Virus record (IMG/VR): IMGVR_UViG_3300011158_000001
Coordinates: 1 to 38,866 of that record
Reading direction: 5' to 3' (one strand)
Source of the DNA: a virus
Length of the DNA stretch: 38,866 bases
Shown here in pieces: positions 1 through 38,866 of the stretch (its first letter is position 1; each line of letters begins with the position of its first letter). Both the position numbers and the translations under genes were made by a program. The notes below the pieces were generated by a model. That model was not told the origin of the DNA. It was given only the letters and a program-made list of their open reading frames with translations, and did no database searches.

Positions 1-99
1 AGGACGTTTTATCTTTAGCCTCTCCACCCTGGCCTACCAGGAGCTGCAACGGCAAACCGAGTACCGGCACGCGAGCAGCTCGCGTGTGGGGGCGCCGCC
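1..99. repeat. 99-nt terminal overlap, identical to 38768..38866 (circular assembly overlap or terminal redundancy)
   Basis: Base-by-base comparison of the first 99 nt with the last 99 nt shows identity. One ORF (gpU) reads through the junction in frame. Confidence 0.95.
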
Positions 100-427
100 G
101 GCGCGTCAGTTCGTGGGCAAGGGCGACGACAGCATAACCCTGCCCGGCTGGGTCGCGCCGGAGCTTACGGGTACCGCTGCCAGTTTGGACGTGCTGCGCT
201 ACATGGCTGAGTCCGGCTCGGCCTGGCCCATGATCGAAGGCACTGGCCGGATCCTGGGCGTGTGGGTGATCGAAAGCATCAGCGAGACCAGGACGATCTT
301 CTTTCGTGACGGCGCGGCTCGACGTATAGAATTCACCCTGTCGCTCAAGCGCATCGATAACGACCGCACCGATATCCTCGGTGCCGGCATCGCCTCGGCC
401 AATGGCATCCTGCGGAGCATCTTATGA
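1..427 (+). CDS. U: Tail protein gpU, 3' portion (ORF starts at 38754 and continues across the window ends)
   Basis: Translation ...RVGAPPARQFVGKGDDSITLPGWVAPELTG...IFFRDGAARRIEFTLSLKRID matches the remembered P2 gpU pattern. Position 86 is in frame with the ATG at 38754 once the 99-nt overlap is collapsed. Confidence 0.9.
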   Translation, partial: GRFIFSLSTLAYQELQRQTEYRHASSSRVGAPPARQFVGKGDDSITLPGWVAPELTGTAASLDVLRYMAESGSAWPMIEGTGRILGVWVIESISETRTIFFRDGAARRIEFTLSLKRIDNDRTDILGAGIASANGILRSIL

Positions 428-1695
428 TCCGCGAGGCCATCGACCAGGCCACTGGCCAACTGCGCAAGCTGTACGACCAAGAGGTCAACGGTGCCAGCTA
501 TCCAGTCGCTATCTACAAGCTCACCGTCGACGGGACGGACATCAGCAACCTGATAGCGCCGCGGCTGATCAGTCTGGACCTGACCGATAACCGAGGCCTG
601 GAAGCGGATCAGCTCAGCATTGTGCTGAGCGACCAAGATGGCCTGCTCGCTATTCCACAGCGCGGAGCCAAGGTGCGTCTCTGGCTGGGCTGGAATACCA
701 CCGGGCTGGTCGACAAGGGCACGTATATCGTCGATGAGACAGAGCACAGCGGCGCGCCGGACGTGCTGAGCATTCGTGCCCGCAGTGCGGACCTGAGAAA
801 GACGCTCAAGGCTAAGCGAGACGCCGGCTACACCAACACCACCCTGGGTACGATTCTGCGCACCATCGCCACCCGGCAAGGCCTCACGCCGGTCATTGCC
901 AAGGAGCTGGACACGCTTCAGGTGCTACAGCTGGACCAGACCGGCGAATCCGACGCCAACCTACTCACCCGCCTGGGCGAGGATCATGATGCGGTGGCCA
1001 CCATCAAGGCCGGTCGGCTGATCTTCATCCAGCAGGGCAAGGGCAAGACAGCCAGCGGCGCGGATCTGGGCCATATCACCCTCACCCGTGAGGACGGCGA
1101 CCAGCACAGCTACCTGCAGGCGGATCGGGAGAGCTACGAAGGCGTCCGCGCGTATTACTACGATGTAAACAGCGCGAAGAAGCAGCACGCCATTGCCGGT
1201 GGCGGCGATAACCTCAAGGATCTGCGACACACCTACAGCGATCAGGCCAGTGCCCTGCGTGCCGCACGCGCTGAATGGAATCGCCTGCAACGCGGGACCG
1301 CCATCCTCACCTACCAGCTGGCCCTGGGCCGGCCGGATTTGATTCCCGAACTTAGCTACACGCTCATAGGCGTCAAGGCCGAGATCGACGCGATCATCTG
1401 GCATGGCGGCAACGTCCAGCACAGCCTCACCGCAGACGGTGGCTACACCACGCGGCTGGATTTGGAAGCCAAGCTACCCGAAGACTTGGTTTCGGATCTA
1501 TTCGAGGAAGTCCAGGGCGACTATACCGGCGTGATTGCATACTACCGTGACAAGGCGACCGGCAAGGAGATAGCGGCGACGGCAGGCGATCAGACCAAGC
1601 CTAAGCGGTTGCATTACCTGTATGCCAATAAGCACACGGCAAAGCACGCCGTAGAGCGGGAGTGGCGTAAAGTAAATGAATATAAAGCAGATTAA
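424..1695 (+). CDS. D: Tail/late control protein gpD
   Basis: 423 aa, ATGA overlap with gpU. Position after U and sequence character fit the P2 gpD family. Confidence 0.95.
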   Translation: MIREAIDQATGQLRKLYDQEVNGASYPVAIYKLTVDGTDISNLIAPRLISLDLTDNRGLEADQLSIVLSDQDGLLAIPQRGAKVRLWLGWNTTGLVDKGTYIVDETEHSGAPDVLSIRARSADLRKTLKAKRDAGYTNTTLGTILRTIATRQGLTPVIAKELDTLQVLQLDQTGESDANLLTRLGEDHDAVATIKAGRLIFIQQGKGKTASGADLGHITLTREDGDQHSYLQADRESYEGVRAYYYDVNSAKKQHAIAGGGDNLKDLRHTYSDQASALRAARAEWNRLQRGTAILTYQLALGRPDLIPELSYTLIGVKAEIDAIIWHGGNVQHSLTADGGYTTRLDLEAKLPEDLVSDLFEEVQGDYTGVIAYYRDKATGKEIAATAGDQTKPKRLHYLYANKHTAKHAVEREWRKVNEYKAD

Positions 1696-2059
1696 GGATA
1701 CTAACGTGCAGCTCGTAATTCAGTTTCCTAAGAACTTGGTAACGGAGCTACTTATCCAGCAAAAGGACATCCCTTGCTTCTGCAAAATAGCGAAGGACTT
1801 TGAGCTGGATTTTACCGAGTCGATACCTCAGGTCTCAGGAAAAGTCATCCACTGGGATAGAAGAGAGCTGGAGCTGCGTGCGGAGCCTGGAGCAGGAGGA
1901 GAGTACACCCATTACCGTAATGGGCTGGTATCTCTACAAGAGACGGAGCAAAAAGATGTTTATAACATCATAGATCTGAAGCTTTTTTACTACCACTTAG
2001 GGTGGTGCTCAGTTATCACTAATGGTGAATATAGCGCCTACGTACCTGAAGACTTCTAA
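1676..2059 (+). CDS. Hypothetical protein in an AT-rich cassette after gpD (moron)
   Basis: 127-aa ORF. GC drops abruptly relative to gpD. No motif I recognise. The start overlaps the gpD end, and an alternative GTG lies at about 1706. Confidence 0.5.
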   Translation: MNIKQIKDTNVQLVIQFPKNLVTELLIQQKDIPCFCKIAKDFELDFTESIPQVSGKVIHWDRRELELRAEPGAGGEYTHYRNGLVSLQETEQKDVYNIIDLKLFYYHLGWCSVITNGEYSAYVPEDF

Positions 2060-2221
2060 TGTCTCAATGCTCTCAGTTAATAGAGCGAAGTCTTGGCGTC
2101 AAACAGCATTCGCCGCATGGGTGTCCATGCGTCTCGGCTCATATCCTGGGCTAGCAGAACTCACGTCTTTCCCTAATGCCTTCAAGCAGGCTTCTGCTAA
2201 TGGCCGCTTTCGTCTCATTAA

Positions 2222-2308
2222 TACTACCCCTATGCCAACAAGCAGACTGAGAAGCGCGCCGTAGAGCGGGAGTGGAAAAGGATACAGAAAGCAAAGGCGA
2301 CGGGATAG
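2222..2308 (+). pseudogene. Vestigial second copy of the gpD C-terminus
   Basis: Reads YYPYANKQTEKRAVEREWKRIQKAKATG*, preceded by a stop codon. About 50 nt (2227..2277) align to 1617..1667 (..YLYANKHTAKHAVEREW..) at roughly 80% identity. Confidence 0.6.
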
Positions 2309-2475
2309 GCACACAAAAAGTGTCTATACAGTATTGTGAACTGTATCTATATACACTACCATTCATCTAATACTGGTTAGTTATACAGTGTTTTTTGTGT
2401 GACAGGATCTACAAAAGGAATTGTTTTACTGATGTACAAGCATAATGGATTTATTGCAGATCCTGTAGACACAAA

Positions 2476-2506
2476 AGCCCAGCTGTCGGGCTGGGTCATT
2501 TTTCTT
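2476..2506 (+). terminator. Candidate rho-independent terminator closing the D/moron transcript
   Basis: Stem cccagc / gctggg (2478..2483 / 2490..2495), followed by tcatttttctt. Confidence 0.45.
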
Positions 2507-2531
2507 CACGATAGCTTACTGAAGCTAGGCG

Positions 2532-2891
2532 TTACTTTTTTGCAGCTCCTGACAGGCTTCGTAGCACGTTGCGAGCTGTCTCCCTCTCCGCTTCAGGAAG
2601 ATTCCGAATATAGCCCAGCATCTCCGAGTCATAAGGAGATAAAACCAGCCCAGCTTGTTCGATGTGCTGCCCAGTCAATACATAGATTACGTCTATACCT
2701 GCCTCAGCGATGGCTGAAAGATATCCCGTATCCGGATGACCATTATTTTTCTCGTATTTGATTTGGGTAACTTTCCCAACGCCACCAATTGCTGCCAGTT
2801 GAGGCTGAGTCAGACCTAAACGTACTCGCTCTTCCTTAAGTCGCAAACCGTCAAAGGACAAAAAATTAAACCTCTTTATTGACACGTTCAT
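2532..2891 (-). CDS. CI-like immunity repressor (XRE-family HTH)
   Basis: LRLKEERVRLGLTQPQLAAIGGVGKVTQIKYEKN is a classic HTH_3 segment. The gene is divergent from a small HTH gene, as in lysogeny switches. Confidence 0.8.
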   Translation of the reverse strand: MNVSIKRFNFLSFDGLRLKEERVRLGLTQPQLAAIGGVGKVTQIKYEKNNGHPDTGYLSAIAEAGIDVIYVLTGQHIEQAGLVLSPYDSEMLGYIRNLPEAERETARNVLRSLSGAAKK

Positions 2892-2906
2892 AAAAATGAA
2901 CCAGTC

Positions 2907-2927
2907 TTGTAAGTAAATTTACTAGAA
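2907..2927. promoter_or_regulatory. Candidate operator in the divergent repressor/cro intergenic region
   Basis: Perfect 12-bp palindrome agtaaatttact (2912..2923), embedded in ttgta-N11-tagaa. This is one mismatch from the late-operon dyad TTGTA-N11-TACAA. Confidence 0.4.
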
Positions 2928-2944
2928 TCACACGGTTTTGCACT

Positions 2945-3157
2945 ATGCCGAACGCAGACATCCCCGAGCAAGCACGGAATCAGGCTAAAAACAGGCTTAA
3001 ACGGCTCGGAATTACTGCCAAGGACTTCGCAAAAGCGAACAAGCTGAGCCCTAGTACGGTGTATGCCGTACTGAATGGGCAAAAGAAGTGTGTGCGGGGA
3101 GAGTCTCACCGCGCCGCTGTACTGCTCGGTCTCAAAAACGGCGTGGTTCTAAGTTAA
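2945..3157 (+). CDS. Small Cro/Ner-like HTH DNA-binding protein
   Basis: 70 aa. ITAKDFAKANKLSPSTVYAVLNG...RGESHRAAVLLGLK resembles Ner/Nlp-type HTH proteins. It is the first gene of the rightward early operon. Confidence 0.6.
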   Translation: MPNADIPEQARNQAKNRLKRLGITAKDFAKANKLSPSTVYAVLNGQKKCVRGESHRAAVLLGLKNGVVLS

Positions 3158-3186
3158 TTCCTGAAGGCTTAAAGAGAAACGAGAAC

Positions 3187-3666
3187 ATGAAAAAGAGCGT
3201 TCTAGAGACTCGCCGTCAGGTGGCCAGCGCCGTGATCTGTGACTATCCAGGCGGCCGCGAATGTGCAGCCGCTCGATTGGGCATGCCGCTCAAGAAGTTT
3301 GACAACCACCTGTATGAGAACGCGGGCAGCCGTCCTCTGACTGACGACCAGATCGTCCAGCTGGAAAAGGATGCGGGTACCACGCATTTGCCGGACTACA
3401 TCGCGGCCCAATACGGCGGTGTGTTCGTGAAGCTCGACGAGGCGGGCAACCTGGACAACATCGATCTGTACACCTTTGCCGTGAACACCTCGACCAAGCG
3501 CGGGCTGGTCGACCAGATCATTGCCAAGGCTTTAGAAGACGGCGTCGTGGATGAAAGCGAGATAGCTCAGATCCTGGCGGCACATCGTCAACACATGAGC
3601 GCGCGCTGCACTGAGGTGTACTCGGTTATTGCGTTGCACTCGAAACCGTCAGGCTCAAGGCACTGA
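3187..3666 (+). CDS. CII-like regulatory protein (Phage_CP76/YdaT-like)
   Basis: Start moved to ATG 3187 (MKKSVLE), which has an upstream purine-rich stretch. AARLGMPLKKFDNHLYENAGSRPLTDDQIVQLEKD recalls the 186 CII architecture. Assigned from memory only. Confidence 0.5.
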   Translation: MKKSVLETRRQVASAVICDYPGGRECAAARLGMPLKKFDNHLYENAGSRPLTDDQIVQLEKDAGTTHLPDYIAAQYGGVFVKLDEAGNLDNIDLYTFAVNTSTKRGLVDQIIAKALEDGVVDESEIAQILAAHRQHMSARCTEVYSVIALHSKPSGSRH

Positions 3667-3799
3667 CCGCCTAGCCAGTACAAACGCAAGGCCCTGCAGT
3701 ATCAAAGGTAACGAGAATGAAGTACGTACCTGAAGAATTAGGCCTCAACGCCACCGCTTCCGAGGATAGGGGAGCTGCAAAACCATGGGAGCAATGGCA

Positions 3800-4081
3800 A
3801 TGAAATGCCCGAGCTGCCGTGAAAAGCTCCGTATGCGCACCACAGAAGAGGAGGCACCATGCTTCAAGAATGTATGGTACGAGTGCACCAATTTCGACTG
3901 TGGGGCGACCTTCAAGGGTCATCAGACCATCGTTCACCAGATCCGGCCATCTGCGCTGGAGCAGCCTTATCACGTGGTGCCCATGGCTCCGACCGTGACC
4001 GGGAAGCTCAAGCCCAAGATCCCGCAGGGCTCCACCAAGCCAGCCTCGCTGGATAAATCTGGTTCGGAGCAGCGTCCATGA
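3800..4081 (+). CDS. ogr: Ogr/Delta-type zinc-finger late transcription activator
   Basis: MKCPSCREKLRMRTTEEE..YECTNFDCGATF gives the CxxC...CxxxxC spacing typical of P2 Ogr. Confidence 0.8.
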   Translation: MKCPSCREKLRMRTTEEEAPCFKNVWYECTNFDCGATFKGHQTIVHQIRPSALEQPYHVVPMAPTVTGKLKPKIPQGSTKPASLDKSGSEQRP

Positions 4082-4440
4082 ACATTCAGCCCCCTGAACA
4101 CTACCTGGACAGCATGCAGGCCGCTGCCCTCTCCTTCCTAATTCGTCACCAAGCCGAACACCTGAGCAATACGGATCAGCTGATCGAGCGCGCCGTGACC
4201 CACCTCAACGAGCGGTTGCAGGTGCCAGAACACACGGCCAAGCGCCTGGTCGAGCGTGCCTATTCCGAACTCAAGCCCGAGCCTGAGCATCGCTACCTGG
4301 ACGTAGACAGCAGCACCGGCCTGGTCGCCGTGCTTGTGGATCCGGAGTCTGGCCGGCGTTATCGAATACCCATAGCGGAAGTCTTCGCGGCGTGTATCGA
4401 CGATCCGGATCTGCCGCCTAAACCAAGCTCAACTCACTAA
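4078..4440 (+). CDS. Hypothetical protein
   Basis: 120-aa ORF with backbone GC, ATGA-coupled to ogr. No recognisable motif. Confidence 0.5.
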   Translation: MNIQPPEHYLDSMQAAALSFLIRHQAEHLSNTDQLIERAVTHLNERLQVPEHTAKRLVERAYSELKPEPEHRYLDVDSSTGLVAVLVDPESGRRYRIPIAEVFAACIDDPDLPPKPSSTH

Positions 4441-4500
4441 TACCAGCCCAAAATTCTCAATGGGTTTGGGGAAGCTTTGCCCGCTGTACAAGGAAACGTT

Positions 4501-5379
4501 ATGCAAACCGCTCAAAACACCGCTGCAAAGGTCCTGCAGCGTACAAGCAGAAAGCGTCGTGCCCCGGCTGATTCGCCGGCCTCTGCGCTCTATGCAGCGG
4601 TGTCTGTTCGCGGCAAGCCTTCCCTTCCAGACATGGCCAAAAGCAACCTGGCCAAGTTATCTGAAAAGCAGTGCAAGACGTTCCTGGGTGAAGCGGCAAA
4701 GCGTATCAAGGCCGAAGCCAATACGCGCGCCGGTAAATGGCTGCGCAACCTCGATCGGCTGCATAAGTCCGGCCGTCGAACTCGGCAGGAAAGCTGGGAC
4801 AAGCTCGCGGCGATTATTGAGCCCATGCTGGCCAGACTGGATATGGCCACAATGGTGCTTGGCTGGCTGGATAATGAGGGCCAGTTTCGTCTCAATCTTC
4901 AAAACCGTATCGCGGTAGATTCAAACCTCAAGCAATGTGCGCTATCTAGGCTACTGAAGCTACTCAGCGAGGCACGATATATCCGCCGCGTACACAAACG
5001 CCTCTATCAAGACGGCAAGCGTTGGATCACCCGTACCATGATTGTGCTTCGGCCACGCTTCTTCATCGAGCTAGGCCTGGCCCATCAGCTGGCCCAGGCA
5101 CGCACACGAAAGAAAGAGAAACGCCGCGCAAAGCTCGCTGAGATCGCACGACGTCAAAACCAGCAAGCACTCCAAGAGCTAGCTGATAATCAAGCAAGAG
5201 TCGCACGTAAGCGCAGCTTTCAGGCACGTGAGCGCATCACAGCAGAGCGCGCACTAGATGAGCAGCAGCAACAGACACGCCGTAACCAAGCTGCAGATCT
5301 AGCAGAGTTCGCCAAGCAACATAAGCACCTAGAATACTCAGACGTAATCAGGCTCTGGAAGAGTTTGAACCAAGCTTAA
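4501..5379 (+). CDS. Putative replication initiator, IncFII RepA-like
   Basis: ATG 4501 is preceded by aggaa. The central region LARLDMATMVLGWLDNEGQF..IAVDSNL..SRLLKLLSEARYIRRV...WITRTMIVLRPRFFIELGL and the basic coiled C-terminus parallel the remembered R1/R100 RepA layout. Confidence 0.45.
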   Translation: MQTAQNTAAKVLQRTSRKRRAPADSPASALYAAVSVRGKPSLPDMAKSNLAKLSEKQCKTFLGEAAKRIKAEANTRAGKWLRNLDRLHKSGRRTRQESWDKLAAIIEPMLARLDMATMVLGWLDNEGQFRLNLQNRIAVDSNLKQCALSRLLKLLSEARYIRRVHKRLYQDGKRWITRTMIVLRPRFFIELGLAHQLAQARTRKKEKRRAKLAEIARRQNQQALQELADNQARVARKRSFQARERITAERALDEQQQQTRRNQAADLAEFAKQHKHLEYSDVIRLWKSLNQA

Positions 5380-6230
5380 TCCCTCTCAACAAATTCAAAC
5401 CGTCTCAGGCGGTGCCTCTACTCGTCTACACCCTGCCCTCCCCTGCTTTTTCAGCTCATAGCCAGCTCAGGTGAACCCAAAACTGAGTCCAAGCCGTTGG
5501 CCAAGCGTATTCCAGAAATACGGTTAATGCTGTAATGCTGGTATTACTAGTGATAACTGCAAATTTAGGTGTGCTGTGGTACCAGCTACGCTTATAAAAC
5601 AGAGCCTTTGGATCGTGCCGGTATCAACTCCGTACAGACCTGATGCATTTGTATTGATGCTTCCCCGACTTCGCGCCTACAGGCGCGCGGGGTCCCCTAG
5701 GTTCCCACTGGAACAACAGAGCTGCTTGAGTGTTCTCGCGCCCTTCCAGTCATTGCACGCCGCACAACCATCAAGGTTTCCCTAACAGTTCTGAGCGGCG
5801 GCGTTTCACTCCTTCACGGCGCTGCCTTTCGGCTTCGTCTCGCAAGCGAGCCGGGGCAAACAATAAGGGGGCGGTCGAGGTCTTTCGCAGCGGGTTTTCA
5901 GAGCCTTTAAGAGCAGGCAAAGCGTCACATGAGAAGCAGATCCGTAGGCGCGCGATGGGGGCCGCAGAAAAGGGGGACCTCTGCAGGGTTTTGCAGGGTT
6001 TTCCTAACGGTGAAAATGCCGCGCAGGCCCCGTAGTGGGCCGCTCAGAGGCCAGCGCAGGGGTGCAGAAAAAGCGACCTATTTAGCCCCCAGGCGTCGTG
6101 GGGGGACGATTGCGCGCGCCGGGTGCTGGAGCTTGGTGATTTTCCTCGCGCGTGCTTTTGGGGACGTTCTATCTAGACGTCGCCAGCGCGTAGCGAGCAC
6201 AGATAGTGAAGCGGAGCTCCTACATGCGAT
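5380..6230. other. ORF-poor, GC-rich repeat-bearing region (candidate ori and/or cos)
   Basis: Only overlapping Arg/Ser/Pro-rich ORFs in three frames. Hairpin ccccg..cgcgcc-taca-ggcgcg-cgggg at about 5662..5695. Tandem tgcagggtttt x2 at about 5981..6003. Repeated gcgc..gggg..gcagaaaa at about 5950 and about 6055. Three GGGGAC motifs. Confidence 0.5.
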
Positions 6231-6310
6231 ACATGTATGAAATACATTCAAAGTAATTACGATATACATATTTCATACGTATAAAATATGTATTGCATAT
6301 GTATTTGGTA
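6230..6310. repeat. AT-rich centromere/operator-like repeats upstream of parA
   Basis: tatgaaatacat (6236..6247), acatatttcatacgtat (6266..6282) and catatgtatt x2 (6285..6308). The same motif family occurs at 7352..7458. Confidence 0.5.
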
Positions 6311-6358
6311 TTGATATCATCCGTACCGCATACATAACCAGATGCCACGGGAGGCGTC

Positions 6359-7027
6359 ATGATCGTTCTCATCGGCAATACGAAAGGCGGTACCGGCAAG
6401 AGCACCACTTCCGTTCAGCTCGCAGTCGCACGAGCTAACCAAGGCAAGAATGTTTGGCTGGTCGATGGAGATCCGCAGAACAGTTCCGGCCAGGCTATTA
6501 CGCTTCGTTTGATGGATGGAGTAAAACCAGCCGTCGCTGCATCCCATTACCCGAAAGGCGATGACTTCTACGTCCAGGTTGAGCATCAATCCAAACTTTA
6601 TGATGACGTAATCCTGGACTGTGGTGGTTTCGATAGCGAGTCGTTGCGTTCCGCCTTGGCCTTGGCCGATGTACTAGTGGTCCCGTTCCAACCTCGCGCC
6701 TTCGACACTTGGGCACTTAGCAAAATGGCTTCTCTTATAGATGAAGCACAACGCGCACGTTCGCGAGCCAAGATTCAACCCCTCCGTGTGCATGCCATGC
6801 TTTCTATGGCTGATCCTGGTGTGAATGCCTCTGACAACCTTGAAGCTGAAAGGGTACTCGAGCATTACCCGCAACTTCCTTTCTTGGATGCATCGCTCGG
6901 CGATCGAAAGGCATTTGCTGTTGCATCAAGCCGCGGGCTTAGCGTCGATGAACTTGAGCGTAAGGATCAGAAAGCCAGCTTCGAGCTCAAGCGCCTGGTG
7001 CGTCATATCTTTGGAGATGTTGAATGA
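6359..7027 (+). CDS. parA: ParA partition ATPase (small, type Ib)
   Basis: Deviant Walker A motif GNTKGGTGKST at the N-terminus. 222 aa with no N-terminal HTH. Confidence 0.9.
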   Translation: MIVLIGNTKGGTGKSTTSVQLAVARANQGKNVWLVDGDPQNSSGQAITLRLMDGVKPAVAASHYPKGDDFYVQVEHQSKLYDDVILDCGGFDSESLRSALALADVLVVPFQPRAFDTWALSKMASLIDEAQRARSRAKIQPLRVHAMLSMADPGVNASDNLEAERVLEHYPQLPFLDASLGDRKAFAVASSRGLSVDELERKDQKASFELKRLVRHIFGDVE

Positions 7028-7314
7028 AAAAGAAGGTATCGATGCTTCCCCCTGGAATGGCTCCAGCTGCACCAACCGAGCAGCCAGATAACCAAGCCAT
7101 AAAGCAGTTCATCCAGGGTGCTCCCGATAGCGGTAAACCAGCCGAAACTGAGGTGCCTAAAAAGAAGAAGAAAAGGGAGCCGGTAACGATGCTTTATCCA
7201 TCCGATCTGCTTGAGCGTGTAGATGAATTTGTTCGAAATGACGAGGTTTTGAACACCAGGACAGCTTTCGTTATGCAAGCTATTCGGAATGAACTCAAGC
7301 GGCTACAGGAGTGA
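7024..7314 (+). CDS. ParG-like ribbon-helix-helix centromere-binding protein
   Basis: 96 aa, ATGA-coupled to parA. Disordered basic N-terminus, with a C-terminal VTMLYPSDLLERVDEFVR..RTAFVMQAIRNEL that fits an RHH fold. Confidence 0.65.
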   Translation: MKKKVSMLPPGMAPAAPTEQPDNQAIKQFIQGAPDSGKPAETEVPKKKKKREPVTMLYPSDLLERVDEFVRNDEVLNTRTAFVMQAIRNELKRLQE

Positions 7315-7351
7315 GCCGCTTGTTTCAACGCTCAGTCTATATGCTACTGCA

Positions 7352-7458
7352 CATATGAAATACGTATAATATACGTATTTCATGAATATAAAATACATAT
7401 TTATTGAGTATGTCATAGGTAAATCATACGTATAACGTAAGTATTTCATATGTATTTG
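7352..7458. repeat. AT-rich centromere-like repeats downstream of the par operon, including a 29-bp palindrome
   Basis: atgaaatacgtata-a-tatacgtatttcat at 7355..7383 (14-bp perfect arms). Further copies tcatacgtataacg (7424..7437) and gtatttcatatgtatttg (7441..7458). Confidence 0.55.
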
Positions 7459-7465
7459 CTTTTCG

Positions 7466-7869
7466 TGCTACAAATTCCGGACTTTTCCGGGATAGGGGCC
7501 GATGACTTAGAAATGGGCTAGAAAGCCTTTCCTGATCAACGCTTTTCAGCAGATCTGTTAGTTAATAGCGGGTCTCATGCTACAAATGCCGGACTTTCCG
7601 ATTTTCATAGCGACTAGGGGAGGGGGGTAGCTTACCCGGTGCTACAAATTCTGGACTTTTGCTCTTAAAAAAGACTTAAAAAATCAGTGTTCTTGATCTG
7701 TTTTTTTATCTTGTTTTTTAACTTGTTTATAGAGATCGCTGCAGGCCTTTAGCCATGCGGCTTCCAGCGAAGCGCGTGCTACAAATTCCGGACTTTGCGC
7801 TACAAATTCCGAACTCTCTGCTACAAAAAACGGATGTTATCCACATTCGAGCTACAAATTCCGGACATG
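7466..7869. repeat. Iteron array / oriV
   Basis: TGCTACAAATTCCGGACTTT-like 20-mers start at 7466, 7578, 7640, 7777, 7798, 7819 and 7850. The last four are in tandem at 21-31 bp spacing. An A+T-rich tract with GATC sites lies at 7661..7735. The array sits immediately upstream of a Rep_3 gene. Confidence 0.85.
7837..7845 (+). promoter_or_regulatory. DnaA box
   Basis: Perfect TTATCCACA between iterons 6 and 7. Confidence 0.5.
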
Positions 7870-7928
7870 TAGCAGATAGGCTTTTGATTGGATACACTCG
7901 GCCTTTCATTCCCGGCATGTGACTCATT

Positions 7929-8660
7929 ATGACGGACCTGATGATCGACGAGGCCGACCACTGGGTAGTAAAGGGCAACGCTCTGTTAGAGGCGGCATAC
8001 AAGATGACGCTCCAGGAGAAGCGCTTGCTTTTGCTGGCCATCTCCAAAATCGACTCTCGTAAGCCAATCCCTGAGCCGATTCGTATCTATGCGCATGAGT
8101 TTGCCCAGGCATACAACCTGCCGGGAAAATGGGCCTATGAGGCTATCAAGGAAGCAACAGAAAGCCTGTACCACTGCACGATCAAGATCCCAGAAGTAGC
8201 AAACAGCCCCGAGGACGAATACCGCTGGATTTGGCGTAAGAGCACGACCAAATATGATGGCTTCGTTGAGCTGTACTTCACGCCAGTGGTTGCACCCTAC
8301 CTATCTGAACTGACAGGCGATTTCACGCGCTACAAGCTGATGCGTGTGGCTAACCTAACCTCAGTCCATAGCGTGCGGCTATTCGAGATGTTCATGCGCT
8401 ATGAGGTCGAGGGTTTCGGCTACTGGATCGTCAAGCTGGACGATTTCCGCGAGCGCCTTGGCCTGGGCAAAGCGTACGAGCGTATGAGCAATCTACGGAC
8501 GCGCGTGCTGGATCCGGTAAAGAACGAGCTACCCGAGAAGGCCAATATGGTGATGGACTATGAAATCATCAAAAAGGGCAGGGTACCCGACCGGTTGAAG
8601 TTTACGTTTTACTCAACGACAGACGCTGAAGCGCTGCCCATATCATCCGATCGAGGATAG
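7929..8660 (+). CDS. Iteron-binding replication initiator (Rep_3 family)
   Basis: VVKGNALLEAAYKMTLQEKRLLLLAISKID is the Rep_3 N-terminal signature. 243 aa, with iterons directly upstream. Confidence 0.9.
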   Translation: MTDLMIDEADHWVVKGNALLEAAYKMTLQEKRLLLLAISKIDSRKPIPEPIRIYAHEFAQAYNLPGKWAYEAIKEATESLYHCTIKIPEVANSPEDEYRWIWRKSTTKYDGFVELYFTPVVAPYLSELTGDFTRYKLMRVANLTSVHSVRLFEMFMRYEVEGFGYWIVKLDDFRERLGLGKAYERMSNLRTRVLDPVKNELPEKANMVMDYEIIKKGRVPDRLKFTFYSTTDAEALPISSDRG

Positions 8661-8668
8661 AAGAGACC

Positions 8669-8935
8669 ATGCTAATAGTTCGCTTAAAAAACGGTGTTAC
8701 CTTAAATTTTGAGCGATCTATCGGCAATGCAGGAAAGCATGGTATCTGGGAGTTTCACCGTGCGGCTAACTCTTACATGCGGCCGCCGAACTACACGCCT
8801 TTCCGGCATGCCGCGATACTTCCATCAGACCCCAGTCCTAACCAGACTGTAAGCGTAGCAATCTGTGCTCCGGGGATGCCTGAGTCAGACTGGATTCCCG
8901 TAGGCGAGGGGACCGCTACGCATGAGGAATGGTAG
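8669..8935 (+). CDS. Hypothetical protein
   Basis: 88-aa ORF 9 nt after rep. No motif recognised. Confidence 0.4.
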   Translation: MLIVRLKNGVTLNFERSIGNAGKHGIWEFHRAANSYMRPPNYTPFRHAAILPSDPSPNQTVSVAICAPGMPESDWIPVGEGTATHEEW

Positions 8936-9039
8936 CGGCGTTCTTCGCATAACATCCATTGTGTTAAATGACCGCTATCGGCCATAAGCGGACCGTCAGA
9001 ATCATCAAAAAACCTAGATCAGCGTATGGCAAACTGTCG

Positions 9040-9356
9040 TAATTCTCTCGCCAGCCCCTAAGGCGAGGCCTCCAGTCGCTTTGTTTGGCGACAAGGTAAG
9101 CGCAGTTTACCGCGTCAAAACCCTTACCAGCGCTCGGCGATAGCGCCTGAAGGATGTCCCGGAGAATATGCTGGAGGCGTTGACCGCGATTCAGTGCCGT
9201 GATATCTAATTACCATCGGGTTTGGGGCACAATTTAACTTTCCACTGACTATATGCGGTGGCCACTGCAAGGGTAGCTTTGCCTGATCGCGCTATACGGT
9301 TACGTTACTGATGGCGACGGTAAAAGAGAAAATAGCCCCAAAGCCCGGTACTACGA
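9040..9356 (+). ncRNA. Candidate retron msr-msd template region (boundaries not resolved)
   Basis: ORF-free DNA directly upstream of a retron-type RT. Inverted repeats gcctccag/ctggaggc (9068..9075 / 9171..9178) enclose three small hairpins. Imperfect 16-18 nt repeat taccatcgggtttggggc / gccccaaagcccggta (9211..9228 / 9335..9350). No long msd-like hairpin or clear branching G could be identified by eye. Confidence 0.3.
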
Positions 9357-11153
9357 ATGGATATCGACGAGGATTTCAAGGATTTATTTGGCCCGGGTTT
9401 CAAGAGCCTCGATGGGTTCTGCCAGCTATTAGAAGTTGATAGAGACAAACTACTCAACTTCCTTTACAACAGGAAAGGCAGCCATTACGTTAGCTTTCTC
9501 ATCTTAAAGAAAAACAAAACCCATCGCTGCATTAAAGCACCCATACGGGTAATGAAGAAAATTCAGCATGCGCTTTTGCCGCATCTCGAAAAATTCTATT
9601 CCCCCAAGCCTTCCAGTCATGGCTTCGTCAAGGGAAGGAACGTCAAGACAAATGCTCAAATCCATTCCGGAAAGAGATATGTGTTCAACATTGATCTGAA
9701 GGATTTTTTCGAAAGCATCCATTTTGGGCGAGTCAGAAATTTATTCATGGCCCCCCCATTTAGTGCACCCTACAATGTTGCGACTGTTATGGCGCATATT
9801 TGTTGCAGCGACGGAAAATTAGCTCAAGGCTCCCCAACCTCACCGCTAATATCGAACATGATTTGCCGGAAGCTAGACTCACAAATTCAGGCCCTAGCAA
9901 AATCAAGTAAATGTCATTTTACACGGTACGCTGACGACATTACGTTTTCCTTTACCTGTACTGAAAAATACTTACCGAAAGATATTGTCGAAGTCTCCGA
10001 GGACGGCAGAGCGATACCTGGGTGCGTACTGGAGGAGATCATCAAATCCAATGGTTTCATCATAAACTCCGAAAAAACGCGTCTTCAGCACCGGACGCAG
10101 CGCCAGATGGTAACGGGCCTGGTCGTCAATGAGATGCCAAACGTAACCAGAGAATTCATCCGTTTAACGAGTTCGATGATCAACGCTCTTAAACGCTACG
10201 GGCCTGAGCTGGCAGAAGCCAAGTATTTGGAAATTCTGAAGAGCGAGAATCAGCCGCTTCAGCCTCGACAAACTCTGCGGGCGAAGGGGAATTCTGGCGA
10301 TTTTTTTATCAAGGTGGTCAAAGGGCGACTGAATTATATTCAAATGATTCGCGGTCGAGGTGACAAGATCTATCGTCGCTTGGCATATGAATTCACAGTA
10401 GCTATAGGCAAAGAGAATCTTGAGTTCAAAAAATCACCTGAAGAGATCTTAGGAAACTCAATTTTTGTCGTTAACAACATCATTGAGGAATCTCAGGGGA
10501 CGGCCTTCCTTCTGGATGGGGTCGGCATCGTTACCAATGAACACGTTGTGACGGGGGTATCTAAAACGATCGCTCGTCACTCCATTTCATTCAAGCGTGC
10601 CGGCGATACGAGAGAGTACTCAGCAGAGCTTATCCTTTCGGACAAAAAAGCAGACTTGGCTATTTTTCATCCCAATGAAGAGTTCCGAAACATACCCGCC
10701 CTGCGCAAGTCCGACAAAACGATTATTCGCCCCACGGATCCAGTTCTATCGATCGGTTTCCCTAAGCATCGAGACGGTACCGCGCACTACATCGCAAAAG
10801 GCCATACTACTCAGCGACGCCGCCAGGTCGACCTAGATCTGTGGTTGGTTGATTTCACGCTGATGGAGGGAAATAGTGGTGGTCCTATGTTCAACGACTC
10901 CATGGAAGTGATCGGTATCACAGCTAGAGGAGCAAGAAATAATATCGATGCAGCGCTTTACGGCTTTATACCACTAGAAAGCTTGAACAGTTTTATAAAC
11001 AGAGCGGACTTTCTACTTCTGAAAAGGTTGTACGACTATCTAGGCAACGGATCACTAAGCCTCCTCCCTAGAGTTCTTGGCAAGGGGCTTTTTAGCAGTA
11101 CCTACCAAATAAAGCTCCATAAGGAACGCCTTCAGCAAGCTAAGGCAGTTTAA
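9357..11153 (+). CDS. Retron-type reverse transcriptase fused to a C-terminal trypsin-like (S1) serine protease
   Basis: RT motifs NAQIH (NAxxH, 9651..9665), YADD (9927..9938) and VTG (10110..10118). Protease triad contexts TNEHVV, DLAIF and GNSGGPMF (Ser codon 10875..10877). 598 aa, with lower GC than the backbone. Confidence 0.9.
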   Translation: MDIDEDFKDLFGPGFKSLDGFCQLLEVDRDKLLNFLYNRKGSHYVSFLILKKNKTHRCIKAPIRVMKKIQHALLPHLEKFYSPKPSSHGFVKGRNVKTNAQIHSGKRYVFNIDLKDFFESIHFGRVRNLFMAPPFSAPYNVATVMAHICCSDGKLAQGSPTSPLISNMICRKLDSQIQALAKSSKCHFTRYADDITFSFTCTEKYLPKDIVEVSEDGRAIPGCVLEEIIKSNGFIINSEKTRLQHRTQRQMVTGLVVNEMPNVTREFIRLTSSMINALKRYGPELAEAKYLEILKSENQPLQPRQTLRAKGNSGDFFIKVVKGRLNYIQMIRGRGDKIYRRLAYEFTVAIGKENLEFKKSPEEILGNSIFVVNNIIEESQGTAFLLDGVGIVTNEHVVTGVSKTIARHSISFKRAGDTREYSAELILSDKKADLAIFHPNEEFRNIPALRKSDKTIIRPTDPVLSIGFPKHRDGTAHYIAKGHTTQRRRQVDLDLWLVDFTLMEGNSGGPMFNDSMEVIGITARGARNNIDAALYGFIPLESLNSFINRADFLLLKRLYDYLGNGSLSLLPRVLGKGLFSSTYQIKLHKERLQQAKAV

Positions 11154-11501
11154 TGAATGATCAAAGTACAATGGCTAGTTTGCCTCGCCCCAAGCGACTT
11201 AACATCCATTCTTCTGTTTGGCACACAATCACACATAAGTCACAATACTCCTGCGTCGAGAGCTGCCCGGGTACGCCATGAGAATCATGGGTAAGATGAG
11301 TCGAGTCGGGACGCATCAGCGCGACCTTGTACCTGACAGCCATCGACATGCATGGTGTGAGCTACTCGCTTCGTTGATGCCTGCAAACTATAGTCGTCTT
11401 ATAAACGCGGCAGAAGAGTCCGCCTTTGGTCGATAGCTGTCATTTAATGTGGGTAGTTACTGGGTCGCTACAGGACGCCTACGCACAACACCCAATATAT
11501 A

Positions 11502-11523
11502 AAAGCCTCGATCAGAGGGCTTT
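11502..11523. terminator. Candidate bidirectional terminator hairpin
   Basis: aagcctc-gatca-gagggctt (one bulge), with T-rich runs on both strands. Lies just 3' of the recombinase gene. Confidence 0.4.
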
Positions 11524-11529
11524 CTGCTT

Positions 11530-12180
11530 CTACAAAATAGAAAGCTGGTCATCCGACTGCATTAGCGCAGCCGTCTCTCGTTTGAACCGGGACACTGTAC
11601 TGGTCGAGCAGCCGAGTAGATCCGCCGTCTTACGAACAGAGAAGCCTTTAGCCAAACATTCCTGAATCCTGCGCCGTTGCTCTTGGTCGGTTTGCCGACC
11701 CCGGTACAAGCCTGTGCTTTTGGCTTTTTCGATGCCTTGTATTTGCCGCTCGCGCCGTATGTCGTAGTCCTTGCGCGCAAATGCGGCCATGAATTCCAGA
11801 AACATCTGGCTGATCGCTTTAAGCATCCACTCTTGAATGCTGTCTTCGCCCGTAGGTTTGAGTACAGCATGTGTGATGGGCAGATCGAGCGCGACGACCT
11901 GAAGACCTGCCGCTGCGATCTGGTTACGCAACTGCTCCCAGGCCGATCTGGGGAGGCGGGTCAGACGGTCGACTGATTCGACTAGGAGCACATCGCCAGG
12001 TGAAGCGTCAGCAAGTAGCCGCAGCAGCTCGGAGCGGTCCACTGTCGTGCCCGAGGCATTCTCAATATAGAAGGCAGCGATACGGACACTTTGATCGGCT
12101 GCGAAGGATTGAAGCGTCTTTCGAGCCCGGTTGGCGTCCTGGTCGTCAGTGCTGGCTCGAAGGTAGGCGCGAATGAACAT
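11530..12180 (-). CDS. Small serine recombinase (resolvase/invertase family)
   Basis: N-terminal MFIRAYLRASTDDQ (catalytic Ser context), ..VESVDRLTR.., and a C-terminal HTH (SVRKTADLLGCSTSTVSR). 216 aa. Confidence 0.9.
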   Translation of the reverse strand: MFIRAYLRASTDDQDANRARKTLQSFAADQSVRIAAFYIENASGTTVDRSELLRLLADASPGDVLLVESVDRLTRLPRSAWEQLRNQIAAAGLQVVALDLPITHAVLKPTGEDSIQEWMLKAISQMFLEFMAAFARKDYDIRRERQIQGIEKAKSTGLYRGRQTDQEQRRRIQECLAKGFSVRKTADLLGCSTSTVSRFKRETAALMQSDDQLSIL

Positions 12181-12190
12181 TTATGGCCTC

Positions 12191-12322
12191 AGGTGTAGTC
12201 GTTAGGTGTAGCGAATTATAGGTGTAGTCGTATAAGTCCTTTTACCTATTTATCGCTACACCTGAAAGGCCTGTTTTGGGTGTAGTCGCTGGGGTATACC
12301 TTACTGACTACAAAAATAGTCG
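12191..12322. repeat. Array of GGTGTAGTCG-type 10-mers (candidate res/operator sites)
   Basis: aggtgtagtcg 12191..12201, aggtgtagcg 12204..12213, aggtgtagtcg 12220..12230, inverted cgctacacct 12254..12263, gggtgtagtcg 12278..12288, gactac..tagtcg 12306..12322. All lie between the recombinase start and the next gene. Confidence 0.6.
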
Positions 12323-12341
12323 TAATTTTAAGGAGATTTTG

Positions 12342-12917
12342 ATGAGACAATTTGATCAGCAATCGGAGATGGATGAGGAGCTACAAGCTTTTTTGTGCGC
12401 CCAACGTGCGGAATTCGAAGAGCGTACTTACTGGGTAAATCACTCATTAGGTGCTGAGAGCCATTGGTTATTTGAGCAGGCATACGAGGCGTTAAAACAC
12501 GGATTGTATTTACCAGCGTGTACAGGATTCCTTACGGGAATCGAGGCGTCACTTCGCAATACAATGGCTCAGGTAAACAATCTAGCCCGTGTTGAGAGTG
12601 TGGACGATATATCACTACTAAGTAATGCTCTGCTACGTCAAGCGCGGGCCAACGGTATATCGATTGAAGCATTAATTTTTCCAAAAGAAGAGAACTTCGA
12701 AGACAAGCTAAAAACTCGGCAACAACCCGTCGAGATTGTTAGGGTTCGCCACAATTTTTGCCATGGGAATATCCTTGAGCATGTAAGAACAGCATACGAG
12801 ACACCATTTTTTACACCTGAATGCTGTCGCGAACTTGCTGAAACGCTTCACATGATCTCGCGCAACTGGGTAGCGAGCCTAGGTATATATAGAAAACAGA
12901 TTCTTGGTTTGAAGTAA
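12342..12917 (+). CDS. Hypothetical protein with a possible HEPN-type Rx4H motif
   Basis: ATG 12342 is preceded by aggag (12331..12335). 191 aa, predicted helical. VRVRHNFCHGN has R (12747..12749) and H (12762..12764) spaced as Rx4H in the C-terminal third. Confidence 0.45.
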   Translation: MRQFDQQSEMDEELQAFLCAQRAEFEERTYWVNHSLGAESHWLFEQAYEALKHGLYLPACTGFLTGIEASLRNTMAQVNNLARVESVDDISLLSNALLRQARANGISIEALIFPKEENFEDKLKTRQQPVEIVRVRHNFCHGNILEHVRTAYETPFFTPECCRELAETLHMISRNWVASLGIYRKQILGLK

Positions 12918-13055
12918 CAAACGAGCTGTTTAGAATTTACTCTAGACGAATATGGTATTTTGTAAGGTCTGTTAGTTCTAGTTATCTAAATCTGGATCGC
13001 TCGTCTTTCGAGAGTCAGTCCCGGCAGTGGCAGTTCTGCTTTTGATCATGAATGG

Positions 13056-13391
13056 ATGTTTATGACTATGTACAAAAATGGAATGCGCCCAATTCATCCA
13101 GGAGAGATTCTTCGAGAGGAGTTTCTGAATCCGTCAGATACGTTAACCAAATGTTTTGCTCAGACAGCCTCTATCCCAGAAACCATACTGAACGACATCC
13201 TGTGTGAGCGTCAGGAGATAACATCTGACCTGGCTCTGTTACTCAGTAACGCTTTGGGTACTACAGCTAAGTTCTGGATGAACCTTCAGAGCGCATATGA
13301 CTTACGCTTGGCCGAACTGGCAAAGATGACGACTCATGGCATTCAGACGCAATTCAAGAGGGGCTGGACGAGGCCGAAGCAGGCCAGATAA
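13056..13391 (+). CDS. HigA-like XRE antitoxin/regulator with no adjacent HigB
   Basis: NGMRPIHPGEILREEFLNP and ..LSNALGTTAKFWMNLQSAYDL are the HigA/VapI signature. The upstream gap is too short for a toxin gene, and the C-terminal 20 aa look atypical. Confidence 0.7.
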   Translation: MFMTMYKNGMRPIHPGEILREEFLNPSDTLTKCFAQTASIPETILNDILCERQEITSDLALLLSNALGTTAKFWMNLQSAYDLRLAELAKMTTHGIQTQFKRGWTRPKQAR

Positions 13392-13462
13392 TCGACCTTG
13401 AGGATATCAATTCCAAATGGATAGGCCGTGCAAAAACGCATTTATCCAAACAGAGCTCATAG

Positions 13463-13487
13463 AAAAGCCTCCATTTGGAGGCTTTTT
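13463..13487 (+). terminator. Rho-independent terminator
   Basis: aaagcctcc-attt-ggaggcttt followed by a T-run. Confidence 0.75.
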
Positions 13488-13509
13488 CGTAAAGCAAGCA
13501 GGTAGCCTA

Positions 13510-13647
13510 TCAAGCCTGTAGCGCAGAAATAACGTGGGTTGGGTCTTTCTCAACCTCGAAGATGTGGGAGGGCTCACGCTCCCCCGCAACGATTTCGTTC
13601 ATCTGCTCCATGCTCTTGATCAGATCATCAAAGAGTTCTTTGTCCAT
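13510..13647 (-). pseudogene. 45-codon fragment resembling the N-terminus of an XRE-type antitoxin
   Basis: MDKELFDDLIKSMEQMNEIVAGEREPSHIFEV.. then a stop. The expected HTH domain and a partner toxin are both absent. Below the ORF-track size cut-off. Confidence 0.35.
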
Positions 13648-13697
13648 ATTTTTTGCTTACCAGCCAGCTATCTTAGTATTGTCTACCTTTCTAAGGA

Positions 13698-13737
13698 CAT
13701 GAGAATATTTTAATATATTATATAAATTATTCTCATG
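13698..13737. repeat. Inverted repeat at the edge of the AT-rich TIR island
   Basis: catgagaata (13698..13707) and tattctcatg (13728..13737) around a 20-nt A/T spacer, 30 nt beyond the TIR gene stop. No U-run follows. Confidence 0.6.
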
Positions 13738-13766
13738 GTGCTGTTTATAATTTTTATATATGTTGA

Positions 13767-15206
13767 TTATGGTTGTGTAGCTAATTGTTGGTAACCAATT
13801 AGATTGGCAGGGTTGATAGTTTCAAATTTCCATTTTGGTAAGGATTGTCTGTCTTTTTTATATTCATCCATTAATTTGTCTAGATCTGATGGTTTACTTA
13901 TACCAAGAATTACTTTTGATTTTTCAAAATATGACTTGGATGAAGATCTTGCAAAAACTTCAAAAGCGCTATTGAATCTATCTAAATATAGTAGAGTTTC
14001 TGGAAACCATCGTGAATAAATATCCGTTTGTTTGATTTCGGAACGCATGAATAGAATGAAGTCAGCTTGCATTAAATGCTTAAAATCAATTCCTGACTGT
14101 GCATTCCTTTCTTTGAGTAAGGCTGCACGTAAAGATAGTTTGTTAAGCTTAAGTCTTCTGTTTCTATGATCAAGAACCCCTAGGTGTTCACTGAACGTCT
14201 CGTAGCTAGTCATAAGCTCTTTGTTATAATTTGACTTGCTTGGTGAGTAATACTGCTGTGTTAGAAATTTGTTTAATAGGTCAAACTTTTCATTTTTTGT
14301 GAAGATAGCTACAAGGTATAAGAATAATTCATGAATTATAAATTTAAAATTATCGAAGTCACATTCTTCCCAATAGTTCATGCTTTGGGGTCTATACATA
14401 TAAGGTATTAGTCGCTCGAAAAATCTGTGTAGTTTGAGAATGTTTTCCTCCGTGGGGCTGTATTGTGCTATTGCGATAAAAAGGGAAATAGCTTCGTTTC
14501 TATAAGGAATGAAATCTTCTATATTACTTATTACTAGATCATCAAATTCTTTTTCTGAGTCTTTTATTACTCTAAAGTTTTCGATGTTTTCACTGAACAG
14601 TGTTAAGTATTCATCTAGTGATCCAGATGCAGAAGGCTTATTTTCTTTAATAGCTGATATTGTTCGTTTAAAACTAGCTGTTGTACCAAGAGATACGCTT
14701 TCTGCTTCATCCAAAAAGGATGGTCTTTTGCCAATGTCAGGCCTTTTATGTAAAGGCTTGTTATAAATCCATCTTAATAGTTTTTCAAAGTTTTCTGAAT
14801 ATTTGTCTGATTCGCTTAAATCAATGTATATCCTAGAGTTAAAATAAGTTGGAAGAAAAGCTTTTCCTTGGTTGTCTTTTTCAGTAATTATCGCTACAAA
14901 TTTATCCTGATCTTGTCCTTCGTATATTCTTCTTGAGATTATTTGAGTCTCTGTTCCTACACCGCCAAGACGTCCATCTGCTTTGGCTGCGTATATTTCA
15001 TCACAAATTAAAGCTACTTTTTTAATGTCTGGATCAGTAACCATTTTTTCCATAAAAGCTATAGCGTCATGGCCTTCTTTTAAATCCCATTTGTCAAGAA
15101 TAACGTGCACGCCAGACTCAGATAAGTCGTTGGCTAGATCTATTACCCACTGTTCATGTGATGGGTTTGACCAGCTATATGATATAAATAGTTTTGGATT
15201 TTCCAT
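13767..15206 (-). CDS. TIR-superfamily (SEFIR-like) domain protein with a C-terminal domain of about 330 aa of unknown function
   Basis: Start set at ATG 15206 (MENPKLFISYSWSNPSHEQWVIDLANDL..GVHVILDKWDLKEGHD...GGVGTETQII...KFVAIITEKD). About 30% GC by eye, against about 60% for the backbone. Confidence 0.8.
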   Translation of the reverse strand: MENPKLFISYSWSNPSHEQWVIDLANDLSESGVHVILDKWDLKEGHDAIAFMEKMVTDPDIKKVALICDEIYAAKADGRLGGVGTETQIISRRIYEGQDQDKFVAIITEKDNQGKAFLPTYFNSRIYIDLSESDKYSENFEKLLRWIYNKPLHKRPDIGKRPSFLDEAESVSLGTTASFKRTISAIKENKPSASGSLDEYLTLFSENIENFRVIKDSEKEFDDLVISNIEDFIPYRNEAISLFIAIAQYSPTEENILKLHRFFERLIPYMYRPQSMNYWEECDFDNFKFIIHELFLYLVAIFTKNEKFDLLNKFLTQQYYSPSKSNYNKELMTSYETFSEHLGVLDHRNRRLKLNKLSLRAALLKERNAQSGIDFKHLMQADFILFMRSEIKQTDIYSRWFPETLLYLDRFNSAFEVFARSSSKSYFEKSKVILGISKPSDLDKLMDEYKKDRQSLPKWKFETINPANLIGYQQLATQP

Positions 15207-15255
15207 AGATTTCACTTTTATAAAGGTATGTATAATAAATAAAATAATCCGCATT

Positions 15256-15283
15256 AAAAAGGCCCCTTTGCTGGGGCCTTTTT
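15256..15283 (-). terminator. Rho-independent terminator after hicB
   Basis: aaaaaggcccc-tttgct-ggggccttttt. A/T runs on both sides make it potentially bidirectional. Confidence 0.8.
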
Positions 15284-15706
15284 TTAAGCTGCTTCTACAA
15301 CTACACGGATTCTTTTTCCCAATAGTTCTAAAGCATGTTCGACAGACTCTATTTTTGAATTATGTAGAAAGTCTACTAAACGATCTACCTGCGGCAAGTT
15401 AACGCCTAGTTTGCGGGCTAAGTCTGCTTTGCCCACACCTTGCTCGACCATTGCATTCCATAATGCAATTTTGGCTACTGTTAAAGCCGGTAGCCGAACA
15501 ATATGCTGTCCTTTTTTAGGTTTAGATGCCGCTGGAATTGCTCTTCGTTGAGATACGTAAATTGATAAAGCCGACTCTAGTCCATCTACTGCTTCGAGTA
15601 AGGCTTCAGCCTCATCATCGCCTGCGCTATGCAGCTCTGGTATATCAGGGCTGCTTACCCAGACGCATCCATCTTCGACATGTACGTCTACTGGATACTC
15701 GTTCAT
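15284..15706 (-). CDS. hicB: HicB antitoxin
   Basis: MNEYPVDVHVEDGCVWVSSPDIPELHSAGDDEAEALLEAVDGLESAL plus a C-terminal HTH (KADLARKLGVNLPQVDRL) parallels E. coli HicB. Confidence 0.9.
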   Translation of the reverse strand: MNEYPVDVHVEDGCVWVSSPDIPELHSAGDDEAEALLEAVDGLESALSIYVSQRRAIPAASKPKKGQHIVRLPALTVAKIALWNAMVEQGVGKADLARKLGVNLPQVDRLVDFLHNSKIESVEHALELLGKRIRVVVEAA

Positions 15707-15821
15707 ATGCTACCTGTCTTATTACAAGTTAATCCGTCTCTAAGGACAGTCTTGAGGTCTGTTTACCGCCTCTCCTGGGCGTTTGGTTGTACGGAGTGTG
15801 CGAAGCTCTGAACAACAGGGC

Positions 15822-16004
15822 TCAATCGTTGAGCCCCAGCTGTTTCATGATCGACTTTCTCAGACCTTCGCCCATTTCCTTTGAGCCATGATCTGGGAAT
15901 GTGGTTGCCTTGTCCCCCAAAGTCACCTTGAAGTGACTTCCTTTGGCGGGCTCAAAGTGAGCACCCTGAGCCTTTAACCACCGTCGAAATTCGCTATATT
16001 TCAT
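15822..16004 (-). CDS. hicA: HicA mRNA interferase toxin
   Basis: MKYSEFRRWLKAQGAHFEPAKGSHFKVTL...FPDHGSKEMGEGLRKSIMKQLGL is the canonical HicA pattern. Confidence 0.9.
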   Translation of the reverse strand: MKYSEFRRWLKAQGAHFEPAKGSHFKVTLGDKATTFPDHGSKEMGEGLRKSIMKQLGLND

Positions 16005-16037
16005 GGATCACACTCCGCTGTTTCGACGATGACTATT

Positions 16038-16077
16038 ACACAACATTTTTGTTGTGTTAGCAACAAAAATGTTGTGT
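16038..16077. promoter_or_regulatory. Nested palindromes upstream of hicA (candidate HicB operator)
   Basis: acacaacatttttgttgtgt (16038..16057) is followed by its near reverse complement caacaaaaatgttgtgt (16061..16077). Confidence 0.5.
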
Positions 16078-16111
16078 TGGAGTGATTTTATTCTATGAGG
16101 TTTCAAATTGT

Positions 16112-16906
16112 TCAGAACAAGCCCGGCGGCTCGTCCTCTGGGTTCCAGCTAAAGATCAGCACCTCAGACGCACTCGCGCTCTTACCTCCACCGCCGACCG
16201 TATATTTCAGGTCGATCTTCTCGATGTGGAAAGCGCTGAACACCTCGCGGATCGCTGGGTGATCGTTCAGGCTGATGATGGCCTTGCCCTTGAGCTGGCC
16301 TAGCACACGGGCCATTTCCTCAAACTGCTCAAAGCCAAACGGCACGCCGTAGCCTTCCGTTTCCCAGTAGGGCGGATCCATATAAAAGAACGTATGTTCC
16401 CGGTCGTACTTCTTGATGCAGTCCTGCCAGGACAGGTGCTCGATGTAGGTCTGGGACAGGCGCAGGTGCGCTGCAGAAAGGTTCTCCTCGATGCGCAGGA
16501 GGTTCAGGCCGGGCGGTGTGGTGGTGGCAGTGCCATACGTCTGGCCTTCAACCTTGGCACCAAACGCCGACTGCTGCAGGTAGTAGAAGCGGGCCGCGCG
16601 CTGGATGTCGGTCAGGGTTTGCGGATCGGTCAGCTGCAGCCACTTGAACACCTGCCGGCTGGATAGCGCCCATTTGAACTGCCGGACAAATTCCTCCAGG
16701 TGATGCTGCACGACCCGGTACAGATTCACCAAGTCGCCATTTACGTCATTGAGCACCTCGACCTCCGCCGGCACTTGCCTCAGAAAGAAGAGGGCTGCGC
16801 CGCCGGCAAAGGGCTCGACATAGCAGGAGTGCTGCGGAAACAGCGGGAAGATACGGTCAGCCAGGCGGCGCTTGCCACCCATCCAGGGAATGATTGGGGA
16901 AGTCAT
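16112..16906 (-). CDS. dam: DNA adenine methyltransferase (Dam, D12 class)
   Basis: PWMGGKRRL, EPFAGGAALFF and a DPPY motif (FFYMDPPYWE). No cognate nuclease is nearby. Confidence 0.9.
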   Translation of the reverse strand: MTSPIIPWMGGKRRLADRIFPLFPQHSCYVEPFAGGAALFFLRQVPAEVEVLNDVNGDLVNLYRVVQHHLEEFVRQFKWALSSRQVFKWLQLTDPQTLTDIQRAARFYYLQQSAFGAKVEGQTYGTATTTPPGLNLLRIEENLSAAHLRLSQTYIEHLSWQDCIKKYDREHTFFYMDPPYWETEGYGVPFGFEQFEEMARVLGQLKGKAIISLNDHPAIREVFSAFHIEKIDLKYTVGGGGKSASASEVLIFSWNPEDEPPGLF

Positions 16907-16936
16907 CGTGAAGTCCTTTTCGTGTAGTGGTTTGGT

Positions 16937-17968
16937 TTATTGCTGTAAAGCGAGTTCATAAGGTTTAAAGCGAATTACCTCATCACCGATCCACTCGTTG
17001 AGCTGGGCTAGGCGCGCCTGGACGGGTTCGAGTTCATTAGCCGCGTAGATCAGTGCCGCGTCCCGGATCGAGCCAAAGCCCCCGGCGTTTTGCGGCACTA
17101 TGCCCATCAGCTGCGGCGGAATGCGCAGGCCGGCGAGCATGTCGTCGCGGCTGATATTCTTGATCGAGCCAAAGTCATCCTTGGCCGCCACCTCGCTGAT
17201 GGGGATGAGCTGGATGCCGTCCTTTTTGCCGTTGGGCGAGTACATGAAGAGGTTGCGGAAGTTGCCCGGCCCCTTGGCCGACTTGAGCGCCTGCCGCATG
17301 GCGTCCACGTCGCCCTCGTTCTGGGCCGGGTCGGTCATGTAGAGAATGAAACCGGCGTGGCTGCCGTTGTTGTAATACTTGCGGCGGAAGAGGGTGGCTG
17401 ACTCATTCAAGAGCGCCGACTGCAGCGCAGCGATCCACTCGGGCAGGCCGTAGATCTCCTGGTTAATGTCTACCTCGCGTAGGTGGTAAATCGAGCCTGG
17501 CTCAAAGGCATGTTCCTCCCTCCAGGCCTGAACCATGTAGAACTGATCGTCCTTGCCACGGCGCATGTACTTAGCCAGAACAGGGGCGAGCGTGAGCGTG
17601 CTGCCCAGCATCGAGCGCCGGCGTTCCAGGTAGGCATTGCCAAAGGTCAGCCAATCCAGGACCAGCTGCTCGAAGGCTGCGCGGCTTAGGAGCTTATGCG
17701 GGATAAAGGTGCGGGCCAGCATGTTGCGCTTGAAGTTCAGGCCCGACTGCAGGTAAACGCTGGCCCGAACGGATTTAGCCAAGCCATCGAATGAGAGCGG
17801 CGGATCGTAGTAACGGCCGTTAAACCAGCACTCCAGGTAATCGAGCACCTCGCGGCTGTCGAGTACCGGGATGGCATCGCCAAAGGTAAAGGCTTCGATA
17901 CCGGCTGAGGAAGAGCCAGTCGCTAGCACCGTTTCTGGTGGCAGCGCTTGAGTGGTCGTGCTCATCAA
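16937..17968 (-). CDS. Q: Portal protein gpQ
   Basis: 343 aa, P2 gpQ-like in size, position and sequence. Overlaps the terminase gene end. Confidence 0.95.
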   Translation of the reverse strand: MMSTTTQALPPETVLATGSSSAGIEAFTFGDAIPVLDSREVLDYLECWFNGRYYDPPLSFDGLAKSVRASVYLQSGLNFKRNMLARTFIPHKLLSRAAFEQLVLDWLTFGNAYLERRRSMLGSTLTLAPVLAKYMRRGKDDQFYMVQAWREEHAFEPGSIYHLREVDINQEIYGLPEWIAALQSALLNESATLFRRKYYNNGSHAGFILYMTDPAQNEGDVDAMRQALKSAKGPGNFRNLFMYSPNGKKDGIQLIPISEVAAKDDFGSIKNISRDDMLAGLRIPPQLMGIVPQNAGGFGSIRDAALIYAANELEPVQARLAQLNEWIGDEVIRFKPYELALQQ

Positions 17969-19725
17969 TGAATCTCCATAAAGCCGGTATTGGCAGCGGT
18001 CTGCCCTTCGAGCGGCTCGTTGTGTAAGGCGTGAAATAAGGCCCAGGCGAGATCCGCATGGCCGGTCTCTTCATTGCGGCCGGCGGTGTAGGTGAACTGC
18101 CGGCCGCTTGCGGTGACGGTTTTGCGGATGGCCATCAGCGCGGCGGCCATGTCGGTCCAGCCAGCGTCGAATTCGAGGCGGCCGTTCTTGAGGACGTCAA
18201 AGGCCTTGAGGACCAGGCGTGTCTTGACCTCGGGCGAGTAGTTAAAGGTGGTTACGGCTGGGAAGAACTGCTTTACCAGCTGGGCCACACCGGCACCCAT
18301 GCCAGTGGTATCGATGCCGATATAGGTCACCCAATAACGCTGGGTCACCTTGCGGATAAATTCAGCCTGGGCGGCAAAGTCCATGCCCTTGAACTGGTGA
18401 CGTTCCAGGATGCGGAACTTGCCTCCCGGAACGAGCGGGGGAGCTACAACCACCAGGCCAGCGGTGTCGCCCGTTTCCGCCGGGTCGTAGCCAATCCAGA
18501 CCTGACGATCCCCTAGGGGACGGGCCGCAAAGGGTTTGTAGTCCTCGGCCCATTCGACCCAGCTGTCTACCATGCACGGCTGCAGCATAGTCAGCGGAAA
18601 GATGGAGTCGCCATCGTTGACGAACTCGCACATCAAAAGGTTCTGGAAGGCCTCGGCCGCATATTCCATGCGCAGCTCTTCCAGGTCGAACAAGTCGCAG
18701 CCGCGCGCCTCGGCATCCAGGATGGTGACGATCTGACGCCAGATCTTGTCCTCGCACAGTCGGCCTTGCTGCAGGGCATCATGCGATACGTCGATCTTGA
18801 GGTGCTGCGCGGTTGGCTTGCCCTTATTCAGCCGCTCGCCTGTCCACCACTTATAGGCTTCATGAGCGATGCTTGAGGGCGTCGAGAAGTAGGTCTTTCG
18901 CCACTTCTTGTGCAGAGCCATGCCCGAGGCGACTTTATTCAGTTCCTCGAATTTGTAGGTCCAGAAGAATTCGTCAAAGTAGAAATTGCCCGAGCGGCCC
19001 TGGGCGGTGCGGGCATTGGTGCCCAGAAAATGCAGCTCGGCATTGTTGGGCAGCACGATGGGATCGCCGGTGAGCTGTCGGCCGAGCACTTCATTGACGA
19101 ACGCCTGCATGTAGTTCTTGAACTGATGCGCCTGGGCCTTACTGGCTGACAGGAAGATCTGGTTACGGCCCGATACCAGGGCATCGATCAGGGCTTCGCG
19201 GGCAAAGTAGAACGTGGCCCCGATCTGCCGGCTCTTCAGGATCATTCGGGTTCGCTGGTTCATGGTCCGATACCAGTCCAGCTGGTAGTCGAAGCAGCCG
19301 TCCACAAAGGCCTCGGTCAGCTTCTCGATATCCTCTTCGCTAAAGTCGTTTTTCTTCGGCGGCTTCTTGGGCCCCTCGTTACGCTTAGCCAGGTTCGGAT
19401 TCAGCTCGGTCTCGGTACCGCCATCCTTGAAACGCTGGATACGTGCCTGCCGCTCCAGCTGTCGGTGCAGGAGATCAATCTCCTTGAAGTCGCCGCCGGT
19501 CTTGGCCTCTTTCAGGATCAGCTGCACCAGACGCGCCTCGAGTGCTCCGCCGATGCGCTCGACGTTATCGGCCCGGTCCCATTCGTCGCGGGTCTTCCAG
19601 CTGTGCAAGGTCTTTTCTTTCTCGCCGGTGGCCTCGGTAATCTCGGAGATCCGCCACCCCATCCAGTAGAGAAACTTGGCTTGGCGGCGTGTATCCATCG
19701 GCAGGGTAAGGGTGGCTTCGTTCAT
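17965..19725 (-). CDS. P: Terminase large subunit gpP
   Basis: 586 aa, P2 gpP-like. Divergent from the O-N-M-L operon. Confidence 0.95.
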   Translation of the reverse strand: MNEATLTLPMDTRRQAKFLYWMGWRISEITEATGEKEKTLHSWKTRDEWDRADNVERIGGALEARLVQLILKEAKTGGDFKEIDLLHRQLERQARIQRFKDGGTETELNPNLAKRNEGPKKPPKKNDFSEEDIEKLTEAFVDGCFDYQLDWYRTMNQRTRMILKSRQIGATFYFAREALIDALVSGRNQIFLSASKAQAHQFKNYMQAFVNEVLGRQLTGDPIVLPNNAELHFLGTNARTAQGRSGNFYFDEFFWTYKFEELNKVASGMALHKKWRKTYFSTPSSIAHEAYKWWTGERLNKGKPTAQHLKIDVSHDALQQGRLCEDKIWRQIVTILDAEARGCDLFDLEELRMEYAAEAFQNLLMCEFVNDGDSIFPLTMLQPCMVDSWVEWAEDYKPFAARPLGDRQVWIGYDPAETGDTAGLVVVAPPLVPGGKFRILERHQFKGMDFAAQAEFIRKVTQRYWVTYIGIDTTGMGAGVAQLVKQFFPAVTTFNYSPEVKTRLVLKAFDVLKNGRLEFDAGWTDMAAALMAIRKTVTASGRQFTYTAGRNEETGHADLAWALFHALHNEPLEGQTAANTGFMEIH

Positions 19726-19793
19726 GACAGGACTGGCTGTGTTTGATGGCCGTCAGTCTGCCGCCTCATCCCTCATCTGCTTAGCGCCGCATC

Positions 19794-19814
19794 TTGTAAA
19801 CGGCCGATCTACAA
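19794..19814. promoter_or_regulatory. Late-promoter dyad TTGTA-N11-TACAA in the P/O divergent intergenic region
   Basis: ttgtaaacggccgatctacaa. The same dyad occurs at 26897..26917 and 33661..33681. Confidence 0.5.
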
Positions 19815-19904
19815 CCCCGGCTCGTTGCTGCGCCTCTCTCACAAAACGACCATGCCCTCACTGCCACCGCACCCCGCGATCCCCCGCATTGAGGACCTCA
19901 CGGC

Positions 19905-20747
19905 ATGAGCACTAAAAAGAAATTCCGTTCCAAGCAGTTCCGTGTCGCCGTCGAAGGCGCAACCACGGACGGCCGCACCATCGAGCGCAGCTGGATTGAG
20001 CAGATGGCTGCCAATTACGACCCCAAGGTCTACGGCGCACGCATCTGGATGGAGCATTTCCGTAGCACCTTGGCTGATTCTCCCTTCCGCGCCTATGGGG
20101 ACGTCTTGGCCCTGTCGACGGGCGAAGTCGAAATCAATGGCGAGAAAAAGCTGGCCCTGTTTGCCCAGATCGAACCCACCGACGACCTGGTGAACATCGT
20201 CAATAACCTCAAGCAAAAGGTGTACACCTCCATCGAGGTCAACGAGAAGTTTGGCTCCTCCGGCCAGGCGTATCTAGTAGGTCTGGCCGTCACCGACAGC
20301 CCAGCCAGCATTGGCACCGAGATGCTTACCTTTGCGGCCCAGCATCCGGACATGAGCCCACTCAAGGCGCGCAAGCAATCCCCGGACAATCTCTTTACCG
20401 CCTGCGAAGAAACCAGCATCGAGCTGGAAGAAGTGCAGGAGAAACCCTCCATCGGAGCCGCCTTGTTCTCCCGCCTGCAGGACATGTTCAAGAGCAAGCA
20501 GGCCGAGGACAACCAGGCGTTTGCCCAGTTTGGCGAAGCTGTAGTCGAGCTGGCCGGCCACGTCCGTGACCAGGGCGAAGACCTCACCAAAGTTCAGGCT
20601 CAGCAAGGCGAATTCAGCCAGGGCCTGGAAGCACTCGAAGCGCGCCTGACCGCACTCACCGACACCCTTAGCAAGACCGCCGACCACAGCCAGCAGCAGC
20701 GCCCGCCGGCCACCGGCAGCGCTGGCCAGTTCCTCACCGCTTACTAA
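19905..20747 (+). CDS. O: Capsid scaffold protein gpO
   Basis: FRVAVEGATTDGRTIERSWIEQMAANYDPKVYGARIWMEH...YLVGLAVTDSPASIGTE tracks remembered P2 gpO. Confidence 0.9.
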   Translation: MSTKKKFRSKQFRVAVEGATTDGRTIERSWIEQMAANYDPKVYGARIWMEHFRSTLADSPFRAYGDVLALSTGEVEINGEKKLALFAQIEPTDDLVNIVNNLKQKVYTSIEVNEKFGSSGQAYLVGLAVTDSPASIGTEMLTFAAQHPDMSPLKARKQSPDNLFTACEETSIELEEVQEKPSIGAALFSRLQDMFKSKQAEDNQAFAQFGEAVVELAGHVRDQGEDLTKVQAQQGEFSQGLEALEARLTALTDTLSKTADHSQQQRPPATGSAGQFLTAY

Positions 20748-20774
20748 AACCTGCCGCACTTTCGGGAGAACCTC

Positions 20775-21785
20775 ATGCGCAACGAAACACGTGCTCTATT
20801 CAATGGCTACCTGGACCAGGTGGCCAAGCTCAATGGCATTACCTCAGCCATCGTTAAATTCAACGTCGCGCCCAGCGTGCAGCAAAAGCTGGAAACCGCC
20901 ATTCAGGAATCCAGCGCGCTGCTGCAAAAGATCAACGTCATTACCGTCACCGAGCAGGAGGGCGAATCTATCCTACTGGGAGTGAACGGTCCCATTGCCA
21001 GCCGTACCAATACGGCCGGTGGAAACCGCCGTAACCCGGCCGACCGCAGCGCGCTCAACAAGGACAGCTATAGCTGCAAGCAGACCAACTTTGACAGCGC
21101 CTTCCCCTATCCGCTGATCGATGCCTGGGCCAAGTTTCCCGACTTCCAGGTGCGCCTGTCCAAGGCCATCACGGATCGCCAGGCCCTTGACCGTCTTATG
21201 ATCGGCTTCAATGGCATCAGCGCCGCGGCAGCGACTGATATCGCCGCCAACCCGCTTCTACAGGACGTGAACAAGGGCTGGCTCCAGAAGATCCGCGAAG
21301 GCGCAGCCGACCGCGTAATGGACGAAGTGGTCGAGGGTTCGAAAAAAGTCACCATCGGCGCAACCGGCGACTACAAGAGCCTGAACGGCCTGGTCTATGA
21401 CCTGGTGCAATTGCTGGATCCGTGGCACCGCAGCCGTCCGGACTTGGTGGTCCTGGTCTCGCGCGATCTGATGCACGACAAGCTGCTTTCGGCCGTCGAG
21501 AAGGGCGCAGCGTCCAACGTGGAAGAAAACGCCGCTGACCAGATCCTGAGCAAGGCCCGCCTGGGCGGATTGCCGGTAGTCGATGCACCGTTCTTCCCTG
21601 GCAAGACTGTGTTCATCACCACGCTGGCCAACCTGTCGATCTATGTCCAGGAAGGCGGCCGCCGCCGTTACCTGAAAGACGAACCCGAGTACGACCGCAT
21701 CGCAGACTACCAGTCCTCGAATGATGCCTATGTGATTGAAGACCTAGGTCTGGTCGCGCTGGCTGAAAACATCGAGGCGGTGTAA
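20775..21785 (+). CDS. N: Major capsid protein gpN
   Basis: MRNETRALFNGYLDQVAKLNGI... and NLSIYVQEGGRRR..E parallel P2 gpN. Confidence 0.95.
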   Translation: MRNETRALFNGYLDQVAKLNGITSAIVKFNVAPSVQQKLETAIQESSALLQKINVITVTEQEGESILLGVNGPIASRTNTAGGNRRNPADRSALNKDSYSCKQTNFDSAFPYPLIDAWAKFPDFQVRLSKAITDRQALDRLMIGFNGISAAAATDIAANPLLQDVNKGWLQKIREGAADRVMDEVVEGSKKVTIGATGDYKSLNGLVYDLVQLLDPWHRSRPDLVVLVSRDLMHDKLLSAVEKGAASNVEENAADQILSKARLGGLPVVDAPFFPGKTVFITTLANLSIYVQEGGRRRYLKDEPEYDRIADYQSSNDAYVIEDLGLVALAENIEAV

Positions 21786-21788
21786 TCC

Positions 21789-22487
21789 ATGCTGACCCAC
21801 GCCCAACGCATGCAGCTGCGTAAGCGCGCAGCTAAGGAGGCCGCCGAGGCCTCACCGCATGGCTCCATGGCAGGGGCCACCCGCTATGAGCTGCAGCTGG
21901 CCAAGCTGCTCCAGGACCGCCTACGCCTAAAGCAGATCCAGTCCACCCTGGGCAAAGCCGAACTCAAGCGGCAGCTCCTGCCGGAGTACGCCGACTATGT
22001 GGCCGGCGTGCTGTCAGCCGGGCAGGGCGCTCAGGACGAGGTGCTGACCACGGTGATGATCTGGCGTATCGATGCCGGCGACTTTGCCGGTGCGCTGGAC
22101 ATCGCGGCCTATGTGCTGGGCAAGGGGCTTGTCATGCCGGATCGCTTCGCCCGCACCACCGGCTGTCTGGTCGCCGAGGAAGTTGCCACCGCTGCGCTCA
22201 ATGCACAAAAGACCGGCGACACCTTCGACCTGGACATCCTGAAGCGTACCGCTGAACTCACCGCTGAAGAGGACATGCCTGACGAGGCCAGGGCCAAGCT
22301 GTACCTGGCCATCGGCAAGGCTGAGCTGCACGGCATTGATGACGAAAGCATCGGCCAGCCTGGCCAGCTCCAAGCGGCCATCGATTCCCTGCAAAAGGCT
22401 ATCGGCCTGCATGACCGCTGCGGCGGCAAAAAGGATCTGGAGCGCGCCGAGCGCCTCCTGAAGAAACACGCCGGAACTCCCGGCTAA
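21789..22487 (+). CDS. M: Terminase small subunit gpM
   Basis: GQGAQDEVLTTVMIWRIDAGDFAGALDIAAYVL... and DMPDEARAKL parallel P2 gpM. Confidence 0.9.
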   Translation: MLTHAQRMQLRKRAAKEAAEASPHGSMAGATRYELQLAKLLQDRLRLKQIQSTLGKAELKRQLLPEYADYVAGVLSAGQGAQDEVLTTVMIWRIDAGDFAGALDIAAYVLGKGLVMPDRFARTTGCLVAEEVATAALNAQKTGDTFDLDILKRTAELTAEEDMPDEARAKLYLAIGKAELHGIDDESIGQPGQLQAAIDSLQKAIGLHDRCGGKKDLERAERLLKKHAGTPG

Positions 22488-22588
22488 ACGAGCGTCCCAC
22501 GCACCCCGCCGGCTCGGCGCGGATCGAAAAGGCCTGGCCTTGTTTCGTGAAGCGCCGACCACCGGCGATCTCTTTCTAAGGCGGCACC

Positions 22589-23050
22589 ATGAGCGGTTTT
22601 ATAGCAGTAGCCCAGGCCTCCGAACTCACCGTGATCAATGACGGCTGGTGGCCTAATATTGAGGCCAACCGGATCCGTGAAGGACACCGGATCGATTCAA
22701 GCATTACCGACACGCGTCTGCAGGTTGCGATTACCAGTGCCCTGATCTCCGCCAACCGTGACCTGGTCGCGTTCAAGGCGCGTAATACCGTGCTCGGTTA
22801 TACCTCGCTGGCTGAGGTCCCATCGGATCAACTCAACGGAGTCAGCCTCCTGCTGCAGCTCTACAACCGCGCCGTGTCGTGCCTGGCCTGCTCGGAACTC
22901 TACGAGCGTTACCGCAGCTATGACACCACCAAGGCAGGAAGCCAAAGCGCTGACGAACTCACCCCCAGCATTGACGAGTACCGCCGCGATGCCCGCTGGG
23001 CCATCCGCGACCTGCTCGGCCTGGGCCGCAGCACGGTGGAGCTTATCTGA
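22589..23050 (+). CDS. L: Head completion protein gpL
   Basis: ..LYERYRSYD..IDEYRRDARWAIRDL.. matches the P2 gpL C-terminal pattern. Confidence 0.9.
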   Translation: MSGFIAVAQASELTVINDGWWPNIEANRIREGHRIDSSITDTRLQVAITSALISANRDLVAFKARNTVLGYTSLAEVPSDQLNGVSLLLQLYNRAVSCLACSELYERYRSYDTTKAGSQSADELTPSIDEYRRDARWAIRDLLGLGRSTVELI

Positions 23051-23271
23051 TGGCCACCACTGTCCGTGCGCAGCAAAACGACACCCTCGACCGGCTCTGC
23101 TGGAGGCACTACGGCGCAACCGCCGGCGTCACCGAGCGGGTCCTGGAGGCCAATCCGGGCCTCGCCGAGCTAGGTCCCGTCTTGCCGATCGGGCACCCCG
23201 TCACCCTGCCAGACGTATCCACCACAGCCGCTGAAGCCCAAGAGGCACAGCAGGTGAACCTCTGGGATTGA
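23050..23271 (+). CDS. X: Tail protein gpX (LysM-like)
   Basis: QQNDTLDRLCWRHYGATAGVTERVLEANPGLAELGPVLPIG..V.LPDV...VNLWD closely parallels P2 gpX. Confidence 0.85.
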   Translation: MATTVRAQQNDTLDRLCWRHYGATAGVTERVLEANPGLAELGPVLPIGHPVTLPDVSTTAAEAQEAQQVNLWD

Positions 23272-23276
23272 TCACC

Positions 23277-23618
23277 ATGAATAACGAGAAGCCCACCATG
23301 CCTCCCGAGAATTTTGATATCTACGCCTGGCTGATCGCCCGGCTGCAAGCGGAGTGGAGCACGATCTATGCAGGCTTTCTGGGCTGCTCGGTTGCCGCTC
23401 TGCGCGTCCTCTACGGTGGCGGAAGCTTTCGCCAGGTCCTGCTGGAGGCCCCGCTGTGCGGAGCCATTAGCCTGGCCACCAGCTCCGGCCTGGACTTCTT
23501 TGGTATTGCCCAGAGCGCTGCGCCGTTCTTTGGCGGCGTTATCGGCCTGCTGGGTGTAGAAGGCGTCCGCCGCCTGGCTGACCGCTACCTGAGCAAAAAG
23601 GTGGAGGACGCCAGATGA
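23277..23618 (+). CDS. Putative holin
   Basis: About 113 aa with three hydrophobic segments and a charged C-terminus, immediately upstream of the endolysin. TTG 23268 is an alternative start. Confidence 0.6.
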   Translation: MNNEKPTMPPENFDIYAWLIARLQAEWSTIYAGFLGCSVAALRVLYGGGSFRQVLLEAPLCGAISLATSSGLDFFGIAQSAAPFFGGVIGLLGVEGVRRLADRYLSKKVEDAR

Positions 23619-24424
23619 CCGTCACCTTAAAGCACGGCGACAAGGGCCAGCCCGTTATCGACCTGCAGAACGCCTTGAACAAGCAGGGCGCGCAGCTGCG
23701 ACTGGACGGCATCTATGGCGACGCCACCGAACGCGCCGTAAAGGCTTACCAGCTCAAGGCTGGTCTGGTGGCTGATGGCATTGCTGGCCCCAAGACCCAG
23801 GCGCGTCTCTTGGGCATTAATGATGGCAAGCACCTGCAGCACAGCGATTTGGTCAAGGCAGCAGGTCAACTTGAGGTATCGCTGGCCAGCGTCTACGCCA
23901 TCAACGAAGTGGAAAGCCAGGGTCAGGGTTTCCTGCCTAACGGTAAGGCCAAGATCCTGTTTGAACGGCACGTCTTCCGCGAGCGCCTCGAGGCGGCTGG
24001 TCATGATATCGGCAAGCTTGAGGCTCAGTATCCCAACCTGGTCAACGCCACAGCCGGTGGCTACGCCGGCGGTACCGCTGAATGGCAGCGCCTGGCCCTG
24101 GCCCGGCAGATCGATGAGACCGCTGCGCTGGAATCCGCCTCTTGGGGCGCGTTCCAGATCATGGGCTATCACTGGCAACGCCTGGGTTATGAATCGGTGC
24201 AGGCCTTTATGGCCGCGATGAGCGAGAGCGAGGGGCAGCAGCTCGAGGCCTTTGTGCGTTTCATCCTGGCTGACACCGTCCTGCATAGCGCCTTGAAAGC
24301 ACGCAAATGGGCCAAGGTAGCCGAGCTGTACAACGGCTCGGGCTACAAGCGAAATCTTTACGACATCAAGCTGGCCCGCGCCTATGAGCGGCACGTGGCT
24401 GATGCCGCTGCGGAGGCCGCGTAA
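23615..24424 (+). CDS. Endolysin: PG_binding_1 domain plus N-acetylmuramidase-like (DUF3380-type) domain
   Basis: The N-terminal LRLDGIYGDATERAVKAYQLKAGLVADGIAGPKT is a peptidoglycan-binding repeat. The C-terminal ..SWGAFQIMGYHW..ELYNGSGY.. is the muramidase family pattern. Confidence 0.85.
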   Translation: MTVTLKHGDKGQPVIDLQNALNKQGAQLRLDGIYGDATERAVKAYQLKAGLVADGIAGPKTQARLLGINDGKHLQHSDLVKAAGQLEVSLASVYAINEVESQGQGFLPNGKAKILFERHVFRERLEAAGHDIGKLEAQYPNLVNATAGGYAGGTAEWQRLALARQIDETAALESASWGAFQIMGYHWQRLGYESVQAFMAAMSESEGQQLEAFVRFILADTVLHSALKARKWAKVAELYNGSGYKRNLYDIKLARAYERHVADAAAEAA

Positions 24425-24633
24425 TGAACCGGCTGCCGTCGCAGGAAGGCGACGTGTTTGTGTTTTCCGGATCCGCTGAGATTGAGTCTGCCAACGACCT
24501 GGGCGAGGCCTTGCACCTGGCCTTGCCGGGTGTGACTTGGCTAGCCTTTGGCGGCGATCCCGAGCAGATCGAACGGGTAGCACTCACGGCCGAGCAGTGG
24601 GAAAGCAGCTGGCTCGGATGGGCGCACGCATGA
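24424..24633 (+). CDS. Hypothetical lysis-cassette protein
   Basis: 69-aa ORF overlapping both neighbours by 1-4 nt. No motif recognised. Confidence 0.4.
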   Translation: MNRLPSQEGDVFVFSGSAEIESANDLGEALHLALPGVTWLAFGGDPEQIERVALTAEQWESSWLGWAHA

Positions 24634-25073
24634 GCACGCTCAAGCAGCTTGGCTACGGCCTAGCCCTGCTCGTTGCTGTGGCTGCGTTTCTCTGGATCCA
24701 GCACCTACGCCTGGAGACAGCCGAGGCTGCCCAGGCCAGTGCCGAGAGCCGGGCGACCCAGGCCGAGCAGGACAGCCTGAGCCGGCAACAGACCATCGAC
24801 ACTCTTACCCACACGCTGCAGGGCGAGCGAGACGCCCAGCGGCAGCTGCAAACCGTCCAGGCCGACCTGCGCCGCGAGATCGATGTACGCAAGGCCCGAC
24901 TCAAGGAACTGGAAGATGAAAACCAAGCGTTTAAAGACTGGACTGCTGGGCAGTTGCCTGACGCTGCTCGCCAGCTGCGGCAGCGTCCCGCCCTCACCGG
25001 CGCCGCAGCTTATCGTCAGTGGCTGTCCGGTAGTGACCCGCTGCACCCTGTCCCAGACCAGCCCAGCCCGTAA
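24630..25073 (+). CDS. i-spanin (Rz-like)
   Basis: ATG 24630. N-terminal TM segment (LGYGLALLVAVAAFLWI) followed by a long Q/E/R-rich coiled coil. Confidence 0.7.
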   Translation: MSTLKQLGYGLALLVAVAAFLWIQHLRLETAEAAQASAESRATQAEQDSLSRQQTIDTLTHTLQGERDAQRQLQTVQADLRREIDVRKARLKELEDENQAFKDWTAGQLPDAARQLRQRPALTGAAAYRQWLSGSDPLHPVPDQPSP

Positions 25074-25176
25074 CGGCGAGCTGCTCGAAGACATGGACAC
25101 TATCGAGCACGACTGGGCTGTCTGCGCGGCCAAGGTCGACATGATCCTTGACCACCAGGAAGATCAGCATGAATAA
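24916..25176 (+). CDS. o-spanin (Rz1-like lipoprotein), overlapping the i-spanin in another frame
   Basis: ATG 24916 is preceded by ggaag. MKTKRLKTGLLGSCLTLLASCGS contains the lipobox LLASC, and the mature N-terminus is Pro-rich. Confidence 0.7.
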   Translation: MKTKRLKTGLLGSCLTLLASCGSVPPSPAPQLIVSGCPVVTRCTLSQTSPARNGELLEDMDTIEHDWAVCAAKVDMILDHQEDQHE

Positions 25177-25696
25177 GCCGGAAAGCCTGCGCGCTCACCT
25201 TATGGCCGCCGTGCCCGAACTCAGGCACAACCCCGACCGGCTGCTAGTCTTTATCGATCAAGGCAAGGTGCGCTGCACGGCGGCGGCCGGCCTGTCGTTT
25301 GAATATGGCTATAACCTGCAGATCATCCTGACCGACTTTGCCGGCCATCCGGATGCCGTCATGCTGCCGCTGCTGGCTTGGGTTCGGACAAATCAGTCGG
25401 AGCTGCTGGTTAACCTGGACAAGTCAGCCGAGGGCATCCAGTTCGAGGTGGATATTCTGGACCATAGCAAGGTGGACATGGCGATCACCCTGCCGTTGAC
25501 CGAGCGGGTCATTGTGAAAAAACAGGATAACGGCACCTATTCCATCGAGCATGCCGGCGAGCCGCAGTACACCGAGGCCGAGGCGGCCGGTACTTATCAG
25601 GTGTATGCCGGCGGTGAGCTGCTCGCCGAATGGCAGACACCTGACGGCAGTGAAACCATGGCTCTAGAAACGCCCATGCCCAAGCGGAGCAGCTAG
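25169..25696 (+). CDS. R: Tail completion protein gpR
   Basis: MNKPESLRAHLMAAVPELRHNPDRLLVFIDQG parallels P2 gpR (MLKPDSLRRAL...). Start reset from 25148 to 25169. Confidence 0.85.
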   Translation: MNKPESLRAHLMAAVPELRHNPDRLLVFIDQGKVRCTAAAGLSFEYGYNLQIILTDFAGHPDAVMLPLLAWVRTNQSELLVNLDKSAEGIQFEVDILDHSKVDMAITLPLTERVIVKKQDNGTYSIEHAGEPQYTEAEAAGTYQVYAGGELLAEWQTPDGSETMALETPMPKRSS

Positions 25697-25698
25697 CC

Positions 25699-26151
25699 AT
25701 GATTGACGATCTGACCGCGCTGGAAACCTGGCTTAATCCCTTACTGGCCAAGCTCGAGCCACAAGAACGGACCAAGCTGGCCAGGGAGGCGGCGCGCGAG
25801 ATCCGCAAGAACCAAACCAAGCGCATCACCGCGCAAAAGAATCCGGATGGCTCCGCCTTTGAGAAGCGTAAACCGCGTGACTTACGCAGTAAGCAGGGCC
25901 GGATCAAGAAAAAGATGTTCATGAAGCTGAAGATGGCCCGCTACCTGAAGGCACAAGGTAGCGAGCAGGCCGTAACGGTCGGCTTTACCGGCCGTATCGC
26001 TCGGATCGCTAGGGTACACCAGTACGGCTTGAAGGACCGGGCTGAGCGCGGTGCGCCGAATGTACATTATGCACGGCGAGAATTGTTGGGCCTATCAGAG
26101 GATGAGCTTAAGGCCGTCCGTGATTTGATTATTGATCATATAAAAAACTAG
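25699..26151 (+). CDS. S: Tail completion/virion morphogenesis protein gpS
   Basis: 150 aa. Position and sequence character match P2 gpS. Confidence 0.85.
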   Translation: MIDDLTALETWLNPLLAKLEPQERTKLAREAAREIRKNQTKRITAQKNPDGSAFEKRKPRDLRSKQGRIKKKMFMKLKMARYLKAQGSEQAVTVGFTGRIARIARVHQYGLKDRAERGAPNVHYARRELLGLSEDELKAVRDLIIDHIKN

Positions 26152-26180
26152 CCGGAGCCATGAAAAGCTTGGCTCCGGCT
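26150..26180 (-). terminator. Terminator hairpin for the leftward moron transcript
   Basis: 10-bp stem agccggagcc / ggctccggct. On the minus strand it is followed by TTTTTT (complement of 26142..26147). Confidence 0.55.
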
Positions 26181-26188
26181 TAGCTTGG

Positions 26189-26314
26189 CTAGCGGTCTTT
26201 CTTGTGGGAGTTGGTGTAAGGACTCTTGTCCTTTCTCACATATTCTGTAGGAGGTGGGGGAGGAGGTGGTGTTTTGCTTCCGTTGGTATGCGGTCTTTTC
26301 TCATCGTTGCTCAT
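26189..26314 (-). CDS. Candidate 41-aa polyproline micro-protein, translationally coupled to the 3-TM gene
   Basis: The ATG overlaps the upstream TGA (ATGA at 26311..26314). Translates as MSNDEKRPHTNGSKTPPPPPPPTEYVRKDKSPYTNSHKKDR*. Below the ORF-track cut-off and found by hand. Confidence 0.3.
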   Translation of the reverse strand: MSNDEKRPHTNGSKTPPPPPPPTEYVRKDKSPYTNSHKKDR

Positions 26315-26853
26315 TTAACTATCTCCATTATTATGGTGATCACTGCGCACATCGCTAAAAAAACAGCACTAATAGAAAGTTCGCTGTAGCAATTATCAAT
26401 ATACTCAGCTTTTCTTTTATTTACCTCTGACAGCTCCTTAATTGTATTTACGTGCCAATAAATTAACTCGTCTCTTAATTTTTTACTATGTGAAAGCTTC
26501 TCAAACTCTCTTTTGGATTTGTTTCTTTTATCCTCGTAAAAGCAGATAAAATCAGCAGCATCCTGCCCACGTGGCAATACAGGACAGTCGCCTATTTTTA
26601 AAGCGAGAAGTGCATGCCACCAAGAAAAAGACGAAAACAAAATAGAGAAGATGAATATGGCTAATTTTGCCCAAGTCCAGGGTAGATGAGGCTCTAGATG
26701 AAAAAGAGCGCCACTTTTAAAACCTGCAGTAGTTCCTAAGGCACCTATGATTATCGAGAGAAAGGTAAGTAGCTTTGCAGCTTTGTTCTCGAGATGATTA
26801 AAGGTGTCAATCTCATCCTTATAGCGGTCCTTAAAATAATCCAAGGCATTCAT
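26311..26853 (-). CDS. 3-TM membrane protein encoded by an AT-rich moron inserted antisense between gpS and gpV
   Basis: 180 aa. Hydrophobic segments LLTFLSIIIGALGTTAGF, WAKLAIFIFSILFSSFSWWHALLAL and ISAVFLAMCAVITIIMEIV. Oriented opposite to the late operons. Confidence 0.65.
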   Translation of the reverse strand: MNALDYFKDRYKDEIDTFNHLENKAAKLLTFLSIIIGALGTTAGFKSGALFHLEPHLPWTWAKLAIFIFSILFSSFSWWHALLALKIGDCPVLPRGQDAADFICFYEDKRNKSKREFEKLSHSKKLRDELIYWHVNTIKELSEVNKRKAEYIDNCYSELSISAVFLAMCAVITIIMEIVK

Positions 26854-26896
26854 CTAACACCTTTTTCCCTTTGCTAACCTCAAAGGCTATCTCACC

Positions 26897-26917
26897 TTGT
26901 AAACTAACTTTTTACAA
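26897..26917. promoter_or_regulatory. Late-promoter dyad TTGTA-N11-TACAA upstream of gpV
   Basis: ttgtaaactaactttttacaa, 47 nt before the V start codon. Confidence 0.5.
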
Positions 26918-26963
26918 GCTTAGCTAGCTGCACGCCTCGCTCGCCCCTCGCATCCTTGGCGGC

Positions 26964-27521
26964 ATGAATGAATACGCCGCCCTTTCCCGCCTGATCGAAA
27001 ACCTGATCCGCCTTGGCACCGTTGCCGAGGTGGACCATGGCAGCCTCGAAGACAACCGACCTCCACGCCTTCGCGTCCAGAGCGGCGAGCTGCTGACTGG
27101 CTGGCTGCCTTGGATCGCCTTTCGCGCCGGTACTGATACTGAGTGGGATCCGCCCACGGTAGGTGAGCAGGTCGTTGTATTCAGCCCCTCCGGACAAACC
27201 ACCCAGGGTATCGTCTTAACTGGCCTGTTTAGTCAAGAGTATCCAGCCAATGCCGACCGCGCCGGCCTGCATCGCCGCTCCTATAGCGATGGAGCCGTGG
27301 TCGAGTACGACAGCCAGAGCCATACGCTTATGGCTACCCTGCCTGATGGCGGAAAGGTCAGGCTTACCGCACCCGGTGGCGTCTCGATTCTGGGCAACGT
27401 GGACATTACTGGCCTGGTTACCGTCTCGAACGATGTCATCGCGGCCGGCATCAGCCTGGTTAAGCACCCGCACGGTAACGTCGAGCCGGGCTCAGGGCAG
27501 TCGGGAGCGCCGCTCAAATGA
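26964..27521 (+). CDS. V: Baseplate spike/assembly protein gpV
   Basis: ..IRLGTVAEVD...RVQSGELLTGWLPWI..RAG...W.PP.VGEQVVVFSP.G parallels P2 gpV. Confidence 0.9.
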   Translation: MNEYAALSRLIENLIRLGTVAEVDHGSLEDNRPPRLRVQSGELLTGWLPWIAFRAGTDTEWDPPTVGEQVVVFSPSGQTTQGIVLTGLFSQEYPANADRAGLHRRSYSDGAVVEYDSQSHTLMATLPDGGKVRLTAPGGVSILGNVDITGLVTVSNDVIAAGISLVKHPHGNVEPGSGQSGAPLK

Positions 27522-27859
27522 ACCGCAGCACCGGCCTCGCCCTGACCGACCTCGAGCACCTGCAGCAGTCCGTGGGCGACATCCTTACTACGCCCGTTGG
27601 GTCGCGGCTCATGCGCCGCAGCTACGGCTGCGACCTCTTCGAGCTGATCGACAAACCCTTAAACGATGCCATCGCGCTGGAAGCCAAGGCTGTGGCCGTC
27701 ATGGCCCTGATGCGCTGGGAGCCGCGCCTGCGCCTGACCCGCATTGGTTTATCGCTGGGCGATAGGCCCGGCCAGGCCTTTGTCGACCTGGAAGGCTATA
27801 GCACCGTTAGCGACGCGGCCGTGAGCCTACGCGTTCCTCTAGCTTTTGGTGGAGTCTGA
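27518..27859 (+). CDS. W: Baseplate protein gpW (gp25-like)
   Basis: LTDLEHLQQSVGDILTTPVGSRLMRRSYG...MRWEPRL closely parallels P2 gpW. Confidence 0.9.
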   Translation: MNRSTGLALTDLEHLQQSVGDILTTPVGSRLMRRSYGCDLFELIDKPLNDAIALEAKAVAVMALMRWEPRLRLTRIGLSLGDRPGQAFVDLEGYSTVSDAAVSLRVPLAFGGV

Positions 27860-27860
27860 T

Positions 27861-28778
27861 ATGGCCAGCACCTTTACCCCCATCGATCTCTCCCAGCTAC
27901 CCGAACCCACCATTGTCGAGCAACTGGACTTCGAATCCATTTATGCTGAGCGTAAAGCGGGGCTGATTGCCCTGTATCCAGCCGATCAGCAGGCCACCAT
28001 AGCCGCGCGCCTGGAGCTGGAGTCCGAGCCGTTGGTCAAGCTCCTGCAGGAGAATGCCTACCGCGAGCTGCTGTTGCGTCAGCGCGTCAACGAGGCCGCC
28101 CTAGGCACCATGCTGGCCAAGGCCACCGGCACCGACCTCGAGCAGATCGCCGGCGGCGTCAACCTGATCCGCCTGACCATTACCCCGGCCGATACCACCA
28201 GTGTGCCGCCGATTGCTGCGGTGATGGAAGGCGACGATGCCCTGCGCGAACGCGTACAGATGGCCTGGGAGGGTCTCAGCGTGGCTGGCCCTCGCAATGC
28301 CTATATCCTGCATGCGCGTAATGCCAGCGGCCAGGTGGCTGATGCCTCGGCGGTTAGCCCTTCCCCCGCTGTTGTGGTCGTCACCGTTCAGTCTTACATC
28401 GGCGACGGCACGGCCTCCCCTGAACTGCTGGCCACCGTGGCCAAGGCGCTCAACGATGACGATGTGCGTCCGCTGGGCGACCGCGTCACCGTCCAGTCCG
28501 CCGAGATCCTGCGCTACAGCGTCAAGGCCCGGCTCTTTCTAGAAAATACCGGGGCCGAGTCAGAGCTGATCCTGCAGAGCGCGCAGAAGAACCTGGCCGC
28601 CTATGTGAACCGCCGCCGACGCCTGGGCGTGATCGTGGCCCGCTCCGGCATTGATGCAGCGCTGCACGTAGCCGGTGTGGCCAAGGTCGAGCTGGATGGC
28701 TGGGCCGATATCGTCCCCACCAACGCCCAGGCCGCCTACTGCACCGGAACCAGCGTTACTCTGGGGGACCAGGCATGA
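27861..28778 (+). CDS. J: Baseplate wedge protein gpJ
   Basis: ATG 27861 after ggtggag. 305 aa, P2 gpJ-like in position and sequence. Confidence 0.9.
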   Translation: MASTFTPIDLSQLPEPTIVEQLDFESIYAERKAGLIALYPADQQATIAARLELESEPLVKLLQENAYRELLLRQRVNEAALGTMLAKATGTDLEQIAGGVNLIRLTITPADTTSVPPIAAVMEGDDALRERVQMAWEGLSVAGPRNAYILHARNASGQVADASAVSPSPAVVVVTVQSYIGDGTASPELLATVAKALNDDDVRPLGDRVTVQSAEILRYSVKARLFLENTGAESELILQSAQKNLAAYVNRRRRLGVIVARSGIDAALHVAGVAKVELDGWADIVPTNAQAAYCTGTSVTLGDQA

Positions 28779-29383
28779 GCCTGCTGCCACCCAACTCCAC
28801 CCGGCTTGAGCGACTTGCTGCGGAGGCCTTGGCCCAGATCAAGCACGTGCCTATTCCGCTGCGTGACCTGGTGGATCCGGACCGCTGCCCGCTGGAGCTG
28901 TTGCCCTATCTCGCCTGGGCGCGTTCGGTGGATCGTTGGGACAGCGCCTGGTCAGAAAAGACCAAGCGCGACGTCATCAAGGCCTCGTATTTCGTCCACT
29001 CGCACAAAGGCACCATCGGTGCGATCCGCCGCGTGGTTGAGCCGCTGGGCTACCTGATTCGCGTCCGCGAGTGGTGGCAGGAGTCACCCGAGGCAACGCC
29101 CGGCACCTTCAAACTGGATATCGGCGTGCTGGACAGCGGCATCACTGAGGAGATGTATGACGGCCTGGGCCTCTTGATCGATGACGCCAAGCCCCTCAGC
29201 CGCCACCTGACCGGCCTGGCCGTCAGCCTTGAAACCCGCGGCACGCCTTATATCGGTGTGAGCACCTACCAGGGCGAGACGCTCACCGTTTACGCCTATC
29301 AACCCGAAGCCATTGTGGTCGGCGGCAGCTACTCGGCCGGCGGCATCTCTCACGACATCGACACCCTGAGCATCTACCCATGA
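28775..29383 (+). CDS. I: Baseplate protein gpI
   Basis: MSLLPPNSTRLERLAAEAL...LLPYLAWARSVDRW is the P2 gpI pattern. Confidence 0.9.
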   Translation: MSLLPPNSTRLERLAAEALAQIKHVPIPLRDLVDPDRCPLELLPYLAWARSVDRWDSAWSEKTKRDVIKASYFVHSHKGTIGAIRRVVEPLGYLIRVREWWQESPEATPGTFKLDIGVLDSGITEEMYDGLGLLIDDAKPLSRHLTGLAVSLETRGTPYIGVSTYQGETLTVYAYQPEAIVVGGSYSAGGISHDIDTLSIYP

Positions 29384-30699
29384 GTCAGACCTATTACGCC
29401 ATTCTCACCGCTATCGGCGAGGCCAAGCTGGCCAACGCCGCAGCGCTTAACACCACCCTCAAGATCAGCAAGATGGCCGTAGGCGACGGCGGCGGTAGCG
29501 TGCCTACTCCTGACCGCAGCCAGACTGCGCTCAAGGGCGAATGGTATCGCGCAGGGCTTAACAGCCTGACCGTGGACAAGGCCAACAGCAGTCAGGTCAT
29601 CGCCGAGCTGGTGATCCCCGAAACCACCGGCGGCAGCTGGATCCGCGAGATGGGCCTGATCGATGCGGACGGCAACCTGATTGCGGTGGCCAATACCCCG
29701 CCCAGCTACAAGCCACAGCTGGCCGAAGGCTCCGGCCGCACCCAGGTCCTGCGCATGGTCCTGATTGTCAGCAGCACTTCAAGCGTCGAACTCAAGATCG
29801 ACCCGAGCGTTGTACTGGCCACGCGCGGCTATGTAGACGATGCGATCACCGTGGCGATCAACCGGCTGGACAACAAGCAGTCGGTCCGTGCGGCTACGAC
29901 CGTCAACATCACCCTGAGCGGCCTGCAGACAATCGATGGCATTGCCCTGGTGGCCGGTGACCGCGTCCTGGTCAAGAACCAGACCACGGCCAACGGGAAC
30001 GGGATCTATGTGGCCGGCAGCGGCGGCTGGCTTCGCGCGGCCGATGCAGACGAAAACGCTGAGGTCACACCGGGACTGACCGTTTATGTCGAGCAAGGCA
30101 CAACGCAGGCCGACACGATCTGGAAGCTGACTACCGATGCGCCTATTACCCTGGGTAGCACGGCCTTGAGCTTTGCGGACATTACAACGGGCTATCTGGC
30201 CGTCAGTTCAGCCGCAACGCAGGAAGAAGCCGAGGATGGCACCGCAACGACGCGCTGGATGTCCCCGCTTCGTGTCTTTCAGGCGATTGCAAAAAAGATT
30301 GTTCAAGCCACCGAGGCCTTGGCCGGTATTGCCAGGGTAGCGACTCAGGCGCAAACCAATGCTGGCACTGATGACGCCACTATTGTGACGCCTAAGAAGC
30401 TGCGTGCTGGCTTTTCCATCAGCCTTAAGGATTCTGCAAGCTACATCGTGTTTCCGTCCTGGCTGGGTGGCTGGATCATTCAATGGGGCTGGGTCAATAG
30501 CAGCTCGACCGCGCCTTACTATCAGCTCACCTATCCGCTCGCGTTTCCCACGCTCTGTACGTGTTTTCTGCTCTCCCCCTGGAACGCGCAAACCACCGGC
30601 GCGATTTACACCCACTCAGGCCGTACCAGCCAGCCCAATATTTTCCGAGGCAGTAGCACAGTGAGCTATTCCTTTGACTGGTTTGCCATTGGCTATTAA
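29380..30699 (+). CDS. H: Tail fibre protein gpH
   Basis: The conserved N-terminus MSQTYYAILTAIGEAKLANAAA...MAVGDGGG...IREMGLIDADGNLIAV is P2 H-like. The C-terminal receptor-binding part is divergent. Confidence 0.85.
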   Translation: MSQTYYAILTAIGEAKLANAAALNTTLKISKMAVGDGGGSVPTPDRSQTALKGEWYRAGLNSLTVDKANSSQVIAELVIPETTGGSWIREMGLIDADGNLIAVANTPPSYKPQLAEGSGRTQVLRMVLIVSSTSSVELKIDPSVVLATRGYVDDAITVAINRLDNKQSVRAATTVNITLSGLQTIDGIALVAGDRVLVKNQTTANGNGIYVAGSGGWLRAADADENAEVTPGLTVYVEQGTTQADTIWKLTTDAPITLGSTALSFADITTGYLAVSSAATQEEAEDGTATTRWMSPLRVFQAIAKKIVQATEALAGIARVATQAQTNAGTDDATIVTPKKLRAGFSISLKDSASYIVFPSWLGGWIIQWGWVNSSSTAPYYQLTYPLAFPTLCTCFLLSPWNAQTTGAIYTHSGRTSQPNIFRGSSTVSYSFDWFAIGY

Positions 30700-30710
30700 G
30701 GAGTTATGCC

Positions 30711-31292
30711 GTGTCCAAGTTGTACAGTCCTTCTGATGCTGCCTTTTTCGATAGCAGCGTTCACAGCGTCATTCCCAAGGATGCCATCCAGATCAGCGAT
30801 GCGCTCTATGAAACCCTACTCAAGGGCCGCTCCGTTGGGCAGGTCATTGTCCTGGACAGCCGTAGGATGCCTACGCTGTCCGATCCGGCTCCGGCGTCAA
30901 TGGATGAGGTGAAAGCGGCAAAGCTCAACGAGCTGGAGACCGCTTGCGTAACTCAAATCACTGCCGGCTTCTCTTCAAGCGCCCTGGGTGAGACTTACAC
31001 TTACCCGGCCAAGCCGACCGACCAGTCCAACCTGCAGGCCTCGGTACTGGCCTCGATCCTGCCCGGCGTCGATGAGACGTGGACCACCCCGTTCTGGTGT
31101 GCAGACACGCAGGGCAAATGGGCCTATCAAGCGCATACCGCCGCGCAGATTCAGCAGGTCGGTGTGGACGGCAAGAACGCGATCAATGCGGCCATTGCGC
31201 AAAAGATCGAGCTGGAACAGCAGGTGGAAGCAGCCAAGACCGCAGCCGAAGTGGCCGCTATCGTCTGGCCTCAAGATGAGGTAGCGGCATGA
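30711..31292 (+). CDS. Tail fibre accessory/assembly protein (DUF4376-like rather than classical gpG)
   Basis: Lies immediately after H. The central ..KAAKLNELETACVTQITAGF..YTYPAKPTDQSNL.. resembles DUF4376-type fibre-associated proteins (from memory). Confidence 0.5.
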   Translation: MSKLYSPSDAAFFDSSVHSVIPKDAIQISDALYETLLKGRSVGQVIVLDSRRMPTLSDPAPASMDEVKAAKLNELETACVTQITAGFSSSALGETYTYPAKPTDQSNLQASVLASILPGVDETWTTPFWCADTQGKWAYQAHTAAQIQQVGVDGKNAINAAIAQKIELEQQVEAAKTAAEVAAIVWPQDEVAA

Positions 31293-31729
31293 TCCAGTTG
31301 GCCCTCTACAAGGCACCCGGTGATCTTTACGACCGGCTGATCCGAATCTGGACGCGCAGCCCCTACTCGCACTGCGAACTGATCCTGGAGGATGGCCGCT
31401 TTGCCAGCAGCTCACCGCGTGACGGTGGTGTGCGGGCCAAACTGATCGAGCCAGATCCGGCGGTTTGGGACTTCCTGCCGCTGCCCTGGGTAAGGGAAGA
31501 GATGGTCGAGGAGCTGCTGCAGGCCGAACACGGCTCAGGCTATGACTGGATCGGGATCCTGGGCAGCCAAATCTTGCCGGTCGGCATCCAGAGCCAGTCG
31601 CGCTGGTTTTGCTCGGAGTTCTGCGCTCAGGCGATTGGGCTGGAACAGCCGCAGCGGTATTCGCCAGGAAGCCTATTCGAAACTATGTCCTGGGCACTCA
31701 AATTAGACTTTAATAGTGTAGGTAGCTAA
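31289..31729 (+). CDS. Hypothetical protein, possible permuted NlpC/P60-LRAT-like His...Cys signature
   Basis: ATGA-coupled to the previous gene, with backbone GC. YSHCELI ... WFCSEFCA weakly recalls the H...NCEHF arrangement. Confidence 0.4.
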   Translation: MIQLALYKAPGDLYDRLIRIWTRSPYSHCELILEDGRFASSSPRDGGVRAKLIEPDPAVWDFLPLPWVREEMVEELLQAEHGSGYDWIGILGSQILPVGIQSQSRWFCSEFCAQAIGLEQPQRYSPGSLFETMSWALKLDFNSVGS

Positions 31730-31738
31730 CGATTAGGG

Positions 31739-31945
31739 ATGCAGGTTGATATGCCGGGTCAGGAAAAACACGGTCAGACCAAGCAAGCGTTCTGGCTTGG
31801 GTGTGTAGCTCTAGGAGCCGCATCACTTCCACTCTGGTACATAATCGCGATGCAGGACAGCCAACACGAATACAAAGATATCGGGGTGTATTGCTCCATG
31901 ATCCCGTTTGTTCTGGTCACGCTGTTTAGCGTGGTCCGACGTTGA
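31739..31945 (+). CDS. Small 2-TM membrane protein
   Basis: 68 aa. Hydrophobic segments FWLGCVALGAASLPLWYIIA and VYCSMIPFVLVTLFSVV. Confidence 0.4.
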   Translation: MQVDMPGQEKHGQTKQAFWLGCVALGAASLPLWYIIAMQDSQHEYKDIGVYCSMIPFVLVTLFSVVRR

Positions 31946-32187
31946 AAGTTTTAGGTGTTTTGCCTGCTAAACGGCTGATAGGTTTCGGTAGTGCATAGCA
32001 TTCATCCAGTCATCTGGCTGAACACTTCCGCTGGGCAGTTACCAGAGAAAATTGCTAGATAGGTCACATTTCACTTTTGTATCCTGCTCGCCTCGGCATT
32101 AACGGAATAAAGCCTGTGCGAGCCCTTCCTCACAAAATCAAAACCTTTCAAAAAGAGTTCAGCCTTTTGCCAGGCTATGCTTTTTCT

Positions 32188-33087
32188 ATGCGCATATTCT
32201 GGCTGGTTGCACTGCTTGCCGCGCTGATTATTGGTTCATTGATCTTTAATGCGATCAACACCATTGTTTTCAAATCCCATACCTATTCTCATCTGCCCTA
32301 TATCTCGTTGGGCTTTGAGTTTTTTGTTCTGATACCTAGTTTTTTGCAGGTCATATGCGAGATCGACCAGCAACGCTGCCGGCGGTTATATCCGCAGGTG
32401 AGGCCAACTGGCTTTCGTGCTGCGGTGACAATGATCAACCGAGCAAAATACGAGCGAATCGAAGCTCTGTTCGGCCCTCAGGAAAGCTTGGAGAAACTGG
32501 CTAAAGGCCTGATTGAAGAATGGAAGTGGCGACGCGAAATCCAGCTTAATGCTGGAGAAACAGACGTCCAAAAGGCCCGAAAATTCTTCCGCTTGCCGTC
32601 AGGTAGCAACCTTGCCACTTACCTCGCCGGGGTCTTGGCTATCGTGGCCGGTATTGTGGTGGCACTGATAGATAAGGATAGCTTCTATCAAGAGCTTCCC
32701 AATTTATGGGGTAGCTTTGAATTTTGGTACATCGCTCTCTTTAAATTAATCGTCATGCCTATAGCGATTTGTATCATCCCGCTCGCAGTTATCTGGAGCA
32801 GCATAAAAGCGATAGGCCGGATTCTCGCTGAGAGCATGGATGATGATTTTCTCAGCCAACCTAAATTCTACTCGTTCATCAAAGAGCTCCTGGAACTGGC
32901 TGATCGCAAAGAACGAAGGCTACTGCTTAAAACAACAGGCCGAGCCTATTGGTCGATTCGCCTTCTGACTGCTCCAATTCATAAAGTCCCTAGAATTTAC
33001 AGAAATGTCCATCGCTCGAAGCGGCTGGCCAAGCTGAGAAAGGCAGGTTTGAAAAATCAGTTTATCAAAACCCAGGTGAGGCATTAA
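32188..33087 (+). CDS. 4-TM membrane protein (accessory cassette at the Z/fun position)
   Basis: Start reset from TTG 32077 to ATG 32188 (MRIFWLVALL..). There are four hydrophobic segments, a soluble loop of about 90 aa and a basic C-terminus. AT-rich. Confidence 0.6.
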   Translation: MRIFWLVALLAALIIGSLIFNAINTIVFKSHTYSHLPYISLGFEFFVLIPSFLQVICEIDQQRCRRLYPQVRPTGFRAAVTMINRAKYERIEALFGPQESLEKLAKGLIEEWKWRREIQLNAGETDVQKARKFFRLPSGSNLATYLAGVLAIVAGIVVALIDKDSFYQELPNLWGSFEFWYIALFKLIVMPIAICIIPLAVIWSSIKAIGRILAESMDDDFLSQPKFYSFIKELLELADRKERRLLLKTTGRAYWSIRLLTAPIHKVPRIYRNVHRSKRLAKLRKAGLKNQFIKTQVRH

Positions 33088-33090
33088 TGC

Positions 33091-33618
33091 ATGGATCAGC
33101 CAAGTATAGTGATACAAAGTTTGCCAGCCATAACAGGTCTTATTGGTGCATGTGTTGGCTTCGCAGGCTCTTTTCTTAATACGTTGTACAACCAAAAACA
33201 GACCCATAAACAGAGTCATAATCAACGCAAACGAGAAAGAATCGAGTCGCTATACAGGCTTATAGAAGTTACAAGATATGAAATACAAAGGGATCAAAAA
33301 AATACAATGCTTGCCGCGAATGGACACCATAGCGAGATAGAGCACTCGGCTACAATAGAGGGGAAGCTTCCAGCCTTCATAGAGATTGAGATGTTGATCG
33401 ATCTCTACCTCCCGATCCTTAAAGAAGGATATCAAAACTTCGACAAGGCTCGATCTGAATTTAAAGCCATTTGTTCTCGGCTAGCAGATGAGCCAATGCA
33501 AAGCAAAAGCGCTGAAGAGCAACTAGCAGACGTTAATGAGTTGCGGTGGTACTTTGAAAATGTACAAGGCGAGCTTTATAAACTTCAGGCGATGCTGCCT
33601 GAGTTGATCGAGTCTTAA
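33091..33618 (+). CDS. Single-TM helical protein, operonic with the 4-TM protein
   Basis: Starts 4 nt after the previous stop. N-terminal TM segment LPAITGLIGACVGFAGSFL, followed by charged helical sequence. Confidence 0.6.
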   Translation: MDQPSIVIQSLPAITGLIGACVGFAGSFLNTLYNQKQTHKQSHNQRKRERIESLYRLIEVTRYEIQRDQKNTMLAANGHHSEIEHSATIEGKLPAFIEIEMLIDLYLPILKEGYQNFDKARSEFKAICSRLADEPMQSKSAEEQLADVNELRWYFENVQGELYKLQAMLPELIES

Positions 33619-33660
33619 TCTTATAAATCAACCGGCGCCCGATCCATCCTCTACCTAATC

Positions 33661-33681
33661 TTGTAAATCCTCTCCTTACAA
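33661..33681. promoter_or_regulatory. Late-promoter dyad TTGTA-N11-TACAA upstream of FI
   Basis: ttgtaaatcctctccttacaa, 75 nt before the FI start codon. Confidence 0.5.
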
Positions 33682-33708
33682 CCCGCGCCTGATGAACCCG
33701 GCGCGGGT
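33681..33708 (+). terminator. GC-rich hairpin between the accessory cassette and FI
   Basis: acccgcgcc / ggcgcgggt 9-bp stem followed by ttt. It lies between the dyad and the expected FI transcription start. Confidence 0.4.
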
Positions 33709-33755
33709 TTCCCTCAGCCTTGCCGGTGTCATTCACCTGCGCAGGCACATCTCCA

Positions 33756-34922
33756 ATGGCCGACTACTTACACGGCGTCCGTGTCCAAGAAATCAACGAG
33801 GGCACGCGCTTCATCTCCACTGTTTCAACCGCAATTGTCGGAATGGTCTGCACCGCAGACGATGCCGATGCTGCTGCTTTTCCCCTGAATACTCCTGTCC
33901 TAGTCACCAATGTCCAGACCGCCGCCGGCAAGGCTGGCACCAAGGGCACCATGGCCGAGGCTCTACAGGCCATCGCCGACCAGTCCAAGCCCGTCACCGT
34001 CCTGGTCCGCGTCCCCGAAGGCGCAACCGAAGCCGAGACCGTCTCCAACATCATCGGCGGATCCGCGAACGGCAAGTACACCGGCATGAAAGCCCTGCTG
34101 TCTGCCAAAGCTCAACTGGGCATTACGCCACGCATTCTGGGCGTACCCGGTCTGGATACCCAGGCTGTCACCGCTGCCATGGTCAGCATTGCCCAGAAGC
34201 TGCGCGCCTTTGTCTACGCGAGCGCCTGGAATTGCGAAACCATGGAAGAAGCGGTGGCCTACCGTAACCAGTTCGGTGCGCGAGAGCTGATGCTGCTCTG
34301 GCCTGACTTCCTGGCCTGGAGCACCTCGGCTAACGCCACTACTACTGCAAACGCCACAGCCCGCGCCCTGGGCCTGCGTGCGCAACTGGACAAGGAGGTT
34401 GGCTGGCACAAGACTCTGTCCAACGCCCCGGTCAACGGCGTCACCGGAATCAGCAAGGATGTGTTCTTCGACCTGCAGGATCCCTCGACCGATAGCAACT
34501 ACCTCAACAGCCACGAGGTCACCACGCTGATCAACCAGAGCGGCTATCGCTTCTGGGGTTCGCGCACCACCACAGACGACTCGCTGTTCGCCTTCGAGAA
34601 CTACACCCGCACCGCCCAGGTGCTCATGGACACCATGGCCGAGGCGCATTTCACCTTTGTCGACAAGCCCCTGCACCCGAGCCTGGCCCGCGACATCATC
34701 GAGGGTATCAACGCCAAGCTGCGCGACCTGACCGCCCAGGGCTACCTGCTCGGCGGCGAGTGCTGGTACGACGAAGAGGTAAATACCAAGGACACCCTCA
34801 AGGCTGGCCAGCTGCGTCTGGACTACGACTACACCCCAGTCCCGCCCCTGGAAGACCTAACCCTGCGGCAGCGCATCACCGACTCGTACCTGACGAGTTT
34901 TGCCGACCGCGTGAATTCCTAA
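33756..34922 (+). CDS. FI: Tail sheath protein FI
   Basis: MADYLHGVRVQEINEGTRFISTVSTAIVGMVCTADDADA..FPLN.PVL.TNVQ is near-colinear with remembered P2 FI. Start reset from 33720 to 33756. Confidence 0.95.
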   Translation: MADYLHGVRVQEINEGTRFISTVSTAIVGMVCTADDADAAAFPLNTPVLVTNVQTAAGKAGTKGTMAEALQAIADQSKPVTVLVRVPEGATEAETVSNIIGGSANGKYTGMKALLSAKAQLGITPRILGVPGLDTQAVTAAMVSIAQKLRAFVYASAWNCETMEEAVAYRNQFGARELMLLWPDFLAWSTSANATTTANATARALGLRAQLDKEVGWHKTLSNAPVNGVTGISKDVFFDLQDPSTDSNYLNSHEVTTLINQSGYRFWGSRTTTDDSLFAFENYTRTAQVLMDTMAEAHFTFVDKPLHPSLARDIIEGINAKLRDLTAQGYLLGGECWYDEEVNTKDTLKAGQLRLDYDYTPVPPLEDLTLRQRITDSYLTSFADRVNS

Positions 34923-34970
34923 CCCTTTTGCATAAGCGCGCTGAAAGGCGCGCTCAGGAGAGCTGCCGCT

Positions 34971-35486
34971 ATGGCCCTGCCCCGCAAACTGAAAAACATG
35001 AACCTCTTTAACGAGGGCTACAACTACCTCGGCGAAGCCAAGAGCGTCACCCTGCCCTCGCTTGGCCGCAAGATGGAAAGCTACCGAGGCGGCGGCATGA
35101 ACGGCCCCGTCAAGGTCGACTTTGGCATGAGCGACGATGGCATCCAGCTTGAGTGGACACTGGGTGGCCTGGACGTCACCGTGCTCAAGCAGTTCGGCAT
35201 GACCAATGCCAGCGGTGTGATGCTTCGCTTTGCCGGCTCCTATCAGCAGGACGATACCGCTACCGACACGTCCGTTGATATCGTGGTTCGCGGCCGTCAC
35301 GAAACCATCGAGATGGGCGACGCGGCCCCAGGTGAAGACACCGAGCACAAGATCACCACCACCTGCACCTACTACAAGCTCACCGTCGACGGTGAGGTCG
35401 TGATCGAGATCGATCTACTCAATTTCATCGAGAAGGTTGGCGGCGTTGATCGTCTTGAAGGCCAGCGCAAAGCGCTGGGCATGTAA
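34971..35486 (+). CDS. FII: Tail tube protein FII
   Basis: MALPRKLKNMNLFNEGYNYLGE..., 171 aa, P2 FII-like. Confidence 0.95.
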   Translation: MALPRKLKNMNLFNEGYNYLGEAKSVTLPSLGRKMESYRGGGMNGPVKVDFGMSDDGIQLEWTLGGLDVTVLKQFGMTNASGVMLRFAGSYQQDDTATDTSVDIVVRGRHETIEMGDAAPGEDTEHKITTTCTYYKLTVDGEVVIEIDLLNFIEKVGGVDRLEGQRKALGM

Positions 35487-35498
35487 GCCCATTTTTCG

Positions 35499-35516
35499 AT
35501 TTAGAAATTTCTAAAT
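35499..35516. repeat. Perfect 18-bp A/T palindrome between FII and E
   Basis: atttagaaatttctaaat, followed by the hairpin gtgcccg-tttcgg-cgggcac (about 35524..35543). Confidence 0.7.
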
Positions 35517-35564
35517 TCCAAATGTGCCCGTTTCGGCGGGCACTCTGATAAGGAGCGTTTTCCC

Positions 35565-35903
35565 ATGACTACCCCAGCCCAAGAGCAGGCCGTTACCGCT
35601 GAAGTCAAAACCACCCCGCACACTATTGTCCTGGACGAGCCCATCAAGCGCGGCGAGCAGGTCATTGACCAGATCACACTACGCAAACCCAAGGCCGGCG
35701 AGCTGCGCGGCATTGCCCTGTCCGATCTGCTCAAGTTGGATGTACTGGCCGTAATGAAGGTCCTGCCGCGTATCAGCCTGCCCAGCATTAGCGAAGCCGA
35801 GGCCCGCTCCATGGATCCGGCCGATCTGGTCCAGGTGGGGGTACAGATCTCCGATTTTTTGCTGCAGAGGTCGCTGAAGGTGGAGCTCTCCCCCGACGCG
35901 TAG
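35565..35903 (+). CDS. E: Tail assembly chaperone gpE
   Basis: ..LDEPIKRGEQVIDQITLRKPKAGELRGI.. parallels P2 gpE. Confidence 0.85.
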   Translation: MTTPAQEQAVTAEVKTTPHTIVLDEPIKRGEQVIDQITLRKPKAGELRGIALSDLLKLDVLAVMKVLPRISLPSISEAEARSMDPADLVQVGVQISDFLLQRSLKVELSPDA

Positions 35904-36034
35904 AGGATGCGATGGCGGATCTCGCCATCACCTTTCACTGGCCACCGGCCCAGCTGGATGAGCTGGGCCTGGCCGAACTGATGGAATGGCGTGAACGCGC
36001 CCGGCAACGAGTGAGCCCCGATGGCAGCCAATAG
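35565..36034 (+). CDS. gpE+E' fusion made by a programmed -1 frameshift
   Basis: Slippery T TTT TTG at 35855..35861 lies in the gpE frame. The -1 frame continues ..FFAAEVAEGGALPRRVEDAMADLAITFHWPPAQLDELGLAELMEWRERARQRVSPDGSQ* and ends at 36034, overlapping the T start. Confidence 0.75.
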
Positions 36035-38747
36035 CCTACAGATCCGAGTGCTGCTATCGGCACTCGACAAAGTGACCGCCCCGCTTAAACGCATCATGGC
36101 CGGCAGCAACAGCACGGCCAGGGCGCTCAAGGCTGCCCGCGACCAAGTCAAGGCGCTGAATGCGCAGCAGTCTGATATCTCAAGTTATACCCGGCAGCAT
36201 GACGCCGTCCGGCAAACCGGCGAGGAGCTTGCCCGCGCACAGCAACGGCTCAGGCAGTACCAGGAGCAACTCAAGGCTATGGACGCCCCGTCTGCAGCCT
36301 TTCAAAAGACCTTTATCAATGCCAGCGCGGCGGTGGATCGGCTCAAGACCAAACACGGCGAGCAACGCGCCGAGCTGCAGCGGCTGATTCCCAAACTACG
36401 CGAAGCCGGGATCGATACCCGTAACCTTGCCGAGAGTGAAAAGCAGCTCAAGACGCGCATCGATGCCGCCAACGAAGCCTATAAAACGCAAAAGGAACGC
36501 CTGGCTGCCGTAGCGGCCAAGCAGGAAAAGCTGGCCAGGGTAAAGGCCAGCTACTCCAAAGGCCAGGAGCTTGCCGGTAGCGCGGCCATGCTGGGAGCCA
36601 GTTCTGCGGCTACAGGAGCTGCGCTCGGTGGCCCCATCGTGGGCATCGTCAAGAACTACTCAAGCTTTGAAGATGCCATGCTCGGTGTCGCCAAGCAGGT
36701 TGAGGGCGCACGCGACGACAACGGCCAGCTCACCAGTACCTATTACGAGATGGGTGAGGCTATCAAAAAGATGTCCGAGACCATCCCCATGGCCTCGACC
36801 GAGATTGCAGCCCTGGTTGAAGGCGGCGCTCGGATGGGCGTCCAGGGTAAGGACAACCTGCTCGAATTCGCACGCGTAGCGGCCAACGCGGCTACGGCCT
36901 TCGAGCTGCCGGCGGATGAGATCGGTGAGAACCTGGCCCGCATTGCAGACCTCTTCAAGGTGCCGATCAAGAACGTCAGCCAGCTGGGCGATGTGATCAA
37001 CTACCTGGACGACAACGCCAAGTCCAAAGGCGCAGACATTATCGATGTCATGCAGCGCGTAGCCGGTGTCGCCGCTTCGGTAAACATGAGCTACAAGGAC
37101 GCCGCTGCGCTCGGCAGTACCTTCCTAACGTTGGGATCTTCGGCCGAGGTTGCTGGTACAGCCACTAACGCCATGATCCGTGAACTGGCCATTGCCAATG
37201 AGCAGCCCAAGCGATTCCAGGCAGGCCTCAAGGCCCTGGGCATGGAGTCCAAGAAGGTTCAGAGCGGCATGGCCAAGGATGCCACCGGGACCATTCTCAA
37301 AGTGCTCGATGCGCTCAAGAAACTACCGCAGGAGCAGCAGCTGACGGTTGCGACTCAACTGTTCGGCAAGGAATACGGCGACGATGCCTCGAAGCTGGCC
37401 AACAACCTGGAAGAGTACCGCCGGCAGCTGGAATTGGTGAAAAGCACCAAGGGCAACGGCTCGATGCAGCGCGAGAGTGATATTCGCGGAGATGCGCTGT
37501 CGGCTCGGGCGCAGATGTCCCAAAACCGCCTGTTCAACCTGTCGGCTGACCTCGGAAAAACGCTGCGCCCTGCCCTGATCGATATCATGGACAAGCTCAA
37601 CGGTGTCCTGGAAAAGGTGACGGCCTGGGCCAAGGCTAACCCTGAGTTGGTCACGACTGTCCTGAAGGTCACCGCCGGCATTGCGGCTGCCTCCACGGCC
37701 TTTGGTGTACTGGCCCTGGGACTTGCTGGAGTCATGGGGCCGGGCCTTGCCATTCGCTTCCTGTTTGCTCAGATAGGCGTGCGGATTCCCAGCCTGATTG
37801 GGCTCCTGACGAGTCTAGCCAAGAATGCCCTACCCATGGTGGCAACCGGGATTCGCATAATCGCGGCGGCGGCAGTAGCCAACCCTGTCGGCCTGCTCAT
37901 TACCGCATTGGTGGCTGGAGCCATGCTTTTGCTGGGGTATTGGAAACCTGTAAAGGCCTTTTTCACTGGCTTCTGGCAGGGCTTCACGGAAGGGCTTGCT
38001 CCACTGCAGCCCATGATTGCAGGTATCGGCGCGGCCCTGGCCCCGCTCAAACCTATCTGGGACGGCATCTCGACTGCCATGGGAGCGGCTTGGAACTGGA
38101 TCAGTCAACTGGCCCAGCCTTTCCAGGCTACGGCAACCCAGATTGAAGGGGCCACGCAGACTGGACGTGTGTTCGGTCAATGGCTGGCCGGCCTGGTCAA
38201 CCTACTGGCTGGCCTGCCTGGTCAATTCGCTGCGTTAGGCGGCATGCTGATTGATGGCTTGGTCAATGGCATCACCAACAACCTGAGCAAGGCAAAGGAC
38301 GCCATCATGGGAGCCGGCGGTGCGGTAATCGACTGGTTCAAGGAAAAGCTCGACATCCACTCGCCTAGCCGTGTCTTTTCTGAACTGGGCGGTTTCACCA
38401 TGGCAGGCCTTGCCGTTGGACTGGCGAGAAATGAGGACGGCCCGCTCTCCCAGATGGCTGACACGGCCAAACGGCTGACGGCGGCCGGCGCGGTTGCGCT
38501 AGGGGTAGGCGCTACCGCCCTACCGGCCATGGCAAACACACAAGCTGGCATTACGTTTGATGATCGCCCTCCGGCTACGGTGTCCGCTGCGCCCAGCATG
38601 GTCAGCCAGGATACCTACCAGATTCATATCCATGCAGCACCTGGCATGGATCCGCAGGCTATTGCCAAAGCGGTACGCGCTGAGCTGGCCAGGATTAATT
38701 CGGAAAAATCGGCACGTGGCCGCAGCAGCCTACGAGACCAGGAGTAA
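36021..38747 (+). CDS. T: Tail tape measure protein gpT
   Basis: 908 aa. Coiled-coil N-terminus, hydrophobic central segments, located after E/E'. Confidence 0.9.
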   Translation: MAANSLQIRVLLSALDKVTAPLKRIMAGSNSTARALKAARDQVKALNAQQSDISSYTRQHDAVRQTGEELARAQQRLRQYQEQLKAMDAPSAAFQKTFINASAAVDRLKTKHGEQRAELQRLIPKLREAGIDTRNLAESEKQLKTRIDAANEAYKTQKERLAAVAAKQEKLARVKASYSKGQELAGSAAMLGASSAATGAALGGPIVGIVKNYSSFEDAMLGVAKQVEGARDDNGQLTSTYYEMGEAIKKMSETIPMASTEIAALVEGGARMGVQGKDNLLEFARVAANAATAFELPADEIGENLARIADLFKVPIKNVSQLGDVINYLDDNAKSKGADIIDVMQRVAGVAASVNMSYKDAAALGSTFLTLGSSAEVAGTATNAMIRELAIANEQPKRFQAGLKALGMESKKVQSGMAKDATGTILKVLDALKKLPQEQQLTVATQLFGKEYGDDASKLANNLEEYRRQLELVKSTKGNGSMQRESDIRGDALSARAQMSQNRLFNLSADLGKTLRPALIDIMDKLNGVLEKVTAWAKANPELVTTVLKVTAGIAAASTAFGVLALGLAGVMGPGLAIRFLFAQIGVRIPSLIGLLTSLAKNALPMVATGIRIIAAAAVANPVGLLITALVAGAMLLLGYWKPVKAFFTGFWQGFTEGLAPLQPMIAGIGAALAPLKPIWDGISTAMGAAWNWISQLAQPFQATATQIEGATQTGRVFGQWLAGLVNLLAGLPGQFAALGGMLIDGLVNGITNNLSKAKDAIMGAGGAVIDWFKEKLDIHSPSRVFSELGGFTMAGLAVGLARNEDGPLSQMADTAKRLTAAGAVALGVGATALPAMANTQAGITFDDRPPATVSAAPSMVSQDTYQIHIHAAPGMDPQAIAKAVRAELARINSEKSARGRSSLRDQE

Positions 38748-38753
38748 TCCACC

Positions 38754-38866
38754 ATGATGATGGCCCTAGGACGTTTTATCTTTAGCCTCTCCACCCTGGC
38801 CTACCAGGAGCTGCAACGGCAAACCGAGTACCGGCACGCGAGCAGCTCGCGTGTGGGGGCGCCGCC
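38754..38866 (+). CDS. U: Tail protein gpU, 5' portion (continues at position 1)
   Basis: MMMALGRFIFSLSTLAYQELQRQTEYRHASSSRVG.. parallels the P2 gpU N-terminus (MMLALGMFVF...). Confidence 0.9.
   Translation, partial: MMMALGRFIFSLSTLAYQELQRQTEYRHASSSRVGAP

Follow-up and report, generated by a model that had tools for sequence, protein, structure and literature searches.

Does the P2-type phage genome in the window (the whole stretch of DNA analysed, 38,866 nt) reside in its host as an integrated prophage or as a plasmid? We consider it likely that the window represents the complete 38,767-bp genome of a temperate Peduoviridae phage of Pseudomonas whose prophage is a circular low-copy plasmid. 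The first-pass annotation had read it as a phage-plasmid, and the core of that reading stands (the replicon, the partition locus, the resolvase with a res-like site, the lysogeny switch, cos, the missing integrase and the element-sized contigs), while its argument for novelty, a second RepA-like gene and hicAB as a built-in addiction module do not. In terms of the phage-plasmid criteria of Pfeifer et al. (2021), a single replicon carries a complete phage gene set as well as genes for plasmid replication and partition, and no integration machinery is found.

Genome closure and the phage gene set

The two ends of the window (positions 1-99 and 38768-38866) are 100% identical, which gives a unit of 38,767 bp and agrees with the closure at about 38.77 kb proposed in the first-pass annotation. 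An independent contig, DALYPB010000049.1 (L002), matches the window at 100% identity and continues from 36696 across the junction to 13221 without a break or added sequence. The gpU gene, which had been placed across the junction, is a single ORF of 146 aa (38754..junction..427) and is also called in L002. The features of the phage part are as follows:

1-99: terminal overlap, a copy of 38768-38866
38754-38866, plus strand: 5' part of the gpU gene, whose ORF resumes at 100-427
424-1695, plus strand: gpD (tail/late control D), 69% aa identity to phiCTX D
1666-2275, plus strand: moron insertion with orf127 (1676-2059); 51-nt direct repeats at 1615-1665 and 2225-2275
2532-2891, minus strand: CI-type XRE repressor, divergent from the early operon
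2945-3157, plus strand: Cro/Ner-like small HTH protein (BcepMu gp16 family, 2e-23), gene 1 of the early operon
3187-3666, plus strand: CII-like activator (CP76 family), 61% identity to phiCTX orf33
3800-4081, plus strand: Ogr/Delta zinc-finger late activator, 46% identity to phiCTX orf34
4501-5379, plus strand: p292, with a winged-helix domain and a long coiled-coil, of an uncharacterised family; last gene of the early operon
6091-6111, plus strand: cos core AGGCGTCGTGGGGGGACGATT
16937-38747: virion and lysis module in the order Q, P (minus strand), O, N, M, L, X, holin, muramidase, spanin, R, S, V, W, J, I, H, G-like, FI, FII, E/E', T, with cargo at 26311-26853 (between S and V) and at 31289-33618 (between G and FI)

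Q through T, U and D, including the Rz-like spanin, all match P2 Pfam or PHROG families and follow the P2 order. The genes for capsid, terminase and portal (Q, P, O, N, M, L) have Pfam E-values of 1e-16 to 1e-130 and 48-81% aa identity to phiCTX, and those for a contractile tail with baseplate (R, S, V, W, J, I, H, FI, FII, E, T, U, D) are present. P matches its phiCTX homologue at 81% aa identity, Q at 75% and FII at 76%. The P2 genes essential for morphogenesis, packaging and lysis are all intact as full-length ORFs, and the window appears to be a complete P2-family (Peduoviridae) phage. The full structural, lysis and late-control set in canonical order, as claimed earlier, is confirmed with respect to families and order but not to placement, since ogr does not adjoin D and is found in the early operon like in phiCTX, and cos does not adjoin Q but is 10.8 kb away. 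The assignment of Ogr is based on PF04606 in the identical L002 gene and on matches to P2 Ogr (8e-6) and phiCTX orf34 (5e-19). The moron insertion with orf127 is missing from two relatives (L014 and L125).

The cos core and the cohesive end of phiCTX differ at 3 of 21 positions; the core is kept in all relatives, and conserved packaging sequence flanks it from about 5554 to 6135. By homology to the phiCTX cos, 6091-6111 is predicted to be the cos for cohesive-end packaging. The 99-nt repeat is therefore taken as an overlap left by the assembly of a circular or concatemeric molecule and not as terminal redundancy, and cos speaks against a true direct terminal repeat, which had been named as an alternative in the first-pass annotation.

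The predicted plasmid backbone

The window lacks a right arm of the phiCTX type (primase, integrase and attP), and a predicted plasmid backbone with defence cargo occupies the region between cos and the portal gene. The backbone consists of the following features:

6237-6320: centromere-like array 1 and parA promoter region, with 11-bp-phased ATGAAATACRTAT-like repeats
6359-7027, plus strand: ParA, a small Walker-type partition ATPase of 222 aa, 47% identity to KS14 gp40
7024-7314, plus strand: putative centromere-binding partner (96 aa); N-terminus disordered, C-terminus RHH-like
7351-7460: centromere-like array 2, with the same ATGAAATACRTAT-like motif and 11-bp phasing
7467-7866, plus strand: iteron origin; six direct iterons, AT-rich stretch at 7660-7730, perfect DnaA box at 7837-7845
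7929-8660, plus strand: Rep_3 initiator (WH1+WH2; PF01051, 4e-32; PF21205, 3e-17)
11530-12180, minus strand: small serine recombinase of 216 aa, with the catalytic motif YLRASTDDQ and a C-terminal HTH
12191-12312: res-like array of GGTGTAGTCG/CGACTACACC sites, with a 32-bp imperfect palindrome TGTAGTCGCTGGGGTATACCTTACTGACTACA at 12281-12312

These are the elements that the first-pass annotation had listed as parA with a small RHH par gene, an iteron oriV with a DnaA box, a Rep_3 initiator and a small resolvase-type recombinase, and each of them was recovered. The six iterons (GCTACAAATTCCGGAC) compare with a chance expectation of 0.19, the DnaA box is the sole perfect TTATCCACA of the window, and the same set of iterons, AT-rich stretch and DnaA box is present in the relative L125. 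The Rep_3 protein shows 45-48% identity to the Reps of Pseudomonas plasmids, its nearest relatives, and 30% to KS14 gp37. The rep-ori segment would fit an iteron-controlled theta replicon of the Rep_3 / RepE / pi type.

In the partition locus, 13 of the 14 matches to the array motif in the window fall inside the two arrays, versus 0.8 expected. The locus resembles type Ib partition systems (pB171 par2 and TP228 ParFG) in having a small ParA without N-terminal HTH and a small RHH-type partner, and in pB171 the repeat arrays parC1 and parC2 likewise lie upstream and downstream of the operon. The difference is that the 96-aa partner has no sequence similarity to the partner proteins in PDB, where a sequence search was empty, and the only indications of its RHH fold are a sequence pattern and a single-sequence model (pLDDT 73-84).

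The small serine recombinase carries the domains PF00239 (4e-22) and HTH_38, and its nearest solved structure is the Sin resolvase with a full-length match. Five copies of the GGTGTAGTCG motif and the 32-bp dyad make up a putative multi-subsite res upstream of its gene, and this architecture is kept in L103 upstream of a 69%-identical recombinase. Moreover, it is the only recombinase in the window. No tyrosine recombinase was found in 540 six-frame ORFs of the circle, no telRL-like or other long palindrome in the window, and no ORF is a protelomerase candidate, with no unassigned ORF longer than 340 aa. With tblastn at E<=1, none of P2 int, C, cox, B and A, phiCTX int and primase, and the KS14 primase has a homologue in the window. 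The reported absence of P2 int, cox, A and B, and that of any integrase or protelomerase, are in line with these searches.

No lytic replication gene is recognisable, and the model of the lytic cycle is incomplete for this reason; the candidate drivers are Rep_3 alone or p292. The linkage of p292 with ogr and cos is constant, and it might be a second (lytic?) initiator or a cos-associated factor. It has no match in Pfam, NCBIfam, PHROGs or PADLOC, and there are no iterons near it or its paralogue. Its AlphaFold model (pLDDT 81) gave weak matches to MarR-type winged helices only, with staphylococcal RepA_N structures at E of about 0.05-0.2, and among the 162 representatives from a profile search the Pfam matches are generic wHTH families only. 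A RepA-like family membership of p292 was therefore rejected for lack of any Rep family match, and the term is kept as a positional hypothesis only. The second RepA-like gene of the first-pass annotation is thus not upheld at either locus, as the ORF at 9357-11153 encodes a type XI retron RT-protease (PADLOC, 9e-180) and that at 4501-5379 has no Rep match.

Reading these modules together, we infer the extrachromosomal state and the activity of each of them, and the element very probably persists as a circular plasmid. Injected virion DNA would be circularised through its cohesive ends of about 21 nt. The CI-like repressor would then silence the early operon with ogr and p292, opposed by the Cro and CII genes. 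Rep_3 bound to the six iterons and host DnaA at the adjacent box may open the AT-rich stretch and start theta replication, with the copy number set by the iterons adjoining the rep promoter. ParA and the small RHH-like protein would segregate the copies via the two arrays flanking their operon, and the serine recombinase would act on the sites upstream of its gene to resolve multimers. Upon induction, Ogr would switch on the P2-type late operons and terminase would cut cos; no support for P2 packaging from monomeric circles was found in the literature searched.

Known systems, relatives and rival readings

The first-pass annotation had presented a circular iteron replicon as a different solution from that of known P2-tailed plasmid prophages. 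This solution is not new, since KS14 of Burkholderia (2010) has the same design: this P2-like phage encodes an initiator of the Rep_3 type, ParA and a small serine recombinase, and its prophage was shown experimentally to be a circular plasmid (Lynch et al. 2010; PMC3091744). KS14 is also listed among phage-plasmids, in one community with the Vibrio/Halomonas protelomerase phages (PMC7969092). Both KS14 and the window have a P2-type virion module, no tyrosine integrase, plasmid genes at the portal end of the genome, a Rep_3/RepB-type initiator (gp37, 30% aa identity), a small ParA (gp40, 47%) with a small protein encoded after it, and a small serine recombinase. However, they differ in host and in the small Par partner, and KS14 has no p292, retron or bSEFIR cargo. 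KS14 encodes a 923-aa P4-alpha-like primase (gp2) without match in the window (tblastn, E<=1), and its recombinase gp6 is Gin-like with no tblastn similarity to that of the window (E<=1). The nucleotide identity is 65-69% in patches only, with no megablast match. Despite the same design, the window lies outside the genus Kisquattuordecimvirus, and the KS14-type design, a P2 virion on a circular iteron plasmid, would be extended from Burkholderia to Pseudomonas.

The closest virion module is that of phiCTX (Citexvirus; 46-81% aa identity), which also shares the CII-like orf33 (61%), the ogr-like orf34 (46%) and the homologous cos core. In contrast, phiCTX has integrase, attP and primase and integrates, and lacks Rep_3, ParA and resolvase; its cos-Q interval contains ctx only, versus 10.8 kb of plasmid and defence genes in the window. 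The genome also indicates how the lineage arose, by a module swap in which the phiCTX-type integrase/attP/primase arm was replaced by a Rep/Par/resolvase backbone like that of Pseudomonas plasmids. P1 likewise combines an iteron-type RepA replicon, ParA/ParB partition, a dedicated recombinase for multimers and defence/addiction cargo, but its virion is unrelated, its genome is 94 kb and packaged headful from pac, its recombinase is the tyrosine recombinase of Cre/lox, its ParA is of type Ia, and it has a separate defined lytic replicon (repL). N15, VP882, VHML and phiHAP-1 are also temperate tailed phages with an extrachromosomal state, but they are linear and have a protelomerase and a telRL palindrome, neither of which is found in the window. 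Prophage finders keyed to integrases and host flanks would miss or mislabel elements of the present kind.

A near-identity DNA search found no close relatives in the phage and plasmid collections, where the top match was the phiCTX terminase (76% identity). The close relatives come from metagenomes and from Pseudomonas luteola, Pseudomonas sp. WAC2 and P. asuensis, always on contigs of 36-42 kb that show no host flanks. A contig of 37,951 nt from a P. luteola isolate matches the backbone at 94-96% nt identity and shares its iterons and DnaA box as well as cos, and the same architecture is seen in a contig of Pseudomonas sp. WAC2 and three IMG/VR genomes (36.8-39.3 kb). In both the P. luteola and the WAC2 isolates the element is on its own contig. 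All 18 contigs with the exact Rep are at most 36.2 kb, the contigs longer than 30 kb that carry a recombinase at least 66% identical measure 37.1-41.7 kb and none has host flanks, and a scan of genome contigs with Rep gave one locus, in P. asuensis. The argument from contig size is weakened because many of the related contigs are short metagenome fragments.

According to the most serious objections, either the phage integrates or it is no functional phage, and we regard both as improbable to the same degree. In the former case the serine recombinase, host Xer or another recombinase would insert the genome, and the plasmid genes would be transient or cargo. The recombinase is indeed the sole DNA-rearranging enzyme kept in all relatives, Ralstonia phiRSM phages integrate via a resolvase-like serine recombinase according to a citation in PMC4471427, and P88 with par and rep genes was found integrated (PMC7969092). 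However, no contig of a relative joins host DNA and the lengths stop at element size, the multi-subsite array upstream of the recombinase's own gene is resolvase-like, and the enzyme's nearest solved relative is the plasmid resolvase Sin, with a 61%-identical relative on a conjugative-plasmid-like contig. Furthermore, the iteron replicon and the two-array partition locus are kept at 94-96% identity across hosts. In the latter case a plasmid would carry a defective P2-like gene set or a tailocin-like remnant that gives no infectious virions. The WAC2 derivative (L001) fits this, for it has cleanly lost ogr, the immunity genes, the whole of D and part of U; that it still forms its own contig of 36.2 kb with the plasmid module intact also counts in favour of the plasmid reading. 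The lack of a recognisable lytic replication gene likewise fits a defective phage. Against it, the essential genes for morphogenesis, packaging and lysis are all full-length in the window, cos and the ogr, repressor, Cro and CII genes are intact, and the backbone is conserved across P. luteola and metagenomes.

Still less probable is a virulent or pseudolysogenic phage, where the circle would be replicating DNA and the 99-nt repeat real terminal redundancy. The window and its twin contigs are of metagenome or MAG origin, and a circular contig can also be obtained from replicating or cos-joined phage DNA; an integrase-bearing phiCTX-like phage is on record as a circular 'plasmid'. But the phiCTX-like cos is present and conserved, the repressor, CII, partition and resolution would be useless in a purely lytic cycle, and cultured isolates carry the element in their genome assemblies. 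A chimera in which the assembly joined a P2-like prophage to an unrelated plasmid, to which the resemblance of the Rep and partition genes to Pseudomonas plasmid ones could be ascribed, can practically be dismissed, as the same gene order with both the p292-cos-parA and the Dam-Q junction recurs in independent assemblies from isolates and several metagenomes.

Cos-bearing plasmids and defence cargo

Pseudomonas plasmids of 29-39 kb share the ogr-p292-cos module with the phage, and no virion genes are present in the parts seen. In the shared module the identity is 65-72% (aa) for Ogr, about 63% (aa) for p292 and 69-78% at the DNA level, and the cos core is near-identical. These plasmids possess a ParA locus of their own with a p292 paralogue after it, and their cargo is type I R-M, GmrSD, UvrD-NERD or CdiAB, with I-F CRISPR-Cas in one related element. 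The satellite P4 is able to live as a plasmid, and the cos-bearing plasmids are P4-like in having an Ogr/Delta homologue and a helper-type cos without virion genes; they differ in size (29-39 kb versus 11 kb), in their own ParA locus and in that their packaging is putative, and no homologues of sid, psu, epsilon or alpha were found in them. It is conceivable, but on balance doubtful, that phage and plasmids form a helper-hitcher system, in which the plasmids are satellites packaged at full size via cos and p292 represents a new winged-helix initiator family. If so, p292 would drive induced replication in both, and the phage would be a P2-family member stripped of every phage-type replication gene. 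The family offers a compact system for studying the lytic replication of a P2-type phage without gpA or primase and, if the side findings hold, also cos-plasmid hitchhiking and the swapping of defence cassettes at a fixed repeat-bounded site.

The cargo between Rep_3 and Q, apart from the recombinase, includes:

8964-8993, plus strand: left arm of a 30-nt inverted repeat bounding the variable defence cassette
8994-11153, plus strand: type XI retron, with the candidate msr/msd at 8994-9356 and the RT-protease gene at 9357-11153
11418-11447, minus strand: right arm of the 30-nt inverted repeat
13056-13391, plus strand: HigA-family HTH protein, kept in relatives
13767-16004, minus strand: variable cargo, with a bSEFIR defence protein (13767-15254), HicB (15284-15706) and HicA (15822-16004)
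16112-16906, minus strand: Dam-type D12 adenine methyltransferase, kept in relatives

The RT-protease matches Pfam RVT_1 and Trypsin_2 besides the PADLOC model RT-Protease_XI, and the 363-nt region upstream of it has a folding z of -2.6. Since Rfam gave no match in the whole window or in 8900-9400, the retron RNA and the inverted-repeat element do not belong to described families. The stem covariation of the 30-nt element is inconsistent by computation and manual inspection, no literature match to it was found, and plasmid BLAST gave chance-level matches only. It does not fit dif/pdif, attC, gix/hix, a sigma-54 promoter or REP. A role of the recombinase as invertase of the cassette is unlikely, as the GGTGTAGTCG motif is missing from the 30-nt arms. 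HicA matched its family strongly and HicB weakly; the genes of the proposed addiction module are present, but a built-in role is not supported, as they lie in a variable region that carries other genes in the relatives. Defence systems, here the type XI retron and bSEFIR, would be moved both as plasmids and in virions. The cassette between the inverted repeats is variable, and the defence cargo of the relatives comprises R-M, KwaB, OLD-like and KAP NTPase genes.

Genome closure, virion genes and packaging

The window comprises 38,866 nt with a G+C content of 54.8%, and its positions 38768-38866 are identical to positions 1-99, which gives a unit of 38,767 bp. Contig L002 from a separate NCBI assembly (DALYPB010000049.1, 26.9 kb) is 100% identical to the window and runs unbroken from 36696 through the junction to 13221, so the DNA is continuous at this point. 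Once the ends are joined, gpU is a single ORF of 146 amino acids (38754 through the junction to 427). The closure at about 38.77 kb with gpU over the junction, as proposed in the first-pass annotation, is thus confirmed, and so is its statement that the structural and lysis genes of P2 are complete and in canonical order.

Virion and lysis genes in module order (Pfam and PHROGs matches)
Q, P: first in module order, minus strand
O, N, M, L, X, holin, muramidase, Rz-like spanin: after Q and P
R, S, V, W, J, I, H fibre, G-like protein: after the spanin
FI, FII, E, T, U, D: after the G-like protein

The virion proteins are nearest to those of phiCTX, an integrating P2-like phage of Pseudomonas (81% amino acid identity for P, 75% for Q, 76% for FII and 69% for D), then to those of the Burkholderia phage KS14, and then to P2, while a DNA-level search of phage and plasmid collections found nothing closer to the window than 76%. 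The cos core AGGCGTCGTGGGGGGACGATT is located at 6091-6111, inside a 1-kb non-coding stretch 3' of the gene for p292 (a winged-helix and coiled-coil protein), in the surroundings CCTATTTAG...GCGCGCGCC. The cohesive end of phiCTX is AGGCGTGGCGGGGGGACGACT in the same context. Because core and context resemble that end and the core is kept in every relative, the phage is predicted to be a cos packager. Packaging by cos makes the 99-nt repeat an assembly overlap, and the alternative raised earlier, that it is a true terminal redundancy, did not hold. Between cos and Q, phiCTX has ctx alone, whereas the window has the plasmid backbone and two cargo regions (6112-16936); the foreign DNA is placed in this interval by the location of cos and the comparison with phiCTX.

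A moron of 558 nt (orf127, no family) lies at the 3' end of the gpD gene. Direct repeats of 51 nt, which are 84% identical, flank it (1615-2275 with the repeats), and the second one encodes an alternative C-terminus of gpD; the insert is absent from the relatives L014 and L125. The S-V gap (26311-26853, minus strand) encodes a PycTM-like membrane protein without a cyclase, and the G-FI gap (31289-33618, plus strand) holds four ORFs (146, 68, 336 and 175 amino acids) with no informative family. Both gaps are classical cargo positions of P2, and both are filled in the window.

Replication, partition and lysogeny genes

By tblastn of the window (E ≤ 1), no homologue was found of P2 Int, C, Cox, B and A, of the phiCTX integrase, or of the primases of phiCTX and KS14, which bears out the reported absence of the P2 int, cox, A and B genes. 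A tyrosine recombinase HMM built from five diverse members was run on 540 stop-to-stop ORFs from the six frames of the circularised genome and gave no match (best E 2.8). Because the window contains neither an unassigned ORF of more than 340 amino acids nor a long palindrome, a protelomerase system is excluded. The claim that integrase and protelomerase are both missing therefore stands. The lysogeny switch follows D.

Lysogeny-switch genes after D
2532-2891, minus strand: XRE-type repressor
2945-3157: Cro/Ner-like gene
3187-3666: CII-like gene, 61% identical to phiCTX orf33
3800-4081: Ogr, 46% identical to phiCTX orf34
4078-4440: protein without assigned function, between Ogr and p292
4501-5379: p292, last of these genes

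The initiator Rep (7929-8660) has both winged-helix domains of Rep_3 proteins; its identity is 45-48% with initiators that replicate plasmids of Pseudomonas and 30% with gp37 of KS14. The region 5' of rep contains GCTACAAATTCCGGAC in six direct copies (0.19 expected by chance), together with an AT-rich stretch and the only perfect DnaA box of the window, in agreement with the iteron origin, DnaA box and Rep_3 initiator described before. ParA (6359-7027) is a small Walker ATPase with 47% identity to gp40 of KS14. Its 96-aa partner has a disordered N-terminus and a C-terminal segment with the strand-helix-helix pattern of RHH proteins, with which a single-sequence model agrees, and the PDB sequence search found no solved relative. 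Thus, of the parA and small RHH gene annotated earlier, parA is retained and the partner is a candidate RHH protein by its C-terminal pattern and model. The par operon is flanked by two arrays of 11-bp-phased ATGAAATACRTAT-like repeats (6237-6320 and 7351-7460); of the 14 matches in the window, 13 fall within these arrays (0.8 expected). The recombinase (11530-12180) is a serine enzyme of 216 amino acids that has the catalytic motif and, at its C-terminus, an HTH; its nearest solved structure is the plasmid resolvase Sin. The stretch directly 5' of its gene (12191-12312) contains GGTGTAGTCG five times and a 32-bp dyad, and in an element of P. oryzihabitans the gene for a 69%-identical recombinase is preceded by the same layout, with changed bases. 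The array looks like a res site, and together with the shared layout it supports multimer resolution, which had been a guess, as the probable role of the enzyme.

P2 replicates with gpA, and a large primase is carried by phiCTX and KS14, whereas neither a primase nor a gpA homologue was found in the window phage (tblastn, E ≤ 1). The gene for p292 occupies the place of the phiCTX primase, closes the repressor-controlled early operon and is always followed by the cos region. The protein has no family match in Pfam, NCBIfam, PHROGs or PADLOC, and a profile search of 1.8 billion representatives gave a small family of 162 proteins, whose members match generic wHTH models alone. Its model has a winged helix and an 80-residue helix, with weak structural matches to MarR regulators and to the N-domains of staphylococcal RepA (E about 0.05-0.2). 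Lytic replication would be driven either by Rep_3 as well or by p292. The second RepA-like gene of the first-pass annotation had to be given up, since p292 matches no family and the large ORF 3' of rep (9357-11153) encodes a fusion of reverse transcriptase and trypsin-like protease and is a type XI retron (PADLOC, 9e-180), which rules it out as a Rep.

The probable plasmid state and the comparison with KS14

Eighteen contigs, all of 36.2 kb or less, encode the exact Rep protein, and the longest contigs with p292 homologues or a recombinase of at least 66% identity measure 36.2, 36.8, 37.1, 38.0, 38.0, 38.6, 38.8, 39.5, 41.0 and 41.7 kb. A contig of a Pseudomonas luteola isolate (L125, 37,951 nt) has the same gene order and a backbone that is 94-96% identical, and it also shares the iterons, the DnaA box and cos. 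The family further includes three IMG/VR genomes (36.8-39.3 kb) and one P. asuensis contig. Among the relatives' contigs, none joins the element to host genes. In the derivative of Pseudomonas sp. WAC2 (L001, 6520-6620), a clean 4.3-kb deletion joins window position 201, inside U, to 4494, just before p292. D is lost completely, as are the end of U, the repressor, cro, cII, ogr and the gene that follows, and the other virion genes are kept; this derivative is a 36.2-kb contig of its own with the plasmid module intact. The contigs and the deletion fit an autonomous replicon, as indirect evidence. A circular record alone proves little about a plasmid lifestyle, because a phiCTX-like phage with integrase and primase (CP075758.1, pPHPALO552) has a database record as a circular 'plasmid' of P. 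aeruginosa (36.7 kb). We consider the finding real; in silico, the circular plasmid prophage is well supported, and we infer this state as highly probable.

KS14, a P2-like phage of Burkholderia, lacks a tyrosine integrase; it encodes an initiator of the RepB/Rep_3 type, ParA and a small serine recombinase, and plasmid preparation yielded its prophage (PMC3091744). Pfeifer et al. count it among the phage-plasmids (PMC7969092). Because KS14 has this design, the circular iteron-replicon phage-plasmid with a P2 tail was already known, and the novelty of such a version, which had been proposed as a solution different from the linear ones, is not supported. The window phage lies outside the KS14 genus, since DNA identity is 65-69% in patches, the KS14 primase is absent and the recombinase is unrelated; it would nevertheless work in the same way. 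No report of this Pseudomonas lineage was found in the literature searched, and interest is added by the missing lytic replication gene, the cos-bearing plasmids and the repeat-bounded cassette. The P. oryzihabitans contig L103 (40,960 nt) has a p292 homologue (56% amino acid identity), a 69%-identical resolvase, HigBA, and large genes without assigned function that are not P2-like, and may be a different phage-plasmid type with the same accessory genes.

Cargo, repeat-bounded cassette and cos-bearing plasmids

The hicAB and bSEFIR genes lie in a region whose counterpart in relatives is an Eco57I-like R-M system with KwaB, or a KAP NTPase. As this region differs between relatives, they are best regarded as cargo, not as the addiction module suggested for hicAB. 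A 26-nt near-perfect hairpin or palindrome just 5' of hicA (16029-16086) probably serves the hicAB operon as its operator. A HigA-family antitoxin-like gene (13056-13391) is kept across relatives; HigB adjoins it in L103 and L125, and none is beside the window copy.

The segment between the small gene 3' of rep and the recombinase gene differs in content in five relatives.

Cassette contents in the five relatives
DUF6602 protein
PRTase-CE and OLD-like TOPRIM protein
another RT
four-gene set
single 267-aa protein

In each relative, inverted copies of a 30-nt element mark the precise limits of the cassette. The element was found in L001, L003, L004, L007, L009 and L010, and in the window it occurs at 8964-8993 and 11418-11447 alone (0 expected by chance). 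Conservation covers its outer 21 nt (TTAAATGACMGCTATCGGCCA), and the inner 9 nt differ from one cassette to another. The 20-mer TAAATGACYGCTATCGGCCA of this element is also present in unrelated metagenome contigs of 40-63% G+C (L104-L114), mostly 3' of genes, and several copies run on into the same inner consensus. In L105/L112 and L113 the outer flank is common and the sequence diverges directly past GGCCA. In L106 the 20-mer follows a LAGLIDADG-type ORF at a distance of 7 nt, and this ORF adjoins a match to a group I intron. A variant form is found twice in the Massilia plasmid L115 (13190-13223 and 22070-22100). The element has no match in Rfam and no description in the literature searched. 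Possible identities are a recombination site and a 3' hairpin element; that it is the recombinase's own motif is ruled out, as GGTGTAGTCG is absent from the arms.

Several Pseudomonas contigs of 29-39 kb and a 55.9-kb contig (together L117, L119-L123 and L102) have only ogr, p292 and the cos region (window 3691-6133) in common with the window, with, for the 29-39-kb contigs, 65-72% amino acid identity for ogr, about 63% for p292, and 69-78% nucleotide identity for the cos region, whose core has 1-3 changes; the homology ends just past cos. These contigs encode a separate ParA with a partner of 112 amino acids, and a p292 paralogue (51% identical) takes the place of the phage's Rep_3; their cargo is type I R-M with GmrSD and UvrD-NERD, or CdiA/CdiB. 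The 21 kb available of one 29-kb element contain no virion genes, and on the 55.9-kb metagenome contig the ogr-p292-cos module adjoins a type I-F CRISPR-Cas locus. These plasmids may be satellites that use cos for packaging, or phage-plasmids that have decayed. Strain WAC2 also carries a CdiAB plasmid with ogr-p291-cos.

Follow-up and report, generated by a model that had tools for sequence, protein, structure and literature searches.

Positions 9180..11153 of the window, by which we mean the whole 38,866-nt stretch of viral DNA analysed here, very probably constitute a complete single-gene retron of type XI, reaching from its own promoter and msr-msd RNA to a reverse transcriptase (RT) whose msDNA would hold a fused protease in check. 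Retrons of this type consist of an RT fused to a protease, together with a short template RNA; their RTs belong to clade 8, where they are grouped with those of types I-C and XII (Mestre 2020). Judged by profile search, the 598-aa ORF of the window is a canonical type XI RT-protease and an intact member of this catalogued anti-phage family, because it matches the PADLOC model RT-Protease_XI at E 9e-180 (597 bits, residues 15-548 of the 598). The next models score 383 bits (RT-TIR_XII) and 333 bits (RT-Toprim_I-C), the other types reach at most 235 bits, and every one of the top PADLOC matches is a retron RT model. The model scores, together with retron Eco2 as the nearest structure, place the RT in clade 8. 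The discovery value of the locus is small, since publications already cover the family, its ncRNA and an RT-DNA, and an identical protein is present in public databases (100% identity to a protein recorded in Pseudomonas).

The ORF call returned the reading frame described in the first-pass annotation (9357..11153, plus strand), and likewise no plus-strand ORF of 60 aa or more in 8936..9356. All the motif coordinates given there proved exact: NAQIH at 9651..9665 (residue 99), YADD at 9927..9938 (residue 191) and VTG at 10110..10118 (residue 252) in the RT, then TNEHVV at 10533..10550, DLAIF at 10653..10667 and GNSGGPMF at 10869..10892 in the protease. Within one ORF, Pfam recognizes RVT_1 at residues 49-254 (E 2.3e-20) and Trypsin_2 at residues 381-521 (E 7.7e-18). 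The description of the protein as a retron RT joined to an intact trypsin-like protease is upheld both by the best PADLOC model and by the conservation of the catalytic residues: among 66 homologues, with identities down to 38%, the protease triad H396 (10542-10544), D433 (10653-10655) and S507 (10875-10877) is invariant, and the NAxxH, YADD and VTG residues are invariant or nearly so. The AlphaFold2 model of the protein has a mean pLDDT of 87.6. The best relative of the RT in the PDB is retron Ec67/Eco2 (phmmer E 1.5e-49; Foldseek E 2e-27 over 334-376 columns). Between the two catalytic domains, residues 255-376 are helical in the model; both the PADLOC XII model and the I-C model can be aligned up to about residue 360, and the Foldseek alignment to Eco2 reaches about 370 columns. 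The structures nearest to the protease domain are those of HtrA, DegS, DegP and Deg2.

Neighbouring genes differ at every type XI locus examined, as expected of a system made up of one gene, without any conserved accessory gene. A conserved downstream gene encoding the substrate of the protease was considered and rejected: the ORFs that directly follow the RT-protease in two homologous loci (L086 and L088) are not related to one another, and in the window there is no such ORF. When 8600..11400 was compared by megablast with plasmids, E. coli genomes and phages, nothing matched. A contig scan by protein alignment, keyed on generic RT motifs, returned mostly distant RTs, only two of its loci (L001 and L002) being useful.

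Table 1. Features of the type XI retron locus, in window coordinates.
Feature	Position	Strand	Basis
-35 hexamer TTGACC	9180..9185	+	Start of homology among independent loci
Extended -10, TGaTATCTA, 17 nt past the -35	9200..9208	+	Read from sequence; predicted transcription start ~9215
Retron ncRNA (msr-msd), 135 nt	9215..9349	+	Fold, covariation, covariance model, homology to Mestre-1278
a1 arm of closing inverted repeat	9215..9228	+	Pairs with 9335-9349; covariation
UUUAAC motif before hairpin P1	9233..9238	+	Invariant in 30 sequences
P1 hairpin (msr stem-loop), CCACUG/CGGUGG	9242..9261	+	100% of cells paired, 29 distinct sequences
P2 hairpin, GCAAGG/CUUUGC, weakly supported	9267..9282	+	74% of cells paired
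Predicted msd template, 58 nt	9271..9328	+	Mapped by homology from the Mestre-1278 59-nt RT-DNA
P3 hairpin, msd stem, sequence variable	9286..9321	+	12/12 pairs changed on both sides, 76% of cells paired
Purine tract GUAAAAGAGAAAAUA, holding the predicted reverse-transcription start G9328	9320..9334	+	Invariant AAGAGAAA
a2 arm, ending 7 nt before the ATG	9335..9349	+	Pairing with a1, covariation
RT-protease gene (type XI retron RT), 598 aa	9357..11153	+	PADLOC RT-Protease_XI, E 9.2e-180
RT fingers/palm, aa 49-254, with NAQIH, YADD (D193, D194), VTG	9501..10118	+	Pfam RVT_1
Thumb and helical linker, aa 255-376, common to type I-C and XII RTs	10119..10484	+	PADLOC alignments, model
HtrA-like trypsin-fold protease, aa 377-548	10485..11000	+	Pfam Trypsin_2, nearest structures

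An msr-msd template had been expected in the region ahead of the ATG. It is indeed found there, with a covarying closing stem, and occupies only part of the stretch proposed (Table 1). Of the roughly 420 nt described as structured, the proximal 143 nt fold at -53 kcal/mol with z = -3.83, none of 200 shuffles being equally stable, whereas 8936..9213 does not stand out (z = -1.36, 19 of 200 shuffles as good). The comparison with homologous upstream regions that had been suggested gave the same division, with covariation within 9215..9349 and, among independent loci, no conservation of the distal ~240 nt. The imperfect inverted repeat noticed at 9211-9228/9335-9350 is real and corresponds to the a1/a2 stem: a repeat search returned 9218-9228/9335-9345 at 91% complementarity, and the minimum free energy helix pairs 9215-9228 with 9335-9349. 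Across 30 homologues, changes on both sides are seen at 14/14 pairs of this stem, with 89% of cells paired; neither any of 500 shuffles nor any slid control reaches the observed values, be it in the unfitted MAFFT alignment or in the one fitted to the covariance model. The stem folds in all 30 distinct homologous RNAs, and the run of G at 9224-9227 in a1 is nearly invariant. In P1, one pair switches from C-G to U-A and several show wobble changes; P2 is absent from the distant Vibrio/Aeromonas-type clade; the AAGAGAAA tract is invariant in 30 sequences. An extension of a1/a2 by pairing of AUUU (9231-9234) with AAAU (9329-9332) was not adopted, since it would leave no G beside the template start and has no counterpart in Eco2.

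The covariance model R1 gives the ncRNA of the window 148.8 bits; its distant hits include L004, L014, L018 and L031. When a degenerate pattern derived from the ncRNA core was searched, 24 metagenome stretches and one viral stretch matched, and wherever the contig runs past the ncRNA an RT-protease homologue begins 2-45 nt after it. The downstream ORF is full-length in 21 of these 25 matches; it is cut by the contig end in L107 and L117 and shortened to 144 aa in L106, and the matches L101 and L105 stop at the contig edge. The same pattern was absent from 78 loci encoding more distantly related RTs, and when 8400..11600 was scanned with Rfam at E up to 10, the only matches were chance ones to miRNAs and snoRNAs. 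Contrary to the suspicion voiced earlier, the ncRNA is not atypical; its layout is the one common to clade 8, as in Eco2/Ec67 and type XII.

Homology among independent loci, each with other neighbouring genes, begins at about 9178 (9176-9200). From the match to consensus, we infer that 9180..9208 is the retron's own promoter. Diverged homologues have TTGAC(A/C/T) equally far ahead of a1, and the -10 region is conserved as GTGATATC(A/T)A within the Pseudomonas clade. A simple promoter scan did not list the site, because its -10 hexamer TATCTA fails the rule of T at position 6.

The reverse-transcribed segment can be predicted thanks to a homologue, Mestre-1278, that was cloned and whose 59-nt RT-DNA was sequenced, no band being visible by PAGE (Khan et al. 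2024, bioRxiv 10.1101/2024.01.25.577267); therefore, production of RT-DNA may be very low. The 5′ end of this RT-DNA is complementary to ...GUAAAAGAG and its other end lies in the P2 loop; it maps to P2-P3 and includes P3, a region equivalent to 9271..9328. Transposed to the window, the predicted msDNA would be 5′-CTCTTTTACCGTCGCCATCAGTAACGTAACCGTATAGCGCGATCAGGCAAAGCTACCC. As DNA it folds no better than shuffled sequences (z = +0.40); the lack of a stable DNA hairpin is probably explained by the use of G-U pairs in the RNA stem.

Several other readings of the locus have to be weighed. That the RT-protease would be a defence RT of another kind (DRT/UG/Abi or group II intron-like), making no msDNA, is scarcely conceivable. 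Weak NCBIfam matches to Drt2, Drt3a and group II maturase, as well as the missing PAGE band of Mestre-1278, go in this direction. However, these matches amount to 24-50 bits, against 317-326 bits for the NCBIfam Ec67 and retron-TIR models and 597 bits for RT-Protease_XI; moreover, retron Eco2 is the closest match by structure, the locus has an ncRNA with a covarying a1/a2 stem, and RT-DNA has been sequenced from a homologue. It is only marginally more credible, and still extremely unlikely, that the distal structure, an 8-bp stem (9068-9075/9171-9178) with three hairpins, would be part of the retron ncRNA. The stem does exist in the sequence, and the region around it (8977..9177) is common to one homologous locus, L081. 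Against this, it lies upstream of the conserved promoter and outside the conserved unit, it is missing from every homologous locus but L081, where the stem carries an uncompensated mismatch, and its fold is no better than that of shuffled sequences (z = -1.36). A purely cis-regulatory function, in which the 135-nt RNA would be a 5′ leader controlling translation or stability rather than a template for reverse transcription, would account for its position against the ATG, with the end of a2 7 nt away, for the absence of a visible Shine-Dalgarno sequence ahead of this ATG, and for the pairing that, in the distant clade, a pyrimidine stretch might form with part of the purine tract. This explanation is nevertheless very unlikely: the Mestre-1278 RT-DNA maps in the equivalent region and came from an artificial operon in which the ncRNA had been placed downstream of the RT gene (Khan et al. 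2024), and the layout of the RNA is that of the Eco2 ncRNA.

The priming nucleotide deserves a separate discussion. The absence of an obvious branching G, already remarked upon, stands: the putative equivalent of G15 of Eco2 is A9231 in the window, and there is no unpaired G between a1 and P1. An A is found at this position in 14 of 30 family members, a G in 11 of the 30 as well as in Mestre-1278. It may be imagined that a sub-lineage has lost canonical 2′-5′ branch priming and either makes no msDNA or primes it otherwise. This appears improbable, since the A-type members have intact ORFs, an invariant YADD and covarying a1/a2 and P3 stems, which argues that their RNA is still functional. In addition, the branch could come from the nearly invariant run of G that lies at the 3′ end of a1 (9224-9227), and RT-DNA is abundant for a type I-C3 ncRNA whose first 25 nt contain no G (census of Khan et al. 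2024); the position of the branch is therefore not fixed in clade 8. A more adventurous proposal, to which we give a small chance, is that the RT primes from a base-paired G inside a1 or by some other route, and that a scarce, atypical cDNA gates the HtrA-like protease, whose trimeric logic could match the msDNA-built trimer of Eco2. Such priming is envisaged because an A occupies the branch position and no unpaired G is available, yet both the RNA structure and the RT are under selection. If this were true, the phage-plasmid copy would offer a compact model for studying the control of a protease by a retron and the targets that this protease cuts.

Considering these elements, the type XI retron would operate as follows. 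As read from the sequence, a sigma-70 promoter at 9180..9208 would drive a single transcript, the first 135 nt of which (9215..9349) would be the msr-msd ncRNA and the remainder of which would encode the RT-protease. By homology, the RT domain would bind the msr through the UUUAAC motif and hairpin P1, priming would take place on the 2′-OH of a guanosine near the a1/a2 stem, and the RT would copy about 58 nt of msd, from around G9328 back to around 9271 as in Mestre-1278, into a short msDNA. The next steps are modelled on Eco2, where the effector fused to the RT is caged by msDNA and freed by the phage nuclease DenB. The msDNA, remaining bound, would keep the fused HtrA-like protease silent; once the msDNA was cut, modified or sequestered by a phage activity, the protease would be released and would cleave host or phage proteins, thereby aborting the infection. 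Thus, the msDNA probably keeps the protease in check as long as no phage disturbs the msDNA, a caging that we infer entirely by analogy with a different effector domain. The Eco2 authors propose the same logic for type XI, for which they state that there is no documented mechanism. The earlier statement that no mechanism is established for a fused protease effector holds. Type XI retrons are a routine annotation; neither a mechanism, trigger or substrate nor a toxicity or phage-defence phenotype was found for them in the literature searched. With its intact ORF, clear putative promoter and defined ncRNA ends, the copy of about 2 kb (9178..11153) would make a convenient construct for the question of protease caging by msDNA.

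The genes of the window agree with the first-pass reading of the carrier as a P2-like phage-plasmid. Structural and packaging genes of the P2/phiCTX type (gpD, portal, terminase, capsid scaffold, tail sheath and tube) are present alongside ParA and a Rep3 initiator, and no tyrosine integrase was seen among the ORFs scanned, which are part of those of the window. In P2, defence systems cluster in the interval from the replication gene to the portal gene. The corresponding interval of the window, from Rep3 to the portal gene, contains the retron, a bSEFIR protein and a methyltransferase; going by gene order, the retron occupies the replication-to-portal defence hotspot of a P2-like element in Pseudomonas. 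From this place the cassette would guard the host of the element against competing phages.

Among known systems, the closest is Mestre-1278 itself (Pseudomonas sp. 8 R 14, fig|1844092.4.peg.3143), also of type XI and RT clade 8. Its ncRNA is 81% identical to that of the window over 133 nt, with the same architecture, UUUAAC motif, P1 and AAGAGAAA tract, whereas a1/a2 and the P3 (msd) stem-loop are not the same in sequence and a G stands in place of A9231; its genomic context differs from that of the window, a probable phage-plasmid. In L094, the nearest locus with an ncRNA almost identical to that of Mestre-1278, the RT shares 74% identity with the protein of the window. The nearest solved structure is that of Eco2/Ec67 (type I-C1; PDB 9lm3, 9i2f, 9s1f), with 33-36% identity over ~335-375 columns. 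As in the window, RT and effector form one polypeptide, and the ncRNA follows the same order (a1, A/U-rich motif, msr hairpin, msd, purine tract, a2) while being only 52% identical. Ec67, too, resides on a P2-like phage. The effectors are different, a Toprim RNase that cuts tRNAs in Eco2 and a serine protease in the window, and only for Eco2 have the trimeric cage of msDNA and triggering by DenB been shown. Type XII retrons (RT-TIR) provide the second-best PADLOC and NCBIfam models, aligned over residues 17-360; at the C-terminus they carry a TIR effector, not a protease. In the census of Khan et al. (2024), the type XII ncRNA carries UUUAAC and a hairpin, as in the window, and its RT-DNA starts ~6 nt before a2; the type I-C3 ncRNA also carries UUUAAC. 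Other lineages of the same broad RT clade, in Bacteroidota and Bacillota, have candidate upstream ncRNAs flanked by a1/a2; they have no protease and recruit WYL or DnaB_C genes, the window holding the canonical protease-fused form. Finally, the protease domain shares its fold and its catalytic His/Asp/Ser triad with the HtrA/DegS/DegP family, but it has neither PDZ domain nor signal peptide and is fused to a cytoplasmic RT.

The 598-aa ORF that the first-pass annotation had read as a retron RT fused to a trypsin-like protease is present at 9357..11153, and this core reading was right. All RT motifs lie exactly where they had been placed (NAQIH, 9651..9665; YADD, 9927..9938; VTG, 10110..10118), and the protease motifs TNEHVV, DLAIF and GNSGGPMF supply the triad H396, D433 and S507. 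The best PADLOC model is RT-Protease_XI (E 9.2e-180, 597 bits, residues 15-548), followed by RT-TIR_XII (383 bits) and RT-Toprim_I-C (333 bits), and the neighbouring families in an NCBIfam search agree with PADLOC. Judged by these profiles, the protein is a type XI retron RT of Mestre et al. A protein with 100% identity is already in the databases, labelled as multispecies for Pseudomonas, and relatives with E < 1e-20 number 1807. Residue conservation was examined in 23, later 66, homologues with identity down to 38%. The protease triad is invariant in both sets; N99, H103, D193, V252 and G254 of the RT are also invariant, and A100, Y191, D194 and T253 almost so. The closest solved structure is that of retron Ec67/Eco2, an RT-Toprim retron (phmmer E 1.5e-49). 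The AlphaFold2 model (mean pLDDT 87.6) matches Eco2 across 334-376 columns (Foldseek E 2e-27), and its C-terminal domain matches the proteases HtrA, DegS, DegP and Deg2.

Upstream of the gene, about 420 nt of structured DNA devoid of plus-strand ORFs of at least 60 aa had been proposed to contain the template. The lack of such ORFs within 8936..9356 is confirmed, and the preceding ORF (8669..8935) belongs to a genuine phage gene family (phrog_3944, E 4e-27), so that the intergenic space does begin at 8936. However, when upstream regions of homologues from unrelated genomic contexts are aligned, conservation starts only at about 9178. In a BLASTN search with 7001..13500, matches across the full set of fetched loci start at 9176-9231 and extend as far as 11160 (10916-11160 for full-length matches). 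The sole exception is L081, a chromosomal locus discussed below, where homology spans 8977..11429. The conserved unit opens with a putative promoter, read together with its transcription start from the sequence, and continues with a 135-nt block in which a closing stem, a1/a2, encloses three hairpins (Table). This block folds at -53 kcal/mol (z = -3.83), whereas the distal part, 8936..9213, folds like its shuffles (z = -1.36; 19 of 200 equally stable). The earlier sequence observations were largely accurate, but the ncRNA is confined to the proximal 135 nt. The 8-bp stem 9068-9075/9171-9178 is not counted as part of the element, because it precedes the conserved promoter and recurs in L081 only.

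Features of the retron unit and of the surrounding replication and defence genes
Feature	Position	Strand	Remarks
ParA	6359..7027	+	
Rep3-family initiator	7929..8660	+	
Putative -35 hexamer TTGACC	9180-9185		conserved unit
Putative extended -10 TGaTATCTA	9200-9208		17 nt after -35
ncRNA block	9215..9349		135 nt, conserved unit
a1/a2 closing stem	9215-9228 with 9335-9349		fold
P1 hairpin	9242-9261		fold
P2 hairpin	9267-9282		fold
P3 hairpin	9286-9321		fold
Unpaired purine tract GUAAAAGAGAAAAUA	after P3		fold
ATG of RT-protease	9357		conserved unit
RVT_1	residues 49-254		Pfam
Trypsin_2	residues 381-521		Pfam
Serine resolvase	11530-12180	-	hotspot
HTH antitoxin-like protein	13056-13391	+	phrog_1381
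bSEFIR defence protein, 495 aa	13767-15254	-	PADLOC PDLC03957, E 8.6e-124; Pfam SEFIR, TIR_2; same hotspot as retron
HicB-like antitoxin	15284-15706	-	phrog_497
Type II or orphan DNA methyltransferase	16112-16906	-	PADLOC MTase_II, E 5e-99; adjoins portal gene

A degenerate pattern drawn from the conserved ncRNA core (TTTAAC...TGCRRTG...AARAGARA) matched 24 metagenome stretches and one viral stretch, and none of 78 loci of more distant RTs. Wherever the contig continues, an RT-protease homologue (41-88% identity) begins 2-45 nt after the ncRNA. Of the 25 stretches, 21 carry a full-length ORF; in L107 and L117 the contig ends inside the ORF, and L101 and L105 stop at the contig edge. Shortened ORFs occur in L106 (144 aa, from about 2807) and in genome locus L002 (148 aa, from about 4007); homology continues past both, and a frameshift, a pseudogene or an assembly error is the probable explanation. 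Altogether, 30 distinct homologous RNAs were obtained, each with the long closing stem in its own fold. In an unfitted MAFFT alignment, the structure did better than 500 of 500 shuffles by every measure, and than every slid control. After re-alignment with a covariance model (R1), both-sided changes are found in 14/14 pairs of a1/a2 (89% of cells paired) and in 12/12 pairs of P3; P1 is paired in 100% of cells and P2, the weak one, in 74%. R1 also finds a related RNA just upstream of a Deinococcales RT-protease (L004, 3813-3965, E 3e-9) and upstream of cyanobacterial RTs (L014, 3680-3847; L031, 3657-3793; L018, 3714-3862), with E from 3e-9 to 1e-2 near distant RTs. The ncRNA layout therefore reaches beyond the clade of the window RT, which points to a common design across clade 8.

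Type XI retrons were said to have no recognisable ncRNA (Mestre, 2020), a statement repeated by Toro (2026), who reports candidates only in protease-less type XI-like lineages. The latter study claims the first computational evidence of type XI ncRNAs; protease-fused members with predicted ncRNAs and one sequenced RT-DNA had appeared earlier (Khan et al., 2024; bioRxiv 10.1101/2024.01.25.577267). In that work, ncRNAs were predicted by folding up to 500 bp from each RT, and type XI members were tested. One of them, Mestre-1278 (Pseudomonas sp. 8 R 14, clade 8), has an ncRNA 81% identical to window 9216..9348; its production by PAGE is listed as 0, yet a 59-nt RT-DNA was sequenced, CTCTTTTAC...GCTACCC. 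Mapped onto the window, this RT-DNA predicts an msd template at 9271..9328. Together with the 81% match, the mapping identifies the ncRNA derived independently here with the published one. Another entry, Mestre-1265 (Pseudoalteromonas, type XI), carries the distant-clade form of the same ncRNA. The window locus adds one more member to a published family for which both the ncRNA and an RT-DNA have been described.

The position of the branching nucleotide deserves separate consideration. In Eco2, it is G15. With an assumed transcript 5′ end, this would be the G that precedes the msr-motif UUU by 2 nt in the census sequence. The equivalent position is G in Mestre-1278 and 11 of 30 relatives; it is A in the window (A9231) and 13 other family members, and the stretch from a1 to P1 in the window ncRNA is devoid of G. 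In the A-type members, catalytic residues are invariant and stems covary, which argues for continued selection on the ncRNA. A candidate branch site is the G run 9224-9227, at the 3′ end of a1, because it is almost invariant in a stem that is otherwise free to vary. Moreover, a type I-C3 ncRNA without G in its first 25 nt gives abundant RT-DNA (Khan et al., 2024), so the branch position is evidently not fixed within clade 8.

The carrier fits a P2-like phage-plasmid, as the first-pass annotation had suggested: P2/phiCTX-type genes (gpD, portal, terminase, capsid scaffold, tail sheath, tail tube) accompany ParA and a Rep3 initiator, with no integrase among the scanned ORFs. ParA and the initiator occupy the usual site of the gpA primase and integrase in P2-like phages. 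The P. aeruginosa 'plasmid' CP075758.1 matches the window terminase, yet it is an ordinary phiCTX-like genome with integrase and toprim primase. The interval from replication module to portal, equivalent to the main defence hotspot of P2, holds the retron, the resolvase, the antitoxin-like HTH, bSEFIR, HicB-like and methyltransferase genes. No obvious partner toxin was identified for either antitoxin-like protein, and neither the hotspot ORF 12276-12917 (+, 213 aa) nor ORF 4477-5379 (+, 300 aa) has a Pfam, PADLOC or PHROG match.

A second phage-borne retron copy (86% identity, IMG/VR contig L117) adjoins a Dam-like methylase and lysis genes; a methylase thus stands beside the type XI retron there and beside the portal gene here. 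The flanks 8977-9177 and 11154-11429 are common only to L081 (88% identity), a chromosomal island beside pheT-ihfA that also holds an integrase fragment and a toxin-antitoxin pair (TacA/acetyltransferase). Between the two contexts, a cassette exceeding the retron unit may have been transferred. At the right edge of this homology (11429), just before the resolvase gene, lies a 14-nt inverted repeat (11334-11347/11429-11442) with 93% complementarity and 81 nt between its arms; it may be a site of recombination such as res, or else a terminator.

At this locus, both the retron RT and the protease are intact, and the msr-msd covaries. Its close homologue Mestre-1278 makes a short cDNA from the region equivalent to the window msd (Khan et al., 2024); for the window itself, we infer a branch point and a role of msDNA. 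What remains of interest is the protease mechanism and the priming nucleotide. In Eco2, three RT-Toprim subunits are tied by their own msDNAs, which cage the nuclease; once the phage endonuclease DenB has initiated decay of the msDNA, the Toprim is released and cuts tRNAs. According to its authors, Eco2 is the only RT-effector fusion with a documented mechanism. Because Eco2, like type XII RTs, is homologous to the first ~360 residues of the window protein and differs in the effector alone, a caging logic of the Eco2 type appears by analogy the most likely: the msDNA-bound RT-protease complex would be latent, phage disturbance of the msDNA would activate the protease and, where Eco2 releases a tRNA-cutting nuclease, the released activity would stop infection by proteolysis.

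Follow-up and report, generated by a model that had tools for sequence, protein, structure and literature searches.

A full-length bSEFIR-family gene as probable single-gene defence cargo in the portal-proximal hotspot of a Pseudomonas P2-like phage

Introduction

What is the role of a gene of conspicuously low G+C content, coding for a TIR-like domain joined to a long C-terminal part of obscure kinship, in a phage genome that offers it none of the partner genes of the best known TIR defence systems? The question is raised by a viral sequence of 38,866 nt (IMG/VR record IMGVR_UViG_3300011158_000001; the whole stretch analysed is called the window here), in which an earlier note, made from the letters of the DNA and their open reading frames, had singled out one minus-strand gene as a stand-alone TIR/SEFIR protein and perhaps a single-gene abortive-infection module.

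The background for such a reading exists. The preprint of Millman et al. describes an enrichment of SEFIR-domain proteins in defence islands and reports that one SEFIR gene of Bacillus sp. NIO-1130 on its own protects B. subtilis from phi29, and that the D40A substitution at the predicted SEFIR-SEFIR interface abolishes that defence; the family rule given there is that the SEFIR match lies at the N-terminus and scores above any TIR match. Later papers that cite Millman 2022 (Cell Host & Microbe) state that NAD+ is depleted by the N-terminal domain of SEFIR, with ADPR and nicotinamide as the products, and that this is countered by NARP1, a phage pathway of NAD+ reconstitution. As to location, P2 carries old and tin between gpA and gpQ, and most defence systems of P2-like phages are found there (Rousset et al. 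2022; a 2026 NAR survey of P2 and P4 defence hotspots). From the analysis presented here, we think it very likely that the gene is a bSEFIR member, that it forms part of the gpA-gpQ hotspot cargo of a Pseudomonas P2-like temperate phage (closest record P. luteola), and that it works by the mechanism proposed in the Discussion.

Results

The limits of the gene were set by its homologues (Table 1). DNA similarity to 13 homologous loci in other genera begins no more than 9 nt from position 15206 and ends at the SEFIR stop codon or just ahead of it, and in the protein alignment the homologues are all ~478 aa long with an N-terminus of the form M-E-x-P-K. A longer mechanical ORF opens at an ATG at 15254; this start was rejected, as that ATG lies within the T tail of the terminator hairpin upstream and is at odds with the homologues in length, in N-terminal sequence and in the limits of DNA homology. 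On these grounds the start is taken as 15206.

Table 1. Positions of the SEFIR gene, its parts and its surroundings in the window
Feature	Position	Strand	Basis or remark
SEFIR gene (putative defence gene)	13767..15206	minus	479 aa + stop; PADLOC bSEFIR, phrog_11745, DNA-homology limits
SEFIR (TIR-like) domain, residues 4-156, presumed NADase effector	14739..15197	minus	Pfam, PDB sequence match, Foldseek
Codon of Asp38, I-L-D-x-W motif	15093..15095	minus	invariant in 74 diverse homologues; aligned to TIR NADases
Codon of Glu53, alternative candidate catalytic Glu	15048..15050	minus	conservation at least equal to that of Glu86
Codon of Glu86, GGVGTET motif, candidate catalytic Glu	14949..14951	minus	at least 90% conserved among diverse homologues; present in 5y8e
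All-alpha C-terminal domain, residues 161-479, presumed phage sensor/regulator	13770..14726	minus	bSEFIR match, AF2 model, phmmer
G+C-rich hairpin with A-run and T-run at its sides, shape of a bidirectional intrinsic terminator	15256..15283	minus	dG -20.4 kcal/mol, z -2.7
10-bp inverted repeat, CATGAGAATA / TATTCTCATG, 20-nt spacer	13698..13737	.	dG -12.4, z -3.8
Cargo hotspot (context)	9357..16906	.	between replication module and portal gpQ
Rep3, replication module	7929..8660		
Portal gpQ	16937..17968		

The statement of the earlier note that this gene has the lowest G+C content in the element is borne out: GC is 33.5% over the gene and GC3 26.5%, where the window has 54.8% and the phage structural genes have ~60%, and the lowest 500-nt GC windows of the element are those of the SEFIR gene (0.33-0.35), the next lowest elsewhere standing at 0.43. 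The note had taken this as the mark of an island. In 52 of 55 homologous loci, however, the SEFIR gene is poorer in G+C than the DNA on either side of it, and SEFIR homologues of 34-38% GC occur at seven further loci, in five host species, so that a GC content below that of the host is a trait of the SEFIR family rather than a peculiarity of this island.

Two structures bracket the gene, as had been proposed, and both are real as judged by folding energy and z score. The hairpin stands directly after the hicB stop codon, between it and the SEFIR ATG, which follows at 49 nt; the inverted repeat is A+T-rich and lies 30 nt beyond the SEFIR stop codon, with no U-run after it on the gene's strand. 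A promoter of the gene's own, also claimed earlier, went unconfirmed, the consensus scan having found no sigma-70 site on the minus strand in the 49 nt from hairpin to ATG. An Rfam gathering scan of the whole window gave zero matches.

The window is a P2-like phage genome, with terminase, portal, scaffold and capsid ~76% identical to those of phiCTX-like Pseudomonas phages. By megablast against phage and plasmid records only structural genes (terminase, portal) were matched and the SEFIR region was uncovered; the same search with positions 13000-16000 against complete E. coli genomes returned zero matches. The hotspot between replication and portal genes holds a type XI retron RT-protease (PADLOC E 9e-180), a small serine resolvase, a HigA-like antitoxin, the SEFIR gene, hicB, hicA and a D12-class (Dam-like) adenine methyltransferase, the neighbours of the SEFIR gene being HicB/HicA and the HigA-like antitoxin. 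A distant, full-length SEFIR homologue is located immediately beside the portal gene in the Klebsiella phage ST15-OXA48phi14.1 (Peduoviridae).

These surroundings bear on whether the gene might serve the element itself, as an addiction or maintenance toxin of a plasmid-like prophage, or be silent cargo with no current function. The element does have a plasmid-like look (Rep3 and ParA, with no integrase), toxin-antitoxin genes (HicAB, HigA-like) stand around the SEFIR gene, its very low GC could draw xenogeneic silencing, and the consensus scan gave it no promoter. Nevertheless, the ORF is intact and has every residue that is invariant in the family, no cognate antitoxin is conserved alongside it in other genomes, and the family to which it belongs is enriched in defence islands and has one member validated as defence (Millman et al. 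preprint). A role confined to the element, or none at all, is consequently very unlikely in our estimate, and the reading as defence cargo is kept.

That family membership is carried by matches along the entire protein. The PADLOC bSEFIR model PDLC03957 is matched over residues 1-478 (E 1.3e-122) and phrog_11745 over the full length (E 1.6e-145); the product of the gene is 100% identical to a protein that NCBI lists as 'SEFIR domain-containing protein [Pseudomonas luteola]', and NCBIfam has no family for it. By BLASTP a B. cereus plasmid homologue aligns end to end at 35% identity (E 7e-86) and the Klebsiella P2-like phage homologue over its full length at 31%. The Pfam SEFIR match, at the N-terminus, scores 62.5 bits and the TIR_2 match 54.1 bits, which is the order that the selection rule for bSEFIR requires. 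Even the C-terminal 319 aa, when searched alone, match the PADLOC bSEFIR model (E 4.4e-31, model positions 194-385), and the part that had seemed uncharacterised is thus the family's own C-terminal domain. On sequence grounds, then, the gene belongs, intact and over its full length, to the published single-gene bSEFIR defence family, a kind already known. The validated protein is that of Bacillus sp. NIO-1130, and the comparison made here is with other Bacillus members, at ~35% identity. The ~478-aa clade of this gene consists mostly of proteobacterial members.

The proposals of the earlier note fare accordingly. Its single-gene abortive-infection module finds support in the full-length bSEFIR membership of a gene whose family is reported as an NAD+-depleting defence. 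It was right, too, that no ThsA-like, STING-like or NTPase partner is adjacent; its view that the gene fits no known TIR architecture has to be given up, since the gene fits the published SEFIR system and standard defence HMMs recognise it. Likewise, the absence of any match for the C-terminal ~330 aa holds for Pfam, NCBIfam, PDB and BFVD, and fails for PADLOC.

For the N-terminal part the assignment as a SEFIR/TIR domain is well founded at the levels of both sequence and fold. Pfam SEFIR matches residues 5-136 (E 7.2e-17) and TIR_2 follows with E 2.7e-14, and the bacterial SEFIR domain of PDB 5y8e is found by sequence over residues 4-156 (E 4.6e-35). The fold comparison that had been recommended for this part gives the same answer: in a Foldseek search with the AlphaFold (AF2) model the top match is again 5y8e (E 4.7e-7, TM 0.73 normalised to target). 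Weaker Foldseek matches are the SARM1 TIR domain 6o1b (E 0.048) and, weakly, the IL-17RA/RB/ACT1 assembly 9ot1.

Candidate active-site residues can be named with differing firmness. Asp38 aligns with the 'W-Y-D' Asp on beta-B of the TIR NADases AbTIR and PdTIR, and from its position it is probably the counterpart of D40 in the validated protein. For the catalytic glutamate, whose conservation the note had wished to see checked, Glu86 is a candidate by virtue of its place after beta-C; its conservation (Table 1) goes with a family-profile alignment to AbTIR and PdTIR that spans only the first ~45-50 residues and with an AF2 model in which pLDDT is below 50 at residues 80-87, and Glu53 is an alternative. 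All family-invariant residues are present in the intact ORF.

It could be argued that a SEFIR domain need not be an enzyme at all, and that the protein is a non-enzymatic adaptor acting through SEFIR-SEFIR interaction, as in eukaryotic IL-17R/Act1 signalling. Besides the weak Foldseek match to 9ot1, the profile search finds Act1 (E 0.017), with an alignment to the Act1 SEFIR chain of 9ot1 that reaches about position 71, and general protein-protein interaction roles were proposed by the authors of the bacterial SEFIR structure, as relayed in the Millman et al. preprint. NAD+ depletion by SEFIR has since been reported, however, and it is countered by a phage pathway that rebuilds NAD+; moreover, the acidic and glycine-bearing loop GGVGTET is conserved more strongly than an interface alone would need. 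We therefore judge an adaptor role to be even less probable than a role confined to the element, and retain the presumption of an NADase effector.

Whether the gene acts alone was approached through the neighbourhoods of its homologues. A survey restricted to one genome per species recovered at least 70 loci, 56 of them with a full-length gene, and these at least 70 loci span Proteobacteria, Verrucomicrobia, Planctomycetes, Chloroflexi, Bacteroidetes, CPR, Actinomycetota and archaea. No ORF family occurs within 4 kb of the gene in more than 4 of the 56 species loci, and hence no conserved partner was found; the DNA homology to the 13 loci mentioned above is restricted to the coding sequence, give or take a few nt at its ends. 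Individual contexts are varied. The Pectobacterium homologue comes directly after a tyrosine integrase, in an island with PAAR-pyocin and CdiI genes; that of Vibrio fluvialis adjoins an MmeI-type restriction enzyme, helicases and a T5orf172 gene; those of Salmonella and Yersinia are found among conjugative-element genes and beside a giant LPD-domain protein, respectively; and that of V. parahaemolyticus is inside a lambdoid prophage. The Synechocystis homologue is solitary among housekeeping genes. The neighbourhood test suggested in the note, for which housekeeping contexts would count against a defence role, thus comes out largely for defence, with prophage, conjugative, integrase and restriction-modification contexts on the one side and the Synechocystis copy on the other.

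The survey also weighs on a different enzymatic reading, in which SEFIR would be a signal-producing enzyme like Thoeris ThsB, making cyclic ADPR isomers for a separate effector without which it could not act. This draws on the kinship of the two domains, which share the STIR clan, and on the match of the TIR_2 model to the protein, and it runs against the lack of a conserved neighbour in the 56 species loci and in 9 annotated contexts, the absence of ThsA, SLOG and SIR2 genes among the window ORFs scanned, and the description of the family as a single-protein NAD+ depleter in the later literature. Of the three alternatives considered it is the least probable. A self-contained bSEFIR protein remains the preferred reading.

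The C-terminal domain, when modelled alone by AF2, is all-helical with a pLDDT of 83.6 and a pTM of 0.87. A Foldseek search with this model turned up no significant match in the PDB (best E 0.22, TM at most 0.26) or among the BFVD models of viral proteins (best E 0.61); as candidates for its fold, helical repeats of a generic kind (armadillo, 14-3-3, MO25) were rejected, the E-values being weak and TM below 0.27. Pfam had no match to the domain in this protein or in any of 74 diverse members, nor did NCBIfam match it. By contrast with these null results for known folds and families, phmmer with the domain against 1.84 billion representative proteins returned 1458 clusters. Among the 150 of these that were listed, an N-terminal SEFIR is present in 79 of 79 proteins of at least 420 aa, and among these listed matches the domain was seen with no other effector.

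The two halves of the protein differ in their conservation. The C-terminal part is the less conserved in all 48 close comparisons and in all 73 deep ones, with median identities of 61% against 78% for the N-terminal part in the close set and 35% against 56% in the deep set, which is the usual pattern of an effector fused to a sensor. The C-terminal residues conserved at depth are F262, E264, D285, F289, E293, D382, W400, P402 and F418. A conserved polar set (R236, E264, D285, N286, E293, R367, D382, R420 and S423) could belong to a ligand pocket or, more speculatively, to a second catalytic site. Faster evolution than SEFIR and, in the matches listed, occurrence only with SEFIR, taken with the analogy to DSR2-type proteins, make it plausible that the C-terminal domain senses phage or regulates the conserved effector to which it is fused.

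Discussion

The mechanism that we propose has five steps. The lysogen, on the assumption that the gene is expressed, would make the SEFIR protein in an inactive form; a superinfecting phage would yield a cue that the helical C-terminal domain may sense; and sensing would permit self-association of SEFIR domains, presumably into an oligomer, a step that draws support from the validated homologue, in which mutation of the predicted interface abolishes defence. The assembled SEFIR domains would then hydrolyse NAD+ to ADP-ribose and nicotinamide, an activity reported for the family and one that we infer for this orthologue, and the loss of NAD+ would halt phage replication, so that the lysogen population and the resident prophage are protected.

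Since the gene is a bSEFIR instance, it can be annotated automatically by models of the PADLOC and DefenseFinder type, and NCBI already has the identical protein under a SEFIR domain name. What the locus brings to notice is rather, first, its setting: a Pseudomonas P2-like element combines SEFIR with a type XI retron and HicAB in a portal-proximal hotspot, and the presence of SEFIR in the same slot of Pseudomonas and Klebsiella P2-like phages suggests that the hotspot swaps like cargo across genera. The second point is the C-terminal trigger and the way in which the SEFIR NADase is switched on, a question for the whole SEFIR family more than for this locus, and one for which our literature search found no SEFIR trigger, structure or mechanism study. 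A more specific suggestion, namely that the C-terminal fold is new and recognises a phage component or metabolite directly, with the prophage-borne ~478-aa clade (P2-like, lambdoid) responding to a trigger unlike that of the Bacillus protein, is offered tentatively and may well prove wrong.

Among known systems, Thoeris is related through its ThsB TIR protein and differs in organisation. ThsB and the TIR NADases (AbTIR, PdTIR, SARM1 TIR) have the flavodoxin-like fold of the STIR clan in common with SEFIR; the TIR NADases also share the segment from beta-A to beta-B with its conserved Asp, and NAD+ is the substrate reported for the SEFIR family in later papers. Likeness in sequence to the TIR NADases is limited to the first ~45 residues, however, with a SEFIR-specific GGVGTET loop in place of the TIR alpha-C region, and the SEFIR gene lacks the ThsA partner that ThsB has, there being no adjacent ThsA effector (SIR2 or TM with SLOG) in the window. 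DSR1 and DSR2 offer the nearest analogy in layout, since in them an N-terminal NAD+-degrading domain is switched on by a phage-detecting C-terminal domain, a role that is demonstrated for DSR2 and inferred for SEFIR; the effector there is SIR2 where it is SEFIR here, the DSR proteins are much larger, and the C-terminal domains are unrelated.

The P2 old/tin locus is the counterpart as regards position. In both cases the cargo occupies the stretch from the replication genes to portal gpQ, and the Klebsiella Peduoviridae homologue occupies the same slot; the differences are that the cargo here consists of SEFIR, the type XI retron and HicAB, and that the replication module is Rep3/ParA, not gpA. 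At the level of structure the closest relative is BcSEFIR of Bacillus cereus (5Y8E/5Y8F, Yang et al. 2018), to which residues 4-156 align along the full length, although the crystal constructs are without the C-terminal domain and so are silent on regulation. For the system as a whole the match is bSEFIR (Millman et al. 2022, Bacillus sp. NIO-1130; PDLC03957). This gene stands apart from it in having a Pseudomonas host and a P2-like phage carrier, and in its ~35% identity to the Bacillus members compared, a figure that does not refer to the NIO-1130 sequence itself. It agrees with bSEFIR in the N-terminal SEFIR followed by a helical C-terminal domain of its own of ~320 aa, in the length of ~478 aa, in being a partnerless single gene in defence and mobile-element contexts, and in the conservation of the putative interface or active-site Asp and of the GGVGTET loop.

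Cargo surrounding the SEFIR gene

The SEFIR gene is flanked on both sides by toxin-antitoxin pieces (13056..13647 and 15284..16004), with hicA and hicB on one side and a HigA-like antitoxin on the other, the latter having no adjoining toxin gene. A short ORF on the HigA side resembles what would be left of an antitoxin reduced to its N-terminus. Pfam, PADLOC and PHROG searches all returned no match for the 213-aa ORF, which could be a further uncharacterised accessory or defence gene. At the far end of the same hotspot lies a type XI retron reverse transcriptase, upstream of which an 11-nt inverted repeat provides candidate a1 and a2 arms of the msr-msd RNA; Rfam gave zero family matches. Repeat and retron gene together span 9218..11153 on the plus strand. 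The D12-class methyltransferase shows 80% DNA identity with the Pseudomonas phage B3 Dam methylase; it is probably an orphan methylase carried by the phage.

Features of the element, with window coordinates
Feature	Coordinates	Strand	Remarks
ParA ATPase	6359..7027
Rep3-type initiator	7929..8660
11-nt inverted repeat	9218-9228 / 9335-9345
Type XI retron RT fused to trypsin-like protease	9357..11153	+	PADLOC RT-Protease_XI, E 9e-180; Pfam RVT_1 and Trypsin_2
213-aa ORF	12276..12917	+	Shares hotspot with SEFIR gene
HigA-like antitoxin	13056..13391	+	Opposite side of SEFIR gene from hicA/hicB
45-aa ORF	13510..13647	-	Same side of SEFIR gene as HigA-like antitoxin
hicB	15284..15706	-
hicA	15822..16004	-
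D12-class N6-adenine DNA methyltransferase	16112..16906	-	Directly adjoins portal gene
PycTM-like protein, 180 aa	26311..26853	-	PADLOC E 1.8e-10; weak Pfam 8xMP match
Low-GC island	32077..33618	+	43-47% GC; ORFs of 336 and 175 aa

SEFIR homologues in other genomes

Low GC relative to the surroundings is a feature of the family across many phyla: in a sample of 56 full-length SEFIR loci among L016-L085 (one genome per species), plus loci L001-L015, 52 of 55 species had a SEFIR gene poorer in GC than the DNA on either side, with a mean difference of 9 points. The family is present in CPR bacteria and also in archaea (Methanophagaceae, Methanosarcinales). In Marinomonas algicola (L013, 2223..9969), the homologue sits amid four copies of a 94-aa ORF, all on the minus strand and spaced about 1.9-3.7 kb apart, an arrangement suggestive of either a cassette array or a mobile unit present in repeated copies.

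Form of the element

A 99-bp exact terminal direct repeat (1..99 = 38768..38866) shows the window to be a circular assembly, 38,767 bp in length, and the reading frame of a gpU-like tail gene spans the junction of its ends. There is a Rep3-type initiator and a ParA ATPase, and no tyrosine integrase was found among the window ORFs scanned; the element may be a phage-plasmid of P2-like type, as opposed to a prophage that integrates.

Low-GC islands outside the hotspot

Two further islands of low GC lie outside the hotspot. One stands immediately upstream of ORFs taken, by P2 gene order, as tail sheath and tube, a site that in P2 is occupied by the Z/fun accessory locus. Neither of its two ORFs matched PADLOC or Pfam, nor did the 336-aa ORF match PHROG, and the pair is possibly unknown cargo. 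The other island (43-44% GC) lies among the late genes and contains the gene for the 180-aa protein. No cyclase was noticed near this gene, whose product resembles the PycTM effector of Pycsar systems.

What the first reader, a model, noticed from the sequence alone, without database searches (positions are those of the whole stretch)
31730..33660. AT-rich membrane-protein cassette at the P2 Z/fun cargo position
Between the fibre genes and FI, where P2 carries the Z/fun exclusion gene, GC drops visibly. The locus is reported as a defence hotspot in P2-like phages.

Three ORFs appear here: a 68-aa 2-TM protein, a 299-aa 4-TM protein with a soluble loop of about 90 aa and a basic tail (32188..33087), and, 4 nt downstream, a 175-aa single-TM helical protein (33091..33618). 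A 240-nt ORF-free leader (31946..32187) precedes the pair, and a GC hairpin (33681..33708) follows it.

I recognise no enzymatic motif. A two-component membrane module at this locus is a good candidate for an uncharacterised exclusion or abortive-infection system.
Basis: partly seen in the sequence, partly recalled or inferred. Interest (0 to 1): 0.66.

Follow-up and report, generated by a model that had tools for sequence, protein, structure and literature searches.

The report
Stacked membrane-protein cargo in phage hotspot
The low-GC stretch between the tail-fibre and tail-sheath genes of this P2-like Pseudomonas phage is real accessory cargo, but it is not a two-gene system: a rare, uncharacterised four-helix membrane protein that travels alone between phage hotspots and bacterial defence islands was inserted between two resident small membrane-protein genes.

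Summary
GC falls from about 0.60 to 0.42-0.47, and three same-strand membrane-protein ORFs lie between the fibre module and the sheath gene FI of a P2-like Pseudomonas phage.

Corrections:
- ORF2 most likely starts at GTG 32116 (323 aa), not ATG 32188.
- The hairpin at 33681-33708 belongs to the conserved FI late-promoter region, directly after a TTGT-N13-ACAA box at 33661-33681.

The two-component reading fails its own refutation test. ORF3 has only two other alleles in 5.8 billion proteins. Both sit in sister phages in the order p146-ORF1-ORF3-FI, without ORF2.

ORF2 belongs to a small orphan family, 29 clusters in 1.84 billion. It occurs without ORF3 in at least four deep clades of P2-like fibre-sheath slots, often as the only cargo. 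It also lies next to Shango, CBASS Cap2/Cap3, Gabija and PDC-S36-like genes.

The 4-nt ORF2-ORF3 gap is a recombination scar. Both genes are under purifying selection (dN/dS about 0.1-0.2).

ORF2 gives a confident all-alpha model (pLDDT 86). It has no match in PDB, BFVD, Pfam or PADLOC.

Best reading: ORF2 is a stand-alone candidate anti-phage membrane protein stacked on a separate ORF1/ORF3 cargo. The function is inferred from gene neighbourhood only.

The parts
31289..31729 (+). 146-aa backbone gene (p146) after the fibre-assembly gene. It is the left border of the variable slot and is not cargo.
   Evidence: It is 89-95% identical in all sister phages whatever their cargo. It matches phrog_1128 at 9e-49. 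Homologues at about 40% identity occur in 25 phage records from other genera, including Moraxella, Ralstonia and Haemophilus. GC3 is 0.72.
31739..31945 (+). ORF1, a small 2-TM protein. It is 68 aa from the ATG at 31739, or more likely 64 aa from the ATG at 31751. It is part of the resident cargo.
   Evidence: TM segments at 20-38 and 48-66. It is 84-91% identical in L001-L007, where it is followed after 99 nt by the ORF3 homologue. dN/dS is 0.3-0.5. No match among deposited phages.
31946..32115 (+). Non-coding leader of ORF2. The part 32013-32115 moves together with ORF2.
   Evidence: Homology to ORF2-less relatives ends at 31959. Homology to ORF2-carrying relatives starts at 32013. No Rfam family and no sigma-70 consensus were found.
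32116..33087 (+). ORF2, a 323-aa 4-TM all-alpha inner-membrane protein of an orphan family. It is the inserted, self-contained cargo gene.
   Evidence: The start is set by homologue conservation. Predicted topology is N-in/C-in, with TM segments at 27-45, 63-83, 167-185 and 208-236. dN/dS is 0.12-0.17. The family has 29 clusters among 1.84e9 representatives. The AF2 model has pLDDT 85.7. There are no hits in PDB, BFVD, Pfam, PADLOC or NCBIfam.
33041..33090 (+). Recombination junction. The native ORF2 C-terminus is replaced and the frame runs into the resident spacer upstream of ORF3, which carries ORF3's own Shine-Dalgarno sequence GGTGAGG at 33075-33081.
   Evidence: Identity to ORF2-carrying relatives stops at 33041. 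The ORF2 tails differ between window, L015 and L016. The window sequence aligns with the L002/L007 spacer immediately upstream of ORF3.
33091..33618 (+). ORF3, a 175-aa protein with one N-terminal TM segment and a 146-aa helical domain predicted to be cytoplasmic. It is a divergent allele of the resident cargo gene.
   Evidence: Only two other alleles exist (P0008 54% identical, P0009 51%), always in the order p146-ORF1-ORF3-FI. dN/dS is about 0.2, with dS saturated at 1.6-1.9 against 0.2-0.4 in the flanks. There is a weak full-length match to phrog_36918, of unknown function, at 2e-4.
33661..33681 (+). TTGT-N13-ACAA dyad, the presumed binding site for an Ogr-type late activator at the FI promoter. 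It is the right border of the slot.
   Evidence: Three such boxes occur in the window (19794, 26897, 33661) against 0.31 expected. Each lies upstream of a late operon. The box is conserved in relatives with other cargo, including distant ones (L019, L032). Assigning it to Ogr-type activation rests on my knowledge of P2 late promoters.
33681..33708 (+). GC-rich hairpin followed by TTT. It is a backbone element inside the FI promoter region and may terminate read-through from upstream.
   Evidence: Fold. Conservation across cargo types. It was not scored as a terminator by the consensus scan, because the T-run is short.
33756..34922 (+). Tail sheath gene FI (backbone).
   Evidence: Pfam Phage_sheath_1, Phage_sheath_1C and Gp18_domIII_N. 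It is 92-98% identical in sister phages.

Best explanation
The locus is a stack of two unrelated cargo units in the Z/fun-equivalent hotspot of a P2-like Pseudomonas phage. The hotspot lies between the fibre module and the FI late promoter.

Unit A is resident: ORF1 (2-TM, 64-68 aa) and ORF3 (1-TM, 175 aa). It is found only in this phage lineage.

Unit B is ORF2 with about 100 nt of its own leader. It recombined in between ORF1 and ORF3, lost its native last ~13 codons, and so came to end 4 nt before ORF3. This much is shown.

ORF2 is a self-sufficient single-gene module. It is a 323-aa inner-membrane protein with two helical hairpins in the membrane. Almost all of its soluble mass lies on the predicted cytoplasmic side: a basic 83-aa loop and a basic 87-aa tail.

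Inferred: ORF2 is expressed from the prophage through its own leader and protects the lysogen against other phages. The most likely mode is an abortive-infection-type membrane protein. In that model the cytoplasmic helical bundle senses an infection cue and the 4-TM part oligomerises to collapse membrane integrity. Exclusion of incoming DNA at the inner membrane is the next most likely mode.

ORF1 and ORF3 are probably a separate membrane-acting cargo of the same general purpose.
For: Shown:
- Cargo status and slot borders.
- ORF3 and ORF1 occur without ORF2 in L001-L007 and L018.
- ORF2 occurs without ORF3 in the same slot of sister phages, with other companions: two receiver-only regulators in L015, L017 and L010, and a reverse-strand 191-aa ORF in L016.
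- ORF2 is the only or last gene before the sheath gene in other P2-like phages: L019 (41% identical), L032 (44%) and L013/L014.
- ORF2 homologues lie next to Shango SngABC (L008, L009), after CBASS Cap2/Cap3 (L011), before GajA/GajB (L030), and before a PDC-S36/PD-T4-1-like NOV_C protein (L024, L034).
- The clades are only 33-46% identical to each other, so these are separate associations.
- The junction is a recombination scar.
- Purifying selection acts on ORF2 and ORF3.
- ORF2 keeps intergenic gaps of 96-364 nt to its neighbours and carries its own leader.
- Topology follows the positive-inside rule.
- The most conserved motifs lie just before TM3 and just after TM4, on the predicted cytoplasmic side: EWxW, FFxLP, SNxATY, DDDYLS and FYxFIxEL.
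- The same phage carries known defence genes elsewhere: retron RT-Protease_XI and bSEFIR.
Against: - No functional evidence of any kind exists. Neighbourhood association is weak for single genes, and several contexts come from short contigs.
- No promoter consensus was found in the leader.
- No similarity to any known defence or exclusion protein was found, so the mechanism is pure inference.
- ORF2 sits directly upstream of the sheath gene in four deep clades. That could instead reflect a phage-specific role.
- L029 and L031 lie next to genes with no link to defence: an aldo-keto reductase and an AraC regulator in L029, and an inovirus Rep protein in L031.
- In P. asuensis one assembly shows ORF2 frameshifted (L010), although another assembly has it intact (L012).
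Confidence: 0.5

Rival explanations
1. One reading: ORF2 and ORF3 form one two-component membrane system, either sensor plus effector or toxin plus partner, translated as a coupled pair.
For: The genes are on the same strand with a 4-nt gap. ORF3's Shine-Dalgarno sequence lies inside the end of ORF2. Both are membrane proteins with cytoplasmic helical parts. Recombination at P2/P4 hotspots is reported to create functional chimeric systems (PMC13586616 abstract), so a new partnership in this one phage cannot be excluded.
Against: The pair is seen nowhere else. ORF3 alleles lack ORF2. Every ORF2 homologue locus tested lacks ORF3. ORF2 is the sole cargo in L019 and L032. The tight spacing is explained by a recombination junction that truncated the native ORF2 tail.
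Confidence: 0.08
2. ORF2 is a superinfection-exclusion protein in the manner of T4 Imm, P22 SieA or HK97 gp15. It would sit in the inner membrane of the lysogen and block genome entry of incoming phages, rather than killing the infected cell.
For: It is a prophage-borne inner-membrane protein inside the tail-gene region, with its own leader. It recurs in the fibre-sheath slot of several P2-like lineages. This placement resembles known exclusion morons, which I recall from established knowledge and did not test here.
Against: The predicted periplasmic loops are very short, 17 and 22 aa, and the conserved motifs are on the predicted cytoplasmic side. Homologues also lie in non-phage islands beside intracellular defence systems. 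No similarity to any phage protein in INPHARED was found.
Confidence: 0.2
3. ORF2, and possibly ORF1 and ORF3, serve the phage or the lysogen in a way unrelated to anti-phage defence. Examples would be modulation of lysis timing, envelope or transport modification (lysogenic conversion), or help with tail or fibre function.
For: ORF2 lies directly upstream of the sheath gene in at least four clades that are only 41-44% identical to the window's clade. This looks like long-term linkage to P2-like tails. All three proteins are membrane proteins without enzymatic motifs. The neighbourhoods of L029 and L031 are not defence-like.
Against: Presence is patchy among near-identical phages. L001-L007 lack ORF2 and are otherwise 91-97% identical in their flanks, so ORF2 is not needed for virion production. 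Its GC3 is foreign. It lies beside Shango, CBASS, Gabija and PDC-S36-like genes outside phages. The lysis genes lie elsewhere in these phages.
Confidence: 0.17
4. The ORFs are decaying or non-functional remnants in a recombination-prone spacer.
For: The locus is mosaic. The ORF2 C-terminus was replaced. A relative shows frameshifts in ORF2 and the neighbouring regulator genes (L010).
Against: dN/dS is 0.12-0.24 for ORF2 and ORF3. Reading frames are intact across homologues of 33-93% identity. The AF2 model built from the family alignment is confident (pLDDT 85.7).
Confidence: 0.05

Closest known systems
P2 Z/fun locus (Fun(Z), T5 exclusion) and the P2-like fibre-FI accessory hotspot
   Same: The position is the same: after the fibre-assembly gene and before the FI late promoter of a P2-like phage. 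The cargo is variable and low in GC. The hotspot is described in PMC13586616 and bioRxiv 10.1101/2024.10.15.618418.
   Different: No sequence similarity between ORF1, ORF2 or ORF3 and any deposited phage was found by tblastn against INPHARED, a collection that should include P2. The host here is Pseudomonas, and the slot holds two stacked units.
Lambda RexB (4-TM membrane component of the RexAB abortive-infection system)
   Same: Both are prophage-encoded inner-membrane proteins with four TM helices that are candidates for membrane depolarisation. This resemblance is from my own knowledge and was not tested here beyond sequence.
   Different: To my knowledge RexB is much smaller and needs RexA. 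ORF2 has about 170 aa of cytoplasmic helical domains, occurs alone, and shows no sequence or structural match.
TM effectors of signalling defence systems (CBASS/Pycsar S-4TM, SLATT, PycTM, Cap15-type)
   Same: Both are multi-TM alpha-helical proteins in defence islands. One ORF2 homologue lies 364 nt downstream of CBASS Cap2/Cap3.
   Different: No HMM match was found. PycTM reached E = 0.014 in one of 26 members, and no SLATT or S_4TM Pfam hit appeared. No nucleotide-binding domain is recognisable. ORF2 usually has no cyclase nearby and has its own leader.
Superinfection-exclusion morons (HK97 gp15, T4 Imm, P22 SieA)
   Same: Both are small or medium inner-membrane proteins carried by phages, some inside tail operons and expressed from the prophage. 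This is from my own knowledge.
   Different: No similarity was found. ORF2 also lives in non-phage islands. Its conserved parts are on the predicted cytoplasmic side.
PADLOC candidate systems (PDC-*) and other orphan defence-island genes
   Same: ORF2 is an uncharacterised family whose only functional lead is its neighbourhood: Shango, Gabija, CBASS and PDC-S36-like genes.
   Different: ORF2 is not in PADLOC-DB v2. No member reaches significance against any PDC model; the best is E = 0.0023 in one member.

Membership tests
   ORF3 alleles in L001-L007 and L018 lack ORF2. tblastn found no ORF3 in the 18 ORF2 loci it covered (L010, L012-L017, L019, L022, L024, L028-L035). The gene calls of L008, L009 and L011 show no partner either.
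   Homology to other ORF2 modules ends at 33041. The native ORF2 C-terminus is replaced and the frame reads into the resident spacer upstream of ORF3.
P2 Fun(Z) exclusion protein | Sequence homology to P2 Z/fun | tested here: not met
   tblastn of ORF1, ORF2 and ORF3 against 50,697 phage records gave no match at E <= 0.01.
P2-like Z/fun-type cargo hotspot | Located between the fibre or fibre-assembly genes and the FI late promoter, with content that varies among close relatives | tested here: met
   Flanks identified by Pfam. The late-promoter box lies at 33661-33681. At least four cargo configurations occur among phages with 92-98% identical FI.
Moron (autonomous promoter-gene-terminator unit in a late operon) | Own regulatory region moves with the gene; foreign base composition | tested here: met
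   About 100 nt of leader (32013-32115) is co-transferred with ORF2. GC3 is 0.525 against 0.70-0.78 in the flanks.
Moron (autonomous promoter-gene-terminator unit in a late operon) | Recognisable promoter and terminator | tested here: inconclusive
   No sigma-70 consensus was found in the leader, and no terminator directly after ORF2. The only strong hairpin, 33681-33708, belongs to the backbone. The scan covers only sigma-70-type sites.
Defence-island-associated gene family | Homologues from separate clades lie beside known defence systems | tested here: met
   Shango SngA/B/C at 3e-111 to 4e-291 (L008). The same three-gene arrangement follows the homologue in L009 by Pfam domains. CBASS E1-E2 and JAB (L011). 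GajA and GajB (L030). PDC-S36/PD-T4-1-like protein (L024, L034). The clades are 33-46% identical to each other. No statistical enrichment test was done.
CBASS/Pycsar/Thoeris-type TM effector (S-4TM, SLATT, PycTM) | HMM match to an effector TM family | tested here: not met
   Pfam and PADLOC scans of 26 family members gave no consistent hit.
CBASS/Pycsar/Thoeris-type TM effector (S-4TM, SLATT, PycTM) | Encoded in an operon with a signal-producing enzyme | tested here: inconclusive
   Only L011 is near CBASS genes. There the gap is 364 nt and the contig is cut upstream of Cap2. Most family members have no such neighbour.
RexAB-like abortive infection | Homology to RexB and presence of a RexA-like partner | tested here: not met
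   No phage hit and no structural analogue. No conserved partner gene appears across the contexts.
Any structurally characterised fold | Significant Foldseek or profile match to a solved or predicted viral structure | tested here: not met
   Model pLDDT is 85.7 and pTM 0.72. Best PDB match has E = 1.3 with TM <= 0.18. Best BFVD match has E = 0.6. Best PDB sequence-profile match has E = 0.023 and looks spurious. AlphaFold DB was not available.

The most novel reading that the evidence does not exclude
ORF2 founds a new single-gene family of membrane-embedded anti-phage proteins with a fold not represented in PDB or BFVD. Its cytoplasmic helical bundle would sense infection and its two TM hairpins would execute membrane collapse or block genome entry. 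It would be a module that shuttles between the tail-gene hotspot of P2-like phages and chromosomal defence islands. In this phage it may also have been newly wired to ORF3 by recombination.
Probability: 0.3. Interest if true: 0.6.

Novelty: new member of a known kind. Interest (0 to 1): 0.42.

Why it matters
If ORF2 is shown to protect against phages, it would add a compact (about 1 kb) single-gene membrane defence or exclusion family. It has no detectable relatives among known systems and a confidently predicted but unmatched fold.

It would also extend the P2 Z/fun hotspot concept, so far worked out mostly in enterobacterial P2-like phages, to Pseudomonas P2-like phages.

The locus is a clean example of hotspot cargo being stacked by recombination. 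Tight gene spacing there can mimic an operon. That is a caution for neighbourhood-based prediction of multi-gene systems.

Tried and rejected
- Pfam, PHROGs, PADLOC and NCBIfam on the three ORFs, and on 26 ORF2 family members: nothing significant. The one exception is a weak ORF3 match to phrog_36918, of unknown function.
- tblastn against deposited phages (ORF1, ORF2, ORF3) and plasmids (ORF2 only): no match.
- Rfam and the promoter/terminator scan of the leaders: nothing.
- Repeat search for flanking att-like or transposon-like repeats around ORF2: only chance-level short repeats.
- First AF2 run with 6 sequences: too poor to use (pLDDT 60). The second run with 26 sequences was good, but Foldseek against PDB and BFVD found no analogue.
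- PDB sequence-profile searches for ORF2 and ORF3: nothing credible.
- Tested whether the 175-aa and 209-aa ORFs upstream of the Shango-linked homologues (L008, L009) are hidden ORF3 relatives: they are not.
- An alignment of 26 sequences was too divergent for the metagenome scan. A 13-sequence subset worked.
- Rejected the idea that ORF3's low identity reflects fast diversifying selection. dS is saturated while dN/dS is about 0.2, so this is an old allele brought in by exchange.
Full report
**1. What is in the sequence**

The window is a P2-like phage genome with a late-gene backbone of about 60-65% GC. Around the finding, Pfam identifies these genes:
- a tail fibre (29380-30699; Phage_tail_fib 5e-59);
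- a DUF4376 fibre-assembly-like gene (30711-31292);
- a 146-aa gene, here called p146 (31289-31729; phrog_1128);
- the sheath gene FI (33756-34922);
- the tube gene FII (34971-35486).

The closest deposited phages are phiCTX-type Pseudomonas phages and Ralstonia P2-like phages. They match only in FI and FII, at about 72% DNA identity.

Between p146 and FI the GC content falls:

| Element | GC | GC3 |
|---|---|---|
| ORF1 | 0.517 | 0.58 |
| Leader | 0.453 | - |
| ORF2 | 0.469 | 0.525 |
| ORF3 | 0.424 | 0.415 |
| Flanking genes | 0.59-0.61 | 0.70-0.78 |

Hydropathy supports 2, 4 and 1 TM segments respectively.

**2. Corrections to the anatomy**

ORF2 homologues of 35-52% identity share a conserved 24-residue N-terminal extension, MRxxxHKxKxYxxxFxxxPxY. 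In the window these residues are encoded upstream of the ATG at 32188. They begin at GTG 32116.

In the aligned homologues outside the window's own clade, this position is an ATG in 10 loci and a GTG in 3. Several have a good Shine-Dalgarno sequence. ORF2 is therefore 32116-33087, 323 aa, and the leader is about 170 nt.

By the positive-inside rule ORF2 is N-in/C-in:
- TM segments at 27-45, 63-83, 167-185 and 208-236;
- a basic 83-aa cytoplasmic loop;
- two short periplasmic loops of 17 and 22 aa;
- a basic 87-aa cytoplasmic tail;
- net charge +23.

ORF3 has one TM segment (about residues 6-29), followed by 146 aa predicted to be cytoplasmic.

The right border of the slot is a dyad, TTGTAAATCCTCTCCTTACAA, at 33661-33681. 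The pattern TTGT-N13-ACAA occurs three times in the window against 0.31 expected. The three sites lie:
- at 19794, before the capsid genes that start at 19905;
- at 26897, before the baseplate gene V;
- at 33661, before FI.

This is the arrangement of P2 late promoters with their Ogr-type activator sites. That assignment comes from my knowledge of P2, not from a test here.

The dyad and the GC hairpin at 33681-33708 are conserved in relatives that carry other cargo. They are backbone, not part of the cassette.

**3. The two genes are not a pair**

ORF3 has only two other alleles among 5.8 billion clustered proteins: P0008 (54% identical) and P0009 (51%). Both sit in sister phages in the order p146, ORF1, a 99-nt gap, ORF3, FI. 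ORF2 is absent from these loci (L001-L007 and L018).

ORF2 homologues were collected from five searches:
- the protein collection;
- an exhaustive profile search, which found 29 clusters among 1.84 billion representatives;
- GTDB species genomes, where only three species have one, all Pseudomonas;
- IMG/VR;
- JGI metagenomes.

No locus other than the window contains ORF3 (tblastn).

A DNA comparison explains the architecture:
- Homology to the ORF2-less phages runs up to 31959 and resumes at 33220.
- The stretch 32013-33041 is about 90% identical to the ORF2 module of other phages (L010, L012, L015-L017).
- After 33041 the ORF2 C-terminus differs from all relatives. The sequence instead aligns with the spacer that precedes ORF3 in L002 and L007.

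The 4-nt gap, and the Shine-Dalgarno sequence inside the end of ORF2, are thus products of a recombination junction. They are not an evolved coupling.

**4. Both units are real genes**

dN/dS is 0.12-0.17 for ORF2 against its 89-93% identical relatives. It is about 0.2 for ORF3 and 0.3-0.5 for ORF1, which has few substitutions.

ORF3 has saturated synonymous divergence (dS 1.6-1.9), while its flanks have dS 0.2-0.4. The window's ORF3 is therefore an old, exchanged allele. It is not a product of rapid diversification.

**5. Where ORF2 lives**

The family splits into clades that are 33-46% identical to each other.

In P2-like phages, immediately upstream of the sheath gene:
- *The window's clade.* Companions vary. 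L015 and L017 have a reverse-strand 113-124-aa ORF and two receiver-only response regulators. L016 has a reverse-strand 191-aa ORF. L010 is a decayed copy.
- *L019.* ORF2 is the sole cargo between a 91-aa gene that follows the fibre gene and FI.
- *L032.* ORF2 is the sole cargo between the fibre-assembly gene and FI.
- *L013 and L014, P. benzopyrenica*.
- *L033.* ORF2 lies next to a decayed sheath gene.
- *L030.* ORF2 follows a fibre-assembly gene and precedes GajA and GajB.

Outside recognisable phage context:
- directly upstream of Shango SngA/B/C (L008, L009);
- 364 nt downstream of CBASS Cap2/Cap3 (L011);
- upstream of a PDC-S36/PD-T4-1-like NOV_C protein, in an island that also has dynamin-like GTPases and a WYL protein (L024, L034).

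L029 and L031 have uninformative neighbours.

ORF2 keeps intergenic gaps of about 100-360 nt to its neighbours. There is no conserved partner gene.

**6. What ORF2 looks like**

With 26 family members the AF2 model is confident (pLDDT 85.7, pTM 0.72) and entirely helical. TM2 and TM4 continue as long helices into a cytoplasmic bundle. That bundle is built from the loop helices and three C-terminal helices, the last of which is very basic.

No analogue or family was found:
- Foldseek against PDB: best E = 1.3, TM <= 0.18.
- Foldseek against BFVD: best E = 0.6.
- Pfam, PADLOC, NCBIfam and PDB profile searches: nothing.

The best-conserved motifs flank TM3 and TM4 on the cytoplasmic side: EWxW, FFxLP, SNxATY, DDDYLS and FYxFIxEL. 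There is no catalytic-looking constellation of residues.

**7. Interpretation**

Shown:
- The locus is hotspot cargo.
- It is a stack of two unrelated units.
- ORF2 is an autonomous, mobile, selected gene of a very small orphan family.
- That family recurs in P2-like fibre-sheath slots and beside known defence systems.

Inferred:
- ORF2 is expressed from the prophage through its own leader and acts against other phages.
- I favour an abortive-infection-type membrane protein, with a cytoplasmic sensor bundle and a 4-TM oligomerising part. The soluble mass and the conserved motifs are cytoplasmic, and the family also occurs beside intracellular defence systems outside phages.
- Exclusion of DNA entry is the main alternative.
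- A phage life-cycle or lysogenic-conversion role cannot be excluded. The recurrent placement next to the sheath gene argues somewhat for it. The patchy presence among near-identical phages argues against a need for ORF2 in virion production.

ORF1 and ORF3 remain a lineage-restricted pair of unknown function. The only lead is a weak full-length match to phrog_36918, also of unknown function.

**8. Comparison with known systems and novelty**

The slot corresponds to P2 Z/fun, a recognised accessory and defence hotspot (PMC13586616; bioRxiv 10.1101/2024.10.15.618418). The hotspot validated experimentally in Rousset et al. (PMC9122126) is a different one, in P2-like phages of Escherichia coli.

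None of the three proteins resembles any deposited phage protein, which should include P2 Fun(Z) and lambda RexB. None matches a PADLOC model or a known TM effector family.

The kind of thing, membrane-protein cargo in a phage hotspot, is well known. The ORF2 family itself is new and uncharacterised. I rate it a new member of a known kind, of moderate interest.

**9. Verdict**

- Observation: confirmed, with a corrected ORF2 start and corrected slot borders.
- Interpretation: partly supported. Cargo at a hotspot and a plausible defence candidate are supported.
- Function: untested. The decisive experiments are listed under next steps.

Noticed in passing
window 9357-11153 (+): A reverse transcriptase fused to a trypsin-like protease. 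It matches PADLOC RT-Protease_XI, a single-gene retron-type defence, at 9e-180 (Pfam RVT_1 plus Trypsin_2). It lies in a low-GC region of the early half of the phage.
   Followed up: partly
window 13767-15254 (-): A 495-aa TIR/SEFIR protein that matches PADLOC bSEFIR at 9e-124. It lies in the lowest-GC kilobase of the window (about 0.34). A HicB-like ORF (15284-15706) and a serine resolvase (11530-12180) are nearby.
   Followed up: partly
window 6359-7027 and 7929-8660 (+): A ParA-type ATPase and a Rep3-family replication initiator. They suggest plasmid-type replication and partition genes joined to a P2-like virion module, possibly a phage-plasmid. No integrase was looked for.
   Followed up: no
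window 26152-26896 (ORF 26311-26853, - strand): A second low-GC (0.44) cargo slot lies between tail gene S and the TTGT-N13-ACAA box of the V promoter. It holds a reverse-strand 180-aa ORF with no Pfam hit. In relatives the same slot carries a Fic protein (L002:1439-2794) or a 380-aa ORF (L007:1606-2748).
   Followed up: partly
window 19794-19814, 26897-26917, 33661-33681: Three TTGT-N13-ACAA dyads occur (0.31 expected by chance), each upstream of a late operon. They are presumably Ogr-type late-activator sites. The spacer here is 13 nt, where I recall 12 for P2.
   Followed up: partly
L015 9030-9434 and 9633-10046; L017 8811-9215 and 9424-9837: In sister phages ORF2 is followed by two receiver-only response-regulator proteins of 134 and 137 aa. 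It is preceded by a reverse-strand 113-124-aa ORF with no Pfam hit. This is unusual cargo for a tail-gene hotspot.
   Followed up: no
L010 7544-9625 versus L012 8001-8927: In one Pseudomonas asuensis assembly ORF2 and both regulator genes are frameshifted. In another assembly of the species ORF2 is intact. This is either real decay or an assembly error.
   Followed up: no
window 31289-31729 (+): The 146-aa gene after the fibre-assembly gene (phrog_1128) carries a CSEFC motif. It has only a faint match to the YaeF family of permuted papain-like enzymes (E = 0.054). It is widespread at about 40% identity in phages of Moraxella, Haemophilus, Ralstonia and Salmonella.
   Followed up: partly
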